The notes beneath the pieces were generated by a model. The model was given only the letters and a program-made list of their open reading frames with translations. It did not search any database and was not told where the DNA came from. DNA of 36,759 nt from Phycisphaerae bacterium (GTDB taxonomy: Bacteria > Planctomycetota > Phycisphaerae > Tepidisphaerales > Tepidisphaeraceae): assembly GCA_041749155.1 (NCBI GenBank), contig JBGTBZ010000111.1, forward strand, positions 1-36,759. Reading direction: 5' to 3'. Shown piece by piece: positions 1 through 36,759 of this stretch. Both the position numbers and the translations under genes were made by a program. How positions within the stretch are numbered: the stretch's first letter is position 1; the number at the start of each line of letters is the position of its first letter.

Positions 1-717
1 GCCCAGGCCAAGGACGGCCGGCAGTACAGGCAGTACCACTGTGTGCGCGGGCGCGACCGGACGCAGGGATGCAAGCTCTCGACCAGCAAGAGCCTGCGGA
101 TGGTCGAGGCGGCGGTGCTGGGCTGGGTGCAGGAGCATGTGCTGAACGACGAAGCCGCTGAGCGGATCGTCGCTGAGGCCAACGCGGCCATCGAGGAGAT
201 GGTCAGGACGCCGCCGGCGGATTTGGCCTCCCTTCATAAAGAGGTGGCCCGCCTTACGGCCGAGCGCGACCGGCTGGTTGATTGCCTGGCCGGCGAGGAC
301 GACCCAGACTTGGTCGTGCCGCTCAAGCAGCGGCTGCGCGAGGCGCAGCGGCGGCTGGGCGACTTCCAGCGGCAGCTGCGGGAGGCGGAGCAGCATCATG
401 TGGAGCAGCCTCGGCGGCTGAGCGTCGAAGAGGTGCGCGATCACCTGCCGTCGATGCAGGAGCTGCTCGGTGCGGAGACAGCCGCCGCTGGGCTGGCAGT
501 GCGCAAGCTCACCGGGACGATTACGGTAACGCACGCACCTGATGCCAAGCGCGATCGGCGGCAAAGGTGGGTGCTCGCATTCCGGCCGGCCATCCTGCCA
601 CTGCAGGGTCGACTCGCCGGTGGCGCTTACAGGCGTTGCAGCAGGCTCGAGTTTCCAGAGGTGTGTTTGGAGGTCCCTAGCGCCAACCGCTCCGATGGCC
701 CGGCCCGGGGGGCATGA
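1..717 (+). CDS. Large serine recombinase, C-terminal part (5' end lies left of the window)
   Basis: Frame 1 is open from base 1. YRQYHCVRGRDRTQGC is a zinc-ribbon-like segment, followed by a long Ala/Glu/Arg/Leu coiled coil (LKQRLREAQRRLGDFQRQLREAEQ). This is the usual C-terminal layout of large serine recombinases/integrases. Confidence 0.55.
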   Translation, partial: AQAKDGRQYRQYHCVRGRDRTQGCKLSTSKSLRMVEAAVLGWVQEHVLNDEAAERIVAEANAAIEEMVRTPPADLASLHKEVARLTAERDRLVDCLAGEDDPDLVVPLKQRLREAQRRLGDFQRQLREAEQHHVEQPRRLSVEEVRDHLPSMQELLGAETAAAGLAVRKLTGTITVTHAPDAKRDRRQRWVLAFRPAILPLQGRLAGGAYRRCSRLEFPEVCLEVPSANRSDGPARGA

Positions 718-762
718 TGCCTCAACACAATGGCCTCGCGTCCGGCTGGGTGGGGCCTGACC

Positions 763-1062
763 CTATTCGGGCGGAAGGTCATCTACGGCAGCCGAAACCC
801 TCGTCCGCCGGATCCGCGGCAAGGCGCTGTCGATCAGCTCGATACCCACCTTCCCCGCCTCGCGCAGCGCCTCGCCGGTGAATGTGACACTGGTGACGAG
901 CACCCCTCGGACCCCGGAGGCTTGCCCTCCGGCCACGACGCCCGCCAGCTCACGCATGGCGTTCACCTTCACCTGGCGCACCTTGTCGTGGTTGCACTGA
1001 AGGGGCATGCTCCTGACGGATGAGAGCGGGGCCGACAGTTGAGCGCCCAACGTGAACCGCAC
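763..1062 (-). pseudogene. Mrr-type (PD-(D/E)xK) restriction endonuclease, C-terminal remnant
   Basis: LQCNHDKVRQVKVNAMRELAGV...GVLVTSVTFTGEALREAGKVGIELIDSALP matches the C-terminal half of Mrr_cat domains (QxK ... vTts.Ft..A ... i.LiDg). The N-terminal half with the acidic catalytic residues is missing, and the QxK lysine is Asn. Confidence 0.5.
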
Positions 1063-1503
1063 TCACTTCAGCCTTATAAATGCTTTGACCCTAGCCCACC
1101 GGCTCTGTACTGGAATCGCCGGGGTCGGCATGAATGTGGCCGGTTCTAAAACCGGCGACGGAGTAACAAAGTCCTGGTCGCGCGTGCGCCGGTCGTTCGC
1201 ACGTGCGGCTGCCACGCGTTCATTGGTCCACGGCTGTGCCCAAAGAATGCGATTGCCGCGAATCCAGTAGTGAGACCTGCAGGGAAGGCTCCAACTGCCG
1301 ACCGAGGGATTGATCCAGATAGACTCGCCGTCGAACGTCAGCCGCCACTGCGTGGGGCTCAGCGGGAGATACACTGTTCTCCCGCAGCCACAGCAGCAGC
1401 GATGCGCCGTCGTCCTGTACTCCATCGCGACGTAGAGGACGCCCTCATCGAGCGTCTCGGGGATGAACTCGACGAAGATCGGCCGGAGGTGGCTTTGCTT
1501 CAC
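1063..1503 (-). CDS. Small 4-Cys zinc-ribbon protein, DUF6527-like; third gene of the Ubl cassette
   Basis: The GTG start overlaps the E1 stop (GTGA). The motif pair HRCCCGCG ... NPSVGSWSLPCRSHYWIRGNRILW is what I recall for DUF6527 proteins, which are annotated next to ThiF and multiubiquitin genes. Confidence 0.7.
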   Translation of the reverse strand: MKQSHLRPIFVEFIPETLDEGVLYVAMEYRTTAHRCCCGCGRTVYLPLSPTQWRLTFDGESIWINPSVGSWSLPCRSHYWIRGNRILWAQPWTNERVAAARANDRRTRDQDFVTPSPVLEPATFMPTPAIPVQSRWARVKAFIRLK

Positions 1504-2690
1504 GGGATCTCATCTCCCCGGGTCAGGGCCTGAGCCTCCACGCCGTACGTGCAATGGTGTTCCTTGGCAACGTCTGCATAGAAGCCGCGCAGTTTTTTCC
1601 ATCTGACGACAGCCAGCGCGGCATTCAACGCGTTGAGCTCGGCAATCTGGATGTTCTGGCGGTACTCGTTCTGTTCACTTCGATCCGCAAACGACGCGCG
1701 AGCTCCGAGTCCCCCGGCTCGCCCAGGCATACTGGCGGTGACGCGAACAATTCCGCCCAGGCTGCCGTCGCTGGCGTACAGGCCCATCCCCGTGTCCACG
1801 TAAGGAACACCCCAGGCTTCGAGGGCACCGGCGATGAGCTTGCGCGACGGACCGTCATCGATGCAGATGAACACGAAGGTCATCGGCCGCAGTGATTCGA
1901 TGTTGTCGGCGTCGACGAGGTGCGGGTGCGGCACGACACGTCGGTGCATGTTCGAGTAAATCGCCGTAAGATAATCGGCCTTCTTCGGCTTGGCGCGCAG
2001 AACTTCAAGCGATGCCGCGCCCGGGGAGCGAAACGCGTTATGGGTCAGTTGCTCGTCGCCATCGAAGAGATGGATGTCCTGGACGGGTGTCTTGGCGACG
2101 AAGTCCAGCACGTACGAACCGGTCCCGCCAAGGCCTACGATCGCGACGCGCTCGCCAGCCAGCTTCGCGGCGATCGCCGCGATGTCAGCGCGGCTGGAGG
2201 CCGTATCGGCGTAGTGGAAAGGTGACGCACCCTCCTTGGCATCCGTCGCCGGCGGCGAGAATGATCGGGCCTTCACCGACGGATCAACCACCCGAGCCTG
2301 GCCCGTGAGAATCGCGCAATAGGTTGTGGCCTGATGGTAATAGTTGTCGTACCGTCCCGTTTCTTTCGGCTTCGCCGAGAATGAGTGCCGGGCGGGGAGT
2401 CCCGGCGCAAGCTCAGTGTCGCTGCTCGTGTGCCGGATCTTCTCGATCGGGGTGCCGTCGGCGTTGCAAGGGTAATCGCCATCAAAATGGGCGACGTGCG
2501 TGCTTGGGGCCGTGGTCTGGTCTCCGGCGAGGTCTAGCTTGAAGATAAGTGTGCCGCGCTTGACGGCGCGGCCGTCGCCCACGTAGGGCACGTCGCGGAC
2601 CACGAGGTATCCTGACTGGACCTCCACGTTGTACCCCTCGTCGCGAAGCCGCCGGAGGTCGTCGTTACGATCGATCAGTTTCTGTGACAA
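1500..2690 (-). CDS. ThiF/E1-like adenylyltransferase with an N-terminal E2-like domain
   Basis: Rossmann/ATP motifs VAIVGLGGTGSYVLDF and LFDGDEQLTHNAFRSPG are typical of E1/ThiF/MoeB. The N-terminal ~170 aa (LIDRNDDLRRLRDEGYNVEVQSGYLVVRDVPYV ... THVAHFDGDYPCNADGTPI) carry a His...Pro-Cys arrangement reminiscent of the E2 HPN...Cys site. I chose the TTG start at 2690 (MSQKLIDRND...). The ORF is open up to 2822, so the start is uncertain. Confidence 0.8.
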   Translation of the reverse strand: MSQKLIDRNDDLRRLRDEGYNVEVQSGYLVVRDVPYVGDGRAVKRGTLIFKLDLAGDQTTAPSTHVAHFDGDYPCNADGTPIEKIRHTSSDTELAPGLPARHSFSAKPKETGRYDNYYHQATTYCAILTGQARVVDPSVKARSFSPPATDAKEGASPFHYADTASSRADIAAIAAKLAGERVAIVGLGGTGSYVLDFVAKTPVQDIHLFDGDEQLTHNAFRSPGAASLEVLRAKPKKADYLTAIYSNMHRRVVPHPHLVDADNIESLRPMTFVFICIDDGPSRKLIAGALEAWGVPYVDTGMGLYASDGSLGGIVRVTASMPGRAGGLGARASFADRSEQNEYRQNIQIAELNALNAALAVVRWKKLRGFYADVAKEHHCTYGVEAQALTRGDEIP

Positions 2691-3399
2691 GAAACACCAT
2701 CCTGTTCTTGACGAGGACCGAGCCGCCAGCAACGAGCTCCCCCTCGCGGTTGGCCTTCGGGCCGCGGCTGTACATGACTGTGTAAAGGATGAACGGCTCC
2801 GTCCGCACTGGGTTGAAGGCAAGCGGAAGCACCTGCTCGAACGAAATGGTGCGCCCCCTCCACTCGCGCGGGCGCGCGTTCACGATGATCGTGACCTTGC
2901 GCTCGGTAGTCGGTCGCGTCAAGAACACGGGGCCGTCGGCGAAGCGCACGTTGTCATCGTCGTCGAGCAGCTCATCGAGCGGCGACTCGGAGTCGCGGAG
3001 CAAGTCCGTGTCGTCGTCTACCTCAAAAAGTGCGCGGAGGCTGGCGACGGTCTGATTGCTGCGGGTGACAATCTCCCAGCTGTCGTTGAGCACAAAGGCG
3101 AGCTTCGGGTCCGCATTCGATCGGACGATGTCCTGCTGAGCGCCGCCCGCTATGAGGCGGAACACGTTGCCCTCCGCGAGGTCGACGATCTCGGTCGCCT
3201 TGAAGCCGACATCGTGCCGGCTGTTGTAGTCGCGGACCAGCGTGGCGTTCGGGGGAGCAGATGCCTGGTACAGGATATCGGCAGCCGACAGGCGCTGTCG
3301 CGGCATGGGAACGAGCTTGTCGTCAACAACTGCTGCCCAACGCGGGCTGCCGCTGCCGCGATCCTGCTCAGAAGCACGTAACACGACTTGTTCTGCCAT
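2665..3399 (-). CDS. Multiubiquitin-type protein with about three tandem beta-grasp (Ubl) repeats
   Basis: Three repeats of similar length each end in a hydrophobic strand motif (NVFRLI / GPVFLTRP / NRMVFLVTETDRS), as in the 'multiubiquitin' family. The ATG at 3399 is preceded by AAGAGG. The long upstream part of the 2665..4203 ORF overlaps an opposite-strand gene and has no homology signal. Confidence 0.7.
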   Translation of the reverse strand: MAEQVVLRASEQDRGSGSPRWAAVVDDKLVPMPRQRLSAADILYQASAPPNATLVRDYNSRHDVGFKATEIVDLAEGNVFRLIAGGAQQDIVRSNADPKLAFVLNDSWEIVTRSNQTVASLRALFEVDDDTDLLRDSESPLDELLDDDDNVRFADGPVFLTRPTTERKVTIIVNARPREWRGRTISFEQVLPLAFNPVRTEPFILYTVMYSRGPKANREGELVAGGSVLVKNRMVFLVTETDRS

Positions 3400-3492
3400 G
3401 GTGACAACCTCTTGGTCCAATGACCCGTTTTGAAGACCCACCTGAACCGCGCCTGCCGCGTCGGCTTGCCACGCTGCTTGCCGTTCTCGCCA

Positions 3493-3511
3493 CGGTTCAT
3501 AAGATGAACCG
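3493..3511. promoter_or_regulatory. Perfect palindrome CGGTTCAT-AAG-ATGAACCG in the divergent intergenic region; candidate operator
   Basis: 8-bp perfect inverted arms with a 3-nt spacer, read directly. It lies between the multiubiquitin start (3399) and the sigma-like gene (3670). Confidence 0.35.
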
Positions 3512-3669
3512 ACTGTTGGCGGTCTCCGGCACAGAGCGCGGGCCGCTATGACCTCTTGCCGACCAGCACGAGCAGATCGCCACCTTCGTCCGATTTTTTT
3601 CTCCTTGCCGGCGAATTGAACTTCCAGAGTGGCATCAGGGGGTAGAGGCGGCGCCCTAGGGAAGGTACT

Positions 3670-4290
3670 TTGCAGGAGCTCCTTGACCTCAGCAGCGAAG
3701 CGCAAGAAACGCTCCTCAAACGGCTTACGCATCACGCTCTGTGCAAGATGCGACGCCTGACGTGGCGCGGCGCTTACGTTGCGCGCGGCGGATCGGTCCC
3801 CGGCGGGTACGAGCCGTATGACTTCGCCATCGACGCGATCAAAAAGGCGATGGATGGAACCAGGCCGTGGAACCGTGCGGAGTACAAGACGCTGGAGGGC
3901 TTTCTTCGCTCGATCATCAACAGCGACATCAGCCACCTGGTCGAATCCGTGGATAACTCCACTGGCCGGAGGCTGGGACCGCAGTCGGGCAAGGACGAGA
4001 CGGTCGGGGCGTACGTTGCTCCCAGCACTGAGCCGGACCCCTTGATCGTGCTGATCGACAAGGAATGGCAGGGTCGTTTCCACGAAGCCGCAATTAAGGA
4101 GCTGAAGGGAGAGGAGTTCCTGATCAAGCTGCTGGAATGCATGGAGGCCGAGATTACCGAGCCCCGAGAGATCGCCGAGCTGCTCGGGACGACCGTCGAT
4201 CAAGTGAACAATGAGAAGAAGAAACTACGCCGCAGGCTCAGCGAACTGCATACGCGCATAAAGCCAGCGGAGAAACGGACACGCTTATGA
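3670..4290 (+). CDS. Sigma-70/ECF-like protein (region 2-like and region 4 HTH)
   Basis: LEGFLRSIINSDISHLVES resembles sigma region 2. EPREIAELLGTTVDQVNNEKKKLRRRL is a typical region 4.2 HTH. The TTG at 3670 is only the first possible start, so the true start is uncertain. Confidence 0.55.
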   Translation: MQELLDLSSEAQETLLKRLTHHALCKMRRLTWRGAYVARGGSVPGGYEPYDFAIDAIKKAMDGTRPWNRAEYKTLEGFLRSIINSDISHLVESVDNSTGRRLGPQSGKDETVGAYVAPSTEPDPLIVLIDKEWQGRFHEAAIKELKGEEFLIKLLECMEAEITEPREIAELLGTTVDQVNNEKKKLRRRLSELHTRIKPAEKRTRL

Positions 4291-4724
4291 GCGATCTGCA
4301 AGTCCATAACAAAGAGGTGTGGGACCGGCTGTTTGACCTGCTCTACGCATGTGACGAATCCGTAACTGATTCCGAGGTAGACACCGACCTGCAGCACGCC
4401 GGGATCGACATGCGGCCGGCGTTCCGGCGCATGCACGAAATGATTGAGCAGGCGAAAGCTCGGCAACAGTTCGCAGATGCTCGCGACACACGGCAATTGA
4501 TGATGGATAGGCTCCGCGCCGTGGTTGGCCCGAAAGTCACCGACCTACGCAACGGCGTGCGCGAGTTCATCGACCGTGTGTTCAGCGGCCCTGAGCAGGT
4601 GGCGCACTACCATAAGTTGGAGAAGGCCGCGAGCGAGGAGGACTTGCAATCGCTTATGGACGACTTGACCAGGCTTGCCGAGTTGCGCAAGACGAAGGAC
4701 CAGGATGGGCCCAAAGCCGAATAG
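4287..4724 (+). CDS. Hypothetical acidic helical protein (candidate anti-sigma or adaptor)
   Basis: Its ATG overlaps the stop of the sigma-like gene (ATGA), and its 3' end overlaps the ImmA start. I recognise no motif. The protein is predicted helical and charged. Confidence 0.45.
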   Translation: MSDLQVHNKEVWDRLFDLLYACDESVTDSEVDTDLQHAGIDMRPAFRRMHEMIEQAKARQQFADARDTRQLMMDRLRAVVGPKVTDLRNGVREFIDRVFSGPEQVAHYHKLEKAASEEDLQSLMDDLTRLAELRKTKDQDGPKAE

Positions 4725-5490
4725 AATCCGGGCCGCTGCCGAGGCACTGAGGTTGTGGAAGCTCTACGGACTTGAGTCGCCGAGGGACCTGGTTCTTGAG
4801 GACTTGGCCATGGCGCGGGGCATCCTGGTGATGGACGGTAGGCTCGACTCCGCGGCGGCCCGGCTGGTGCGCAGCGGCGACATTGGAATTGCCAGGATCA
4901 GCGACCGTATCCGCGAGCCAGGTCGGCGGAAGTTCGCTATCGCGCACGAAATCGGCCATTGGGAACTGCACAAGAAACACTCGCATCTGCTGGCGTGCAC
5001 CGACGAGGACATGCTCGCCCGGTACGGCGCAAGCCCGCTGGAGACTGAGGCGAGCGTCTTCGCGGGTTCATTGCTGATGCCCGATTACCTGTTTGTTGAG
5101 CGCGTGGATGGGCGACGACCAACGCGGGCGGTGATTAACGACTTGTGCGACTACTTCGGCACCACATTCACTGCCACCGCGTTGCGTTACGTCGAGACGT
5201 CGAACGACTACTACGTCTTTGTGCTGGCTGAGAACAACCGCGTCCGCTGGTGGCGGGCGAGCGATTCGTTCGGCGAGCATAAGCTGTGGATCGACAACAA
5301 GACCGTGCTGCCTAGAGACAGCGCCGCCGCGTCCTTCTTCCGTGGCGAGTCCGTGCCACCTGACCCCCAGCCCATGGATCTCCGCGCCTGGCTCGGCAAC
5401 TTGCCTAGTATCGAATCGGACACAATCATCGAGCAGACCTTTCCCCTTCCTGCATACGGCCAAGTTGTTAGCATTTTGTGGTTGCCTTAG
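4705..5490 (+). CDS. ImmA/IrrE-family zinc metallopeptidase (DUF955) with a C-terminal domain
   Basis: The FAIAHEIGHWELH HExxH motif followed by ETEASVFAGSLLMP is the ImmA/IrrE signature. The ATG at 4705 (MGPKPNRIRAAAEAL) is in frame with the 4675 ORF. Confidence 0.85.
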   Translation: MGPKPNRIRAAAEALRLWKLYGLESPRDLVLEDLAMARGILVMDGRLDSAAARLVRSGDIGIARISDRIREPGRRKFAIAHEIGHWELHKKHSHLLACTDEDMLARYGASPLETEASVFAGSLLMPDYLFVERVDGRRPTRAVINDLCDYFGTTFTATALRYVETSNDYYVFVLAENNRVRWWRASDSFGEHKLWIDNKTVLPRDSAAASFFRGESVPPDPQPMDLRAWLGNLPSIESDTIIEQTFPLPAYGQVVSILWLP

Positions 5491-6785
5491 GGCTCAGCGG
5501 CGGATTGGCGGCGTGCCTCGTGAACGCCGACAGGTACTGTGCTGTGAGCACCACCTGTGCGTACCGGTTCCGTGGCGTCGATCGGATGGTGTTGTGGACT
5601 GGCTGAAGAGCCCCCCCATGCCGTTGCCAAGAGAGTGACAATAGCTCGGACGTTAGGAATTCCGGTCGAGGGGTCGCGCCCGATCGGTCGTGCTTTGACC
5701 TCATGCCAGAGCTGTTGTGCGCTAGCGGGCGCATCCTGATAGCGGACAAAGAACAGCGATTGATGCCGCTCATGCAGTGAACGCCAATCGGCTCGTTTCA
5801 ACCAGTCGGGCTTCGGGTCAGCGATGATGACGGCCGCCGACGCTGCCGCTGCAGCATCGAAGGCTTCGCGAGCTGTTCCTGGTGCCCACCGTGCTTTGGG
5901 TGGGGCGACGGACACCGCAACAAGTAACTTCGCCTGGACCAGATGCTCAACCCATTTGGGCAAGCGCTCGGACATGAGCCCTCGCGGAACCCAAGCTACA
6001 ACCTTTGTTCCCTGAGCAATCGCAGATTCGATCACCTCACGCGTTCGGTTGCCAGTCAGGATGAAAGCTAAGACGACTGAAGTTTGATGCGCGAGGGCTT
6101 CCGCCAGAGCCCGAACCACGACGGCCTCACGCTCAGCAGGCTTGAATGATGACACAAGCGCTACTGTCGCGAATCGAAGCAGTTCTGATGGTCCGTGATA
6201 GAACACCCGACGGGCATGTGTTTCGCGAAGGCCATCGGGATACAAAGGGTTATCGGGGTCCAACGCGCCCACATCAGCGCGTTCAAGTTCATCTGGGTCG
6301 ATCTGCTGGTCAGCCTCGGGGACCTTCGCCCCGATTGCGCGGGAATCCTTGGGCTCAAACACGCTGACTATCGCCGGAGTGTCGCTCAGGTAAGTTTGAA
6401 TCATCGCGGACACGCGGCCCCAATCCAGCCCACCGTGCCCGCAACCGAGAGCCGGCAATGCGACCGAAACCCCGACGTAATCCTTCAGGTATTCCCGAAG
6501 CGCTTCGAGACCCGCTTTAATGTCCTCGTATCGCGACTTGTCGCGCCAATGCCGCTTCGTGGGGAAGTTGATAACCCAGTCGCCGTGGAGGCGCTTCCAA
6601 ACGTGCAGCTTTCCCGGCTTGATACGGCCGGCTTCGCACTCGCGCTTATACTCGCGGAACATCTCGGGGTAGCGTTCCTTGAACGCGAGCGCAACCCCGG
6701 CCCCCATCACGCCTACGCAGTTGACGGTGTTCACGCGCGCGTCGAAGGCGCGACCGAACATGTCGCCTGAAGTGAACTCGATCAT
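5487..6785 (-). CDS. darG: DarG-like macrodomain fused to a DprA/SLOG-like Rossmann domain
   Basis: The N-terminus NTVNCVGVMGAGVALAFKERYPEMF ... WVINFPTKRHWRDKSRYEDIKAGL ... ALPALGCGHGGLDW is near-canonical DarG macrodomain. The C-terminal half (TVALVSSFKP ... VLAFILTGNRTREVIESAIAQGTKVVAWVPRGL ... LLVAVSVAPP ... AVIIAD) has the strand/helix pattern of DprA/SLOG folds. Confidence 0.8.
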   Translation of the reverse strand: MIEFTSGDMFGRAFDARVNTVNCVGVMGAGVALAFKERYPEMFREYKRECEAGRIKPGKLHVWKRLHGDWVINFPTKRHWRDKSRYEDIKAGLEALREYLKDYVGVSVALPALGCGHGGLDWGRVSAMIQTYLSDTPAIVSVFEPKDSRAIGAKVPEADQQIDPDELERADVGALDPDNPLYPDGLRETHARRVFYHGPSELLRFATVALVSSFKPAEREAVVVRALAEALAHQTSVVLAFILTGNRTREVIESAIAQGTKVVAWVPRGLMSERLPKWVEHLVQAKLLVAVSVAPPKARWAPGTAREAFDAAAAASAAVIIADPKPDWLKRADWRSLHERHQSLFFVRYQDAPASAQQLWHEVKARPIGRDPSTGIPNVRAIVTLLATAWGGSSASPQHHPIDATEPVRTGGAHSTVPVGVHEARRQSAAEP

Positions 6786-8197
6786 TCGTCGTCACCTGCT
6801 GCGCCGCCGGCGCGCTTGTCGAGTTCGGTTACCACCCACGATCGCAGCGCTGCGACCGCAGCCTCGTCCCACCAACCTGCATTCACCGCAGTCACATCCG
6901 CTTTTGCCAATGCTATCAGCATGTCCATGTCGCGTGAGTCGGTGACCACATCCAACAGTTGGTCCCGATCCCGACCCCGCCCAATGATGTCGCCGACGAG
7001 GTCGTGGTAGCAGACCAGCATGACCAGGACTCGCGCCGACCGCGGCCTCATTGTACCGACGTTGTCTCTGAGGTACTGAGCGACCGCCTCCGCCCCGGTG
7101 ACAGGGTGATCCAGATCAGCCTTTTGACGATACCCGTTGTCCTTCCACCGCTCCTTCGGCCCCTTCCCCACGTCGTGGAAGTACGCGGCGATCTCACACA
7201 ATAGCTTGTCGGTGTCGTTGAGCGCCCGATACTTCGCGACGGCGAGCAGGTGCTGCACGACGCGCTGCGTATGCTGACCCACGTCCTCCTTGTGCATGAC
7301 GTTGTCAGACTTCAGCCCGAAGAGTTCGCCCACGAGCGGGACGGACGCCGGATTGTCACGGAGGCGATCGCGAAGCCGAAAGAGATTCTTGAAGCGCGGT
7401 GCGGCGGCTTGGCCAATGTGATCGGCCAGGCCGCGGTAGCTTGCGTCGTAGCGCGCCAGGGTGAAACCGGGACCCGTAACGAGCGACTCATTGGGGGCCT
7501 GTGGGTATTTAGTCAAGTAGTGTCGCCCACTGAACTGGACGGTCGGAGCCGGCAACCCTGCTTCCCGATACCTCCGCAGAACTTGATCTCGGAAGTGGTC
7601 GTTCCAGACAATAATGTGGGAGATGCGGTCGACGGGCAGATGTCGGTGGATCAAGACCTCTGCCTGCCGCGCCTGCTTTTCTGCGTCCGAGGGCATGGAC
7701 CACTTCAGGCTGTCAATCGCTTGCCAGTTGAGCCTGGCGAGATCGGCGGGATCTGAATAGAACCTCGGAGGCGGATCGGTGTTAGCGGAGGCGGATGTGA
7801 ACACCACATCATCCCGCTCAACGATCTCGATCGGAACCGCGAAGTAGATCAATTCCTGTTGGTCGACATTCTTCGCCCGGACGACGGCCATGAGCATCGA
7901 CGAGCGCTTACAGAAGTAGAATGGCACGTAATCGTGGACGACCCCGCCCGGCGCGCAGGTCACGGGCATCGTGGACCGGCGATGCTGAATAGACTGCTCG
8001 GCGATCGACCGGTGCCGAATGCGCCGGTCCTGCTGCAAGTGGCAGCACAGGAGGCCGTGCTGCAGGACACTTGGCAGGTTCTCCAAATGGCAGAAATGGT
8101 AGGCGTAACGGCCCCGATATTGCGCTGGAACTGGCATCGGTAAACTGCTGTGGAATAAAGCCTTGCAGCGAACTACGCCGGGCTGCGGACTCCCCAT
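6782..8197 (-). CDS. darT: DarT (DUF4433) DNA ADP-ribosyltransferase fused to a C-terminal HD phosphohydrolase domain
   Basis: YHFCHLENLPSVLQHGLL, GGVVHDYVPFYFCKRSSML and QAEVLIHRHLPVDRISHIIV are DarT hallmarks, including the catalytic Glu context. The C-terminal half has H...HD...D motifs (HTQRVVQHL, AAYFHDVGKG, LDHPVTGAE, VCYHDLVGD, LAKADV). The stop overlaps the darG-like start (ATGA). Confidence 0.85.
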   Translation of the reverse strand: MGSPQPGVVRCKALFHSSLPMPVPAQYRGRYAYHFCHLENLPSVLQHGLLCCHLQQDRRIRHRSIAEQSIQHRRSTMPVTCAPGGVVHDYVPFYFCKRSSMLMAVVRAKNVDQQELIYFAVPIEIVERDDVVFTSASANTDPPPRFYSDPADLARLNWQAIDSLKWSMPSDAEKQARQAEVLIHRHLPVDRISHIIVWNDHFRDQVLRRYREAGLPAPTVQFSGRHYLTKYPQAPNESLVTGPGFTLARYDASYRGLADHIGQAAAPRFKNLFRLRDRLRDNPASVPLVGELFGLKSDNVMHKEDVGQHTQRVVQHLLAVAKYRALNDTDKLLCEIAAYFHDVGKGPKERWKDNGYRQKADLDHPVTGAEAVAQYLRDNVGTMRPRSARVLVMLVCYHDLVGDIIGRGRDRDQLLDVVTDSRDMDMLIALAKADVTAVNAGWWDEAAVAALRSWVVTELDKRAGGAAGDDE

Positions 8198-8726
8198 TTT
8201 ATGGGCGGTGCAGCTCCCCGTTCAAGGCGTTCACTTCCATCACGGGCAGACAGTGCCGGCCTAGTCTCCTTGCTGAAGGAGGGGATCAACGATGGCTTCC
8301 TTACCCCCTTTCCGCGTAAAGGAGATAGCAGCACGCCACTTCACCGGAGAAACATCTGTGCCGGGAACCATCGCCAGCCCCTGGCCACCTAGACGCGCTC
8401 CGGGTCTCATCCAGGCCCCACGAGCACAGTCACCACCCAGGCGTACCGCTGCGCCACGTCGGCCCGGTCCCTGCTCTGCAGGCAACGCCTGGCTCTGCTC
8501 CAGGATGATCCGCGCTTGGCCGGGCAGATGCTGGAAGGTTAAAACGCAATAGATGGATCTGGGTGACGATGACAGCTGCAACGTGGCGCCCGGCTCCCTG
8601 GGCGTCCGATTGTCTAGAGCCAGCACCTTGGGAGTACCAAAAGCTCCGGAAGCAGACGGTCTGTCGGGCTCTGCCGACATCGCCGCGTGTCGGCGGGATC
8701 GCGTGTCGATCGGTTGCTCAAGCTGC

Positions 8727-9371
8727 TCACGAGGCTGAGGAATCTGATGCTGGCACCCTCGAGCGTCCAAGCAGATCCACGAGATCCTGTGGGCGATCGA
8801 TATCTCGCCAGCGTCGAGCGATCGCAACCGGGAGGGCAGTCGCCGCGGCGTTCCGAACGACCTGAGACATCTCCCGGCCGCTGGACCAGTCGACCCGGTT
8901 GAGAACCGGTTCGAGGTCGAGTCCGGCGGCAACGCCCAGACACCAGAAGCCACCGTCGTCCGTCGGTCCCAGCACCACACCGGTTCCGGACCGCAGAAGC
9001 TCCAGGGCACTCTCGATGTGGCCTCGCGGAAGATCGGGGGTGTCGCACCCGATGAACATCGTCGAACTGCTCTTTCCGACGTCGCTGTAGGCGGCTATGA
9101 GCCGCGAGCCCAGATCGCCCGCCGCTTGGGGGGCGACCTCAACGTCGCCGTAATGCGCGGATGCTTCCCCCGTCGCTTCGGGAGGGTCTACGCAAAGCAC
9201 AAGGCGCCCGACAGGGTTCGGCCGAAGCGGCCTGAGTCGACTAAGCGTTTCGTGCACGAAGGCGTCGTGGAGCGCCGCCGCCTGCTCAAAGCTGAGCGGC
9301 GGGACCAGCCGCGTCTTAACGCGGCCGGGAACTGGCATCTTGCCCATGACGATGACGCAGGGATTCGACAT
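8727..9371 (-). CDS. DUF2064/TIGR04282-type glycosyltransferase (rSAM/arsenosugar-associated transferase 1)
   Basis: VIVMGKMPVPGRVKTRLVPPLSFEQAAALHDAF ... IGCDTPDL ... LGPTDDGGFWCLG is the DUF2064 pattern. Confidence 0.7.
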   Translation of the reverse strand: MSNPCVIVMGKMPVPGRVKTRLVPPLSFEQAAALHDAFVHETLSRLRPLRPNPVGRLVLCVDPPEATGEASAHYGDVEVAPQAAGDLGSRLIAAYSDVGKSSSTMFIGCDTPDLPRGHIESALELLRSGTGVVLGPTDDGGFWCLGVAAGLDLEPVLNRVDWSSGREMSQVVRNAAATALPVAIARRWRDIDRPQDLVDLLGRSRVPASDSSAS

Positions 9372-9384
9372 CAGCTTGCAACCT

Positions 9385-10965
9385 TCACCTACGTCGCCAG
9401 CTAAGGAATCGGGTGAATAGGCGCTTCATCCAGGGCCTCAGGCGCGTCCTCTGGTAATCGTCAGCCACCTTGCGGAACACCTCCGCCTGCGTCGGGTAGG
9501 GATGGATGGTCCGGCCCAGCGTCTTGAGCCCGGCGCCGGCGACCATGGCCAGCGTAATTTCCGAGATCATCTCTCCGGCATGGCGGGCGACAAGCGTGGC
9601 GCCGAGGATGGTGTCGCCGCCATTCCTAACGTGCACCTTCAAAAGACCCTCTTCCTCGCCATCAAGCATGGGTCGATCGACCTCCGACAGCGGTTTCGCG
9701 AACGTTCTGACGTCGATGCCCCGCTGCCGCGCCTCATGCTCGGTCAGGCCCACGTGGGCGATCTCAGGGTCGGTGTACGTGCACCACGGAACGGTCAGAG
9801 CGCTCGCCTTCGCTCGCCCGAAGAACAAAGCGTTCTGGATCACGATACGGGCGAGCGCGTCAGCCGTGTGTGTGAACTTGTACTTGAAGCAGACGTCGCC
9901 GGCGGCGTAAATTTGCGGGTTGCTCGTGCGAAGGTAATCGTTCACAGTCACGCCGTGGCGGTCGTGCGCGACGCCGGCCCTGCCCAAGTCAAGCTCCTCG
10001 ACATTCGGCGTGCGACCCGCGGCGACGAGAATCTCGTCCACCTCGATCTGCTGATGCTCTCCGTCGCATTGCAGGGCAATAATCTTCGTTCCGTTGCCGT
10101 GGCTGACCTGCGCTGCCTTGCCGCCGCAGATGATGCGGACATCATCGCGGCTAAGCGCCCGCCGCACGATATCGGCGGCGTCGGGATTTTCCTTGCTCAG
10201 GATCTGCTTCTCCGATTCGATGAGCGTGACCTTTGAACCAAGGCGGGCGAATGCCTGCGCCATTTCGCAGCCGACGGGCCCCGCGCCGAGGACCGCCAGC
10301 CGCGGCGGAAGTTCCACGAGCGAGAAGACGGTCTCGTTGGTCAGGTACCCGGACTCCTCAAGGCCCGGCACTGGCGGCGCCGCGGGACGGCCGCCGGTCG
10401 CGATGCAGGCCCGGGCGAACTCGAGCCGAGCTCCCCGGACCTCGACGGCATCACGCGACACGAAGCGAGCCTTGCCGATGAACACGTCCACGCCCAGCTC
10501 CCGGAACCGAGCCGCCGAGTCGTGGTGACTGATCTTTGCGCGCAGTCTCCGCATGCGCCTCATGACGCCGGGGAAGTCCACCGTGACCCCGCCGTCGATC
10601 CGGACGCCGAAGCGCGACGCAGCGCGAACGTCAGCCGCAGCCCTCGCACAGCGGATCAGCGCCTTGCTCGGCACGCAACCGACGTTCAGGCAATCGCCGC
10701 CCATCAGCCGCGACTCGACAAGCGCCACCTTCGCGCCCAAGCCCGCGGCTCCGGCGGCCGTGACCAGACCCGCGGTGCCGCCACCGATCACCACCAGGTT
10801 GTACCGCCCCGTCGGCCTCGGATTCTCCCACTGGAGCGGATGGGTGTTCTGCTGTAGCAGTCGGTTGTAGGTGTCGAACGGCCGCAGCGCCTGCAACTCG
10901 CCGGTCAGGTCAAGCTCCGGATCGGTTTCCTCATCGAGGCAGGGGGTAGGGGTTTCCATGATCAA
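9385..10965 (-). CDS. Class I pyridine nucleotide-disulfide oxidoreductase (mercuric reductase/dihydrolipoamide dehydrogenase-like, no C-terminal Cys pair)
   Basis: FAD motif VVIGGGTAGL, redox disulfide GGDCLNVGCVPSK, NAD motif LGAGPVGCE and a dimerisation-domain HPYPT motif. A paralog is at 36457..36759. Confidence 0.85.
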   Translation of the reverse strand: MIMETPTPCLDEETDPELDLTGELQALRPFDTYNRLLQQNTHPLQWENPRPTGRYNLVVIGGGTAGLVTAAGAAGLGAKVALVESRLMGGDCLNVGCVPSKALIRCARAAADVRAASRFGVRIDGGVTVDFPGVMRRMRRLRAKISHHDSAARFRELGVDVFIGKARFVSRDAVEVRGARLEFARACIATGGRPAAPPVPGLEESGYLTNETVFSLVELPPRLAVLGAGPVGCEMAQAFARLGSKVTLIESEKQILSKENPDAADIVRRALSRDDVRIICGGKAAQVSHGNGTKIIALQCDGEHQQIEVDEILVAAGRTPNVEELDLGRAGVAHDRHGVTVNDYLRTSNPQIYAAGDVCFKYKFTHTADALARIVIQNALFFGRAKASALTVPWCTYTDPEIAHVGLTEHEARQRGIDVRTFAKPLSEVDRPMLDGEEEGLLKVHVRNGGDTILGATLVARHAGEMISEITLAMVAGAGLKTLGRTIHPYPTQAEVFRKVADDYQRTRLRPWMKRLFTRFLSWRRR

Positions 10966-11008
10966 ATCACCTGACTGCGAACTTGAGAGAATCAGTGCAC
11001 TGCGAGTC

Positions 11009-12631
11009 TCAGTTTTCCGCCGGCGGCACGTTCGCGGCGCTGTTGAGCGACCAGTCGTAGTCCAGGAACGTGACGTCCGGCTTCTGGCCGGATTCCAGGG
11101 CCGTCTTCAAGTCAGGGTTGTAACGCGCGGCGTAGGCCAGCACTGAACCGGCAACCTGCTCGAAATCACCGCCATACCAGCGGTAAAGGCTCGTCAGCCA
11201 CACCCGGTCGCGATCGGGGTCGTAGCGGAACCAGCGCGGATGCTCGTGAACGTAGCGCGCCTGCTCCTCGAGCTGTTCCTCCAGCCGCACGGCGGAATAC
11301 GCATTCCGCCGAAGCGGCGGACAGCCCACGGCGGCGCAGACGAGCGCGAAGTGAATCCGCGGCTCCCGGAAGTTCGGTCGAATCTGCTTGTGCTCGATGT
11401 CGTCCAGGCTCCAGGTGTGGCCACCGACCTTCCATCGCCGGTCCTTCCATCGCCGGCCGGCCGGGATATCCTTGATCTCCTCGAGGGGGTAGTGTTCAAG
11501 GATCAGCTCCAGGGTAAAGGCGTTGTAGGCGTTGATGAGCAGCGCGAGCCTCTCGTCGCGGCTCATCTCGTCCATGGGCGCATCGGCGAGTGAACCGATA
11601 TATCGCTGGAGCTGCTCGCGTTGTTGCGCAAGGGCCTCGTAGTCCACACCGCCGCGCTCGTTCACGTGGCGGGCGAGAAGCTCATCCAGCAGTGAATGGT
11701 CGAACCCGGGCCCGTCCGACTCGGACGCCTCGTACGTCTCCCGCAGCTCCACCTCCGGCGCGGCCCCAAACAGTCTGCCGAGGATCTTTCTCGATGTTTC
11801 CGGCCTCAGTTGGGCGCAGCCGGCGGCGGCAACGAGGAGCAGGGCGACTCCGCAGAGTGCGGCGGTGCCCCAGGGGAACCCGCGGATGGCAACTGCGGTC
11901 TCGGGCGTTTCTGGCGACGGCTCACTTTCGGGCGGAAGTACTTTCTGTTCGCGCAGCTTCCGCCGTGCAAGGATCGTGACGTATATGGAAACGGCGATGG
12001 TGGCGAGCAGGCCTGCACCAAGCAGCATCCACTCGATCCACGACCGCTCCCGGCCGCCGGCCAGGGCGGTGCCCGTGACGTGGCCGATGTAGACGTACAT
12101 GACCGTTCCCGGGAGCATGGCGATCCAACTTGCCAGCACGTACCGCCCGAAACCAACGGGCGTCAGGCCATAGAGGTAGTTCTGGAGATTGAACGGCACG
12201 ACTGGCGAGAGGCGCAACAGGGCGACAATCCTCCAGCCGCCTTCACCGATTGCGGCGTCGATCGCCGCCAGCCTCGGCCGGCGGCGGACCAGGTCGGCAA
12301 CCTGCCGGCGCGCCAAATAACGGGCGATCAGGAAAGCCGCCGCCGCGCCGAGGGTGGAGCCGAGGGAGACGAGAATCGTGCCGAGGAGAATGCCGAATAT
12401 GGCGCCGGCCGCGACCGTGAGCACGATGCCTGGCACGAAGAGGACCGTGGCGAGAACGTAGAGGGCGACGAAGATGACTGGTCCGAAGTGCCCGAGGCCG
12501 CTGATCCACTCCTCCAGTGTCGCGGCCAGATCCTGCAGGGGAAGAAGACGCCCGAGGAGAATCAGAGCAGTCAGGATGAGTGCGACGGCCACCCACCTCG
12601 CAGCGAGAACCTGTCGTTGGGACAACTGCAT
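11009..12631 (-). CDS. TVP38/TMEM64 (DedA-like) membrane domain fused to a DUF547 domain
   Basis: The N-terminus has multi-TM SNARE_assoc-type motifs (FVPGIVLTVAAGAIFG ... RLSPVVPFNLQNYLYGLT). The C-terminus has LALLINAYNAFTLELI ... HFALVCAAVGCPPLR, typical of DUF547. Confidence 0.75.
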   Translation of the reverse strand: MQLSQRQVLAARWVAVALILTALILLGRLLPLQDLAATLEEWISGLGHFGPVIFVALYVLATVLFVPGIVLTVAAGAIFGILLGTILVSLGSTLGAAAAFLIARYLARRQVADLVRRRPRLAAIDAAIGEGGWRIVALLRLSPVVPFNLQNYLYGLTPVGFGRYVLASWIAMLPGTVMYVYIGHVTGTALAGGRERSWIEWMLLGAGLLATIAVSIYVTILARRKLREQKVLPPESEPSPETPETAVAIRGFPWGTAALCGVALLLVAAAGCAQLRPETSRKILGRLFGAAPEVELRETYEASESDGPGFDHSLLDELLARHVNERGGVDYEALAQQREQLQRYIGSLADAPMDEMSRDERLALLINAYNAFTLELILEHYPLEEIKDIPAGRRWKDRRWKVGGHTWSLDDIEHKQIRPNFREPRIHFALVCAAVGCPPLRRNAYSAVRLEEQLEEQARYVHEHPRWFRYDPDRDRVWLTSLYRWYGGDFEQVAGSVLAYAARYNPDLKTALESGQKPDVTFLDYDWSLNSAANVPPAEN

Positions 12632-12666
12632 CGCTGGAATCTGCAGGCAGGCTCCATGCTCGAGGT

Positions 12667-13689
12667 CTACTTCTTCGTCGATTCGTCGGCGGCCTTAGCG
12701 GGTGAACCGTAGATGTCCGTGTCGGGATGGAACGCCGCCCAGGTGAACCAGAAGGTGTGCACGACCTGCGCCTCCGGCGGCAATTCCAGGATTTCAACGC
12801 CCGATTTACTTGCCTTCAGCACGACCCGCTTGCCAGCGAGCTCGTCTGTTACCACCGCACCTTCTGCCTGTTGGATCCTAGCCAGCGGATATGCACGCGC
12901 ATGTGCGCCTATCTTGATCCCGACCACCGCCTCTTTCTTCGGCAGCCGATCGTCCTGACGCCGGACATGGAACATCAGCCGATCGGATGCGAAATAATCG
13001 GCGTACGGATTGCCGGAGTAGTTGCGTGTATGGCCTGTATCCAGCGTGACAACAGTGCCGTCCGGGTGCGCTTTGCGCCACTCCGCGAGCGTTTGCATGG
13101 CGAAGGGCAGGCTAGCGAGCGACCTGCCCGCATGAGGTCCACTGATCGCGCCGAGACCGACTTGCGACCAGAGCGCCTGGTCCGTCCGGTCGTAAAGCAG
13201 GACGTTCGAGTTGTGCAGCAGGCCGCTGATGCCGAACTCCAGTTTCTTTTCCTCGAGCCGGCGATCCCAGACGGTCGCGGAATCGCACAGCGGGCAATAG
13301 ACCACGGCGATGGGCGCTCCGCCGAGCGTGTCGTTAATCGCTTCGTGCCAGTTCAGGACCTTCAGGGGGTAGGCGCGCGACTCGCCTTTCACGGTGACAC
13401 CGATCACCCGATCCTCATCGAGCAGTCCCGTCGCTTCGTCCAATGGGGCGGTCTTGGGATCTACAAGGGCTGGGATCCCGTCCTTTGGTGGCCCGCCAGC
13501 CTGGATCTCTTCGCGCGGGACCTGCAGGTTCGAGAGGTCGAAGCCACGACCTTCCAGATCTGCCGCTTCAGGCCGCGCGGGAGGCTGTGGCATTGCCAGT
13601 ACCGCTTCCGGCCAGATCCGTGGCAGGACAAGGGCGGCAACGACGGCCAGCATGATCAATGCGACCACTGTCCGGATGGCGATGCGCAT
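12667..13689 (-). CDS. DUF3179 family protein (signal-anchored)
   Basis: DGIPALVDPK, ESRAYPLKVLNWHEAINDTLGG, VYCPLCDSATVWDRR and FGISGLLHNSNVLLYDR. The ATG at 13689 is preceded by GAGGA, so the 13752 start was rejected. Confidence 0.75.
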   Translation of the reverse strand: MRIAIRTVVALIMLAVVAALVLPRIWPEAVLAMPQPPARPEAADLEGRGFDLSNLQVPREEIQAGGPPKDGIPALVDPKTAPLDEATGLLDEDRVIGVTVKGESRAYPLKVLNWHEAINDTLGGAPIAVVYCPLCDSATVWDRRLEEKKLEFGISGLLHNSNVLLYDRTDQALWSQVGLGAISGPHAGRSLASLPFAMQTLAEWRKAHPDGTVVTLDTGHTRNYSGNPYADYFASDRLMFHVRRQDDRLPKKEAVVGIKIGAHARAYPLARIQQAEGAVVTDELAGKRVVLKASKSGVEILELPPEAQVVHTFWFTWAAFHPDTDIYGSPAKAADESTKK

Positions 13690-13762
13690 AGCATGATCCT
13701 CGGTGTTGCCGATATCGAAGGCCCTGGAGCACGCTGCCGCGTGACGATCCAACCCCTTCCCT

Positions 13763-14263
13763 TCAGCGACCCAGCGAACGCTCGATCTCGCGAGCCAGCT
13801 CTTCCTCGCTATGGGTCTTTGTCAGCCTCCCGAGCAACTGCTTTGTCTTTGGATCGATGAGCAGCATGAAACCCGTCTTCCGCTCGTTCTCCTGAAATTC
13901 GTCGCCGAAGCCGAGCAGGTTGGCCAGCAGTCGCGACTTGTACTTCGTCGTGTCATCCGTCATGTCGAACCGCGTAACCACGATCGGCTGATCATCGAAG
14001 CGCTTCATCACCGGCTCGGGGTTCGGCTCGAGCACCTTGCACGAAGCGCACCAGTCGGCGTAGAAAAGGATGCCGAGCACCTTCGGCACCGGCTCTTTCA
14101 GCTCGGACTTGCGGGTGTCGTCGCCGTCTTGAGCCCCGGAGCCCTGCTGAGCAAACCCCGTGGCGGACAGCAGTGCCATCGCCATCAGCGCAATGAGCAG
14201 GGGCCGGGCGACAGCCGTCGGCAATGGGCAATGTTGTGGCGTGGGCAGCGTGGTGGTTCGCAT
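13763..14263 (-). CDS. Secreted thioredoxin-fold protein (WCASC)
   Basis: Signal peptide plus FYADWCASCKVLEP CxxC in a thioredoxin-like context. Confidence 0.7.
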   Translation of the reverse strand: MRTTTLPTPQHCPLPTAVARPLLIALMAMALLSATGFAQQGSGAQDGDDTRKSELKEPVPKVLGILFYADWCASCKVLEPNPEPVMKRFDDQPIVVTRFDMTDDTTKYKSRLLANLLGFGDEFQENERKTGFMLLIDPKTKQLLGRLTKTHSEEELAREIERSLGR

Positions 14264-14301
14264 GGGCGCTCCGGTAAGGACCTGTCGATGTTTCTGCGAA
14301 A

Positions 14302-14331
14302 GGATGTGCCGCGCCCCGCCACCCTTATTCC
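14302..14331 (-). promoter_or_regulatory. Recurrent motif copy: GGAATAA-N15-GCACATCC, upstream of the thioredoxin-like gene
   Basis: The minus strand reads GGGAATAAGGGTGGCGGGGCGCGGCACATCCTTTCG, about 40 nt upstream of the ATG at 14263. Confidence 0.5.
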
Positions 14332-14795
14332 CCCGGGACTGGAGAAGCTCCCAGTGCGAAGGTCGGATGCAGCCGAAATTTATTCAAGCCAAAGCCCCGC
14401 AGCAGGAGGAGCTCGAGATCGTGCTGATTCGGAGGCAGCGACGGACCGATCCGGTTGGGGAGCAGGTCCAGCGACCGCGCGGCGTCGATTCCGTAGCCTC
14501 GATTCAACCTGCGGATGCCTCAATGCTCTCGCGGTAGACGTGACGCCCACGTTGTCTATCGACGTACTCTCCAGGTAACAGGCAGCGAAGCTACAAGTTG
14601 AACCTGATGGTCACGGTAAAACGCCGGCAGGTCCCCGTAGCCCTCGCGCAGGAGGATCGTGAGGTTTGTGCGAACCATTACCTCCAGCTCCTGCTGACGC
14701 GCGGCGGCGACGAATCGCCGCAAGTGCGGGGTCATCTCCGGGGCGCCCCCCGTGATATGGCCGACCTCAAAACGGAGAAAGAAGTTTATGCCTGG
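14325..14795 (-). pseudogene. arsS: Decayed internal fragment of a second arsS (radical SAM) copy
   Basis: My minus-strand translation gives ITGGAPEMTPHLRRFVAAARQQELEVMVRTNLTILLREGYGDLPAFYRDHQVQLVASLP / CYLE / VDRQRGRHVYRESIE / IRRLNRGYGIDAARSLDLLPNRIGPSLPPNQHDLE across at least 3 frames. This parallels ArsS residues ITGGAPEMHRHFRRF...LPPPQKQLE (19038..20042). The CxxxCxxC N-terminus and the Cys-rich C-terminus are absent. Confidence 0.7.
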
Positions 14796-14804
14796 CTATT
14801 GAGA

Positions 14805-15755
14805 CTACTGGTCAGGCGACTCGGCAGACACCTCGAAGTATCTCCCCCAGAGCGGCCGGAGCCGCGTGACCTCGCCGGGGTCGATCAGCCGCTTGTCGCT
14901 CCAGATTGACAGGCGTAAGGCGTCGCGGGCCGGGCATTTTGCCAGCTCATCGTGCCGATCAGACGTCATCCTGATCGCCCGCCGCAGCAGCGAGGTAGCG
15001 TTCGCCGTTGCCTGCTTCAGATTCGCAGTGATCTCGCTCAGCAACGCGAACGGGTCGTGCGTCGAAGGTGTACGCCACGAGTCGTAGTCCGTTACAAGGC
15101 AAACGGCCGCATAGGGCAGTTCCGCTTCCTTCGCGAGCTTCGCTTCGGGCATCAGCGTCATTCCGATCATGTCTCCACCCCACAGCCGATGCATTTTGCT
15201 CTCGGCACGGGTGCTGAAGGCGGGTCCTTCCATGCAGACGTAGCAACCGCCACCATGCGCGCGCAAGCCATCGATCTGAGTGGCCGCTTCGCGCAGGATC
15301 CCCCTCAGAATCGGGCAGAACGGCTCCGCCTGCTCCACGTGAACAGCGGAATTTTCGAAGAATGTCCCCACTCGGCCGAGAGTCTTATCAATCAGTTGAT
15401 CGGGAATCACCACATCCCCTGGCTCATATTTCTCGCGGAGGCTGCCGACCGCTCCGGATGCAAGAACGTGCGTGACGCCCAACTCCTTCAGCGCGAAAAT
15501 GTTGGCGCGATAAGGCACCTGCGAAGGATTGAGCAGATGCCCATGTCCATGCCGGCTCAGCAGAAGCACCGGCACGCCCTCAAGCTCCACCTCCAAGATG
15601 GGTGAGGAAGGCCTGCCGAACGGCGTCTGCGGTTTGAGCATGCGCGCGTCCTCTGCGCGGAACGTCTCGCCAAGTCCGCTCCCGCCGATGAGGGCGACCT
15701 TCAGGGGCGAGCTCGGATTGGTCGGTGCGCGGCTCATTGCCAGAAGGTTAGCCAT
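14805..15755 (-). CDS. mtnP: S-methyl-5'-thioadenosine phosphorylase (MTAP/PNP family)
   Basis: VALIGGSGLG, LLSRHGHGH, YRANIFALKELGVTHV, CMEGPAFSTRAES and GMTLMPEAKLAKEAEL. Confidence 0.85.
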   Translation of the reverse strand: MANLLAMSRAPTNPSSPLKVALIGGSGLGETFRAEDARMLKPQTPFGRPSSPILEVELEGVPVLLLSRHGHGHLLNPSQVPYRANIFALKELGVTHVLASGAVGSLREKYEPGDVVIPDQLIDKTLGRVGTFFENSAVHVEQAEPFCPILRGILREAATQIDGLRAHGGGCYVCMEGPAFSTRAESKMHRLWGGDMIGMTLMPEAKLAKEAELPYAAVCLVTDYDSWRTPSTHDPFALLSEITANLKQATANATSLLRRAIRMTSDRHDELAKCPARDALRLSIWSDKRLIDPGEVTRLRPLWGRYFEVSAESPDQ

Positions 15756-15837
15756 CTCGACGCCCCTCAGAGCCGCCCGCCTGGGGTTCGCCGGGGACGG
15801 CCAGCGCCGCAGCCGGCCACACCTCCGTGGTTACTGA

Positions 15838-16650
15838 TCAACAGGCTGGACGTACTTGCCCTGCTCTTGATGTCCGGGCCGATCGCTCGGACTCGCTTTC
15901 GCTAGGGTTCCAGGTTGCGTCTCGGTTCAGATTGAGCTTGTGCTGTCTCTGCGGCGAGGACCCTCCGGCGGATGCCCGGCGCGCATCCGCAAGTCGCGCC
16001 ACTTGAGTTTCAAGTCCGCGAAGCGATGGCCCGGCGGCTTGTAGCCGAACGCACGGAACTTGCCGGGCGGCACTCTGCCTTTCGCGCGGACGTGCGCTGT
16101 GAAGCGATCGACCCACGCATCGAAGTCACTCATGATCTTCGTCTCGTGGATCAAGTCCTCGGCCTGGTTGTGGGCGTAGGGCAGACCCACTCCGGTGTGC
16201 GATGCCATCCACAGCTCATCGGGAACTTCGATGCCGCTCCATCGGCACTGCAACACTAGCGGCGCGTAGGCATTGCGATCATCCTCCGATGGCCATTCCT
16301 CCGGACGGAACCACTCCTTGTGCCGGAGAATCTTCGGCCTCCCGCTCTCATCCATCTCGTTTGCTCCCTCGTCTCCATAGCTGAAGAATCCGGCGGTGCG
16401 GCCCTCGAGATGGTTGATGTTGATATCTTCCCACCGCGGCGGTTTTTCCAATCGCATCGCAAGTTCCGGGTTCTTGTGGTCGATCAGGTCTTCGTGCGTG
16501 AATGCGGCAGCTTCGAGTGTGCCCTGAGCATTCGCCAACCGTACGCCGAACTGATCGTTGGGAGGGCGGCATCAGCCGGATCGAATATCACTCGCGAGCC
16601 ACCAAGATAATCGGCGAGCGGTATATCTCCGCGGCCCGACAACGCGGTCG
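15838..16650 (-). pseudogene. Truncated, frameshifted tandem paralog of the flavoprotein at 16666..17748
   Basis: EDLIDHKNPELAMRLE ... HRFADLKLKWRDLRMRAGH aligns with the C-terminal 200 aa of the neighbouring gene. The tail (QHKLNLNRDATWNP) continues in another frame (ORF 15838..16116). The N-terminal FMN/Cys-cluster part is missing or scrambled (16539..16650). Confidence 0.6.
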
Positions 16651-16665
16651 GTGCATCGGCCGGCA

Positions 16666-17748
16666 TCAGGCCTCGCTGTCGGTGGCGGATTGTCGTTCGC
16701 GCTCGCTCCTGCCTGGCTTCCAGGTCGCGTCCTTGTTGAGGTTCATGTCATGTTGAATCCGTGGCGATGAACCCTTGGGCGCGTGACCCGCGCGCATGCG
16801 CAGGTCGCGCCACTTCAATTTTAGATCGGCGAAGCGGTGAGATGGCGTTTCGTAGCCGAACGCGCGGTACTTGCCGGGCGGCACCTTGCCCTTGGCGGCG
16901 ACGAACCGACCGAACTCATCGGTCCAGCTATCGAACAGCGTTAGCACCTTCGGTCGGAGCGGCAGGTGCTCCGCCTGATTGTCGCTGTACTTCTCATCCT
17001 TTCCGAACTCCGTGTAGCACCAGAGTCGGTCGGGAACCTCGACGCCGCCATACCGGCATTGCCACACAAGCGGGGCGTACGCATCGCGCATGTTCTCGAA
17101 AGGCTCTTGGTTGGGATCGAAATACTCCGGGTGCCGAAGTACAGTGGGACGGCCGGCCTCATCCAGTTCGTCGCCGCCGCCATCGCCGTAGCAGAAGAAC
17201 GCGGCAGTGCGACCCTCAAGGTGATTAACGCTTAATCCTTCCCACTCGGGAGCGTGTTCGAACTTCATCGCCAGTTCAGGGTTCTTGTGTTCGATCAGGT
17301 CTTCGCGCGGGTTGCCGCCGTTCATGCACACCAGGCGGTCGAACATCAGCTTGAGATTGCTCGAGGGGGCGTACCAGTTGATGGGGCCGATAATGGCCCA
17401 GGCGTCGGCCAAGTCGATGCGAGAGTAGAGATCAAGGTCCCACATGAGGTCGGGCTCGTCCTTGTTGTGTTTCTCGTAACAGTTGCACGGCCAGCAGCAC
17501 AAGGCCATCGATGTGGAGACGCATGAGTTGCAACTTTGGATGTGCGCGCGGGCATAGACATTGCCGAGGTCTTCAAGATCGATCTCCCAATCCTGCGGAA
17601 GGCGCTCGGCCATGCGCAGCATGAGCGTGCGGGATTTGGAATCGACGCCTGGGCAGTTGTACTGACGGCGATTGGAGCCGGAGATGATGAGCACACGGAA
17701 GGGGCGCTGATCAGGCGCGAGATGGCCGTTGGTATCGTTGGGTTTCAT
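16666..17748 (-). CDS. Flavodoxin-fold NAD(P)H-dependent FMN reductase-like protein with a Cys cluster (iron-sulfur flavoprotein-like)
   Basis: RVLIISGSNRRQYNCPG... and CNSCVSTSMALCCWPCNC, followed by AWAIIGPINWYAPSSNLKLMFDRL, typical of the FMN_red/Isf-like fold. Confidence 0.6.
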   Translation of the reverse strand: MKPNDTNGHLAPDQRPFRVLIISGSNRRQYNCPGVDSKSRTLMLRMAERLPQDWEIDLEDLGNVYARAHIQSCNSCVSTSMALCCWPCNCYEKHNKDEPDLMWDLDLYSRIDLADAWAIIGPINWYAPSSNLKLMFDRLVCMNGGNPREDLIEHKNPELAMKFEHAPEWEGLSVNHLEGRTAAFFCYGDGGGDELDEAGRPTVLRHPEYFDPNQEPFENMRDAYAPLVWQCRYGGVEVPDRLWCYTEFGKDEKYSDNQAEHLPLRPKVLTLFDSWTDEFGRFVAAKGKVPPGKYRAFGYETPSHRFADLKLKWRDLRMRAGHAPKGSSPRIQHDMNLNKDATWKPGRSERERQSATDSEA

Positions 17749-17778
17749 GCGACGACTCCTATTGCGCGCTTTGGCGAT

Positions 17779-18972
17779 TCATCGCTCCCGCTCTTTCGAA
17801 CTGGTCTGAGGCGCTTTGCGGCGTTTGGGGTTCTCGTAGGAAAAGTCGCGTGATTGGATCATATTCAGCGTTTCCTTGATCGAAGGGCGGTCACCCCAGA
17901 ACGTGCCGTAGTAGGCGAAGCGCACGATGCCCTCTGGATCGATGAGAATCGTTGATGGTCGATTGATGTATTCGGCATGCACCGCGAACGCCAGGGGATC
18001 GACGCCGTAGATGGCGCCGACCGCTCCGGCCCGATCGATCAGGTGAGGCCACCAGATTTGTTCGGCGTACGTCTTCTGAAACGACTCCTTGGCAAACCAA
18101 TACTTCGGGTCGATTTCCTTCCCGACCATGACGCGAGCGCGATAACGATCGTGGGCTTCGATCGTCGCGACATGTACGCCTGCCTCGGCGAACTCCTCGC
18201 GCATCTCGATCAGTTCGCGGAACTCGCCCTGGCAGACCGGGCACCAATCAGCGAACACCCATACGAGCGCCACCCACTGGCCCTTCGCGTCGCGCAACGA
18301 CCACGCTGATCCTTCAGTATGTGGCAACGTGAAATCGGGTGCTGCCTCGCCGACTCGTACTGCTTCGAACTTGCCCGGATCAAGTGACGCGTACGCGGCG
18401 CGCAACTCATCGGTCGCGCCCATCTTCTTCTGAATCTGATCGATCGACAGTTCGCACTGGTGCTGCACATCGCGCGATGAATCGTTGGCCATGCGTTCGC
18501 GCAACAGTTCAAGCGACCCGGTCGATTCGATCTGGCCCAACGCGATTGCCGCCTGCGAGCGCGCCAGGGCGTCGGCGTCGTCTCGCACAACCTTCTCCAG
18601 AGCCGGAATCGCATCTTTGGCTTTGAGGATGCCCAGTGCCATGGCGCACACGTATCGCACCTGAACATTCGGCTCCTGGAGTCCGGCCGCAATCTGCGGA
18701 ATCGCATCGTCACCGGCATGAACGAGATCGCGTACGGCCAATGTCCGCACCTTCCAGTCCGCATCATCAAGATCAGCGATGCCATGCTGCTTGAGGTCGC
18801 GATCGATGGTGAAACTCTTGCCATCCACCGGATGAAACGTGTGTCCGCGAACGCTTGCGAGCGCATTGCTGACGTCATTTGTTGTCGCGCCGGCGGGGCT
18901 TGGGGCTTGTGCGGCAACAATGGCCGAGCAGGCCAGAACGGCGGTGACTGATACGAGGCGAATTCCAATCAT
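17779..18972 (-). CDS. Secreted HEAT-repeat / peroxiredoxin (AhpC-TSA/redoxin) fusion protein
   Basis: Signal peptide, then HEAT-like repeats (DWKVRTLAVRDL..., NVQVRYVCAMALG..., ALARSQAAIALG...). The C-terminus has APDFTLPHTEGSAWSL...ALVWVFADWCPVCQGEF. Confidence 0.7.
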   Translation of the reverse strand: MIGIRLVSVTAVLACSAIVAAQAPSPAGATTNDVSNALASVRGHTFHPVDGKSFTIDRDLKQHGIADLDDADWKVRTLAVRDLVHAGDDAIPQIAAGLQEPNVQVRYVCAMALGILKAKDAIPALEKVVRDDADALARSQAAIALGQIESTGSLELLRERMANDSSRDVQHQCELSIDQIQKKMGATDELRAAYASLDPGKFEAVRVGEAAPDFTLPHTEGSAWSLRDAKGQWVALVWVFADWCPVCQGEFRELIEMREEFAEAGVHVATIEAHDRYRARVMVGKEIDPKYWFAKESFQKTYAEQIWWPHLIDRAGAVGAIYGVDPLAFAVHAEYINRPSTILIDPEGIVRFAYYGTFWGDRPSIKETLNMIQSRDFSYENPKRRKAPQTSSKERER

Positions 18973-19037
18973 ATGGCAACCTCCAGGGTTTTACGTGCTT
19001 CAACGCGGCGGCGGTGTTCGGGACCATGCCGTAATGA

Positions 19038-20042
19038 TCATGTCAATGCTCCCCCGCACGACGATCCGCTCCCCGCCGTGCAGCCGAAACAGTGCTCGCC
19101 CGTGGCGATCGCGCGGGTTCGCAGAGCTTCAATATCGAAGTTGTTGATATGGCGCGGCGCGGGACGATTGGTCGGCATCTTCAGCGCGTAGTTGAAATCA
19201 CAGTCGTGGAGCGTGCCGTCGTGGCTCACATGCACTTGGTGTCGGCACATCAGCGGCCCGATCGTCGCCGGATTGAACGCTTCCCGCAGCCGCTGCCGGT
19301 ACGCTTCGCCCTGTCCGTCGCGCTCGAGATCATGCTCAAAACGCCCAATCGGCATGTTCGTGATCGTCAGCAGACGCGTGAACCGGATGCCGAATTGCGC
19401 ATGCAGTTCCCTTCGATAGTCCGCCTCCAACTGCTTCTGGGGCGGCGGCAGCGACGGCCCCCCGGGGTTGTAAACAAGGTCCAACTCAAGATCGGGCTCT
19501 ACGCCGAAGCCCACCGCATTCAATCGCCGGATGACCTCGATGCTCCTTACGTACACGTGCCTGCCGCGCTGTTTGTCCACGTTCACTTCAAGATAGCAGG
19601 GCAGCGACGCGATCAGATGCACCCGGTGCGCGCGGAAGAACTCCGGCAGGTCCTCATACGCCGGCTCGAGCAGGATCGTCAGGTTGGTGCGAACGATGAT
19701 TTGGTGCCCTTGCCCGCGTGCATCGATGACGAACCGGCGGAAGTGCCTGTGCATCTCCGGCGCGCCGCCGGTGATATCGATGGTCGCGGCGCCGGCAGCC
19801 TGCGCCGCGTCGAGCACCATCAGCATCGTCTCCCAGGACATCTCCTCGCGGCGCTTCGGTCCGCTCTCGACGTGACAGTGATGACATGCCAAGTTGCACT
19901 TCAGGCCGATGTTCACCTGAATCGTTTCGAGATCTGCGGAGCGCAGCTCGGCCCCTGAGGCAGCTACCACCGCCTTTGAAAAAGCACGGCCATCCCGCTG
20001 GCCGGGTTGGACGCGCACGTGCAGTGAAAGTGATTGGCTCAT
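19038..20042 (-). CDS. arsS: Radical SAM/Cys-rich protein ArsS (arsenosugar-type)
   Basis: IGLKCNLACHHCHV (CxxxCxxC), ITGGAPEM, and the C-terminal HCFGCTAGSGSSCGGAL signature. The ATG at 20042 is preceded by GGAGG. Confidence 0.8.
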   Translation of the reverse strand: MSQSLSLHVRVQPGQRDGRAFSKAVVAASGAELRSADLETIQVNIGLKCNLACHHCHVESGPKRREEMSWETMLMVLDAAQAAGAATIDITGGAPEMHRHFRRFVIDARGQGHQIIVRTNLTILLEPAYEDLPEFFRAHRVHLIASLPCYLEVNVDKQRGRHVYVRSIEVIRRLNAVGFGVEPDLELDLVYNPGGPSLPPPQKQLEADYRRELHAQFGIRFTRLLTITNMPIGRFEHDLERDGQGEAYRQRLREAFNPATIGPLMCRHQVHVSHDGTLHDCDFNYALKMPTNRPAPRHINNFDIEALRTRAIATGEHCFGCTAGSGSSCGGALT

Positions 20043-20109
20043 CCCGGTAGACCTCCGCACCAAGCGAGGAGTTTAAGGGCATTTCCACAGGTCGACTATG
20101 CCAGCCGAC

Positions 20110-20139
20110 GGATGTGCGTCGCCTACACGGCACTATTCC
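20110..20139 (-). promoter_or_regulatory. Recurrent motif copy: GGAATAG-N15-GCACATCC, upstream of arsS
   Basis: The minus strand reads GGGAATAGTGCCGTGTAGGCGACGCACATCCGTCGG, about 65 nt upstream of the arsS ATG. Confidence 0.5.
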
Positions 20140-20185
20140 CGGTCGCGCTATTGGGCCAGACATATCGTTATCGGTGCCAGACTTG

Positions 20186-20215
20186 GGAATAACCGTCATT
20201 AAACGAGGCACACAC
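20186..20215 (+). promoter_or_regulatory. Recurrent motif copy: GGAATAA-N15-GCACACAC, upstream of ECF sigma 1
   Basis: The plus strand reads GGGAATAACCGTCATTAAACGAGGCACACACGTATC. It ends only about 7 nt before the GTG at 20222, which suggests a leaderless mRNA. Confidence 0.4.
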
Positions 20216-20221
20216 GTATCA

Positions 20222-20827
20222 GTGACTCAGCAGCAAGGCCAGTACGAGCAATGGGTCACGGAGCACTCAGAGCCGCTTTACCGTCTCGCCGCCCGGTTGT
20301 GCGGCAACGCCGATGCGGCCGAGGATCTCGTGCAGGAGACGTTTTATCACGCCTGGCGCTCGATGGCCTCTCTGCGCGAGCCTGATCGCGCCAGGGGATG
20401 GCTGTTTCGCATCCTGCGCCGTCGATATTCCCGATGGCTGCGCGACCAGACGCGGCGGCTCGATCGGATCGGCACGACTGATTCGGCATTTGTCGCGGAC
20501 AAAGCCGCGAGCGACGGGCAACCAGGCGCGGCGATGGAGCGCGAGGAGTTGCTTCAAAGGGCGCTGGAAGTGCTTGAGGAGAGGTATAAGCTGCCTCTGC
20601 TGCTCGTATTCCTTGTGGGCATGACATTCCAGGAGGCGGCCGACTCCCTTGACCTGCCGCTGGGAACGGTGCTCTCGCGGGTTCATCGGGCGCGCCAGCA
20701 GATCCGGCAGCAGTTCGATACCGAAAGGTCCGGCATTCGGCTCGTTGGGGATTCCGTCGCTGCCATGGCCCCCGCGGACGAAGCGCGGCACCCGCACGCG
20801 CGCCGGCAGACTGGAGGGATCGCATGA
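20222..20827 (+). CDS. ECF-type RNA polymerase sigma factor (sigma 1)
   Basis: AEDLVQETFYHAWRS (region 2) and MTFQEAADSLDLPLGTVLSRVHRARQQI (region 4). I chose the GTG start at 20222. The 20114 start would add a non-sigma leader that overlaps the promoter motif. Confidence 0.8.
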   Translation: MTQQQGQYEQWVTEHSEPLYRLAARLCGNADAAEDLVQETFYHAWRSMASLREPDRARGWLFRILRRRYSRWLRDQTRRLDRIGTTDSAFVADKAASDGQPGAAMEREELLQRALEVLEERYKLPLLLVFLVGMTFQEAADSLDLPLGTVLSRVHRARQQIRQQFDTERSGIRLVGDSVAAMAPADEARHPHARRQTGGIA

Positions 20828-21681
20828 ACTCACACATATCCAGCGAGGCATATCTTCAGGAGTTGCGCAATCGGATGGAGGAGGTGGCAGCCCTGCCTTC
20901 GAATCACCCCGACCGGCTCGCGATGCTGGAGCACATCAGCCGCATCGGCGGGTCGATCGAGGCTGAATGGCTGGCCTTGCTCCGCTTTGACGAGGAGTTG
21001 CGGATCCAGCTCAGCAGAGTGGTAGTCCCCTCCGGAATGCGGTCGCGACTGCTGGAGATTCCCAGACGCGCCAGCGGACATCGTCGCGTGCGACTTCTCG
21101 GGCCGTTTCTAGAGCTGCTGCTCGGTCCGCGACGCCTGGCGGTCGCCGCCTCCTTGGGCGTGATCGTTTTCCTGGCACTGGCCGTTGCCGCCTGGAAGAA
21201 TGACAATCTCCACGAGTTTGCGGCGCTGGCGGTGGCTGCCCACGCAAGCCAGCCGGAACTGGCATTGGTAACGGACGACTGGGAGCTTGTTCGAGCTTCA
21301 TATCGCGAGCAGATGCCGATCGACCCGCTCCGACCAAAGCCCCCCTCACACTGGACCCTGATTGGCGCGCGGTTGACCAACTTCGACGACCGGGCAGTAC
21401 TCTACAGCCGATGGACCGACGGCGATCGCACCTATTCGCTCAGCGTTTACTGCGCTGAACAGTTCCGACTGCCGCGGCAGTCGGAGCAGAGAGAACTGAT
21501 ACCGCGATTGCTTGGTGAGGAGTCGGGGCGCAGAGTGGTCTTCTGGTCTGACCGGCATTGCGACTATGTGCTGGTCGTGGATGACGCGACGGTGCCGGTG
21601 CATCGATTCGATGCGCAAGCGGAATCTGAGAGCGTGGTCGCATCGGTGTTCGTCGAGCCGAGGCATCTGCTTCCAATCTGA
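20824..21681 (+). CDS. Putative single-pass membrane anti-sigma factor
   Basis: ATGA overlap with sigma 1, and one TM segment (LAVAASLGVIVFLALAVAAW). The call rests on position only. Confidence 0.5.
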   Translation: MNSHISSEAYLQELRNRMEEVAALPSNHPDRLAMLEHISRIGGSIEAEWLALLRFDEELRIQLSRVVVPSGMRSRLLEIPRRASGHRRVRLLGPFLELLLGPRRLAVAASLGVIVFLALAVAAWKNDNLHEFAALAVAAHASQPELALVTDDWELVRASYREQMPIDPLRPKPPSHWTLIGARLTNFDDRAVLYSRWTDGDRTYSLSVYCAEQFRLPRQSEQRELIPRLLGEESGRRVVFWSDRHCDYVLVVDDATVPVHRFDAQAESESVVASVFVEPRHLLPI

Positions 21682-21704
21682 ACCTGCGTCCATCCGGTAT
21701 TCGA

Positions 21705-22865
21705 TCAGGCGCTCTGAAACAGCGCTGCCACGACAGCAGCCATGAGAGCTGCCGCAGGAAGCGTCACCACCCAGGAGAGCAGGATGTCGCGCACTCTTGC
21801 CCATGCAACGGCTCGCGGATCGTGTCGCAGCCCGGCGCCGACGATCGCGCCGGTTGCTACGTGGGTCGTACTCACGGGCAGTGAGTTCCACGACGCCAGG
21901 CTGACGAGCGATGCCGTCGCCAGACTGGCCGTCAGCGAATGGCCCAGCGGCAGCGGTGTGATCTTCATCGCCAGCGTCTCCAAGACGCGAGGCCCCGCGA
22001 AAAGGCCGCCGAGTTGCATCACGACGGCCACCATGCCGAAACTGACCACGGCCGATGTATCCGCATCAACGCCGCCCAGCGTCATGCCGGCGACGCCTAA
22101 CGCTGCGATCTTCGGGGTGTCGTTCCACCCTCGGGCGAAACCGACCAGGCCGCTGCTAGACCAGTGGATCGCGTTAGCGGCCCGCGAGGTCGTGAGAACG
22201 AGTTCGGCAACTCCACGTTCGACGAGGGGGGTACAGGCCGCCTCTGAATCGATGAATACCCGCGCGTCAATCGCCGGCGGCTGGCCGGCCCCGGATGCCT
22301 GCACCTTGGCTACTGCGACCGGGATCGGCTGCATACCGGCCGGCGAGAGGCAAATACATCGCTGAGCCCAGTGCCGGACCATCCACATGACGGGGAGCGA
22401 CGCCGCATAGACCGTTGCGAGCGAAAGCAGTGGCCCCAGCGCCAGCGGGAGCGAGAGTGTGGTCCCAAGAACAGCCCACTGCACGCTTGCCCCGCCAAAC
22501 ACCACCAGCCCCGCCCCCGTGAGCGCGCCCACCAGAGAATGGGTGGTGGAGACAGGAAGCCCGAGGCGCGTGGCGGCCAGCACCCATCCTGCCGCGCCCG
22601 CCGCCACCGAGAGCAAGAACCCCAGGCCAATGGTTGTGCCGGTCATGAACCACCCTGTGCTGAAGCTCTTGACGAGCCCTCCGGCCACGAAGAATGCGAC
22701 AACTGCCCCGGCAAACGTACTCGCAGCGGCCCAGGCCAGAGCCGCGGATGGACGCGCCGCGCCGTGACCGACGAGCGTCGCCACACCCTTGCAGTTATCA
22801 TTCGCGCCATTAGCAAATGCCACGGCGGCGACCAGTGCGAGCAATATGAGGAGCGTTATACTCAT
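21705..22865 (-). CDS. PiT/PHO4-family inorganic anion (phosphate/arsenate-type) permease
   Basis: A polytopic protein with two GANDxxK/GWND repeats (FANGANDNCKGVATLVG and FARGWNDTPKIAALG). Confidence 0.7.
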   Translation of the reverse strand: MSITLLILLALVAAVAFANGANDNCKGVATLVGHGAARPSAALAWAAASTFAGAVVAFFVAGGLVKSFSTGWFMTGTTIGLGFLLSVAAGAAGWVLAATRLGLPVSTTHSLVGALTGAGLVVFGGASVQWAVLGTTLSLPLALGPLLSLATVYAASLPVMWMVRHWAQRCICLSPAGMQPIPVAVAKVQASGAGQPPAIDARVFIDSEAACTPLVERGVAELVLTTSRAANAIHWSSSGLVGFARGWNDTPKIAALGVAGMTLGGVDADTSAVVSFGMVAVVMQLGGLFAGPRVLETLAMKITPLPLGHSLTASLATASLVSLASWNSLPVSTTHVATGAIVGAGLRHDPRAVAWARVRDILLSWVVTLPAAALMAAVVAALFQSA

Positions 22866-22921
22866 TGCTGAGGGTGGCGCCAGCTACCGAACGGGCCGGC
22901 CCCCTCGGGTACCGTTGTGGC

Positions 22922-24079
22922 TCAGCAACACCCCTCTGGGCCGCAGCAGGCAGTTTCCTCAGTCGTAGCCTCGTACCCGGCCCCCTTGCTCTGCCGCGGG
23001 TGGCGGACCGCGCTGCGCCGACAGTCGAACGGCTTCGCTTCGTCCAACGGGATCGCCTCGCGCGGCTCGATGAACGCCAACTGCTCGGAATACGGCTCGC
23101 GGCGGAAGAGGTTGAAGGTCTTGTCGCACACAGCCATGCGCTGGCCCCGCACGAGCGTGTGGCCATCGTCGTCGGTCACCTTCTGCCATGGCCCCAGGTA
23201 AACGACGGCCTGATTGCGCTCAAGACACGGGCCCTCTTTGCCCTTGTACGCCGCCACCGTGACGCTGCGGAACTCGATGCCGCGAATTGTCTGCCACGGC
23301 TCGGCCGCGCGCTCAAGTATGCTCATGCCATGAAAGCCGGCCTCCTCGAAGGCCTTCAGAAATCCGGTCTCGGTCATCGCACCGCTGATACAACCGCTCC
23401 ACAAGCTCGGGTCTTCCTGCAGATCATGCGGCACAAGCTCGTCGGAGACAATGTCGCTGATAACGCAGCGGCCGCCGCGCCGCAGCACGCGGAACATCTC
23501 CGCGAAGAGCTGCTGCTTCTGCGCCGTTTCTACGAGGTTCAGAACGCAGTTTGACACGACAACGTCAATACTCTGGTTCGGAATCATCGGGTGGTGCCGG
23601 CGCAGTAACTCGGCATGCTCCTGGGTGGCAAGGTACCTGTCGGCCGAGTCCGCCGGCTTCTCTCGGAGATGCTCCTCCAGCCTCTCCAGGTCGAGTGCAA
23701 GATCTTGAATCCTGCCCTTGCGGAACTCTACATTGTCAAAGCCAAGCCGCCGCGCAATCTCCTGCTGGTGCTTTCGCGCCAGCGCCAGCATCGGCGTGTT
23801 GAAGTCCACGCCGATGACGCGACCGGCCGGCCCGATCTTCTGCGCGCAGATGTAGCAAGCCTTCCCGCTGCCGCTGCCGAGATCCAGGACGGTCTCGCCC
23901 TCCTCGACGAATCGACTCGGATCGCCGCACCCATAGTCCCGCTCAACGATTTCCTGCGGGATTGCCGCCAGGTAGCGCGAATCATATGCGTTGCTCGGAA
24001 CGCATAGGCAGGGCTCGGTTCGGCGGCCTGCCTCCGCGTAGCGCTGGCGAACGGATGCCTCTTGGACGTCTGACAGCAT
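22922..24079 (-). CDS. arsM: SAM-dependent methyltransferase, arsenite methyltransferase (ArsM)-like
   Basis: EIVERDYGCGDP, VLDLGSGSGKACYICA, GVDFNTPMLALARK and a Cys-rich tail ACCGPEGCC. Confidence 0.65.
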   Translation of the reverse strand: MLSDVQEASVRQRYAEAGRRTEPCLCVPSNAYDSRYLAAIPQEIVERDYGCGDPSRFVEEGETVLDLGSGSGKACYICAQKIGPAGRVIGVDFNTPMLALARKHQQEIARRLGFDNVEFRKGRIQDLALDLERLEEHLREKPADSADRYLATQEHAELLRRHHPMIPNQSIDVVVSNCVLNLVETAQKQQLFAEMFRVLRRGGRCVISDIVSDELVPHDLQEDPSLWSGCISGAMTETGFLKAFEEAGFHGMSILERAAEPWQTIRGIEFRSVTVAAYKGKEGPCLERNQAVVYLGPWQKVTDDDGHTLVRGQRMAVCDKTFNLFRREPYSEQLAFIEPREAIPLDEAKPFDCRRSAVRHPRQSKGAGYEATTEETACCGPEGCC

Positions 24080-24169
24080 GGCGGAACTCCCGGACAGAAG
24101 GTGTCGTGGCGGCTAAGTCAGTTCCTGCAGCGGGGCGGCAGCGCCCGCCCACCTTGAGCGACGTTGCCT

Positions 24170-24199
24170 ATATGTGCGATGTTTCGCCGCTCCTATTCC
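24170..24199 (-). promoter_or_regulatory. Recurrent motif copy: GGAATAG-N15-GCACATAT, upstream of the arsM-like gene
   Basis: The minus strand reads GGGAATAGGAGCGGCGAAACATCGCACATATAGG, in the 166-nt gap between merA and arsM. Confidence 0.45.
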
Positions 24200-24245
24200 C
24201 TCGGAAGCGGCTTAGGGCACGGTGATGGGGGGGGCCGGAGCAAGA

Positions 24246-25676
24246 TCACTCGGCGCAGCACGACAGCTTCGCGGGGTCCTTGTACCGGGAGATCGCCACG
24301 ATCTTCAGCGCCTCGGCCATCGTGGGGTAGACGTGCAGCAGGTCGATGATGTCCTGCAGCCGAGCGCGGAACCGCATCGCCATCGCCGCTTCGTGAATGA
24401 CCTCGCCGGCGTTGTGGCCGACCATTGACACGCCCAGCACTTCGTTGGTGTGCGCATCGGCCACCATTTTGATGAGGCCGCGCGTGTCGCGGATCGCGCC
24501 CGCGCGCGGCACCAGCGACATCGGCACGGTGCTGCACCAGCACTCGTGGCCCGCCGCGGTGGCTTGCTCTTCCGTCATTCCAACCAGCGCCACTTGTGGA
24601 TCGGTGAAGATGACGCGCGGGATGACGCGGTGGTCCACGGCCCGAAGCTCGCCGCCGGCAACCGCATTGCGGGCGGCGATGCCGCCATGGCGGCCTCCGA
24701 CCGGTGTCGCCATCTGGCTGCCGTGCTGACGACCGATCACGTCGCCAGCGGCGAAAATGTGAGGCATGTTGGTTTGCAGGTGCTCGTTCACCTCGATTTC
24801 ACCATCCCCGTTCATCGCCACGCCGGAGCGCTCGATCGCGATATTGTCGGTGTTCGGACGCCGGCCGGTCGCGATCAGCAATCTCTCAGCCCGGTATTGG
24901 CGTTCCTTTGCGCCGACCGTCGCGGTCATCACCACCGCATCTTGTTCTTGCCGCACAGCACGGACCGTCGCTCTGGTGACAATCTGAATGCCCTCTTCGG
25001 CGAACACTTCGCCGATGCTGAGGCCCACTTCCGGCTCGTAGCCGTGGGCCAAGAGCTGCGTGTTGCGGTCGATGATCGTCACTTCGGTGCCGAAGCGGCT
25101 GAACATCTGCCCAAGTTCCAGCGCGATGTATCCGCCGCCAACGATGATGAGCGACTTGGGCAACTCGCGCAGTTCGAGCGGCTCATCGACGGTGAGCAGA
25201 TCGCTGGTGAGGTATGGCACGCGATCCAACCCTTCGATCTTGGGGATGACCGGGCGCGAGCCGGTGGCGATCAGCACCTTTTCGCCGCTCAGCCGCTTGC
25301 CGTTGACCTCAACCGTGTTGGAGTCCACGAACTCGACATGACCTTCTTGGATGCTGAACTGGCCGCCCACAAGGCTCTCATATTTCTTCTTGCGGTAGTC
25401 GTGAACGACTTGATCTTTCTGCGCGATGAGCGCGGCGAAATCGAGTGTGATTTCGCAAGGCGTCAGGCCGGGATAGCGGGGGTTGCGGGCGTCGTGGATG
25501 AGTTTGGCGGCTTCGATGAGATTTTTGGAAGGCAGACAGCCGCGATTAACGCAGGTGCCGCCGATCGGGCGCTCTTCGGTCATCGCGGCGGTCTTGCCCA
25601 ACTCCTGCGCGGCCAGGGCGGCGGCGAAGGCGGTGGAGCCGGAGCCGAGAATGAGAAGATCGAAGTTGTCAGTCAT
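24246..25676 (-). CDS. merA: Mercuric reductase MerA core (no NmerA domain)
   Basis: [12 protein letters not shown], the redox pair [13 protein letters not shown], and the diagnostic C-terminal Cys pair ...KLSCCAE. Confidence 0.8.
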
Positions 25677-25703
25677 GCTTCATGCCCTTCCGACTGGCGA
25701 TTG

Positions 25704-26294
25704 TCAGTAAACGAGGACGGTGTCCGCTTCGGCGCTGAGCCGCACGACATCGGCATACGTGGCGGGGATCACGTACGGGTGGCGTGGCGGAGACTGCTTC
25801 ACCTTGTCGGCCTCTCCGGTGACGATGAGCATCGCCGTGTTTGCGTACACGCGCGCCCCGCGCTTGTGCAGTAAGTCGAGGTACGCGCCGTAATCGTCCG
25901 GCATCTCATCGAGGGGCAGGTGCATCTGTGAGGCGATCACCTTTTTCAGACGCTCCGGTACGCCGGTGCTGGCCAGATTGCTGTCCAAGTCGAGGGTCGC
26001 GCCTGCGTCGAACAACACGGTCACATCCGCGCCCGCTTCGAGGGCCGCGAAGACCGTGTTGAATCCGACGCAGATCTGGCTGTCGTCCTGTTTCAGGCCC
26101 GTCTTGAAGTGAAACAGGACATGCTTGCCTTTCACCGCCGAGGCGAGCTCCGCGGGGGATGGGAATTCCTCACTGTAGGTGCGATCGAGGTGGCGCCACT
26201 TGGCGAGCTTGGCCGCGAATCTGTATCCAAAGTACCCGCCGACGCCAAGGATCAGTACCGCTGCCACGATGAGCATAACCTTCCACGTGCGCAT
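25704..26294 (-). CDS. Membrane-anchored DsrE/DsrF-like-fold protein (function uncertain)
   Basis: N-terminal TM helix, then HVLFHFKTGL...VGFNTVFAALEAGADVTVLFDAGA..., a DsrE-like alternation. The assignment is weak. Confidence 0.4.
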   Translation of the reverse strand: MRTWKVMLIVAAVLILGVGGYFGYRFAAKLAKWRHLDRTYSEEFPSPAELASAVKGKHVLFHFKTGLKQDDSQICVGFNTVFAALEAGADVTVLFDAGATLDLDSNLASTGVPERLKKVIASQMHLPLDEMPDDYGAYLDLLHKRGARVYANTAMLIVTGEADKVKQSPPRHPYVIPATYADVVRLSAEADTVLVY

Positions 26295-26304
26295 CGTGTG
26301 ATCC

Positions 26305-26940
26305 TCATTGTTGTGGTTCGACAGATGACGGATAGCCGGCCTCCGCCGTCGCTTGCGTCAGCGCAGCCACGGAAGTCTTCGCCGGGTCGTAGTTCACGAC
26401 GGCGTGCGGCGGGTCGAGCGTGACCTTGGCATCCTGCACGCCCTCAACGTTCATGAGACTGCGACGGACATTGGCGGTGCAGGCGGCGCAGGTCATTCCT
26501 TGAACGTTCAACACGGCTTGTTCGGCATTCATGTAAGTTGCCTCGATCGAATTGTCTTGCGCAAACAGACGCGGAGCGAAATAGGGAAAGGCGAGCAAAG
26601 CAAGGATCAGCGGCGTGATGATCCACAGCGCGATCCGATTGATTCGCTTGGCGCGCGGCACGGCACATGAACCGTTCGGTCCACATTTCGCCCCAACCGG
26701 CTTGCGGTAGGCGCGATAGAAGCCAAACCCCAGGAACGCCACGGCCATGATGATGAACAGCGGACGATAGGGCTCAAGAGCAGTCAGACTGCTGGCCCAA
26801 GCGCCGCCAACTCCAAGTGTCAGCAGGACCAGCGGCCCCAGGCAGCAGATTGACGCCGCGATCGCGCCCACCACTGCGCCCAGCAGACTCCATCGCTCGG
26901 TTGCTCGCTGATTGCCTTGGTTGATCGTTTGATCGCTCAT
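26305..26940 (-). CDS. merT: MerT-like mercury transporter fused to a MerP-like HMA domain
   Basis: First-TM Cys pair AIAASICCLGPLVL, a second Cys pair in the loop, and the C-terminal HMA motif VQGMTCAACTANV. The ATG at 26940 is preceded by GGAG. Confidence 0.8.
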   Translation of the reverse strand: MSDQTINQGNQRATERWSLLGAVVGAIAASICCLGPLVLLTLGVGGAWASSLTALEPYRPLFIIMAVAFLGFGFYRAYRKPVGAKCGPNGSCAVPRAKRINRIALWIITPLILALLAFPYFAPRLFAQDNSIEATYMNAEQAVLNVQGMTCAACTANVRRSLMNVEGVQDAKVTLDPPHAVVNYDPAKTSVAALTQATAEAGYPSSVEPQQ

Positions 26941-27060
26941 GTCGATGATCTCCGGCCCGTCTCCAGTGCTTCCAACAGTGGGCACGAATGCGGGCGGTGC
27001 TTGCCGCCCGGCAAGCTACTTCGGTCGGACTCCTTCATCTTCGTCGCGGCCCGCGGGACC

Positions 27061-27134
27061 AGCGCTTCCGGAGGTTACCTGTCATTCTCCACATAGGAGT
27101 GCCGGTCTAGGCAGGATTATTCCGAGCCGTTGAA
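27061..27134 (-). repeat. 74-nt repeat copy R1 (contains motif GGAATAA-N14-GCACTCCT on the minus strand, 27095..27123)
   Basis: AGCGCTTCCGGAGGTTACCTGTCATTCTCCACATAGGAGTGCCGGTCTAGGCAGGATTATTCCGAGCCGTTGAA differs from 31276..31348 by one indel and two substitutions. Confidence 0.85.
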
Positions 27135-27333
27135 GTGTGATCGGGCATCGCGTGCGTGCCTGGAAATGCCGGTGTTTTCATCCCCGGGGGCGAATGTATT
27201 GATGCTCGCTCTGCCGCGCGCCTTTTCGGGCCGCAACGAGGGCGAATTGCGGGCAGCTCGCTGTTACGAAAACTTGTTGGAAAAAACTCGATCCGCGTGT
27301 AAGGAGCAGCGGCGCGCGACGACTAACCAATTG

Positions 27334-28515
27334 ATGCCCGGAAGACCCAAGCACATGCGGATCGGCCTGTACGCGCTTGCCGCAATAGTCTGGCTGGCGG
27401 TGCTGATCTCTAACTCTGTGCAGTGGGATCGTCGGGCAACGGAACCGCAGGCCCCAGAGCAAGGGTATCTCGGCGGGGGCACCGACATGGTGAGTGACCG
27501 CTATCGGCTGAGCGTTCTGGCCCATGCCGAGAGCGTAGACAAAGACTCCGTAGAGCTTCTTCCCGGCATGGTCGTGGTCGCAGGCGGCGAGTTCCAGATG
27601 GGCAGTGACTCAGCACACCCAGACGAGCAGCCAGTTCATCCGGTTCGTCTGAGGACGTTTCGGCTTGATCGCCATGAGGTCACAAATCAGCAGTTCGGCC
27701 AGTTCGTGAAGGCCACGGGGCATGTCACCGACGCCGAGCGAAATGGCTATGCGTGGGTCTACCTTCCCGGAGGGACGGATTTCATCCGCGTTCCTGGGAC
27801 CAACTGGCGCTCTCCGGATGGGCCCGGATCGAGCATCGACGACAGGATGGACCACCCGGTGGTCTGCGTGAGCTGGAATGACGCCTCGGCCTATGCCCGT
27901 TGGGCTGAAAAGCGGCTCCCTTCAGAGGCTGAATGGGAGTACGCAGCGCGAGCCGGCGGGCAGCGCCACTTTTCCGCCGATCCGCTCCTGGCAAGCGCGC
28001 CAGCCAATGGCACGGACGCCTCGCATTCCCTTTCCCATCAGCACGCCCCTGCCACGACCGCACCACATCCTTCGGCGACAGGCCACTTATCGCTTCGCGG
28101 CGGCGCCGGGGACTCAGAAATTTTTGCGCCGGGCAATGTCTGGCAGGGCAACTGGCCGGAGACAAATGAGCTTCGGGACGGTTTCTTCGGGACTGCTCCG
28201 GCAGGCAGCTTCCCCCCGAACGACCTGGGGCTGCACGACATGCTCGGCAACGTCTGGGAATGGACCGCCGACTGGTATGCGGTGGACTACTACAGCACGT
28301 CTGCGCAGGAGAACCCCCGCGGTCCCGCCTCGGGCGATCGCCGAGTAGCGCGGGGCGGAAGCTGGTTCTGCAGCCCCAACTACTGCGGCGCATACAACAC
28401 GCACTACCGCGGTGCCAGCCCACCCGACGAGGCGTTCAACAACGTCGGCTTTCGCTGCGTCGCGGACCTGACGCGGCGCATTCCTTTGATCCCCGGCCAG
28501 GAGGTCGAGCAATGA
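27334..28515 (+). CDS. Signal-anchored formylglycine-generating-enzyme (FGE-sulfatase/SUMF1) family protein
   Basis: GEFQMGSD, HPVRLRTFRLDRHEVTN, LPSEAEWEYAARAGG, NVWEWTADWY, RGGSW and VGFRCV. I chose the start at 27334 (MPGRPKHMRIGLYALAAIVWL); it is uncertain. Confidence 0.75.
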   Translation: MPGRPKHMRIGLYALAAIVWLAVLISNSVQWDRRATEPQAPEQGYLGGGTDMVSDRYRLSVLAHAESVDKDSVELLPGMVVVAGGEFQMGSDSAHPDEQPVHPVRLRTFRLDRHEVTNQQFGQFVKATGHVTDAERNGYAWVYLPGGTDFIRVPGTNWRSPDGPGSSIDDRMDHPVVCVSWNDASAYARWAEKRLPSEAEWEYAARAGGQRHFSADPLLASAPANGTDASHSLSHQHAPATTAPHPSATGHLSLRGGAGDSEIFAPGNVWQGNWPETNELRDGFFGTAPAGSFPPNDLGLHDMLGNVWEWTADWYAVDYYSTSAQENPRGPASGDRRVARGGSWFCSPNYCGAYNTHYRGASPPDEAFNNVGFRCVADLTRRIPLIPGQEVEQ

Positions 28516-28925
28516 AGGCCGAACATCGTCGCAACGGCGCTGCGAAGGGTCCTGGTGCTCTCTGGCTGTCAGGAGCGCTGGTTGTGACCCTAATTGCGTT
28601 CGCTGCCTGGTGGGTCACGGGGGCTGATGCCTACACGAAGTTCAGCGTCGTCGAACAGGTCCCGCTGGAGGCAGGCCAGGATGATCCCTTCGCCCAGGCC
28701 GGGCTTCTGGACGGGGCCCCAACCACGACCGTGGTCCGCCGGGAGTTTCGCTTCGGCCTGCTGCCGACTCCTCAAGGTGTTCTGGACCGCCATTGGCTCA
28801 GCGTGGCGAGCACTCTGATGACTGTCTGGCCCATAGCCCTGCTGGGATGGTTGCTGACGCTCAGGCGGGCACGACCCGCACGACCTGGGAACCCTGATCA
28901 AATTCGCGTCTCCATTCAGTCCTAA
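28512..28925 (+). CDS. Hypothetical two-TM membrane protein
   Basis: ATGA-type overlap with the FGE stop. TM segments LWLSGALVVTLIAFAAWWV and LMTVWPIALLGWLLTL. Confidence 0.5.
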   Translation: MKAEHRRNGAAKGPGALWLSGALVVTLIAFAAWWVTGADAYTKFSVVEQVPLEAGQDDPFAQAGLLDGAPTTTVVRREFRFGLLPTPQGVLDRHWLSVASTLMTVWPIALLGWLLTLRRARPARPGNPDQIRVSIQS

Positions 28926-28947
28926 ATCACTCACTTCTGGAGGAAGC

Positions 28948-29799
28948 ATGCATCCACGAATTGCTTTCGCGTTGCTGATCGTTGGCGTCCTTGTGCTCAG
29001 CGCCCAGGTGGCCGCACAGCAGGGCGCGCACACGGGTGCCAGGAATCCATGCGGCGACAAGGCCAACCCGTGTGCGCCCAAGGCGTCCAATCCCTGCAAC
29101 CCTTGCGGCAAATCCACCGCCCAGGTGGCGGTGAATCCGTGCCATGCCAAGCACGGCAAGATGTTCTACGTTTCAGATCCCATGAAGCGAAACGTGGCCA
29201 CCTTCTCGAGCAGGGCGCCGCTCGAGGACATCATCGGGACCACGAATGAGATTCGCGGCTACTTCGCGTTCGATCCCCAGGCGCCAAACAAGGGCCCGCG
29301 CGGATCTTTCTCCGTGCCCGTGGCCAGTCTGAATACCGGAATACCGCTGCGTGATGAGCACCTGCGGGGACCAGAATGGCTCAACGCCTCTGAGCACCCG
29401 GAGATCACCTTTGTGATCGACCAGGTCGCAGAAGTGAAGCAGGTCAAGGTCAGCACCGACTACCAGACGTACGACCTGACTCTCGTCGGACCTTTGACCG
29501 TCAACGGAGTCACGCGCCAGGCCCGCATTCCCGCCCGCGTGGCCTACCTTCGCGAGAGCGAGCAGACAAAGCAGAAGATGCCGGGCAATCTCCTGGCAAC
29601 GCGAGCGAACTTCAAAGTGCCGCTGAAGGACCACCAGATCCGCGGCTTCGAGGGAGTCGTGGGCTCGAAGGTCAGTGACGAGATCCAGGTAGAGGTGAGC
29701 ATTTTTGCCAGCGACGCCCCGGCGGCGGCCAATCCCTGCAATCCATGCAATCCCTGTGGCAAGAACAAGGCCAATCCCTGTGCAAAGGAGAAGTCGTGA
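28948..29799 (+). CDS. YceI-like periplasmic protein flanked by Asn-Pro-Cys repeat tails
   Basis: Signal peptide. YceI core: FSSRAPLEDIIGTTNEIRGYF...VPVASLNTGIPLRDEHLRGPEWLNASEHPEITF. N-terminal tail: NPCGDKANPCAPKASNPCNPCGK...NPCHAK. C-terminal tail: ANPCNPCNPCGKNKANPCAKEKS. Confidence 0.75.
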   Translation: MHPRIAFALLIVGVLVLSAQVAAQQGAHTGARNPCGDKANPCAPKASNPCNPCGKSTAQVAVNPCHAKHGKMFYVSDPMKRNVATFSSRAPLEDIIGTTNEIRGYFAFDPQAPNKGPRGSFSVPVASLNTGIPLRDEHLRGPEWLNASEHPEITFVIDQVAEVKQVKVSTDYQTYDLTLVGPLTVNGVTRQARIPARVAYLRESEQTKQKMPGNLLATRANFKVPLKDHQIRGFEGVVGSKVSDEIQVEVSIFASDAPAAANPCNPCNPCGKNKANPCAKEKS

Positions 29800-29915
29800 C
29801 CTACTGCCCGCTGGGCTCGGCCAGTTTTCGTGCCGGACTCCTCACCCCGAGTCGGTCCCGCAGCGTTGCACGGAATGCAGCGCTGCGGTGACCGGCTGAG
29901 CCGCTGGAGCCAGTG

Positions 29916-30269
29916 ATGAAAGTAGCCGTTGTACTGCTCGCTGACACGAATACTCCAGAAGCGATGGGACGAATGGCCAACGCCCTGATGGTCGTTCGCG
30001 AGCTGAAGGAGTCGGGCGAAGACGTCCGCCTGATCCTGGACGGAGCGGGCGTGAAGTGGGTGAGCCACTGGCTGGATCAGGACTCGCAATACGGTGCTCT
30101 ATTCCTGGAGGTTCGCGACCGGCTTGCAGGAGTCTGCCGATACTGTGCCAATGCGTACGGCGTGGCGCAGAGGATTGAGGCCGCCGGCTTCCCGTTCGCC
30201 GACCAATACAAACAGCATCCGAGCTTTCGAGCGATGATCGCTGAGGGTTACCAGATCATCACCTTCTGA
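29916..30269 (+). CDS. DsrE-family small protein
   Basis: MKVAVVLLADTNTPEAMGRMANALMVVRELKESGEDVRLILDGAGVKW. The ATG at 29916 lies 7 nt after GGAG. Confidence 0.55.
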   Translation: MKVAVVLLADTNTPEAMGRMANALMVVRELKESGEDVRLILDGAGVKWVSHWLDQDSQYGALFLEVRDRLAGVCRYCANAYGVAQRIEAAGFPFADQYKQHPSFRAMIAEGYQIITF

Positions 30270-30291
30270 GCGGGCGTGATCTGCTGGGATC

Positions 30292-30307
30292 GGCAGCGCA
30301 AGCTGCC
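30292..30307. terminator. GGCAGC-GCAA-GCTGCC hairpin between convergent genes
   Basis: Perfect 6-bp GC-rich stem with a GCAA loop, between the DsrE stop (30269) and the anti-sigma stop (30352). There is no U-tract. Confidence 0.3.
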
Positions 30308-30351
30308 CTGCCGCCAACTCCCTGTTGAGTGTTCCGCGGCACATTGGCGGC

Positions 30352-30603
30352 TCAGCCCCGGTAGGCCTTTGCAAGGCTCGCGCGGATTCGATCTTTGGCG
30401 GAGTCGGACAGCCGCGCATCGCACGGGAAGGAGTGGCGGCCCCAGAGGCGCAGCAGCGCGTGAAGAGCCTCGATTTGCCTTTGATATTGGGAGCAGGCAG
30501 AGCACCTGGCCAGGTGCAGGCGCAGACTCCATGATTGCCAAAGGGTCAGCCGGGTATCAAGACGTTTGGATACGAGCTCGGCAGTTTGGCGGCAGGTAAG
30601 CAT
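30352..30603 (-). CDS. Small soluble zinc-binding anti-sigma factor (ZAS, HxxxCxxC)
   Basis: MLTCRQTAELVS...LRLHLARCSACSQYQ is a zf-HC2 motif. No TM segment, about 83 aa. The start overlaps the sigma 2 stop (TGATG). Confidence 0.7.
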   Translation of the reverse strand: MLTCRQTAELVSKRLDTRLTLWQSWSLRLHLARCSACSQYQRQIEALHALLRLWGRHSFPCDARLSDSAKDRIRASLAKAYRG

Positions 30604-31211
30604 CAGACTGGCTTCTGCGGATGGCGTTGGAACCAGAATCGTTCGAGACATTCACGCAGTCGAGCTCTTGCGCGGTGAAGCGTGACCCAAAGATTGGTCG
30701 GAGAGAGGCTCAGGGACTTACAGGTTTCTTCCGCGGTAAGTTCGTCAAGTACCCGCAAACTGAAGGCGGCACCCTGTCGTTCCGGCAGCTTTTTCAAGCA
30801 ACTCGAAAAGACCTGCCAGAATTCTGACTTGGCCACCAGTTCCTCGGGCTCGATGCTCCAATCGCCCGGTCGATGGACCCATGCGCCGGCAGAGTCAAAT
30901 AGCCCCTCAATCGGATCGTCCGACGTCATTTCGGGAACCTGACGCCGCATCCGTTGCCTGTGCCAATCGGCGATCTTCCGGCGCAAGATGGCGAGCATCC
31001 ACGTCTGTTCAGACGAACGCTCTTCGAATCGGCTCCGGCTCATCAGCGCCGCCAGAAACGTCTCTTGCACCAGATCCTCTGCGACCGTCTTGTCGCGGAC
31101 TCTCGTGACGGCGTAGCGGAAGAGAACGTCCCCGTACACGTCAAGCCAACTGAGCGGGTCTGCTTGCGCAGGCTGCGGATGCGATGCCACGTTATGTATT
31201 TGCGGTGCCAT
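30603..31211 (-). CDS. ECF-type RNA polymerase sigma factor (sigma 2)
   Basis: AEDLVQETFLAALMSRSRF (region 2) and LTAEETCKSLSLSPTNLWVTLHRARARLRECL (region 4). Confidence 0.85.
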   Translation of the reverse strand: MAPQIHNVASHPQPAQADPLSWLDVYGDVLFRYAVTRVRDKTVAEDLVQETFLAALMSRSRFEERSSEQTWMLAILRRKIADWHRQRMRRQVPEMTSDDPIEGLFDSAGAWVHRPGDWSIEPEELVAKSEFWQVFSSCLKKLPERQGAAFSLRVLDELTAEETCKSLSLSPTNLWVTLHRARARLRECLERFWFQRHPQKPV

Positions 31212-31275
31212 CGTGGATGCGTGGGGTTTGTCCTGTGCCTCGCCAATAACGAGGCGTCCGGAGCCGGCACAGGCA

Positions 31276-31348
31276 AGCGCTTCCGGAGGTACCTGTCATT
31301 CTCCAAATAGGAGTGCCGGTCTGGGCAGGATTATTCCGAGCCGTTGAA
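31276..31348 (-). repeat. 74-nt repeat copy R2 (contains motif GGAATAA-N14-GCACTCCT on the minus strand, 31309..31337)
   Basis: AGCGCTTCCGGAGGTACCTGTCATTCTCCAAATAGGAGTGCCGGTCTGGGCAGGATTATTCCGAGCCGTTGAA lies 65 nt upstream of the sigma 2 ATG. Confidence 0.85.
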
Positions 31349-31680
31349 TAGGCGTGTGCCCCCGACGGAACGTTCCTTTCTTTCACTTGACGCAGCAACC
31401 TGCGCGTCGCTGCTGGGGTCACTCGACCCGCAAAGGCTGGGCCGCCCGAGCTACTGCGCTCACCTACTTGTGATTCCGGCGGCACCGTCGATACCACAAA
31501 AAAGAGGGGAATAGGACGCGGGGCTCAGACCACTAGCCTGCAGCGACCCTAGCCAGTGTGTATTGCTGCGCGCTTCGCCTGACCGGCGGGAACGACGCAG
31601 AGGAGCGGGTACGATTCTCGAATACTCCAATGCACGGCGACGCGCGCCGGCCCTCGCACCACTTCTTCGTGTCTACCCCC

Positions 31681-32457
31681 ATGCTTTCCATCGTGATACC
31701 TACGCTGAACGAGGCCGGTTCGCTGCCGGCCACGGTGGAGCACACCCGCACCGCGGCCAAGGGCGCTGACGTGGAGATCATCGTCAGCGATTGCCGCAGC
31801 AGCGACGGCACGGCCGAAGTGGCGCAGGCGCTGGGACTACGGATCGTTGGCGGCGGCGGATCTCGGGCCGAGGCGATGAACGCCGGGGCGAGCGCCGCCG
31901 ACGGGGAGACTTTGCTGTTCCTGCATGCAGACTGCCGGCTCCCGGCAGGCTTTCCGCACCGCATCTGGCGGGCCCTCGAGAATCCGGGGATCGTCGGTGG
32001 CGCCTTTGACTTCGAGTTCGCGGACGACCCGCAGGCGGGGTGGGTTGCCCTCGAGTGTCTGCGGTGGGTCGTGTTCGGCAATCGCATCCGCTATCGCTGG
32101 ACCGGCGCGTTTTACGGCGACCAGTGCATCTTCGTCCGCCGCGAGGTGTTCTCGAAGCTGCGCGGCTTTCCCCGCGTGCGCCTGATGGAAGACGTGCGCT
32201 TCTCACGCAGGTTGAATGGCGCCGGCCGTACAGCCATCCTTCGCCCCCCCGTGCTTGCCTCGCCGCGGCGCTTCCTGAGCCGGGGCGTCGTCCGTCAAGT
32301 TCTAAGAGATTTGGCGCTGCTGGGCAGCGAGAGCATCGGTGTCTCCCCCGGAACCTGGTGGGCGCAGTACAACGGCTGGAACAGGAGCAACGGCGCTTCG
32401 GCACCCCCCGCCGAGGCACACTCGGATCCGCGCCGTTTACGTTGTGTTCGGGAATAA
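31681..32457 (+). CDS. Family 2 glycosyltransferase, TIGR04283-type (rSAM/arsenosugar-associated transferase 2)
   Basis: MLSIVIPTLNEAGSL, IVSDCRSSDGT, LLFLHADCRLP and YGDQCIFVRREVF. I chose the ATG at 31681; the 31558 extension has no GT similarity. Confidence 0.7.
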   Translation: MLSIVIPTLNEAGSLPATVEHTRTAAKGADVEIIVSDCRSSDGTAEVAQALGLRIVGGGGSRAEAMNAGASAADGETLLFLHADCRLPAGFPHRIWRALENPGIVGGAFDFEFADDPQAGWVALECLRWVVFGNRIRYRWTGAFYGDQCIFVRREVFSKLRGFPRVRLMEDVRFSRRLNGAGRTAILRPPVLASPRRFLSRGVVRQVLRDLALLGSESIGVSPGTWWAQYNGWNRSNGASAPPAEAHSDPRRLRCVRE

Positions 32458-32511
32458 GAGTCCACTGCTCCGTTGGAAACAGGTCCATTGCCTAGTGGCT
32501 TGGATTTCCTT

Positions 32512-32541
32512 GGAATAAAACCTCAGCGACCGGCAACCTCT
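32512..32541 (+). promoter_or_regulatory. Recurrent motif copy: GGAATAA-N14-GCAACCTC, upstream of the secreted protein gene
   Basis: The plus strand reads TTGGAATAAAACCTCAGCGACCGGCAACCTCTTTG. It shares GACCGGCA at the same offset as R1/R2. Confidence 0.45.
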
Positions 32542-32693
32542 TTGAACACCAGCCTCGAGAGTGTCGCATGGTCACTGTTCCGATGATTGCTCGGACAAAT
32601 CACACGCCGGAGCGCCATTTGCTTGCGGCGCCACCCAGCGTAAGCCCCGCCTGAGTTTCACGATCCACTTCTCCACAGGAAAGGAGCCTGAAG

Positions 32694-33314
32694 ATGAAAA
32701 CGAGAACAAGCGCTGCCCTCGCGGGCGCGAGCCTGGCGCTGCTGCTGGCCCTCGGTCTCGGCGCCATGCAGGCACGTCAAACCCAGGAGAACCGCCAGCA
32801 GCCTGACCCGGAGCGCGTCATCGCCGATTGGCCGGCAACGCCGCAAAAAGTGGCGCTAGAGATGATCCAGAAGTACGGCCAGCCCGACGGCATCACCTCG
32901 TCGCGCCTGATTTGGCAGGACAAGGAGCCATGGAGCGAGATCATCATCAACCGGGAGGAGGTGCCCCACAGCTTCCCGATGGAGCACACGGACGTTCTGG
33001 AGCAGGTCGTCGGCTATCGAGTGCCGCCGGACAAGTTCGACGAGCTGGCCGCGTACGACGGCAGCGTGATCGTCGAGCGCACGAAGGGGACGATGTCCGC
33101 CCGGTGCGACAAGGAGGCTGCCAACTACCTCGCGCTGAATCTGGCGCACGATATCGTGACCGGAAACAAGACCGTTGAGGAAGCGCGGCAGTTCTACGCC
33201 GACACCATCCAGGCGATGATGAGCGGCGAGAAGCCGGAATACACGCAAAAGCTGCTATTCGAGCCGCAGCCGAATGCTGGCGACCCTGACAAGGCGGTCA
33301 TACAGAAGCGGTAA
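32694..33314 (+). CDS. Secreted hypothetical protein
   Basis: AGGAG precedes the ATG. It has a signal peptide (AALAGASLALLLALGLGAMQA). I recognise no domain. Confidence 0.55.
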   Translation: MKTRTSAALAGASLALLLALGLGAMQARQTQENRQQPDPERVIADWPATPQKVALEMIQKYGQPDGITSSRLIWQDKEPWSEIIINREEVPHSFPMEHTDVLEQVVGYRVPPDKFDELAAYDGSVIVERTKGTMSARCDKEAANYLALNLAHDIVTGNKTVEEARQFYADTIQAMMSGEKPEYTQKLLFEPQPNAGDPDKAVIQKR

Positions 33315-33483
33315 CTCCTTCCTCTTCGCTTCAGTCTCCACCTCAGCGGCTGGGGTGGAGGCTGGCGCGGAAGGCCGGGACAAGGCATTGCTGCCTACCG
33401 TTCGCTCGCGGCCGTTCTCAAAGAGCTTCAGCGGGCGGGTAGCTTCTAGACCACACGATTCTGCGGAAGACCTCGTTCAATAA

Positions 33484-34071
33484 ATGCCTTATCTCCCCTC
33501 GCTTCCCGCCGACGCAACGCTTCGCGATGTCTTCCGCCGCTTCCCGGCCGTCGTCGACGATCTGCTTTCGCTCCACGAGACCCTTCTCCGCGGAGAATCG
33601 CCGCTGAGTGTCGGTGAGCGCGAGTTAATCGCCGCCTACGTTTCGGGGCTTAACCAGTGCGGCTACTGTCACCGCGTGCACGCGGCGACGGCCGAAACAT
33701 TCGGAGTAGACCCGGCCGTGCTGGAGCGACTGCTGCAGAATGTCGACGCCGGCGACATCTCGGCGGAGCTTCGACCAATCCTCCGGTACGTCCGTAAGCT
33801 GACGCTGGAGCCGGCCAAGCTGACCCCTGGAGATGCCCGGGCCGTGCTCGACGCCGGCTGGCAGGAGTCGGCACTGTTTCAGGCGGTGATGATCTGCGCG
33901 ATGTTCAACTTCATGAACCGCATGGTGAGTGGTTTGGGCATCGAGTTGCGCGAGGGTTGGGATACCGCGTCGGGGAGAACGTTGCATGACGTGGGATATG
34001 CCGGCCTGGCAAAGCTCCTGACTCAGAAGAGACGAGACCCTGTCGTAGTGAGAGACGATTATGAAGACTGA
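33484..34071 (+). CDS. Carboxymuconolactone decarboxylase/AhpD-like peroxidase-related protein
   Basis: The LNQCGYCHRVH CxxC-H motif in a helical CMD-type protein. Confidence 0.7.
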   Translation: MPYLPSLPADATLRDVFRRFPAVVDDLLSLHETLLRGESPLSVGERELIAAYVSGLNQCGYCHRVHAATAETFGVDPAVLERLLQNVDAGDISAELRPILRYVRKLTLEPAKLTPGDARAVLDAGWQESALFQAVMICAMFNFMNRMVSGLGIELREGWDTASGRTLHDVGYAGLAKLLTQKRRDPVVVRDDYED

Positions 34072-34669
34072 AAACCGCATCGCATCGTTTGCTCTGTTCG
34101 TTGGCTTGCTGCTTGTCGTGCCGACAGGACTCGCTTATGCATTGGACCAGGACCGGCCGACAACGCAGCCCGCAATCAAGCCCGCCACGCGACCCGCGGT
34201 TGGGCAAAAGGCAATGGACTTCACTCTGAGAAGTGTAGAGGGCGAGCCGGTCACCTTATCCAAGATAGCGGCGGAGGGGCCCGTCGTCCTGGTGGTGCTC
34301 CGCGGCTGGCCAGGCTACCAATGCCCGATCTGCACGCGCCAGGTCGCCGATCTGATGTCCGTTGCGGATGAGATCAAGGCAGCCAGTGCGAAGGTCTTGC
34401 TGGTGTATCCCGGCCCGGCGGAGAATCTTACTGAGCACGCGAAGGAGTTCATCCCCGAGGCGCTGCCCGAAGGGATGACGTTCGTCGTCGATCCCGACTT
34501 CGAGTTTGTCAACGCCTATGACCTCCGCTGGGACGCCCCGCGCGAGACGGCATATCCCTCGACGTTCGTCATCGATCGGCAGCAGATCATCCGTTTCACA
34601 AAAATCAGTGATGGCCATGGCGATCGGGCCGAGTCCGCAGATGTTCTCGCGGCTCTGAACGAGCTGTAG
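34061..34669 (+). CDS. Secreted peroxiredoxin/redoxin-family protein
   Basis: Signal peptide, plus AMDFTLRSVEGEPVTL...VVLVVLRGWPGYQCPICTRQ. It overlaps the CMD gene by 11 nt. Confidence 0.7.
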   Translation: MKTENRIASFALFVGLLLVVPTGLAYALDQDRPTTQPAIKPATRPAVGQKAMDFTLRSVEGEPVTLSKIAAEGPVVLVVLRGWPGYQCPICTRQVADLMSVADEIKAASAKVLLVYPGPAENLTEHAKEFIPEALPEGMTFVVDPDFEFVNAYDLRWDAPRETAYPSTFVIDRQQIIRFTKISDGHGDRAESADVLAALNEL

Positions 34670-34771
34670 AAGCCACCGACTACCGTCGAAGCTGCGCGAC
34701 CCGAAGCGATCAGCCCTGGTCACTGGAGGTGGAGCCTTACGCGTCGCCAGGGCAGCCAGCGCCGCGCGAAC

Positions 34772-34909
34772 TCACCAGCGGGCGGCAAGGTGCTCGCCAA
34801 ACAGGTTGTTCAGGTTCGAACCTTCTACGGGAATCTCGTCGTCGCCCTCCCGCATCCTGTGCGTGCGAATGGTATTGATCGATAGTTGATCGAGTTGTTG
34901 AGTGTTCAT
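34772..34909 (-). pseudogene. tkt: Possible N-terminal stub of transketolase
   Basis: The minus-strand ORF MNTQQLDQLSINTIRT... matches the conserved transketolase N-terminus (..L.INTIR.LS.DAV). It then diverges and stops after 45 codons. Confidence 0.35.
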
Positions 34910-34922
34910 GGGGATGAGTCTT

Positions 34923-35630
34923 TCAATGAATCAGCATCGTTCCGACCAAGCCAAGCAGGAACCCGGATACGGCCCCGATGGCAGGGAATTCGTGGTGTCT
35001 TAGGTGCGCGCGGGGCGCAATGTCGTCAAAGATCAAATAGAGAATGCCTCCGCTGCAAAACAGCATCACGACCCCGATGATTGTGGTGCTCGTCGACAAC
35101 CACGAGAAGCCGATCCAGGCCGCAAGGGGACCTACCAGAGGGATGGTTAGGAATATCAGCCACAGCCATCGGTTCGATCCTTCGCTCTGACGCATCTCGT
35201 GGTAGGAAGCAAAGCCCTCCGGCATGTTTTGCAGCGCGATCATAGCGGCCAGCAGATAGACAACGTTGGAGCCGGTTGCGGCGGCGGCGCCGAGGAGAAG
35301 GGCCTCCGGAACAAAATCCAGCAACATGCCGACGAATTGTGCAGCCGTGCCCCCTGCGCGTTTCAGGCATGCATCGAGTTGCCAGAAGGCGAGACCTCCG
35401 ATCAAGAAGGCGAATGAGGCAGAAAGCACCGAGAGATGTTCCATCCCATAGGGCAGCAGGACCAGCGCGATCGCTGCGAGCAAGGCCCCGCCTCCGAAGT
35501 ATGACACGAAGCTGTCAATGTCATGCTGTAAACAAAACGACCTCTGAGAAACCCGGGAGGAGATCAGTGCACCCACTGGAATGGACAGGCCGGCCACCAG
35601 GGCCAACGATAATGCCAGCGCCAAAGTCAT
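34923..35630 (-). CDS. ZIP-family divalent metal transporter
   Basis: A polytopic 235-aa protein with [12 protein letters not shown] and [10 protein letters not shown] motifs typical of ZupT/ZIP. Confidence 0.75.
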
Positions 35631-36106
35631 CGTGAGTCCCTCGAGATTGAGACAGGCCTTGCTGCTTCCAGGATCGATACCTTGCCGAGCCGCCGCAGAT
35701 GCCGGTCGTCCTTGCTGAATTCCGCTGCGAGAAACGTCTGAACTAGATCCCAGGCCACCGCCGGTCCGACCGTCCTGCCGCCGATGCAGAGCACGTTCAT
35801 GTGATCATCTTCGACGCCTTGCCTGGCCGAGAATGATCGTGGATCAGCGCAGCTCGTATGCCGGTCACTTTGTTGGCACAGACGGACGCTCCCACGCCGC
35901 TGCCGCAAATCGCCACACCGCGATCCAACTTTCCCGCCGCCACCGCCTGTGCCAGTGGGATGACAAAATCGGGGTAGTCGTCATCGGGCATCAAATTGTG
36001 CGATCCGAAATCCACGCCCCTCGGGGCCAGCCGCGCAGGGTTGCACGAGCAGTTCCTGTTTCAAACCGAATCCACCATGATCCGCAGCGATTCCTACTCG
36101 CATCAT
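35627..36106 (-). pseudogene. rpiB: Ribose-5-phosphate isomerase B with two frameshifts
   Basis: Three frames together spell MMRVGIAADHGGFGLKQELLVQ / [67 protein letters not shown] / [39 protein letters not shown]. The shifts are at about 36038-36040 (a GGG run) and about 35835-35842. Confidence 0.65.
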
Positions 36107-36441
36107 GGCAAGACTTCCTTGACCGCAGCCGGGGCGGGGTGTCCCGCTGCCGCACCGTCAGCAAGAATCAGGGCGCGGTCTCGATTCACGCGCCCCGCTG
36201 GAATGGACAGTTCCCCAACGCGGAGGCGTGCAAGCATTTCGACTTTCTCGCACCCGGTGACGATCCATACGATGCGGCGTGATCGATTCGGTATCGGAGA
36301 AGTTCACTTCATCCTCCCTCTGCCCTGATAGACATCGGTCAGTGCAACATCCGCGTCGCTCACCGTCCGAGCTTCGGCGGTAATGATCGCGGCAACCGCT
36401 TGGGCGACTGCGTCGGCGTCGGTAAGGACTTCGATCTTCAT
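36103..36441 (-). pseudogene. pgl: 6-phosphogluconolactonase remnant (internal deletion plus in-frame TGA)
   Basis: MKIEVLTDADAVAQAVAAIITAEAR (Pgl-like N-terminus) runs directly into RMK*TSPIPNRSRRIVWIVTGCEKVEMLARLRVGELSIPAGRV...LADGAAA (Pgl-like C-terminus). That is about 112 codons against about 240 expected. The stop is at 36304..36306. Confidence 0.55.
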
Positions 36442-36456
36442 GAATGCGGCTCCATT

Positions 36457-36759
36457 TCAGATTTGGTCAGGGGCCGACATCTCATGGGCGTTTGCTTCGC
36501 GGTACGGCGACCACCAACTCAGCCAGCGCCGTAGCAGCCAGTGGATCGTTGGCGTCAGACGTGTGCGGTTGTAGGCGTCCGCCGCCTTCTTAATCGCTTC
36601 GGCCTGGGTCGGATAGGTATGGATAACGCGGGCCAGGGTACGCAGGCCGATGCCCGCAACCATCGCCAGGGTGATCTCGTTGATCATTTCTCCCGCGTGA
36701 CGGGCGACGATCGTCGCACCGAGAATTCGGTCCGTCCCTTCCTTGACGTGGATCTTCAC
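36457..36759 (-). CDS. Pyridine nucleotide-disulfide oxidoreductase, C-terminal part (paralog of 9385..10965; 5' end outside the window)
   Basis: KIHVKEGTDRILGATIVARHAGEMINEITLAMVAGIGLRTLARVIHTYPTQAEA is closely parallel to KVHVRNGGDTILGATLVARHAGEMISEITLAMVAGAGLKTLGRTIHPYPTQAEV. Confidence 0.8.
   Translation of the reverse strand: MKIHVKEGTDRILGATIVARHAGEMINEITLAMVAGIGLRTLARVIHTYPTQAEAIKKAADAYNRTRLTPTIHWLLRRWLSWWSPYREANAHEMSAPDQI

Follow-up and report, generated by a model that had tools for sequence, protein, structure and literature searches.

The closest described relatives of the locus considered here are the Bub operons. Ye, Gong, Chambers and Corbett (bioRxiv, 10.1101/2024.11.21.623953) defined Type II Bub, formerly the “6E.2” or “DUF6527” operon, as the combination of BubA, BubBD and BubE, “typically” without a JAB peptidase; structures of Bub components have been solved and deposited in the PDB (e.g., 9CD2), and CapH+CapP were found to accompany 31% of Bub operons. 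A second source on Type II Bub is Gong et al. (10.1101/2024.11.21.623966). No phage protection by any Bub operon has been reported in the literature.

The first of these publications (10.1101/2024.11.21.623953) also provides the biochemistry. The E. coli Type II BubA, which ends in ...TDKS, undergoes conjugation in vitro. [quoted passage not shown] The DUF6527 protein, BubE, has a C4 zinc site and acts as a Ser/His protease that strips BubA conjugates: in the Citrobacter BubE, S92A and H102A abolish the cleavage of BubA-GFP, and the wild-type protein erases conjugates in cells.

The three-gene cassette

The window (the whole stretch of DNA analysed, 36,759 nucleotides from a Phycisphaerae bacterium) contains three tightly overlapping genes, all on the minus strand, which encode a ubiquitin-like protein (Ubl), a DUF6791-ThiF fusion and a DUF6527 protein. 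The source bacterium is GC-rich and environmental. The features of the cassette are the following:

2665..3399, minus strand: bubA, 244-aa ubiquitin-like protein with three beta-grasp domains (Ubl3; Pfam, phmmer, AF2, Foldseek)
2665..2690, minus strand: bubA/bubBD overlap of 26 nt, holding the last eight bubA codons plus stop (VTETDRS-stop) and the first bubBD codons (MSQKLIDRN) in two frames
1500..2690, minus strand: bubBD, 396-aa E2-like + E1 fusion with a TTG start (Pfam, NCBIfam, Foldseek)
2256..2690, minus strand: E2-like DUF6791 domain of BubBD, residues 1 to about 145 (Pfam DUF6791, 1.3e-53)
BubBD residues about 165 to 396, minus strand: ThiF-type adenylation domain (Pfam ThiF, 7.6e-12)
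2376..2378, minus strand: codon of Ser105 (HSFSAKP), predicted E2 catalytic serine, equivalent to E. coli BubBD S106
2028..2030, minus strand: codon of Arg221 (HNAFR), predicted adenylation arginine, equivalent to E. coli R219
1662..1664, minus strand: codon of Tyr343 (QNEYRQN), predicted catalytic tyrosine of the E1 crossover loop, equivalent to E. coli Y342
1063..1503, minus strand: bubE, 146-aa DUF6527 predicted Ser/His protease (Pfam DUF6527, 2.5e-22)
1384..1398 and 1279..1281, minus strand: predicted BubE zinc site, C36, C38 and C40 together with C75 (from conservation)
1303..1305 and 1270..1272, minus strand: predicted BubE catalytic dyad, Ser67 and His78 (from conservation)

Along the locus, the order of the Pfam domains is Multi_ubiq, then DUF6791+ThiF, then DUF6527. 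As the original prediction had it, a JAB peptidase is missing: the ORFs scanned between 1 and 8.2 kb contain no JAB domain, and it is the absence of JAB/JAMM that separates Type II from Type I Bub. Of 80 species genomes drawn from at least 585 matches, 77 have the triad in identical order and on the same strand; the genomes belong to the Planctomycetota, Acidobacteriota, Cyanobacteria, Proteobacteria, Verrucomicrobiota, Bacteroidota, Actinobacteriota and others. This arrangement is far beyond chance, and conservation as a unit was a point on which the prediction had allowed beforehand that it might fail. Family membership, the domain folds (the E2 fold of BubBD residues 1-145 excepted) and the conservation of both the catalytic residues and the operon are observed directly at this locus. 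With the chemistry taken from the homologues, the cassette is very probably a Type II Bub operon that carries out oxyester conjugation and BubE-based deconjugation.

The limits of the genes are supported by comparison. The bubA gene starts with the ATG at 3399, with AGAGG upstream, and its stop codon lies at 2665-2667. The TTG at 2690 is supported as the bubBD start because the homologues (more than 7,900, all of about 395 aa) align from residue 1. The resulting overlap with bubA is exactly 26 nt in all 81 loci that have both genes, across many phyla, and is probably a translational-coupling junction; at the other end of bubBD, a GTGA at 1500..1503 is common to its TGA stop and to the GTG start of bubE. 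Both overlaps had been predicted, with the same coordinates and motifs.

Such a cassette might also be a decaying, non-functional remnant in a degraded mobile island. A truncated Mrr-like fragment does adjoin bubE, and one close relative (L082) has no called bubE. However, the ORFs are full length, the catalytic and structural residues are intact, the coupling overlaps are kept, and relatives at 77-89% identity have equal gene lengths, all of which makes decay highly improbable.

Predicted conjugation and deconjugation proteins

BubA begins with about 20 disordered residues and ends in ...MVFLVTETDRS, the last residue being Ser244. Residues 169-242 match Pfam Multi_ubiq (7e-18), and phmmer aligns residues 92-244, reaching the final residue, with PDB 9cd2, the Ubl3 of the E. 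coli ZDHYS365 Type II Bub (3.4e-15). The AF2 model (pLDDT 86.4) contains beta-grasp units at residues 21-84, 100-163 and 169-242. The best Foldseek matches of this model are bacterial triple-ubiquitin proteins, with 9cd2 at the top (1.8e-17, 24% identical) followed by the Citrobacter Ubl3 9d5a (1.1e-10); true BubAB fusions (372-402 aa, with Prok-E2_E) occur only as distant matches. The three units and the match to 9cd2 agree with the initial description of a Ubl with about three beta-grasp repeats and an end in ...LVTETDRS. The same description had regarded the non-Gly C-terminus as an oddity. [quoted passage not shown] The invariance of this serine, like that of the 26-nt bubA/bubBD overlap, could be a sign that adenylation or recognition proceeds by another chemistry than with Gly-terminated Ubls.

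BubBD matches the NCBIfam PRK06153-type model NF004805 above its cutoff (518 bits). Its E1 domain carries the adenylation motifs originally reported, GLGGTGS (residues 186-192) and DGDEQLTHNAFR (residues 210-221), with key residues that are invariant in 31 homologues. The predicted ATP site consists of the G-loop GLGGTG (186-191), D210/D212 and Arg221, and each of these elements is invariant in the 31-homologue alignment. Foldseek places the Citrobacter BubCD structures 9eav, 9ea5, 9eae and 9ea8 first among the relatives of the E1 domain (2e-11 to 6e-10).

Structural likeness of the E1 domain extends to ThiF, MoeB, MccB and PaaA, and there are weak HMM matches to ThiF and MoeB, which would suit a sulfur-carrier or peptide modification of the ThiS/MoaD type, with a thiocarboxylate or with amide chemistry as in MccB/PaaA. 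However, BubA, with 244 aa, three domains and a terminal serine, is not a small protein ending in Gly-Gly like the partners of ThiF/MoeB; no sulfurtransferase (rhodanese), cysteine desulfurase or other biosynthetic partner is found near the cassette, which has no sulfur-transfer context and is surrounded by defence and regulatory genes. Moreover, the nearest structural relatives of the E1 domain, the BubCD proteins, conjugate proteins, and the homologues form protein-protein conjugates. A sulfur-carrier or peptide-modification role is exceedingly improbable.

The N-terminal part of BubBD had been predicted to be an E2-like domain fused to the E1, with a PC cysteine as the active site. The fusion is borne out by DUF6791+ThiF; the cysteine is not. 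The idea has a wider form, in which the cassette would be a cysteine-based minimal ubiquitin system with Cys75 as the E2 thioester site, the DUF6527 protein as an E3-like or target-recognition factor, and irreversible conjugation. The motif concerned, HVAHFDGDYPCNADG, is present at residues 65-79, as is a Cys-rich cluster, and Cys75 is found in 27 of 31 homologues. However, in the other four (P0028, P0036, P0041 and P0094) it is replaced by His or Arg, whereas F104-S105 is invariant in all 31 and S105 is the sole invariant serine of the N-terminal domain. The S106A and Y342F results in E. coli count against this wider form too, as do those obtained with the Citrobacter BubE, in which mutation of S92 or H102 (equivalent to S67 and H78, both conserved here) abolishes cleavage and whose wild-type form removes cellular conjugates. 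We therefore give a cysteine-based system very little probability.

Other residues of BubBD agree with the published description of a serine accompanied by a lysine and a histidine. H65 is invariant and K107 is conserved in at least 90% of the 31 homologues. Tyr343 is invariant in them and lies directly after a low-confidence loop of the AF2 model (332-340), which is probably flexible. On the basis of invariance and of numbering that agrees within 1-2 positions, S105, Y343 and R221 appear to match S106, Y342 and R219 of the E. coli protein. As to the fold, a profile search with residues 1-145 gave no match in the PDB, and hhalign found no similarity between the N-terminal domain and the E2 domains of Type I BubAB (Prok-E2_E). 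The AF2 model of the domain (pLDDT around 90) has a helix/four-strand/loop/helix topology, which is suggestive of, and consistent with, a UBC-like core.

BubE contains the motif C36-C-C38-G-C40 ... C75-R-S-H78, and 80-81 of 81 sequences retain C36, C38, C40, C75, S67 and H78. The spacing C-x-C-x-C...S-x7-C-x2-H corresponds to C57/C59/C61, S92, C99 and H102 of the Citrobacter BubE. Our search revealed no PDB relative of BubE, in agreement with the publication (10.1101/2024.11.21.623953). The protein had been seen as a possible E3-like or target-recognition factor with CCCGC...C..SH zinc-ribbon features; these features are present, but the role is unsupported because BubE has been shown to be a protease and its dyad and zinc site are intact here. 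With BubE predicted to be a conjugate-removing protease, as its homologue is, the cassette very probably includes a deconjugating enzyme, and the claim that it has no deubiquitinase does not hold.

BubE might nevertheless serve chiefly as a protease in maturation or quality control, or as a transferase located at the membrane that directs BubA to membrane-proximal targets, with control of the system being mainly transcriptional. Its in vitro activity, as determined for the Citrobacter protein of Type I, is extremely weak (48 h are needed; 10.1101/2024.11.21.623953), and its C-terminal tail, which is hydrophobic and rich in Trp and basic residues (...SRWARVKAFIRLK), is conserved. In addition, Type II BubA already terminates at the reactive residue, so that maturation is needless and the role of a protease less obvious. 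However, a transfer activity of BubE has never been reported, and we consider these roles unlikely relative to the removal of BubA conjugates.

All of the conjugation and deconjugation chemistry at this locus is derived from the published work on homologues, and the E. coli ZDHYS365 and Citrobacter systems serve as the model for a mechanism. BubBD would dimerise via its ThiF-type domain. Tyr343 of the crossover loop would attack the adenylate, giving a BubA~Tyr oxyester, from which BubA would pass to Ser105 of the E2-like domain (probably that of the other protomer) as a BubA~Ser oxyester. BubA would finally be transferred to a lysine of a target protein or of another BubA. Cysteine would have no role in any conjugation step. 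BubE, stabilised by zinc and equipped with Ser67/His78 and a hydrophobic C-terminal tail, would cleave the BubA conjugates and so fill the regulatory place held by the JAB peptidases in CBASS and Bil.

Relation to described conjugation systems

The E. coli ZDHYS365 Type II Bub shares with this locus the gene complement and order, a three-domain Ubl ending in ...TD(K/R)S, the lack of a JAB, a predicted E2-E1 fusion without a catalytic cysteine but with the invariant Ser, Tyr and Arg, the DUF6527 C4 zinc site and Ser/His dyad, and an association with a CapP-type regulator and defence genes. The core differs in sequence only (as in the low identity of BubA to 9cd2), and the cassette is another member of an already described family, with no difference in kind from known Type II Bub. 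The original suggestion of a relation to Bub is thus upheld, and made specific to Type II, by 9cd2, BubCD and the domain set. It had also been allowed that this exact architecture might already have an experimentally defined function; the biochemistry is indeed defined, whereas the biological role is not.

Type I Bub, known from Citrobacter sp. RHBSTW-00271 (9EA4, 9EA5, 9EA8, 9EAE, 9EAV and 9D5A), consists of BubAB (Ubl-E2), BubCD (JAB-E1) and BubE. The oxyester chemistry predicted here (E1 Tyr, E2 Ser), the BubE protease and a Ubl3 are shared, and its E1 is the closest structural relative. In Type I, however, Ubl and E2 form one protein, and a JAB fused to the E1 matures a Gly-ending Ubl, whereas here the Ubl is free-standing, the E2-like part belongs to the E1 protein and a JAB is lacking.

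Type II CBASS with Cap2/Cap3, along with the related Pycsar and MBL systems, likewise has an E2-E1 fusion, a location in defence islands, a dedicated reversing peptidase and, possibly, CapP-type control. It differs in the catalytic cysteines of Cap2, in the conjugation of a CD-NTase instead of a beta-grasp Ubl, and in a peptidase of the JAB type; at our locus, both CD-NTase and JAB are absent. Matches of the PADLOC E1-E2 models are weak (2e-7 at best) and confined to the nucleotide-binding region of the E1 domain.

The Bil system (BilABCD) has an established antiphage function and target, a phage tail protein. In common with the present cassette, it has a free beta-grasp Ubl (sometimes a filament-forming Ubl3) that is conjugated to proteins, and a defence context. 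In contrast, its E1 and E2 are separate and have catalytic cysteines, the E1 combines tandem adenylation domains with a Cys domain, and BilC is a JAB deubiquitinase; here, E2 and E1 are fused, no cysteine is conserved and no JAB is encoded.

The divergent putative regulator module

Upstream of bubA, three genes are transcribed in the opposite direction:

3400..3669: divergent intergenic region between bubA and the sigma-like gene
3670..4290, plus strand: diverged ECF-type sigma-70 family protein, 206 aa, first gene of the divergent module
4287..4724, plus strand: 145-aa acidic protein of no known family, between the sigma-like gene and capP
4705..5490, plus strand: capP, IrrE/ImmA-type (M78) zinc metallopeptidase with an HEIGH motif (PADLOC, Pfam)

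The intergenic region presumably holds both divergent promoters. No sigma-70 consensus promoter was found in 3400..3669, which contains a perfect 8-nt palindrome, CGGTTCAT-N3-ATGAACCG, at 3493..3511. The 206-aa protein matches the NCBIfam sigma70-ECF model over nearly its full length, under the cutoff (4.4e-4), and a profile of nine homologues matches M. tuberculosis SigH (5zx2_F; 5.8e-4) over sigma regions 2-4, as well as SigW and FliA.

CapP is a regulator peptidase activated by DNA damage or ssDNA. The protein encoded here matches the PADLOC capP model over its full length (2.7e-50) and Pfam Peptidase_M78 (2.8e-10); its probable start is the ATG at 4705, giving a 20-nt overlap with the 145-aa gene that is also seen in locus L084. 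The 145-aa protein has 68 homologues, each about 145 aa long and none with a Pfam domain. It is probably helical, and its C-terminal motif, HYHKLEKAA(T/S)xEDLQSLxDDL, is conserved. Its gene always sits between the sigma-like gene and capP. The order sigma-like/145-aa/capP recurs in at least seven other loci (L005, L009, L016, L022, L071, L083 and L084), where the trio lies beside Type II Bub, a Type I-like Bub or a Pycsar system.

This module resembles CapH+CapP (as in the IrrE/DdrO and ImmA/ImmR pairs) in having a full-length CapP homologue encoded divergently and directly upstream of an immune operon, and it presumably controls the Bub operon. It differs in that the partner of CapP is not a recognisable XRE-type HTH CapH, as it is there and in described Type II Bub, but an ECF-like sigma factor and the 145-aa protein. 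No XRE-HTH CapH is recognisable in the module, and the 145-aa protein has neither an HTH nor profile similarity to CapH; its homologue in L016 gives a weak capH match (5e-4). Lau et al. (2022) found a sigma-70-family gene, uncharacterised there, next to capH+capP in 24 CBASS systems.

DNA damage or phage infection would probably turn on transcription of the Bub operon via the sigma/145-aa/CapP module. The 145-aa protein may be a substrate of CapP or an anti-sigma factor. Tentatively, and with some doubt, the trio might be pictured as a portable positive switch in which ssDNA-activated CapP cleaves the 145-aa anti-sigma and frees a dedicated sigma factor for the adjacent immune operon. This would be activation, in contrast to the established logic of CapH+CapP, which is de-repression. 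The defence setting that had been proposed is upheld in part: DarT/DarG adjoin the cassette (Pfam, PADLOC), but a recombinase neighbour is unconfirmed by Pfam.

The cassette adds one well-preserved Type II Bub operon to a family with hundreds of catalogued members and solved structures. In annotation, DUF6527 should be taken to mean the BubE protease, and DUF6791+ThiF a cysteine-free E2-E1; such loci should not be labelled “ubiquitin systems without a deubiquitinase”. Questions that concern Bub as a whole (the targets, phage defence, and the rationale of the oxyester and of the Ser C-terminus) are no more tractable through this locus. Any novelty may lie in the wiring around the cassette rather than in its ordinary core, and the sigma/145-aa/CapP regulator is the one element here that could repay experimental work.

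The ubiquitin-like cassette and its family

The three genes of the cassette lie head to tail:

3399..2665, minus strand: bubA, 244 aa, ATG start with AGAGG ahead of it; a ubiquitin-like protein (Ubl)
2690..1500, minus strand: bubBD, 396 aa, TTG start; an E2-like/E1 fusion
1503..1063, minus strand: bubE, 146 aa, GTG start; a DUF6527 protein

Pfam places Multi_ubiq as the last domain of BubA, DUF6791 and ThiF on BubBD, and DUF6527 on BubE. A full-text search for DUF6527 led to two papers from Corbett's laboratory, in one of which Ye et al. (10.1101/2024.11.21.623953) renamed the "6E/DUF6527" operons Bub. The cassette is exactly the operon defined there as Type II Bub (BubA, BubBD and BubE); it adds a new member to a family that was already known and has been characterised biochemically. 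The original prediction had named the parts correctly and had guessed at Bub, as confirmed by the Pfam domain set and by structural matches to PDB 9cd2 and to BubCD (below); it was mistaken in taking the architecture to be unestablished, since the family has already been characterised biochemically. As of June 2026, antiphage protection by any Bub operon has not been demonstrated in the literature.

The identity of BubA rests on both sequence and structure. Using phmmer, BubA matched the E. coli ZDHYS365 "multi-ubiquitin domain protein" of crystal structure 9cd2 (3.4e-15), with an alignment that reaches the last residue of both proteins (...MVFLVTETDRS versus ...MIFYVTQTDKS). The AF2 model, built with 43 homologues, has a pLDDT of 86.4 and repeats the beta-grasp secondary-structure pattern three times; Foldseek with this model ranked 9cd2 first (1.8e-17), then triple-ubiquitin proteins of Citrobacter and Methylobacterium and, lower down, linear tetra-ubiquitin and USP7 Ubl arrays. 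The proposed triple beta-grasp Ubl is thus borne out by the three modelled repeats and the 9cd2 match. Gong et al. (10.1101/2024.11.21.623966) solved 9cd2 as the Ubl3 of a Type II Bub system, and reported that Ubl3 proteins form filaments in a Ca2+-dependent manner; the mapping of the E. coli Ca2+-site residues D73 and E136 onto BubA through the phmmer alignment is ambiguous around E136.

The C-terminus, read from the start as ...LVTETDRS, is indeed present. Serine is the terminal residue in all 77 BubA proteins compared, within the tail motif F-x-V-T-x-T-(D/N/V)-(K/R/Q)-S, so the non-Gly end is a character of the Type II family. In contrast, the BubA of Type I systems has a C-terminal Gly once cleaved by JAB (Ye et al., bioRxiv 10.1101/2024.11.21.623953). 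The text of that preprint contains no explicit discussion of the terminal Ser of Type II BubA, and the E. coli BubA that was crystallised and conjugated has the same Ser terminus.

The 26-nt overlap of bubA with bubBD and the GTGA shared by bubBD and bubE are both present as originally described. The TTG start of bubBD at 2690 is supported by its homologues: almost all of the more than 7,900 detected are 390-400 aa long, and their alignment begins at residue 1. In 81 of the 81 Type II Bub loci examined, from many phyla, the end of bubA with its stop codon overlaps the beginning of bubBD by exactly 26 nt; such exactness implies that the same bases, read in two frames, encode both the invariant tail of BubA (...T-x-T-D/N/V-K/R/Q-S*) and the first residues of BubBD (MSQKLI.R) (2665..2690, minus strand). 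A programmed +1 frameshift yielding a BubA-BubBD fusion at the overlap was set aside because in E. coli the two proteins are active when expressed separately.

Predicted residues for conjugation and deconjugation

Ye et al. (10.1101/2024.11.21.623953) showed that the Bub E1 and E2 act without catalytic cysteines: the Ubl forms one oxyester with a Tyr of the E1 crossover loop (Ubl~Tyr) and another with a Ser of the E2 (Ubl~Ser). With the Type II proteins of E. coli, a mixture of BubA, BubBD and ATP yields conjugates, and R219A, Y342F or S106A abolishes them (same preprint). The motifs noted earlier in the window's BubBD are all there (GLGGTGS at 186-192, DGDEQLTHNAFR at 210-221 and HVAHFDGDYPCNADG at 65-79). 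In an alignment of 31 homologues that share 53-88% of their residues with the window's BubBD, the invariant positions include H65, F104-S105, P108, G186 and G188-G191 of the G-loop, D210, D212, H217-R221 and Y343; in the N-terminal domain, S105 is the only invariant Ser, and K107 is at least 90% conserved. S105, R221 and Y343 lie within one or two positions of E. coli S106, R219 and Y342, an equivalence that is positional, by numbering. Cys75, which had been proposed as the E2 active-site cysteine, is replaced by His or Arg in 4 of the 31 homologues and so cannot be the catalytic residue.

The AF2 model of BubBD has a pLDDT of 77 overall and of about 90 for residues 10-140. With the full model, the best Foldseek matches were five Citrobacter BubCD entries (9eav, 9ea5, 9eae, 9ea8 and 9ea4), below which rank MccB, UBA5 and ThiF. 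E1 proteins took up the list of matches, which gives no separate reading for the N-terminal domain. A search for a UBC fold with a profile of 23 sequences for the N-terminal 148 residues against all PDB sequences gave only a spurious match (E=0.82), and hhalign of the N-terminal profile against 11 Type I BubAB (Ubl-E2) fusions gave a probability of 0.7%. For residues 1-145 the model predicts a helix at the N-terminus, then four strands, a loop bearing S105 and a long helix, a topology consistent with a UBC core; the sequence-profile searches were negative.

The original prediction had also held that the cassette lacks a deubiquitinase and that the DUF6527 protein could be E3-like. The cysteine features on which the latter idea was based exist (C36-C-C38-G-C40 ... 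C75-R-S-H78), but they correspond to the C4 zinc site and Ser/His dyad of a published protease: Ye et al. (10.1101/2024.11.21.623953) described BubE as a novel type of serine protease that combines the two and that cleaves BubA-GFP and, in cells, erases BubA conjugates. The pattern C-x-C-x-C ... S-x7-C-x2-H is that of Citrobacter C57/C59/C61, S92, C99 and H102. Each of C36, C38, C40, C75, S67 and H78 is retained in 80-81 of the 81 sequences aligned, the single exception being a frameshifted copy. With the protease residues S67/H78 kept, both claims are judged mistaken. A search among solved structures found no relative of BubE. Its tail finishes with a Trp/basic amphipathic stretch, as in other family members, and matches the hydrophobic extension of BubE described by Ye et al. 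(10.1101/2024.11.21.623953). The conserved dyad and the zinc-site pattern shared with Citrobacter thus indicate that the cassette does encode a putative deconjugating peptidase, BubE, of a non-JAB kind.

Distribution and surroundings of the cassette

A pattern scan, in which each species was represented by a single genome, detected BubBD relatives in at least 585 genomes, from which 80 loci were retrieved. These belong to Planctomycetota, Acidobacteriota, Cyanobacteria, Alpha-, Beta- and Gammaproteobacteria, Verrucomicrobiota, Bacteroidota, Nitrospirota, Actinobacteriota, Gemmatimonadota and others. Homologues of BubA, BubBD and BubE have the same order and strand in 77 of the 80; in two of the others bubA is cut by a contig end, and in the third BubA is too diverged for phmmer.

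The closest relative on a long contig is the locus L082 (4644..9191), whose BubBD is 88% identical to that of the window. Downstream of its bubBD, a PDDEXK_4 gene and an integrase take the place of bubE, which was not called there.

In the window, genes of the defence type are confined to the first 8.2 kb or so, and redox and metal-resistance-type genes lie beyond (9385..29799):

763..1062, minus strand: Mrr-like fragment, 99 aa, directly downstream of bubE
5487..6785, minus strand: DarG, 432 aa, a macrodomain and a C-terminal region with a weak PsyrA-like PADLOC match
6782..8197, minus strand: DarT-HD fusion, 471 aa, DarT by Pfam (2e-45) with a C-terminal HD domain
9385..10965 and 24246..25676: MerA-like pyridine-nucleotide disulfide oxidoreductases
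19038..20063: radical-SAM/DUF3641 protein
20114..20827: canonical ECF sigma factor
22922..24079: SAM methyltransferase
26305..26985: MerT-HMA fusion
27130..28515: FGE-sulfatase-domain protein

The DarTG pair (5487..8197, minus strand) has an unusual architecture. The match of the 99-aa ORF to the Mrr_cat restriction-endonuclease domain is limited to the C-terminal half of the latter (positions 52-108 of the 115 in the profile), and the ORF is probably a truncated remnant. Pfam detects no recombinase domain in the ORF at 1..717 (plus strand), which had been taken for a recombinase; its matches are to coiled-coil and low-complexity sequences and, weakly, to the DndD coiled coil. It extends to the edge of the window, outside which any catalytic domain would fall. 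The window contains no tRNA gene that could mark an integration site.

The divergent regulator module

Divergent from bubA is an operon of three genes:

3670..4290, plus strand: diverged ECF-type sigma factor (NCBIfam sigma70-ECF, 4.4e-4)
4287..4724, plus strand: 145-aa protein of no known family; acidic, with a conserved C-terminal motif and 68 homologues, all of about 145 aa
4705..5490, plus strand: CapP metallopeptidase (PADLOC, 2.7e-50)

The profile of the sigma-like family matched M. tuberculosis SigH (5.8e-4) across regions 2-4. CapP is a peptidase, activated by ssDNA, whose normal action is to cut the repressor CapH and thereby turn on CBASS and other immune operons, and the CapH and CapP pair accompanies 31% of Bub operons (Ye et al., 10.1101/2024.11.21.623953). 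No CapH-type HTH is present in the window's module, where CapP is kept while the sigma-like and 145-aa proteins replace the rest of the canonical pair. The same trio adjoins Type II Bub in other genomes (L005 4448..6340, L009 10103..11956, L016 4457..6423, L022 3967..5919 and L071 4323..6180), a Pycsar system (L083 6474..8204) and a Bub operon with Type I-like parts (L084 6354..8198), namely a separate small gene, Prok-E2_E, JAB-ThiF and BubE; the canonical CapH and CapP pair is found instead at L025 and L075. Lau et al. (2022) mentioned, without follow-up, that a sigma-70-family gene adjoins capH and capP in 24 CBASS systems. A possible role of the trio is that of a sigma/anti-sigma switch under proteolytic control.

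A derivation of the 145-aa protein from CapH was considered. By eye, its C-terminal motif resembles the CapH region at the published F82|R83 cleavage site, and one homologue has a weak PADLOC capH match (5e-4). This derivation is unsupported, since 35 of 36 family members have no capH match and a comparison by hhalign with two bona fide CapH proteins found no similarity.

Regulators differ even between close relatives. At L082, the regulator is co-directional with bubA and consists of a 236-aa sigma-like protein followed by DUF4926, DUF6883 and an M78 peptidase. At L081 (BubBD 77% identical), only a divergent XRE-type HTH gene (HTH_31/HTH_3, 6662..7084) lies 5' of bubA, and the neighbours include the defence-like genes AAA_21/SMC-like, nSTAND3, PIN/VapC and a Ser/Thr kinase. 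Bub operons that are nearly identical thus evidently exchange their regulators freely. A search of 3400..3669 detected no sigma-70 consensus promoter, nor was a terminator detected downstream of bubE. At 3493..3511, in the intergenic region between bubA and the regulator, lies a perfect palindrome of 8 nt, CGGTTCAT-N3-ATGAACCG, which could be an operator.

Family membership and residue conservation at this locus lead us to adopt the mechanism published for Type II Bub as a working model. By analogy with the homologues, BubBD would adenylate the C-terminal carboxylate of BubA, a BubA~Tyr343 oxyester would form on BubBD, and BubA would pass to Ser105 in the E2-like domain and move on to a lysine; BubE, through Ser67/His78, would reverse the conjugation. 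From gene position and the known function of CapP, we infer that DNA damage probably induces transcription through the CapP module. This sigma/145-aa/CapP regulator is the only nearby feature that may be worth a separate follow-up.

Follow-up and report, generated by a model that had tools for sequence, protein, structure and literature searches.

Organization of the locus

The window (the whole 36,759-nt stretch of DNA that was analysed) carries three tightly packed genes on its + strand. The first (P1, positions 3670..4290) starts with TTG and encodes a 206-aa protein that resembles divergent sigma-70/ECF factors, the second (P2, 4287..4724) encodes an acidic, all-helical protein of 145 aa that belongs to an unnamed family, and the third (P3, 4705..5490), which starts with ATG, encodes a 261-aa CapP-type M78 (ImmA/IrrE) metallopeptidase with a cysteine switch. 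P1 and P2 overlap by the ATGA at 4287–4290, P2 and capP by 20 nt (4705–4724), and the trio is divergent from the genes for a multi-ubiquitin protein, a DUF6791+ThiF protein and a DUF6527 protein. Every coordinate given in the sequence-only reading, which had pointed out both overlaps and the divergence from the ubiquitin-like (Ubl) cassette, holds. The arrangement is not due to chance, as the identical three genes are found in the identical order in every related locus that is long enough to judge.

The TTG start of P1 is supported by the conservation of the first 26 residues among its homologues and by the Shine-Dalgarno sequence AGGGAAGG (3658..3665, + strand), which is conserved among related loci. 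The public gene call for this protein (P0001, 180 aa) begins too late.

On the − strand, the cassette facing the trio comprises bubA (2665..3399; Pfam Multi_ubiq, E = 7e-18), which encodes a multi-ubiquitin-like protein, bubBD (1500..2822), which encodes a fusion of an E2-like domain (DUF6791, E = 1.7e-53) with a ThiF E1 domain (E = 9.5e-12), and bubE (1063..1503; Pfam DUF6527, E = 2.5e-22), which encodes a DUF6527 serine protease. The BubBD product matches the NCBIfam entry PRK06153 (E = 1e-154) in an alignment that begins at residue 45, and the true start of the gene probably lies ∼44 codons inside the open reading frame. With a BubA Ubl, a BubBD E2-E1 fusion, a DUF6527 BubE and no JAB peptidase, the cassette is a Type II Bub (6E.2) system as defined in the paper that reported this architecture and the function of BubE (PMC11601596).

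The third gene encodes a CapP-type peptidase

The product of the third gene matches the PADLOC capP profile (E = 2.3e-50) over positions 15–241 of 242, that is, over the full-length CapP architecture of peptidase, linker and C-terminal GAF-like region, and it is also recognized by Pfam Peptidase_M78 (E = 2.6e-10) and by similarity to the solved Thauera CapP (PDB 7T5T, E = 3.1e-13). Its HExxH zinc site is the HEIGH at residues 81–85, in the alignment with 7T5T the Glu of ETEASVFA falls in the ligand region, and Cys98, 13 residues after His85, aligns with the Cys of 7T5T; a cysteine-switch Cys at this distance from the second His is found in one third of CapPs. By its sequence, the protein is a true CapP-type ImmA/IrrE enzyme, which bears out and sharpens the initial assignment to the ImmA/IrrE peptidases. 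The E. coli and Thauera CapP enzymes are activated by ssDNA.

The first gene encodes a divergent sigma-like protein

Nearly the whole of the NCBIfam profile TIGR02937 could be aligned with P1, at a score (19.9 bits, E = 4.4e-4) that is below the 42.9-bit cutoff, and all 10 of the remote P1 relatives that were tested matched the same profile with E-values from 1.9e-8 to 4e-3 and scores of up to 34.1 bits, all likewise below 42.9 bits. Some of these relatives are named sigma-70 or sigma-24 factors by public sources. P1 itself reaches no curated sigma cutoff and has no match in Pfam, where Sigma70_r2 is matched by a single member of the family (E = 1.2e-3), and neither P1 alone nor a narrow family profile retrieved anything meaningful from Pfam, PADLOC or the PDB sequences. 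With a wider family profile, the best matches among PDB sequences were sigma-H and a SigH/SigE chimera; the alignments of the family profile cover region 4.2. In an hhalign comparison with the canonical ECF sigma factor encoded in the window, the family profile gave a colinear alignment that was not significant (E = 0.048).

The AF2 model of P1 (pLDDT 77.5) retrieved from the PDB, by Foldseek, best matches that were nearly all ECF sigma factors, aligned over ∼200 columns, including region 4 of sigmaE (2h27; probability 0.96, TMt 0.67, rmsd 3.2). The Foldseek E-values were weak (at least 0.02) and the whole-chain TM-scores low, which would be expected for a two-domain protein but still makes for weak evidence. 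A region 4 helix-turn-helix (HTH) can be recognized in P1, though only from the predicted fold and from remote profiles, and by Foldseek it is of the sigma region 4 type. Taken together, the remote profile matches and the predicted fold suggest that P1 is a very divergent ECF-like sigma factor, so that its proposed likeness to sigma-70 is supported.

A conserved pair of divergent promoter motifs

Between the trio and the cassette, the motif YGGCRA-N15-CGGCAW occurs twice in divergent orientation, with one copy facing each of them. The left-facing copy, P_L (TGGCGA-N15-CGGCAA, 3556..3582, − strand), is directed towards the Bub operon and is the best site in the window by its position weight matrix (PWM) score (27.1 bits); the promoter-like bipartite copy P_R (CGGCGA-N15-TGGCAT, 3609..3635, + strand), 34 nt upstream of the P1 start, is the second best (24.3 bits). 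Sites equivalent to P_R were found in ∼22 loci and, in addition, in held-out loci: in each of L037 to L040, the top two PWM sites (19–33 bits) form the divergent pair upstream of P1, and the third-best site scores 10.7 bits or less. The internal spacer is 15 nt in all 38 motif instances, conservation extends to motif positions not fixed by the seed pattern, and the distance from the right-facing copy to the start codon of P1 is always one expected of a promoter. The two copies are 16 to 28 nt apart, except in L015, where 236 nt separate them. Loose matches to the motif number five in the window, compared with 0.63 expected, and three of the five are intergenic; the third intergenic match, at 3466–3491, is not among the top extended-PWM scores and was attributed to chance, as were those at 20098–20123 and 24988–25013.

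A hallmark of ECF sigma factors is a cognate promoter in front of their own operon. Here, such a bipartite element is present, as a motif, in front of the operon that starts with P1 as well, and a conserved motif pair facing both the cassette and the trio fits, as far as sequence conservation can tell, a dedicated sigma factor.

A weak candidate for a housekeeping-type promoter (TTGCCG-N16-TAAGAT, 3478..3505, + strand) reads towards the trio and might provide basal expression. Of 26 loci, 14 have a site of the form TTGNNN-N16-18-TANNNT on the + strand, between −170 and −215 relative to P1, and none has one on the − strand; since a scan for consensus sigma-70 promoters found no site in 3300–5700 and did not call this candidate, it rests on comparative evidence only. 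A palindrome seen in the sequence, GGTTCATAAGATGAACC (3494..3510), overlaps the putative −10 element and is only partly conserved in L001, L010 and L011. The window as a whole gave no match to an Rfam RNA family.

The two halves of the motif resemble each other (GGCGA and GGCAT), and a DNA-binding protein other than a sigma factor could recognize them as direct repeats. P1 could then be sigma-like in fold and act as an ordinary repressor or activator on four GGCRW half-sites, with CapP cleaving it directly or via P2 as an adaptor, which would amount to the CapH/CapP logic of derepression with a different DNA binder. In line with this, the GGCGA and GGCAW halves start 21 bp apart, i.e. two helical turns, P1 scores below every sigma cutoff, and the nearby housekeeping-type promoter candidate could be the promoter under regulation. 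We nevertheless consider this explanation unlikely: the P1 family aligns to the entire ECF profile, including region 2 and the region 4 HTH, the combination of a fixed internal spacer with a distance between copies of 16 to 236 nt fits two independent promoters better than one operator, the right-facing unit keeps its promoter distance from P1, and P2 would be left without a role.

The helical partner

P2 has a calculated pI of 5.14 (30 D+E versus 22 K+R) and belongs to a family with 362 representatives (clusters at 50% identity), nearly all of them 140–155 aa long. It has no match in Pfam, PADLOC, NCBIfam or PHROGs, a comparison with PDB sequences gave nothing informative, and look-ups of the clusters returned remote relatives without annotations. 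The AF2 model is all-helical and of low confidence (pLDDT 73.5, pTM 0.38), and with this model Foldseek retrieved generic three-helix bundles only and no anti-sigma or CalpT fold. Neither profiles nor Foldseek on the same pTM 0.38 model revealed similarity to known anti-sigma domains (class I/II ASD, FlgM, NepR, CalpT-like) or to CapH, and no HTH was found in P2 by Pfam, PADLOC, NCBIfam or PHROGs or as a fold match. With P1 carrying an HTH of the sigma region 4 type, this agrees with the proposal in the sequence-only reading that the partner of the peptidase is not an XRE-type HTH protein. As to the suggestion that P2 is an acidic helical anti-sigma factor, its acidity and the all-helical model stood up, and a match to known anti-sigma domains was not obtained with the low-confidence model.

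The conserved positions in P2 are L62, A65, R69 and a C-terminal helix, D119-L-x-S-L-L-x-D-L-x2-L130. An A-F|R-R stretch (residues 45–48) was considered as a mimic of the F82|R83 cleavage site of CapH and was rejected, as F46 and R47 are unconserved in 117 family representatives. One example of a P1-P2 fusion protein was found (P0185), a singleton on a single 2.5-kb contig that may be an artefact.

Across loci, P2 is always located between P1 and CapP and is strictly co-inherited with them. Sigma and anti-sigma genes are usually laid out such that the sigma gene is translationally coupled to the next gene, and the P2 gene lies directly downstream of the gene for sigma-like P1, coupled to it by the ATGA overlap, in an invariant order. 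From this we infer that P2 may be both an anti-sigma factor and the substrate of CapP. The alternative that P1 is a sigma factor and P2 is instead an inhibitor or adaptor of CapP, a sigma chaperone or a co-activator, with CapP acting elsewhere, e.g. by trimming P1 or a host protein, would account for the lack of a recognizable anti-sigma fold, and the occurrence of the N-terminal 60 residues of P2 in fusions with unrelated proteins (P0214, P0291) suggests that this part may be a generic interaction module. This alternative appears distinctly improbable to us, given that the substrate gene adjoins the protease gene in ImmR/ImmA, DdrO/IrrE and CapH/CapP, that P2 overlaps CapP by 20 nt and that it is strictly co-inherited between P1 and CapP.

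Distribution of the trio and its neighbours

The order P1, P2, CapP is invariant in all ∼30 loci that are long enough to judge. These loci come from Planctomycetota, Acidobacteriota and Desulfobacterota-type metagenome-assembled genomes, and the order is kept down to ∼30% identity. In the assessable loci, P1 invariably has a defence cassette as its immediate divergent neighbour, and the cassettes include type III CBASS, Pycsar, Bub I (with or without an LTD protein), Bub II, a DUF2188 cassette and a Lipase_3 cassette. The trio is portable, a putative control module that stands back-to-back with different anti-phage cassettes and brings along a conserved pair of divergent promoter motifs. The recurrence beside other defence cassettes that the sequence-only reading had proposed to survey is therefore real, and the contrary outcome that it had envisaged, in which the trio would be found mostly in prophage lysogeny modules, did not materialize: relatives of the trio are absent from 50,697 phage genomes and from IMG/VR viral contigs, relatives of P2 are absent from the plasmids searched, and no integrase or repressor accompanies the trio.

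Some trio loci lie in defence islands and mobile contexts, such as L038 with its TraG neighbour. That the trio functions autonomously, as a stress or mobile-element module (a lysogeny-type switch of a prophage or ICE, or a toxin-antitoxin-like unit) that merely resides in such islands and exerts no control over the cassette, as the control of prophages and ICEs by ImmA/ImmR-type pairs and the TraG gene beside the trio might suggest, is very improbable in view of these absences and of the second copy of the trio's promoter motif, which is aimed at the ever-present divergent cassette.

Proposed mechanism

We judge it somewhat more probable than otherwise that the trio controls the adjacent defence operon as a self-contained unit, a variant of CapH/CapP in which CapH has been replaced by the divergent ECF-like P1 and the helical P2. 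In this scheme, the three translationally coupled genes would have a low basal expression, for which the housekeeping-type promoter at 3478–3505 may be responsible; P2 would bind P1 and keep it off RNA polymerase, and CapP would be kept inactive by its own cysteine switch. Most likely, CapP would then be activated by ssDNA, presumably arising from DNA damage or phage replication, and would cleave P2, thereby freeing the sigma factor. P1, if it binds core polymerase, would bring it to the two divergent YGGCRA-N15-CGGCAW copies, one of which would switch on the Bub operon (bubA, bubBD, bubE), while the other would switch on the trio itself, providing positive feedback and a resupply of P2 for shut-off.

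A bolder reading, quite possible and still somewhat short of probable, is that P2 is the founder of a new, widespread cytoplasmic anti-sigma family (362 clusters) whose sole job is to be destroyed by the ssDNA-sensing CapP, and P1 the founder of a new ECF-like group that recognizes GGCGA-N15/16-CGGCA, the two together forming a plug-in unit of positive control that has been captured repeatedly by mobile defence cassettes (Bub, CBASS, Pycsar, DUF2188 and lipase systems).

Relationship to known regulatory systems

The trio would be a new variant of CapH/CapP control, and the promoter motif pair is described here for the first time. It shares with CapH/CapP, the 'controller of adjacent pathways' of Lau et al. 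(2022), the peptidase (by the PADLOC capP profile, the similarity to Thauera CapP and the cysteine switch), the placement divergent from the defence operon, neighbours of the kinds already known for CapH/CapP (CBASS, Pycsar, DUF2188 and 6E/Bub operons), and a candidate substrate gene directly upstream of capP (here P2, with its 20-nt overlap). In contrast to CapH/CapP, the trio lacks an XRE-type HTH repressor, P2 having no N-terminal HTH such as that of CapH; two genes precede capP, for a sigma-like protein and for a helical protein without an HTH; and, in place of derepression, a sigma factor is predicted to activate expression from a dedicated promoter.

The three-part logic proposed here resembles that of CalpL/CalpT/CalpS in type III CRISPR systems, in which cleavage of an anti-sigma factor by an infection-activated SAVED-Lon protease sets an ECF-like sigma free. 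There, however, the protease is Lon-SAVED and the signal cA4, as opposed to M78/GAF and, presumably, ssDNA in the trio; Foldseek matched the fold of P2 to none of the PDB entries, not even CalpT; and what CalpS regulates is not a defence cassette next to it. Similarly, in the type III-E Craspase system (Csx30/Csx31/RpoE-like sigma), a target-activated protease cleaves the protein that restrains an ECF-type sigma, although that protease is an RNA-guided caspase-like enzyme, its components are unrelated to those of the trio and its context is CRISPR. Given these prior protease/anti-sigma/sigma circuits in CRISPR defence, and the 24 CBASS loci that Lau et al. (2022) listed as 'Sigma-70 present' beside capH/capP and did not study further, the earlier statement that a protease-released sigma factor would be an unusual regulatory logic was too strong.

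An M78 peptidase that cleaves the adjacent regulator after DNA damage is also found in DdrO/IrrE of Deinococcus and in ImmR/ImmA of ICEBs1 and prophages, whose substrates, unlike the proposed substrate of the trio's peptidase, are XRE HTH repressors, with no sigma factor involved. In the classical ECF pairs RseA-sigmaE and RsiW-sigmaW, the genes for the sigma factor and its partner share a transcript, the sigma operon has an autoregulated promoter and the sigma factor is freed by proteolysis of the partner, three features that we liken to those of the trio. The anti-sigma factors in these systems, however, reside in the membrane, and the site-1 and site-2 proteases that cut them are encoded elsewhere, whereas the parts of the trio are all predicted to be cytoplasmic and the protease is encoded in the same operon.

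Implications for the control of defence operons

How bacteria silence self-harming immune operons until they are needed is an active question. To our knowledge, three families of adjacent controllers have been described, CapW/BrxR, CapH+CapP and CapK+CapS, all of which act via repressors, and 'Cap' regulation takes place either by cleavage or release of the repressor (CapH/CapP, CapW) or by its phosphorylation (CapK/CapS). If the proposed mechanism is correct, the trio would represent a third mode of 'Cap' regulation, control by release of a dedicated sigma factor, with activation taking the place of derepression as the sign of control. Further gains would be a defined promoter motif, a candidate for a new anti-sigma family and an orthogonal sigma/promoter pair, and the trio may explain why Lau et al. 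(2022) had loci marked 'Sigma-70 present' in their CBASS table. As the trio is found beside at least six kinds of cassette, its presence can also help in practice to spot defence systems that lack annotation, the Lipase_3 and LTD-led cassettes among them.

The overlapping genes and the facing Bub operon

The three plus-strand genes overlap as described in the sequence-only reading: P1, encoding the sigma-like protein, occupies 3670–4290 (TTG start, 206 aa), P2, encoding the middle protein, 4287–4724 (145 aa), and P3, encoding the peptidase, 4705–5490 (261 aa), with an ATGA overlap between P1 and P2 and a 20-nt overlap between P2 and P3. In public annotation, P1 (P0001, 180 aa; 3748–4290) is started at an internal ATG and so loses 26 conserved N-terminal residues. 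Since these residues are conserved, with homologues beginning at the same alignment column, and a conserved ribosome-binding site, AGGGAAGG, precedes the TTG codon, the long form is the real one. The divergent minus-strand operon, rightly recognized as a Ubl cassette, encodes a multi-ubiquitin protein (BubA, 3399–2665), a DUF6791+ThiF protein (BubBD, 2822–1500) and a DUF6527 protein (BubE, 1503–1063), the architecture of the published Type II Bub (6E.2) operon (PMC11601596). A 512-aa minus-strand ORF (2665–4203), antisense through P1, results from spuriously extending bubA upstream of its true start at 3399.

Convergent with P3 is a DarT/DarG-like pair (5487–8197, minus strand) with unusual fusions in both proteins: DarT (E 2e-45) ends in an HD domain, and ~280 aa with a weak resemblance to PsyrA/DprA extend the C-terminus of the DarG-type macro domain (PADLOC DarG, E 3e-62). 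The macro gene and capP end on overlapping stop codons (5487–5490); the pair is not conserved beside the trio in other loci.

P1 as a putative sigma factor

P1 has no match in Pfam and no curated threshold calls it a sigma factor; its score against NCBIfam TIGR02937 (sigma70-ECF) is 19.9 bits (E 4.4e-4; cutoff 42.9). The same profile is matched over nearly its whole length by all 10 remote P1 family members tested (E 1.9e-8 to 4e-3), which also match SigH-type region 4 models, and some remote relatives are named sigma-70 or sigma-24 factors in public sources. The AF2 model of P1 consists of two helical domains (pLDDT 77.5), and its best PDB fold matches, with ~200 columns aligned, are almost all ECF sigmas (SigH, SigL, AlgU, RpoE); region 4 of sigmaE matches with a probability of 0.96 and a TM of 0.67. 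The best PDB sequences for the wider P1 family profile are sigma-H and a SigH/SigE chimera, and the P1 alignments are colinear with sigma regions 2.1–2.4 and 4.2. Direct comparison of the family profile with the canonical ECF sigma of the same window (20114–20827) was colinear, not significant. As four independent weak lines (remote relatives, fold, wider profile and colinearity) agree, we place P1, by fold and remote homology, in the sigma-70/ECF superfamily, as a highly divergent protein with a putative sigma function. The sigma-70-like label given to it earlier thus stands in this sense, and not by curated sigma thresholds.

Downstream of the canonical ECF sigma gene (plus strand; Sigma70_r2 E 1e-16, r4_2 E 8e-12), and overlapping it, lies a 285-aa ORF without a family (whole span 20114–21681, plus strand), which is probably its anti-sigma.

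Divergent promoter motifs

New evidence came from aligned regions upstream of P1, in which a bipartite motif (consensus YGGCRAWT-N8-CT-N-R-N-CGGCAW-N-ARG) occurs twice, in divergent orientation. The P_L copy of the window (TGGCGA-N15-CGGCAA; 3582 to 3556, minus strand) faces the Bub operon, and the P_R copy (CGGCGA-N15-TGGCAT; 3609–3635, plus strand) faces P1 and ends 34 nt before its start codon. The four half-sites are similar to one another, as would suit the main rival explanation, a sigma-fold DNA-binding P1 acting on them as a conventional regulator. The internal spacer, however, is 15 nt in 38 of 38 instances, whereas the gap between the copies is 16–28 nt, and 236 nt in one related locus (L015), which argues for the single bipartite unit, rather than an inverted pair, as the functional element. 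L015 (3716–4005) is a natural experiment: its promoter units, ~236 bp apart, each still adjoin their own gene, showing that the units are apparently independent. A dedicated sigma of the ECF type that regulates itself would lead one to expect just this: a two-part element of fixed geometry, placed at promoter distance before the sigma gene's own operon, with a second copy directed at the target operon.

The motif positions left free by the seed pattern are likewise conserved. The loose pattern matches the window five times (0.63 expected), three of them within 170 bp, and the position weight matrix gives P_L and P_R 27 and 24 bits, the next best match scoring 16. In the loci held out of matrix building (L037, L038 and L039/L040), the divergent pair upstream of P1 supplies precisely the two top matches in ~14.6 kb (19–33 bits), and the next one down reaches at most 10.7. 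L019, in both of its units, and L020, in the left-facing one, have CAGCA in place of CGGCA as the –10-like element, showing that G to A is tolerated at this position; CGGCTT is found on the cassette side in distant clades (L027, L032, L033 and L035). A loose match at the 5' end of the canonical ECF sigma gene (20098–20123), facing a radical-SAM/DUF3641 gene (19038–20063), is probably due to chance, given its low full-matrix score.

In 14 of 26 loci, a housekeeping-type element (TTGNNN-N16-18-TANNNT; 3478–3505 in the window) points at the trio, for which it could provide basal expression; a consensus promoter scanner made no call there. The perfect palindrome GGTTCATAAGATGAACC (3494–3510), in the bubA 5' leader region, overlaps the putative housekeeping –10 element and is only partly kept in related loci.

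A CapP peptidase without a CapH

P3 aligns along the length of the PADLOC capP profile (E 2.3e-50) and matches Pfam Peptidase_M78 and the solved Thauera CapP 7T5T (E 3.1e-13). It has HEIGH at 81–85 with a downstream Glu, and a Cys that lies exactly 13 residues past the second His, as the cysteine-switch residue C113 does in Thauera CapP. Judged by its sequence, the ImmA/IrrE peptidase of the earlier reading is a CapP, whose expected trigger, by homology, would be single-stranded DNA from DNA damage (cf. Lau et al., 2022). Unlike in CapH/CapP pairs, however, P2 is not a CapH, as profile libraries, PDB and Foldseek gave no HTH or CapH match; the acidic helical partner lacking an XRE-type HTH was therefore correctly perceived. 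P2 (pI 5.14) has no match in Pfam, PADLOC, NCBIfam, PHROGs or PDB. AF2 predicts an all-helical, non-compact structure (pLDDT 73.5, pTM 0.38), and Foldseek retrieved generic three-helix bundles only, with no anti-sigma domain or CalpT. An exhaustive profile search yielded 362 representative clusters, nearly all of 140–155 aa, making P2 a sizeable unnamed family.

The second rival explanation keeps P1 as a sigma and gives P2 some other role. We propose that P2 is an anti-sigma factor, on the basis of its position, its translational coupling to P1, the capP overlap and one possibly artefactual P1–P2 fusion (P0185, 339 aa), an in-frame singleton on a 2.5-kb contig. Two other proteins, P0214 (581 aa) and P0291 (459 aa), contain only the first ~60 P2 residues, joined to unrelated regions, which hints that the P2 N-terminus may be a separable module.

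Proposed mechanism and published precedents

The best-supported model joins the observed parts and wiring of the trio with protein–protein steps and a trigger modelled on CapH/CapP and on sigma/anti-sigma pairs. The three proteins would be co-expressed at a basal level, with P1 sequestered by P2; CapP, activated by ssDNA, would then cleave P2, and free P1 would drive both P_L (the Bub operon) and P_R (the trio itself), providing feedback and reset.

Such logic is less unusual than the sequence-only reading held, since protease/anti-sigma/ECF sigma circuits are known from CRISPR type III (CalpL/T/S and Craspase with Csx30). CapH+CapP pairs are likewise known beside CBASS, DUF2188 and 6E/Bub operons (168 of 544 Bub operons), so that the trio is new as a variant, not as a principle. 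In the first row of the table of Lau et al. (2022), for Bradyrhizobium sp. WSM1417, the genes are numbered consecutively, and their implied order is cyclase, sigma, 'capH', capP; we found no literature follow-up of sigma genes beside capH/capP, nor any mention of sigma in the Bub regulator dataset.

Conservation and defence context

Genome and metagenome scans and contig look-ups gathered ~40 loci. All those on sufficiently long contigs have the genes in one order, sigma-like protein, P2-like protein, M78 peptidase, from 83% down to ~26–31% identity, in Planctomycetota, Acidobacteriota and Desulfobacterota-type MAGs.

A lamin-tail-domain (LTD) protein is the first cassette gene facing the trio in L037 (6290–6799), L010, L011 and L021; behind it in L037 come a small ORF and then the genes of a Type I Bub set, a variant absent from the two-type Bub description quoted from PMC11601596. 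The trio-facing cassette of L039/L040 (3905–6533) comprises a 77-aa ORF, a 413-aa Lipase_3 protein and a protein of 285 aa without a family; as its island also contains AbiE and an MmeI-type restriction system, it is a candidate for a defence system not yet characterised. The trio of L038 (7001–8822), beside TraG-like conjugation genes, has decayed: its P2 retains just 94 aa and its peptidase is broken into two ORFs of 154 and 107 aa, yet each of the two promoter motifs is preserved, scoring 22 bits.

The sequence-only reading had suggested surveying other defence cassettes for the trio, and it does recur beside them. The genes immediately divergent from P1 vary: type III CBASS (CD-NTase, HORMA, TRIP13, NucC) in L001 and L012, Pycsar in L002, Type I Bub in L004–L008, L015–L017, L032, L035 and the LTD-led L037, a DUF2188 cassette in L033, the Lipase_3 cassette in L039 and Type II Bub in the window. 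P2 relatives were absent from plasmids, and trio relatives from 50,697 phage genomes and IMG/VR viral contigs. These varied defence neighbours and the lack of phage relatives in these collections rule out the prophage lysogeny module that the sequence-only reading had named as a refutation, and mark the trio as what appears to be a portable controller of whatever adjoins it.

Follow-up and report, generated by a model that had tools for sequence, protein, structure and literature searches.

To our knowledge, DarTG is one of few systems known for ADP-ribosylating DNA bases. It serves as a model for phage defense and for reversible nucleic-acid ADP-ribosylation. In Thermus aquaticus DarG, K80 is the catalytic lysine of the macrodomain, and the canonical C-terminal domain (C-domain) of DarG inhibits DarT through binding (PMC5179494). 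The partner and accessory modules of DarT toxins vary between subfamilies; DarTG1 pairs DarT1 with NADAR, and DarHTG comprises DarT, a UvrD-like helicase, and an ARH-like DarG3 (PMC13069673). DprA-fold antitoxins occur in ShosTA and PsyrTA. The DprA-like antitoxin ShosA has both ssDNA and RecA as binding partners (PMC12961424, PMC11961720), and its neutralization of the toxin depends on these contacts and not on contact with the toxin itself (PMC12961424).

The locus analyzed here lies in a Phycisphaerae bacterium (assembly GCA_041749155.1, contig JBGTBZ010000111.1), and the whole 36,759-nucleotide stretch that was analyzed is hereafter termed the window. Two open reading frames on the minus strand, 6782–8197 and 5487–6785, share 4 bp (ATGA, 6782–6785) and encode a candidate toxin and its partner (Table 1). 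The initial annotation had proposed that the toxin is a DarT fused to an HD phosphohydrolase and that the partner is a DarG macrodomain fused to a DprA/SLOG-like domain in place of the usual DarG C-terminus; each of these three assignments was borne out. The motifs that it quoted were all found in the translations, both for the toxin (YHFCHLENLP, HDYVPFYF, QAEVLI, FHDVGKG, DHP, YHD, and KAD) and for the partner (NTVNCVGVMGAGVA, INFPTKRHW, and GCGHGGLDW). The AlphaFold models that it had called for were confident for both the toxin (pLDDT 93.5, pTM 0.88) and the partner (pLDDT 85.6), and the former confidently predicts that DarT and HD are joined in a rigid interdomain arrangement.

The ATG at 8197 was considered as the toxin start and is probably not used. 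All homologs, and the cluster representative, begin at Met21 of the open reading frame (MPVPAQY…), and position 8137 is therefore the likely true start. A weak match to a promoter, at 8225–8196, fits a start at 8137; one such site was seen against a chance expectation of 1.2, such that the site is statistically unsupported and a positional hint only.

Table 1. Predicted features of the toxin and antitoxin genes, in window coordinates.
Feature	Position	Strand	Details
Weak sigma-70-like promoter match, TTGAAC-18-TAAAAT	8196..8225	-	Just upstream of operon
DarT–HD toxin gene	6782..8137	-	451 aa from probable start 8137; frame open to upstream ATG at 8197
DarT ADP-ribosyltransferase domain	7556..8101	-	ORF aa 33–214; predicted catalytic Glu in QAEVL is E160 (451-aa numbering)
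HD phosphohydrolase domain	6818..7354	-	aa ~262–440 (451-aa numbering)
Macro–DprA antitoxin gene	5487..6785	-	432 aa; start overlaps toxin stop by 4 bp
DarG-type macrodomain	6330..6785	-	aa 1–152; Lys77 in NFPTKRHW
DprA-fold (SLOG-superfamily) Rossmann-like domain	5610..6233	-	aa ~185–392; in place of canonical DarG C-terminal domain
Disordered C-terminal tail of antitoxin	5490..5606	-	aa 394–432; pLDDT below 50

The N-terminal part of the toxin matched Pfam DarT (PF14487) over residues 33–214 (E 2e-45, 155 bits versus a threshold of 22.5) and the NCBIfam equivalog toxin_DarT (NF048013; 162.5 bits versus a cutoff of 150). A profile search against PDB sequences recovered Thermus DarT 7omv at 4.9e-39, and Foldseek aligned the toxin model to 7omy with an E-value of 4.5e-14 and a TM score of 0.84. 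The glutamate of the QAEVL motif aligns with position 160 of 7omv and was retained in 81/81 subfamily members. As shown by computation, the predicted catalytic residues of the domain are thus intact, and its nearest counterpart is the Thermus enzyme, an ADP-ribosyltransferase specific for thymidine in ssDNA.

The C-terminal part of the toxin is a bona fide HD domain, matching Pfam HD (PF01966; ORF residues 307–379, E 3e-8, 34.2 bits versus a threshold of 22) and HDIG (TIGR00277; 32.1 versus a cutoff of 27.6); the Pfam model also matched 14/14 homologs of the toxin. The ligand set is intact (H282, H321-D322 in HDVGKGP, H344 in DHP, H378-D379 in YHD, and D414 in KAD), and the pattern H…HD…H…(H/D)D…D is conserved in the DarT–HD family. 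Moreover, H321, D322, K325, H344, and D414 were kept in 81/81 DarT–HD sequences across phyla with an overall identity of ~45%. No close solved relative was found when a profile of the HD region alone was searched against PDB sequences (best match 2o6i, E 0.35). Foldseek of the whole toxin chain was dominated by DarT and returned no significant HD-fold match, with HD-type hits to GppA, dNTPase, and lpg1496 only at E > 0.2. The likeness to nucleotidyltransferase-associated HD domains suggested by the initial annotation has weak support: matches to the GlnD and CCA-adding-enzyme HD regions were sub-threshold, and the nearest outgroups of the HD region were PolyA_pol-head+HD and HD+P-loop-kinase proteins. 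Weak PADLOC matches to Cas3 HD models were also observed. Among 1.84 billion cluster representatives, only 121 matched the HD region, which in most of them spans residues ~250–440 of a total of ~445. The HD family of DarT–HD proteins therefore occurs essentially only together with DarT.

The N-terminal half of the partner is a DarG-type macrodomain. PADLOC DarG matched it at E 2.6e-62, yet only over model positions 1–152 of 329, and NCBIfam antitoxin_DarG matched with 221 bits, under its cutoff of 250, over positions 1–154 of 338 only. Pfam Macro matched at 1.4e-19, a macrodomain profile recovered 5m3i (1e-49) and 5m31 (1.8e-47) from the PDB, and the macrodomain of the partner model gave Foldseek TM scores of 0.87–0.89. 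Lys77 is invariant among homologs and, in the alignment, occupies the position of Lys80, the catalytic residue in Thermus aquaticus DarG.

The remainder of the partner carries a DprA-like fold. Foldseek of the partner model recovered DprA 3uqz (E 4e-12) and ShosA 8zva (6e-12), as well as H. pylori DprA (4ljk) with TM scores of 0.70–0.72; profile matches to 3uqz, 9vzo, and 8zva were obtained at E ~5e-3. PADLOC PsyrA, a DprA-like antitoxin, matched residues 194–323 at 2e-6. Pfam DprA (PF02481) matched 8/14 partner homologs (best 3.7e-9) and gave no match at E ≤ 0.1 to the window's own partner protein, the DprA identity of which comes from fold and homologs. With a median pI of 9.5 and a net charge of +4, the DprA-like domain is basic; the HD domain of the toxin is acidic. 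We considered whether the C-terminal half might be a diverged canonical DarG C-domain and rejected this, as DarG models cover N-terminal halves only and hhalign against 53 canonical C-domains detected no homology (0.4% probability). By these comparisons, the DprA domain is a non-homologous replacement of the canonical DarG C-terminal domain. The C-terminal tail of the antitoxin is unconserved in the homolog alignment, and the closest relatives carry a fused DUF1156 methyltransferase here.

Such fusions point to a link with Hma, a BREX-related system that comprises the HmaA SNF2 helicase, the HmaB DUF1156 methylase, and the HmaC DUF499 ATPase. Of 80 related loci, 11 have the pair embedded in an Hma system, as do the two closest relatives; there, the macro–DprA module forms the N-terminus of the HmaB methylase. 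No Hma genes were found in the window, and the window copy is a free-standing two-gene module outside such a system. The pair adjoins a CapP-like gene (PADLOC capP, 2.7e-50), a sigma-like gene, and a gene encoding 145 aa, which are convergent with the pair and divergent from a Multi_ubiq/ThiF operon on their other side. A scan of 160 related loci detected CapP or sigma neighbors in just 3, and no cyclase or other signal-generating gene was conserved beside the pair across 80 loci.

Searches for the toxin yielded 448 matches at E < 1e-5, the top 120 of which are all ~445 aa. The DarT–HD architecture was identified in at least 149 species-level genomes from many phyla, including 11/5,426 complete E. 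coli genomes, on plasmids (among them K. pneumoniae IncF and A. tumefaciens conjugative plasmids), and on 14 viral contigs (IMG/VR). The idea that the architecture is rare was therefore discarded: the subfamily is large, and current tools already label its members simply as DarTG. HD-fused DarT domains formed one pure clade (103/103) in a simple neighbor-joining tree without support values, separate from short DarTs (~27% identity), the sample of which was seeded with a macro pattern taken from the DarT–HD/macro–DprA family. This suggests that the HD fusion had a single origin and that its bearers are a large monophyletic DarT subfamily. A full-text literature search, with LeRoux 2022 and de Souza & Aravind 2012 outside its scope, found no description of the DarT–HD/macro–DprA subtype, consistent with the initial annotation, which had called the architecture uncharacterized. 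Of its concern that this might be a common and already studied DarTG subtype, the first part proved correct and the second found no support in this search. DarT–HD with macro–DprA is thus a widespread DarTG subtype that is apparently unstudied so far.

The HD and DprA domains are closely coupled. A macro+DprA-like gene lies directly downstream in 64/80 DarT–HD loci. In the reverse direction, 8/8 independently found macro+DprA-like genes adjoin a DarT–HD gene, and DarGs of canonical length adjoin ~50 short DarTs and no HD-bearing DarT. Whether HD-fused DarTs always pair with macro–SLOG partners, as the initial annotation had asked, can thus be answered for most loci, but the rule has exceptions. 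Six Bacteroidales loci encode DarT–HD beside a canonical DarTG/DarG with the DprA domain absent, and ~7 loci, mostly from Chloroflexota, have no neighboring macro gene; not every locus, therefore, requires the DprA domain. Overall, the toxin HD and antitoxin DprA domains co-occur almost perfectly, and independent addition of the two was rejected on the basis of this co-variation.

The best explanation, which we hold with moderate confidence, is that the pair is a two-gene DarTG2-type toxin–antitoxin/anti-phage module of a distinct subfamily, in which the HD domain acts on the product or substrate of DarT and the DprA-like domain counters the HD domain. DarT would ADP-ribosylate thymidines in the ssDNA of replicating phage, or in that of the host upon loss of the antitoxin, and the HD domain would work in cis on the product or substrate of this reaction. 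As a best guess, its target would be the ADP-ribosylated ssDNA that DarT itself produces, where it would most likely be a phosphodiesterase on the DNA-linked ADP-ribose or the adjacent DNA backbone and would deepen the lesion. The macrodomain, of the ADP-ribosyl-glycohydrolase type, would strip intact ADP-ribose. The DprA-like domain would be the HD-specific countermeasure, bringing the antitoxin to ssDNA and promoting RecA-dependent repair, as ShosA does; binding to the acidic HD domain may be a second role, in place of the lost DarT-binding C-domain. In Hma-fused lineages, DarT–HD would be an abortive-infection effector of the Hma (DUF499) system.

It is possible, if unlikely, that DarT–HD is a two-step DNA-modifying toxin, in which DarT ADP-ribosylates an ssDNA thymidine and a binuclear HD phosphodiesterase cleaves the ADP-ribose pyrophosphate to yield AMP and a phosphoribosyl-thymidine adduct that phage or host macrodomains could not remove. 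Trimmed lesions of this kind would not be erasable and would therefore need bypass or recombination repair, and the antitoxin would therefore need a DprA-type, RecA-loading, ssDNA-binding domain. SidE effectors of Legionella carry a mART and a phosphodiesterase on one polypeptide, the latter of which cleaves the ADP-ribose pyrophosphate and leaves a phosphoribosyl adduct. If true, the two-step scheme would parallel SidE-type phosphoribosylation at the level of DNA and would introduce a new type of base modification into immunity.

Two toxin–antitoxin pairs fused end to end would also account for the one-to-one co-variation of HD and DprA-like domains. The HD domain would then be an independent toxin that needs no ADP-ribosylation, such as an ssDNA nuclease resembling Cas3 or a hydrolase of dNTPs or nucleotides; the DprA-like domain would be its antitoxin, via binding or repair, and the macrodomain would handle DarT. 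The weak similarity to Cas3 HD models is consistent with this arrangement, as are the pairing of DprA-like antitoxins with unrelated toxins in ShosTA and PsyrTA and the electrostatic complementarity of an acidic HD and a basic DprA domain. However, a self-sufficient toxin would be expected elsewhere too, and proteins with this HD family hardly ever lack DarT. The six Bacteroidales loci, where DarT–HD has a canonical DarG alone nearby, also argue against it, and the rigid interdomain geometry predicted for the toxin fits cooperation better than concatenation. We consider two concatenated pairs improbable.

We doubt strongly that the HD and DprA-like domains are a mere docking pair, with a non-catalytic HD, that replaces the inhibitory contact between DarT and the DarG C-domain. 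The invariance of H321, D322, H344, and D414, together with K325, across phyla implies selection on catalysis rather than on a binding surface, even though the canonical DarT-inhibiting C-domain is missing and the two domains co-vary and have opposite net charges. Very unlikely, too, is a regulatory or sensor module in which the HD binds or hydrolyzes a small nucleotide (an alarmone, cyclic nucleotide, or NAD-derived product) to gate DarT in infection, with a nucleotide instead of DNA as the ligand of the DprA-like (SLOG) domain: the HD region has weak similarity to GlnD and HDIG signaling-type HD regions, and SLOG-superfamily domains were reportedly proposed as nucleotide sensors by Burroughs et al. 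in 2015, but no signal-generating gene is conserved beside the pair across the 80 loci and the partner domain is basic and matches DNA-binding DprA proper, not LOG-type SLOG enzymes.

Annotation pipelines now lump a large subfamily that is phylogenetically coherent as "DarTG". Its second strictly conserved enzymatic center and its recombination-mediator fold imply a chemical or damage-handling step that is absent from studied DarTG. The near-perfect co-variation of HD and DprA provides a clear genetic hypothesis, and members in E. coli and on a Klebsiella plasmid allow direct tests. The joining of the antitoxin module with Hma methylases suggests a way in which a toxin–antitoxin effector can be wired into a BREX-related, restriction-like system.

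Compared with known systems, the proposed combination of an ADP-ribosyltransferase and a phosphodiesterase in one protein is analogous to SidE, whereas the substrate of SidE is ubiquitin and not DNA, and Foldseek gave no evidence of homology between its phosphodiesterase and the HD domain, with lpg1496 appearing only at E 0.45. ShosTA and PsyrTA share with the window pair a DprA-fold domain in the antitoxin, but their toxins are of the phosphoribosyltransferase type, not DarT or HD, and they are without a macrodomain. DarTG1 and DarHTG resemble the pair in joining a DarT toxin to subfamily-variable modules. However, the antitoxin enzyme of the window pair is a macrodomain and not NADAR or ARH, the toxin itself bears the accessory activity, predicted to be that of a phosphohydrolase rather than the helicase of DarHTG, and DarT1 (8baq) was a much weaker match to this toxin (Foldseek E 1.8e-6, 14% identity). 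With DarTG2, as known from Thermus aquaticus, M. tuberculosis, and E. coli, the pair has in common the DarT fold and catalytic glutamate, a TARG1-like DarG macrodomain with its catalytic lysine, and overlapping genes in the order toxin then antitoxin; by structure as well as by sequence, its toxin matches Thermus DarT best. It differs from DarTG2 in the C-terminal HD phosphohydrolase of ~230 aa that is added to the toxin and in the antitoxin, where a non-homologous DprA-fold domain stands in place of the canonical DarT-binding C-domain. The window pair is accordingly filed as a variant within DarTG2.

The two-gene architecture proposed in the initial annotation, a DarT toxin fused to an HD phosphohydrolase and a DarG macrodomain fused to a DprA/SLOG-like domain, was confirmed by open reading frames (ORFs), domain models, and predicted structures, and all motifs quoted there were found in translations of the window. 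The two ORFs share 4 bp (ATGA). A DarT domain was identified at residues 33–214 of the toxin (Pfam PF14487, E = 2e-45; PADLOC DarT, 3.4e-49), which scored 162.5 bits against the NCBIfam toxin_DarT equivalog (cutoff of 150). Homologs uniformly begin at the position of Met21 of the ORF, suggesting that the true start is probably at 8137; catalytic residues are numbered from this start. An AlphaFold model of the toxin, built with a 32-sequence alignment, is confident, including the predicted relative placement of both domains, since pLDDT was 93.5 and pTM was 0.88. Over its N-terminal half, the model overlays the structures of Thermus DarT (7omy; E = 4.5e-14, TM = 0.84) and Mtb DarT, whereas guanine-specific DarT1 was a far weaker structural match. 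A toxin profile matched 7omv at 4.9e-39, with the glutamate of the QAEVL motif falling on the E160 position, and E160, Y70, M81, and D92 were each present in 81/81 family members.

The HD domain was identified at residues 307–379 (Pfam PF01966, E = 3e-8, 34 bits versus a cutoff of 22) and also exceeded the cutoff of the HDIG model (32.1 versus 27.6). Pfam HD was matched by all 14 homologs tested. Among 81 family members from many phyla, H321, D322, K325, H344, and D414 were invariant, H282 and D379 were each present in 80, and position 378 held H in 64 members and D in the other 17. The metal ligands are retained, which rules out a degenerate HD domain, and their conservation shows that they have been under strong purifying selection. 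We take the H…HD…H…H…D ligand pattern to be typical of binuclear HD phosphodiesterases. An HD-only profile detected no related solved structure among PDB sequences (best E = 0.35), and all HD-type matches in a whole-chain Foldseek search of the toxin model were non-significant, such that no HD subfamily was assigned.

The partner matched DarG models (PADLOC, 2.6e-62; NCBIfam, 221 bits) only in their N-terminal macrodomain half (positions 1–152 of 329 and 1–154 of 338, respectively), and for this reason fell below the NCBIfam full-length cutoff of 250. In the AlphaFold model of the partner (pLDDT 85.6; disordered tail at residues 394–432), the macrodomain matched those of Mtb and Taq DarG (E ~1e-14, TM = 0.87–0.89), and Lys77 (NFPTKRHW) aligned with the catalytic Lys80 of TaqDarG. 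Catalytic centers of the DarT2/DarG type are intact in both proteins. Residues 194–323 weakly matched PsyrA, a DprA-like antitoxin (2e-6), and the C-terminal domain matched the structures of DprA (3uqz, 4e-12), Helicobacter pylori DprA (TM = 0.70–0.72), and the DprA-like antitoxin ShosA (8zva, 6e-12). Pfam DprA was reached by 8/14 homologous C-terminal domains. A diverged canonical DarG C-terminal domain was ruled out by hhalign, which returned a probability of 0.4% against 53 canonical C-terminal domains and 100% for a split-family positive control. Together with the N-terminal restriction of the DarG matches, this bears out the earlier proposal that a DprA-like domain replaces the usual C-terminus of DarG. 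The antitoxin tail lies exactly where the closest relatives run on into a fused methyltransferase; it may be what is left of a lost fusion or, by analogy with the unstable C-terminus of ShosA (PMC11961720), a degron.

The association between the two additional domains was evaluated in a forward set of 80 genome loci seeded on DarT–HD and a reverse set of 80 metagenome loci seeded on the DarG-type macrodomain, with the full partner alignment as seed. In the forward set, a strict HMM search identified a macro plus DprA-like gene directly downstream of DarT–HD in 59 loci, and a further five encoded a diverged DprA-like domain (E = 5e-8 to 6e-5). Six Bacteroidales loci (L048, L060, L065, L071, L074, and L078) encoded a second, short DarT after DarT–HD, followed by a canonical-length DarG without a DprA-like domain; the catalytic residues of DarT–HD were all intact in these loci. 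No macro gene was found adjoining DarT–HD in eight loci, one of which was at a contig end and six of which were of a Chloroflexota type (L042–L044, L072, L073, and L075, mostly Chloroflexota). In these six, DarT H68 and N119 were substituted and E160 and the HD ligands were kept, and they may form a sub-clade whose transferase activity is altered or lost. In the remaining two loci, a macro gene was present with an unmatched C-terminal domain: L003 encodes a macro–HmaB fusion in which a DprA-like domain was not detected, and L039 runs into a contig end. In the reverse set, all eight macro plus DprA-like genes were beside an HD-bearing DarT; the canonical DarGs of ~350 aa were beside short DarTs in ~50 cases and beside an HD-bearing DarT in none. 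Across the two sets, HD on the toxin and the DprA-like domain on the antitoxin are shown to co-vary. Metagenome locus L105 (480–2928) alone had a DprA-like domain in the absence of HD: there, a short DarT and a macro gene are accompanied by a DprA-like domain encoded as a separate ORF.

An exhaustive phmmer search of 1.84 billion cluster representatives with the HD region as query returned only 121 matches, in most of which the domain spans about residues 250–440 of a protein of ~445 aa. Longer exceptions were still DarT–HD proteins with extra N-terminal modules (e.g., LRR–DarT–HD), and a few proteins of ~215 aa comprised HD alone. Because the match set consists mostly of DarT–HD proteins, this HD family is shown to occur almost exclusively with DarT, with a DarT-dependent distribution. 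Among the representatives, P0262 (932 aa) comprises leucine-rich repeats, DarT, and HD, and P0306 and P0310 are DarT–HD proteins carrying N-terminal extensions of 150–240 aa, suggesting that sensor modules are sometimes fused directly onto the DarT–HD toxin. The giant proteins P0241 (4589 aa) and P0295 (1621 aa) matched a 45-residue HD piece around HDxGKGP in 39 and 10 stretches, respectively, and may be repeat proteins or assembly artefacts. The weakest, outgroup-like matches were HD proteins with a P-loop kinase (AAA_33) and one PolyA_pol-head plus HD protein, both of which are nucleic-acid or nucleotide phosphoesterase contexts.

DarT2 attaches ADP-ribose to thymidine in ssDNA, and the DarG macrodomain reverses this modification. 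The macrodomain alone suffices as an antitoxin, with the C-terminal domain of DarG adding inhibition through binding (PMC5179494), and DprA-like ShosA neutralizes its toxin via ssDNA and RecA (PMC12961424, PMC11961720). HD occurs with DarT and practically nowhere else, and the two are predicted to be rigidly joined. HD would most likely act on what DarT makes or binds, namely ADP-ribosylated ssDNA, possibly by trimming the ADP-ribose pyrophosphate or by cutting DNA nearby. The DprA-like domain would be the matching countermeasure, through ssDNA targeting and RecA-dependent repair. At its core this domain is basic, with a median pI of 9.5 and a net charge of +4; the core of HD is acidic, at pI 5.3 and net −8, and canonical DarG C-terminal domains are near neutral; the DprA-like domain might possibly also dock on the acidic HD. 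One rival to action on ADP-ribosylated ssDNA is a nucleotide-sensing module. A second rival, in which HD is a toxin in its own right and is paired with a dedicated antitoxin domain, is disfavored by the absence of the HD family from other contexts. A purely structural docking pair is likewise disfavored, given the conservation of the HD ligands.

A word-indexed search recovered 448 relatives, the best 120 of which were all 440–460 aa, contained both Pfam domains, and were from Rhizobiales, Myxococcota, Desulfobacterota, Planctomycetota, and other taxa. A scan of one genome per species identified a relative in 149 species, including Pseudomonadota, Bacteroidota, Bacillota, Chloroflexota, Acidobacteriota, Planctomycetota, and one archaeal MAG. 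Full-length copies were encoded on a Klebsiella pneumoniae IncF plasmid (beside repE), a conjugative Agrobacterium tumefaciens plasmid, and a Sinorhizobium plasmid, where they are annotated merely as 'DarT family protein' and 'macro domain-containing protein.' Among 5,426 complete E. coli genomes, 11 encoded relatives of the Klebsiella pair, and the pair was present on 14 IMG/VR contigs. The sole match in the phage database was a short Thermus phage DarT; the HD-fused form was not found there. A neighbor-joining tree of 150 DarT domains placed all 103 that are fused to HD in one pure clade; identity averaged 0.45 among clade members and 0.27 between them and short DarTs.

Of the 80 DarT–HD loci, 11 had an HmaA SNF2 helicase upstream and an HmaC DUF499 ATPase downstream, both components of the DUF499-centered, BREX-related Hma defence system. 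The partner in these loci is 1,200–1,650 aa, with macro–DprA forming the N-terminus of the HmaB DUF1156 methyltransferase, whereas the DarT–HD pair in the window is free-standing. The two closest relatives of the window toxin (63 and 60% identity) have the Hma arrangement, for which no description was found in the literature searched.

To the right of the pair are housekeeping-like genes encoding DUF2064, a pyridine-nucleotide-disulfide oxidoreductase, and a VTT/DUF547 protein. To the left, a trio of genes (sigma-like, 145-aa, and CapP-like) is convergent with the DarT–HD pair, the CapP-like and antitoxin stops overlapping by 4 bp, and divergent from a Multi_ubiq and DUF6791/ThiF operon that resembles Bub/Bil-type bacterial ubiquitination-like defence operons. 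A CapH/CapP module is as a rule transcribed divergently from the operon under its control, sometimes includes a sigma factor, and is frequent beside Bub ubiquitination-like operons (bioRxiv 10.1101/2022.04.27.489752; PMC13373217). Since the geometry favors the Multi_ubiq/ThiF operon on its other side, the CapP/sigma module more probably belongs to that operon than to the DarT–HD pair; the CapP/sigma association recurs in only 3 of 160 related loci scanned. The 145-aa protein, in which an HTH match was not found, could be an anti-sigma-type CapP substrate. In locus L153 (5360–9081), sigma-like and CapP-like genes come after a canonical short DarTG and share its strand; Cap-type modules thus recur near DarTG loci. 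No tRNA genes or significant promoter or terminator signals delimiting the DarT–HD module were found. Taken together, this region resembles a defence island.

Coordinates of the DarT–HD pair, its neighbors in the window, and Hma-embedded relatives
Feature	Position	Strand	Remarks
DarT–HD toxin ORF	6782–8197	−	471 aa; upstream of partner ORF
Macro–DprA partner ORF	5487–6785	−	432 aa
Antitoxin disordered tail (aa 394–432)	5490–5606	−	39 residues, non-conserved
CapP-like M78 protease gene	4675–5490	+	Trio member; PADLOC capP 2.7e-50
Gene for 145-aa protein	4287–4724	+	Left of pair; trio member
Sigma-70/ECF-like gene	3670–4290	+	Left of pair; trio member
Multi_ubiq (PF14452) protein, probable	~2665–3414	−	Ubiquitin-like conjugation operon 1500–3414
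DUF6791 + ThiF/E1-like ORF	1500–2822	−	DUF6791 1.7e-53
Hma-embedded DarT–HD (locus L002)	4344–17292		Also L004, L005, L007, L008, L019, L030, L045, L163, L164

Subtypes described in the searchable literature comprise DarTG1 (NADAR), DarTG2 (macro), and DarHTG/DarG3. Nothing on an HD-fused DarT or a macro–DprA DarG was found in that literature, where a passing prior mention is possible, in agreement with the view that this architecture is uncharacterized; domain models, structures, and conserved ligands likewise support its interpretation as a double fusion. This is a widespread and coherent subtype that lends itself to experiment, with tractable members such as the E. coli LR-28 locus and K. 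pneumoniae p4-KP21300 (WP_117121977.1 and WP_117121976.1), and its architecture implies a second, as yet unstudied step in the chemistry. The window system would work like DarTG2, with which it shares the DarT and macrodomain characters, but its antitoxin departs from DarTG2 in the canonical DarG C-terminal domain. The pair is best described as a distinct DarTG2-derived subfamily.

Follow-up and report, generated by a model that had tools for sequence, protein, structure and literature searches.

A GGAATAA…GGCAC motif in an arsenic and mercury gene cluster is probably the cognate promoter of an uncharacterised ECF sigma factor

The window examined here is a whole contig of 36,759 nt and contains two genes for ECF sigma factors. 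Sigma 1 (201 aa, 20222..20827, plus strand) has sigma-2 and sigma-4 domains only (Pfam Sigma70_r2 and Sigma70_r4_2) and scores 83 bits against TIGR02937, for which the cutoff is 42.9; no narrower NCBIfam model passes its cutoff. Its relatives are found mainly in the Planctomycetota, including Phycisphaerae and Tepidisphaerales, and among solved structures those of M. tuberculosis SigE and SigH are nearest to it. The start of the next gene (20824..21681, plus strand, 285 aa) overlaps the sigma 1 stop codon, and an anti-sigma-like gene follows the sigma 1 orthologue in 32 loci. The protein gave no match in Pfam or NCBIfam and contains neither an HxxxCxxC motif nor a conserved cysteine. An AF2 model with a pLDDT of 57 has four helices at the N-terminus along with a long one (109-142) and a beta domain, and Foldseek returned weak matches to RseB/MucB. 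The synteny, together with this poor model, suggests that the gene encodes a putative membrane anti-sigma factor of sigma 1. Sigma 2 (30603-31211, minus strand) is 31% identical to sigma 1 and TIGR02943-like, with 159.2 bits against a cutoff of 162.2. It is accompanied by a soluble ZAS anti-sigma factor of 83 aa (30352-30603, minus strand; NF052368 antisigmaE, 59.1 bits against a cutoff of 50) with the signature C4-x25-H30-x3-C34-x2-C37.

The sequence-only reading had pointed to seven copies of a bipartite motif, GGAATAR-N14-15-GCAM, and on recheck all seven coordinates and strands were correct. Seven matches in the window compare with 0.03 expected, and none of 100 shuffled windows reached this number. 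The GGAATAR word by itself occurs 11 times against 2.6 expected, the words at 8152, 30105 and 32451 having no -10 box. Intergenic DNA, 15% of the window, holds all seven copies, each co-oriented with the gene downstream, as had been proposed. The absence of the motif from the defence island was also borne out, a matrix scan of positions 1-14000 giving no site of at least 12 bits. The trx, arsS, sigma 1 and arsM sites are better written as GGAATAR-N14-(G/C)GCAC and the merT, sigma 2 and secreted-protein sites as GGAATAA-N13-GGCA(C/A). The merT and sigma 2 sites lie within a 59-nt direct repeat of 97% identity (27076-27134 and 31290-31348); with one indel permitted, the repeat is about 75 nt long and roughly 96% identical. 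As copies of one repeat, the result of a recent duplication, the two sites are not independent. The sequence common to the remaining five sites is limited to the two boxes.

P_trx (14302..14331, minus strand; GGAATAA 14331-14325, N14, GGCAC 14310-14306; 22.4 bits) is 42 nt from the ATG of a thioredoxin-like gene. This is the first of four minus-strand genes, assigned by Pfam, in a probable unit (9385..14263): a secreted thioredoxin-like protein with WCASC (13763-14263), DUF3179 (12667-13752), VTT/DedA-DUF547 (11009-12631) and a pyridine-nucleotide disulphide oxidoreductase (9385-10965). As they share a strand and are tightly spaced, they are probably co-transcribed. P_arsS (20110..20139, minus strand; GGAATAG, N14, CGCAC 20118-20114; 14.6 bits) is divergent from P_sig1 (20186..20215, plus strand; GGAATAA 20186-20192, N14, GGCAC 20207-20211; 22.4 bits). 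Strand and spacing suggest that P_arsS serves a unit of five minus-strand genes (14805..20063) encoding a radical-SAM ArsS-like protein with DUF3641 (19038-20063), HEAT-AhpC/TSA (17779-18972), an FMN_red fusion (16666-17748), a 203-aa protein of unassigned function (15927-16538) and a PNP_UDP_1 phosphorylase (14805-15755), the named domains being Pfam assignments. P_arsM (24170..24199, minus strand; GGAATAG, N14, CGCAC 24178-24174; 14.6 bits) is 94 nt from the arsM ATG, and its probable unit (21705..24079, minus strand) consists of an ArsM-like methyltransferase (22922-24079) and a PHO4/PiT transporter (21705-22865). The best NCBIfam match of the former, methyl_ArsM, gives 350 bits against a cutoff of 500, so the ArsM assignment is at family level only. 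Rearrangement scars are visible in the metalloid cluster, for example an arsS pseudogene fragment.

The duplicated promoter-plus-leader cassette accounts for the next two sites. P_merT (27076..27134, minus strand; GGAATAA 27123-27117, N13, GGCAC 27103-27099; 22.5 bits) precedes a probable unit (24246..26985, minus strand) of a MerT-HMA fusion (26305-26985; Pfam MerT and HMA), a membrane-anchored 196-aa protein of unassigned function (25704-26294) and MerA (24246-25676; TIGR02053, 512 bits against a cutoff of 454). P_sig2, the second copy (31290..31348, minus strand; GGAATAA 31337-31331, N13, GGCAC 31317-31313; 22.5 bits), is 101 nt from the sigma 2 ATG. P_secr (32512..32541, plus strand; GGAATAA, N13, GGCAA 32532-32536; 15.5 bits) is regarded as the weakest of the seven because CAA replaces the otherwise invariant CAC. 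It lies 157 nt upstream of a gene for a secreted 206-aa protein (32694-33314), followed on the same plus strand by CMD (33484-34071) and AhpC/TSA (34061-34669). Two weaker copies had also been proposed. P_GT2 (31508..31537, plus strand; GGAATAG, N14, ACCAC), at 13.9 bits just below the seven sites, is plausible since GCCAC variants occur at the sigma promoters of L015, L020 and L024. The family-2 glycosyltransferase gene downstream (31558-32457, plus strand) probably starts at the ATG at 31681, and GT2 genes are found near sigma 1 orthologues in L006, L008, L011, L012 and L038. The copy before DsrE (29872) was rejected as a promoter, the CAC box being missing and the score below 12 bits.

Phylogenetic footprinting is a standard route to ECF promoters (PMC7776599). 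A matrix made from the seven window sites was applied to the 230 nt upstream of genes with a threshold of at least 12 bits. Among the sigma 1 orthologues (41-54% identity), which come from distant genomes, 34 of 43 had the motif. The corresponding figures were 0 of 73 for sigma-2-family genes from metagenomes, 5 of 33 for ECF genes further removed and 2 of 141 for control windows taken at the same loci. The other nine orthologues scored below 12 bits. GAAATAA or GGAAATA variants are present in L014 and L031, and GAAATAA is found again at a partial sigma 1 homologue in L067. In the reverse direction, a matrix trained only on the foreign sigma-upstream sites gave the same seven sites as its top seven matches in the window, seven matches having at least 14 bits where the null averaged 0.6. 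Across the family the consensus is GGAATAA-N14(13)-GGCAC. In 31 aligned foreign sites, only GGAATAA, GGGCAC and, weakly, a GTGR located 10-13 nt past the C of CAC carry more than 0.5 bit of information. Of these sites, 29 have a 14-nt spacer and two a 13-nt one, the search having allowed these two lengths, and spacer sequences are not conserved across relatives.

The motif is also conserved at orthologues of the targets. The arsS orthologues in L006 and L012 have GGAATAG-N14-GGCAC (22.0 bits) and the arsM orthologue in L006 has GGAATAA-N14-GGCAC (22.4 bits). In L003, arsM is preceded by cGAATAA-N14-TGCAC, the TGCAC variant being that of the L003 sigma promoter itself. DUF3179 genes in L010 and L011 have the motif upstream, as does trx in L160 and L162, where it is divergent from the sigma gene, and trx and DUF3179 adjoin sigma 1 orthologues in many loci. 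The arsM-PHO4-arsS gene order is found again in L021.

From these comparisons the motif is very probably the promoter that sigma 1, a so far uncharacterised ECF sigma factor, recognises, and the original proposal of an ECF promoter defining a regulon is supported. An invariant PLGTVLSR-HR in the C-terminal part of sigma 1, seen in the homologue alignment, is consistent with the invariant -35 box. Counting against this assignment, the -10 box GGCAC departs from the CGT/GTT usual at ECF promoters, and the arsS and arsM sites, with CGCAC, score only 14.6 bits.

It is unlikely that all or part of the sites are instead read by sigma 2, which might for instance take the N13 subclass (merT, sigma 2 and secreted protein) and leave the N14 sites to sigma 1, giving two autoregulated regulons with overlapping motifs. 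The sites do form two classes, GCACAT going with N14 and GGCACTCCT or GGCAACCTC with N13, the sigma 2 gene has a copy upstream, and related ECF sigma factors can overlap in specificity, as documented for SigH and SigE (PMC10012870). However, the sigma 1 orthologues of L006, L012 and L033 also have N13 spacing in their autoregulatory promoters, the C-terminal TNLWVTLHRAR of sigma 2 differs from the GTVLSRVHRAR of sigma 1, and many sigma-2-family genes share a different motif, GATTTGCTAC...CTAcTCTACTGG. The copies at both sigma genes had been taken as autoregulation. This holds for sigma 1 but not for sigma 2: since none of the 73 sigma-2-family genes from elsewhere has the motif, sigma 1 more likely acts on the copy at sigma 2, in a cascade from sigma 1 to sigma 2. 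The sigma-2-like gene inside the sigma 1 operon of L005 fits such a cascade, and the sigma 2 orthologue in L021 has the motif upstream (22.4 bits).

Operons for ars and mer are normally under ArsR and MerR, and the -24 box of sigma-54 promoters, TGGCAC, resembles GGCAC. The boxes could accordingly be a site for ArsR, MerR or another metalloid sensor, or a -24 element with GGAATAA as an activator site, but both are highly improbable. The motif is asymmetric with no dyad, is strictly gene-oriented and accompanies the sigma 1 gene in different phyla. A sigma-54 promoter needs GC 10 nt after GG, whereas C is at +11 in only 2 of the 31 sites, and a gene for a sigma-54 activator was not seen. In the ORFs scanned, Pfam gave no MerR or ArsR-type domain, and neither an arsR or merR gene nor a dyad operator was found. 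The output genes arsM, merT and merA are those of ArsR/MerR-controlled operons, and promoter selectivity of an alternative sigma factor appears to take the place of such control. That the copies are chance matches, or remnants of a segment copied round the cluster, can scarcely be credited despite the merT and sigma 2 cassette and the rearrangement scars, given the chance expectation, the five sites sharing only two boxes and the recurrence of these boxes, with unrelated spacers, at orthologous genes of unrelated genomes.

Assignment of the motif to sigma 1 can be compared with known systems. In SigH-style notation it reads GGAATA-N17-CAC, sharing the -35 GGAAT and the GGAATA-N17-triplet spacing with the SigH/SigR type (ECF12; C. 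glutamicum SigH, S. coelicolor SigR-RsrA, M. tuberculosis SigH); SigH-dependent promoters of C. glutamicum have the form GGAATA-N17-GTT, with GGAATAA at trxB1 (PMC10012870). Those regulons are likewise rich in thioredoxin and thiol-protection genes. Their -10 is GTT, whereas here it is CAC, invariant among the aligned sites. An RsrA-like C-x25-H-x3-C-x2-C ZAS is present here but is paired with sigma 2, while the putative sigma 1 partner is a membrane protein without HxxxCxxC. Sigma 1 scores only 76 bits against TIGR02947 SigH_actino (cutoff 251), and its hosts belong to Planctomycetota and further Gram-negative phyla rather than to Actinobacteria. With ECF26 (S. meliloti RpoE1/RpoE4, sulfite response) the motif shares the cross-species -35 GGAATA, autoregulated promoters and 1-bp spacing variation (PMC6180224, PMC6527743). 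The ECF26 -10 box is CGTC/GT rather than GGCAC. HrpL (ECF32) also has CAC in place of CGT in the -10, the hrp-box being GGAACC-N15-16-CCACNNA, but the -35 GGAACC, the hosts and the regulon (type III secretion) all differ, and HrpL is sigma-54 dependent and not autoregulated. Neither CnrH-CnrYX nor CorE/CorE2 is known to control ars or mer genes. They are likewise ECF systems over metal-resistance genes (Ni/Co, and Cu, Cd/Zn, respectively; CorE/CorE2 is ECF238, PMC7826278), but the periplasmic sensor CnrX and the Cys-rich C-terminal extension of CorE are unlike the sigma 1 system and the promoters differ. Most likely the regulon is of an ordinary kind, though in a family not described before.

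In the proposed switch, the single-pass membrane anti-sigma factor that is co-transcribed with sigma 1 (20824-21681) would restrain it at rest, and an envelope signal would release it, our guess being thiol-reactive or metalloid stress. Region 4 would then read the -35 box GGAATA(A/G) and region 2 the -10 box (G/C)GCAC, starting 14 nt, less often 13 nt, after the -35. Sigma 1-RNA polymerase would start transcription at seven or eight promoters. One is that of the sigma 1 operon itself and would provide positive feedback; the others would serve trx-DUF3179 with the genes behind them, arsS and its operon, arsM-PHO4, merT-merA, the secreted protein, perhaps with CMD and AhpC, the sigma 2/ZAS operon and perhaps GT2. 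Sigma 2 would form a second tier, gated separately by its small cytoplasmic zinc-type anti-sigma factor. If this is true, the arsenic, mercury and thiol-protection genes form one switchable regulon in a planctomycete-like bacterium.

The P_sig1 box is only 10 nt from the GTG start of sigma 1 at 20222. This start is the choice of the gene caller and implies a nearly leaderless mRNA; in the closest relatives the leaders are about 50 nt.

A bipartite motif, GGAATAR (-35 box) and (G/C)GCAC (-10 box) separated by 14 or 13 nt, had been proposed in a sequence-only reading to mark the promoters of an ECF sigma factor regulon. The window contains 11 matches to GGAATAR against 2.6 expected and seven matches to GGAATAR-N14-15-GCAM against 0.03 expected, and no shuffle reached seven. 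These seven are exactly the sites of the sequence-only reading, on the strands it gave. The trx (14302-14331, minus), arsS (20110-20139, minus), sigma 1 (20186-20215, plus) and arsM (24170-24199, minus) sites read GGAATAR-N14-(G/C)GCAC, and the merT (27095-27123, minus), sigma 2 (31309-31337, minus) and secreted protein (32512-32541, plus) sites read GGAATAA-N13-GGCA(C/A); the -10 triplet is CAC in six of the seven. All seven are intergenic, intergenic DNA being 15% of the window, and all are directed toward the next gene. The second box is absent at the GGAATAR words at 8152, 30105 and 32451. A scan of the window for the sigma-70 consensus found one site, with 3.2 expected. The merT and sigma 2 sites are not independent because both sit in one 59-nt direct repeat of 97% identity. 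With one indel allowed, the duplicated promoter cassette (27050-27134 and 31265-31348, minus) is ~75 nt long at ~96% identity; it begins 11 nt before the -35 box, ends ~45 nt beyond the -10 box and includes a leader of ~45 nt. An RNA element in this leader was considered and rejected as the two copies fold no better than shuffles (z-scores 0.44 and -1.64); no Rfam matches were found in the window.

The genes downstream of these sites had also been named by the sequence-only reading and its calls agreed with Pfam and NCBIfam. The trx site faces a secreted thioredoxin-like protein with a WCASC motif (13763-14263), followed on the minus strand by DUF3179 (12667-13752), VTT-DUF547 (11009-12631) and pyridine-nucleotide disulphide oxidoreductase (9385-10965) genes. 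The arsS site faces an ArsS-like radical-SAM/DUF3641 gene (19038-20063, minus), with genes for a HEAT-AhpC protein (17779-18972), an FMN_red fusion (16666-17748), an unknown protein of 203 aa (15927-16538) and, last in the unit, a PNP_UDP phosphorylase (PNP_UDP_1, 14805-15755), all minus. This phosphorylase is a candidate enzyme for taking adenine off the 5'-deoxy-5'-dimethylarsinoyl-adenosine made by ArsS, which would be the step that follows ArsS in arsenosugar synthesis. The 203-aa protein is paralogous to the C-terminal half of its neighbour, the FMN_red protein, with 70-73% nucleotide identity between 15960-16498 and 16771-17309, offset by 811 nt throughout. Between the PNP gene and the trx promoter is a degraded arsS pseudogene fragment (14412-14741, minus) that shares 49% identity with ArsS residues 102-213, is disrupted by stops and a frameshift, and points to rearrangement of the cluster. 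The arsM site faces ArsM-like methyltransferase (22922-24079) and PHO4 transporter (21705-22865) genes, both minus. Behind the merT site, also on the minus strand, lie genes for MerT-HMA (26305-26985), an unknown protein of 196 aa with an N-terminal membrane anchor and without a Pfam or NCBIfam match (25704-26294), and MerA (24246-25676; 512 bits to TIGR02053, cutoff 454). By eye, the 196-aa protein appears DsrE-like around VLFHFKTG...VTVLFDAGA. On the plus strand are GT2 (31558-32457), the secreted protein (32694-33314), CMD (33484-34071) and AhpC (34061-34669).

Two ECF sigma factors, 31% identical to each other, are encoded in the window. Sigma 1 (20222-20827, plus) consists of Sigma70_r2 and Sigma70_r4_2 and nothing else in Pfam, and scores 83 bits against TIGR02937 (cutoff 42.9). 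Its homologues share 45-57% identity with it; only a few are named, and most of those come from Planctomycetota MAGs, for example Phycisphaeraceae. A locus scan using one genome per species gave 79 loci. By eye, GGAATAA...GGCAC stands just 5' of the sigma gene in most of L002-L043, the loci in other genomes carrying sigma 1 relatives, and a strict regular expression matched 28 of 43 loci (14-nt spacer in 25, 13-nt in 3). In L160 and L162, the closest relatives, the motif likewise precedes the sigma gene. Among 31 aligned foreign sites, which came from a search admitting 13- or 14-nt spacers, the spacer was N14 in 29 and N13 in two and the -10 triplet was CAC in all 31. The information in this alignment is confined to the two boxes and the spacers between them are unrelated, indicating that the conservation of the boxes is functional rather than a result of recent common descent.

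A matrix trained on the foreign sites alone returned the same seven sites as its top seven matches in the window; all seven reached 14 bits, where the null gave a mean of 0.6 hits. Directly below them came a site upstream of GT2 at 13.9 bits and then one intragenic match at 13.6 bits. A weak copy that had been suggested before the DsrE gene is not a site since it is missing the CAC box. The left-hand defence region, described earlier as free of the motif, has no sites of 12 bits or more. The reverse test used a matrix made from the seven window sites alone, with a threshold of 12 bits and 230 nt of upstream sequence scanned. Among 43 sigma 1 orthologues, 34 reached the threshold; it was reached in 2 of the 141 control windows taken at their loci, at 5 of 33 more distant ECF genes and at none of 73 sigma-2-family genes from metagenomes. 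Given this conservation of the boxes upstream of sigma 1 orthologues, the original proposal of an ECF-promoter regulon was essentially right. ECF genes 32-39% identical to sigma 1 in L053 and L063 (Gammaproteobacteria MAGs) and in L077 have GGAAT(A/G)-type boxes with CAC behind them at the same distance, thus extending the promoter type beyond the Planctomycetota.

The alternative that sigma 2 reads the motif is disfavoured. Sigma 2 (30603-31211, minus) is TIGR02943-like, at 159.2 bits against a cutoff of 162.2, and is followed by the gene for an 83-aa ZAS anti-sigma factor (30352-30603, minus; 59.1 bits to NF052368, cutoff 50). The ZAS protein reads C4-x25-H30-x3-C34-x2-C37 directly from the sequence, the complete C-x25-H-x3-C-x2-C pattern of RsrA, and has no membrane segment. 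The N13 spacing of the sigma 2 site also occurs at sigma 1 orthologue promoters, and the motif was found upstream of none of the 73 sigma-2-family genes. Many soil members of that family have another upstream motif, GATTTGCTAC...CTAcTCTACTGG, which across the soil and metagenome TIGR02943-like members is approximately GATTTGCTAC, 13-16 nt, CTA(A/C)TCTACTGG. It is present at L083, L092, L093, L098, L102, L110, L111, L115, L120-L124 and L133, and is probably the autoregulatory promoter of those genes; its words were not found at promoters in the window. The different motif at sigma-2-family genes, together with the counts of 34 of 43 and none of 73 in the reverse test, indicates that the motif belongs to the sigma 1 family and that sigma 1 is most likely its reader. 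A sigma-2-like gene lies within the sigma 1 operon of L005, an arrangement consistent with sigma 2 acting below sigma 1.

The sites are unlikely to be operators for a repressor of the MerR or ArsR type as the motif is asymmetric and oriented and accompanies the sigma gene, and no MerR- or ArsR-type domain, and no arsR or merR gene, was present among the window ORFs scanned. Chance or pure duplication is highly improbable, given the excess of matches over shuffled sequence and the unrelated spacers of the 31 foreign sites. A sigma-54 promoter, whose GG (-24) and GC (-12) are separated by 10 nt, fails as a reading because the -12 GC is missing, with just 2 of 31 sites showing a C at +11 from the C of CAC, where that of the GC is required.

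The -35 box and spacing equal those of the SigH/SigR promoters of ECF12 (GGAAT-N18-GTT); in actinobacteria these are GGAATA-N17-GTT and the trxB1 promoter has GGAATAA (PMC10012870). However, the -10 element is GTT there and CAC here, placing the motif outside that promoter definition. Furthermore, ECF12 has a soluble ZAS protein beside the sigma gene, whereas the partner of sigma 1 is a membrane protein and the ZAS protein belongs to sigma 2. Assignment of sigma 1 to the SigH/SigR type by TIGR02947 was rejected at 76 bits against a cutoff of 251.55; its nearest solved relatives are M. tuberculosis SigE and SigH. ECF26 promoters share the -35 GGAATA but have CGTC at -10 (PMC6180224, PMC6527743) rather than GGCAC, and the motif lies outside that definition also. 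Defining ECF promoters from the motifs upstream of autoregulated sigma genes is established practice (PMC7776599). The main text of Casas-Pastor 2021 (PMC7826278) is without group motifs. No description of the sigma 1 family was found in the literature on GGAATAA with ECF or on ECF with arsenic, mercury or Planctomycetes.

The putative anti-sigma factor of sigma 1 is a membrane protein of 285 aa (20824-21681, plus) whose start overlaps the sigma 1 stop codon and whose gene follows the sigma gene in 32 loci. It has a predicted membrane-spanning helix, no Pfam or NCBIfam match, and no conserved Cys or HxxxCxxC. A structural model built from only four usable sequences (pLDDT 57) has four N-terminal helices and gave weak Foldseek matches to RseB/MucB (E ~4e-3, TM ~0.25).

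In relatives, a thioredoxin-like gene lies within ~2 kb of the sigma 1 orthologue in 11 loci and DUF3179 adjoins it in five (L005, L010, L011, L014 and L015). L160 and L162 have trx and then a divergent sigma1-antisigma-DUF3179 unit, with a GGAATAR-N14-GGCAC site toward each side of the divergent pair. The motif points to a conserved core of sigma factor, anti-sigma factor, secreted thioredoxin-like protein and DUF3179. Arsenic genes adjoin the sigma gene in four other loci. Two of these, L006 and L012, are near-identical and have strong sites upstream of arsM (22.4 bits) and arsS (22.0 bits). L003 has cGAATAA-N14-TGCAC 5' of arsM, and the unusual TGCAC recurs in its sigma promoter. In L021 the motif is found 5' of a sigma2-ZAS-peroxiredoxin-arsM-PHO4-arsS string.

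Going beyond sequence conservation, we infer that the system is most likely a classical ECF switch. Sigma 1 would be sequestered by the membrane anti-sigma factor and released upon an extracytoplasmic signal, and the freed sigma 1 would transcribe its own operon together with the six or seven remaining units. The sigma 2/ZAS pair may be a second tier and, since the ZAS protein has no membrane segment, it could supply a cytoplasmic thiol checkpoint. With the GTG start of sigma 1 just 10 nt beyond the -10 box, the sigma 1 mRNA may have almost no leader; this would not be a conserved feature as the leaders in the close relatives L160 and L162 are ~50 nt. A more speculative and rather doubtful proposal is that a two-tier ECF cascade replaces ArsR/MerR in a lineage within Phycisphaerae/Tepidisphaerales, with As(III) and Hg(II) sensed directly via the anti-sigma factors and joint induction from one promoter type. 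Sigma 1 with its membrane anti-sigma factor would form the first tier and sigma 2 with its cytoplasmic Cys3-His zinc anti-sigma factor the second, where the thiophilic As(III) or Hg(II) might, for example, displace zinc from the ZAS site. Arsenic methylation, arsenosugar synthesis, mercury reduction and thiol repair would then all be driven from GGAATAA-N14-GGCAC.

The motif is real, and an autoregulated ECF regulon is of a well-known kind. What is unusual is the -10 box, the undescribed, Planctomycetota-centred family and the output of arsM, arsS and merT-merA, genes normally under ArsR and MerR. The arrangement suggests that an alternative sigma factor, and not ArsR/MerR repressors, can control the genes of arsenic methylation and arsenosugar synthesis as well as a mer operon; if true, this matters for forecasting when planctomycetes in the environment methylate arsenic or reduce mercury. 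One member of the sigma 1 family, L020, lies on the complete chromosome of Candidatus Uabimicrobium amorphum. The family is seen chiefly in Planctomycetota, with further members in MAGs labelled Glassbacteria, Nannocystaceae and Gammaproteobacteria; to our knowledge, almost no promoters are known in the groups of these four taxa that carry it. GGAATAA-N14-GGCAC provides a concrete promoter model for this uncharacterised ECF sigma/anti-sigma family and permits regulon prediction in MAGs. The -10 box, with CAC instead of GTT next to a -35 box and spacing that resemble those of SigH, is a naturally occurring specificity variant which could aid work on ECF orthogonality.

The sigma 1 family also has a conserved C-terminal tail, R-L-R-L-G-G-G-A, resembling the C-terminus of ubiquitin. 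Among 30 homologues, [RK]-L-G-G is present in 17 and GG falls within the last five residues in 23; sigma 1 of the window ends TGGIA. A defence-type island at 1-9010, free of copies of the motif, contains DarT-HD (6782-8197) with a Macro-domain partner (5487-6785) and a multiubiquitin/ThiF (E1-like)/DUF6791/DUF6527 set (1063-4203), the latter encoded in the same window as sigma 1.
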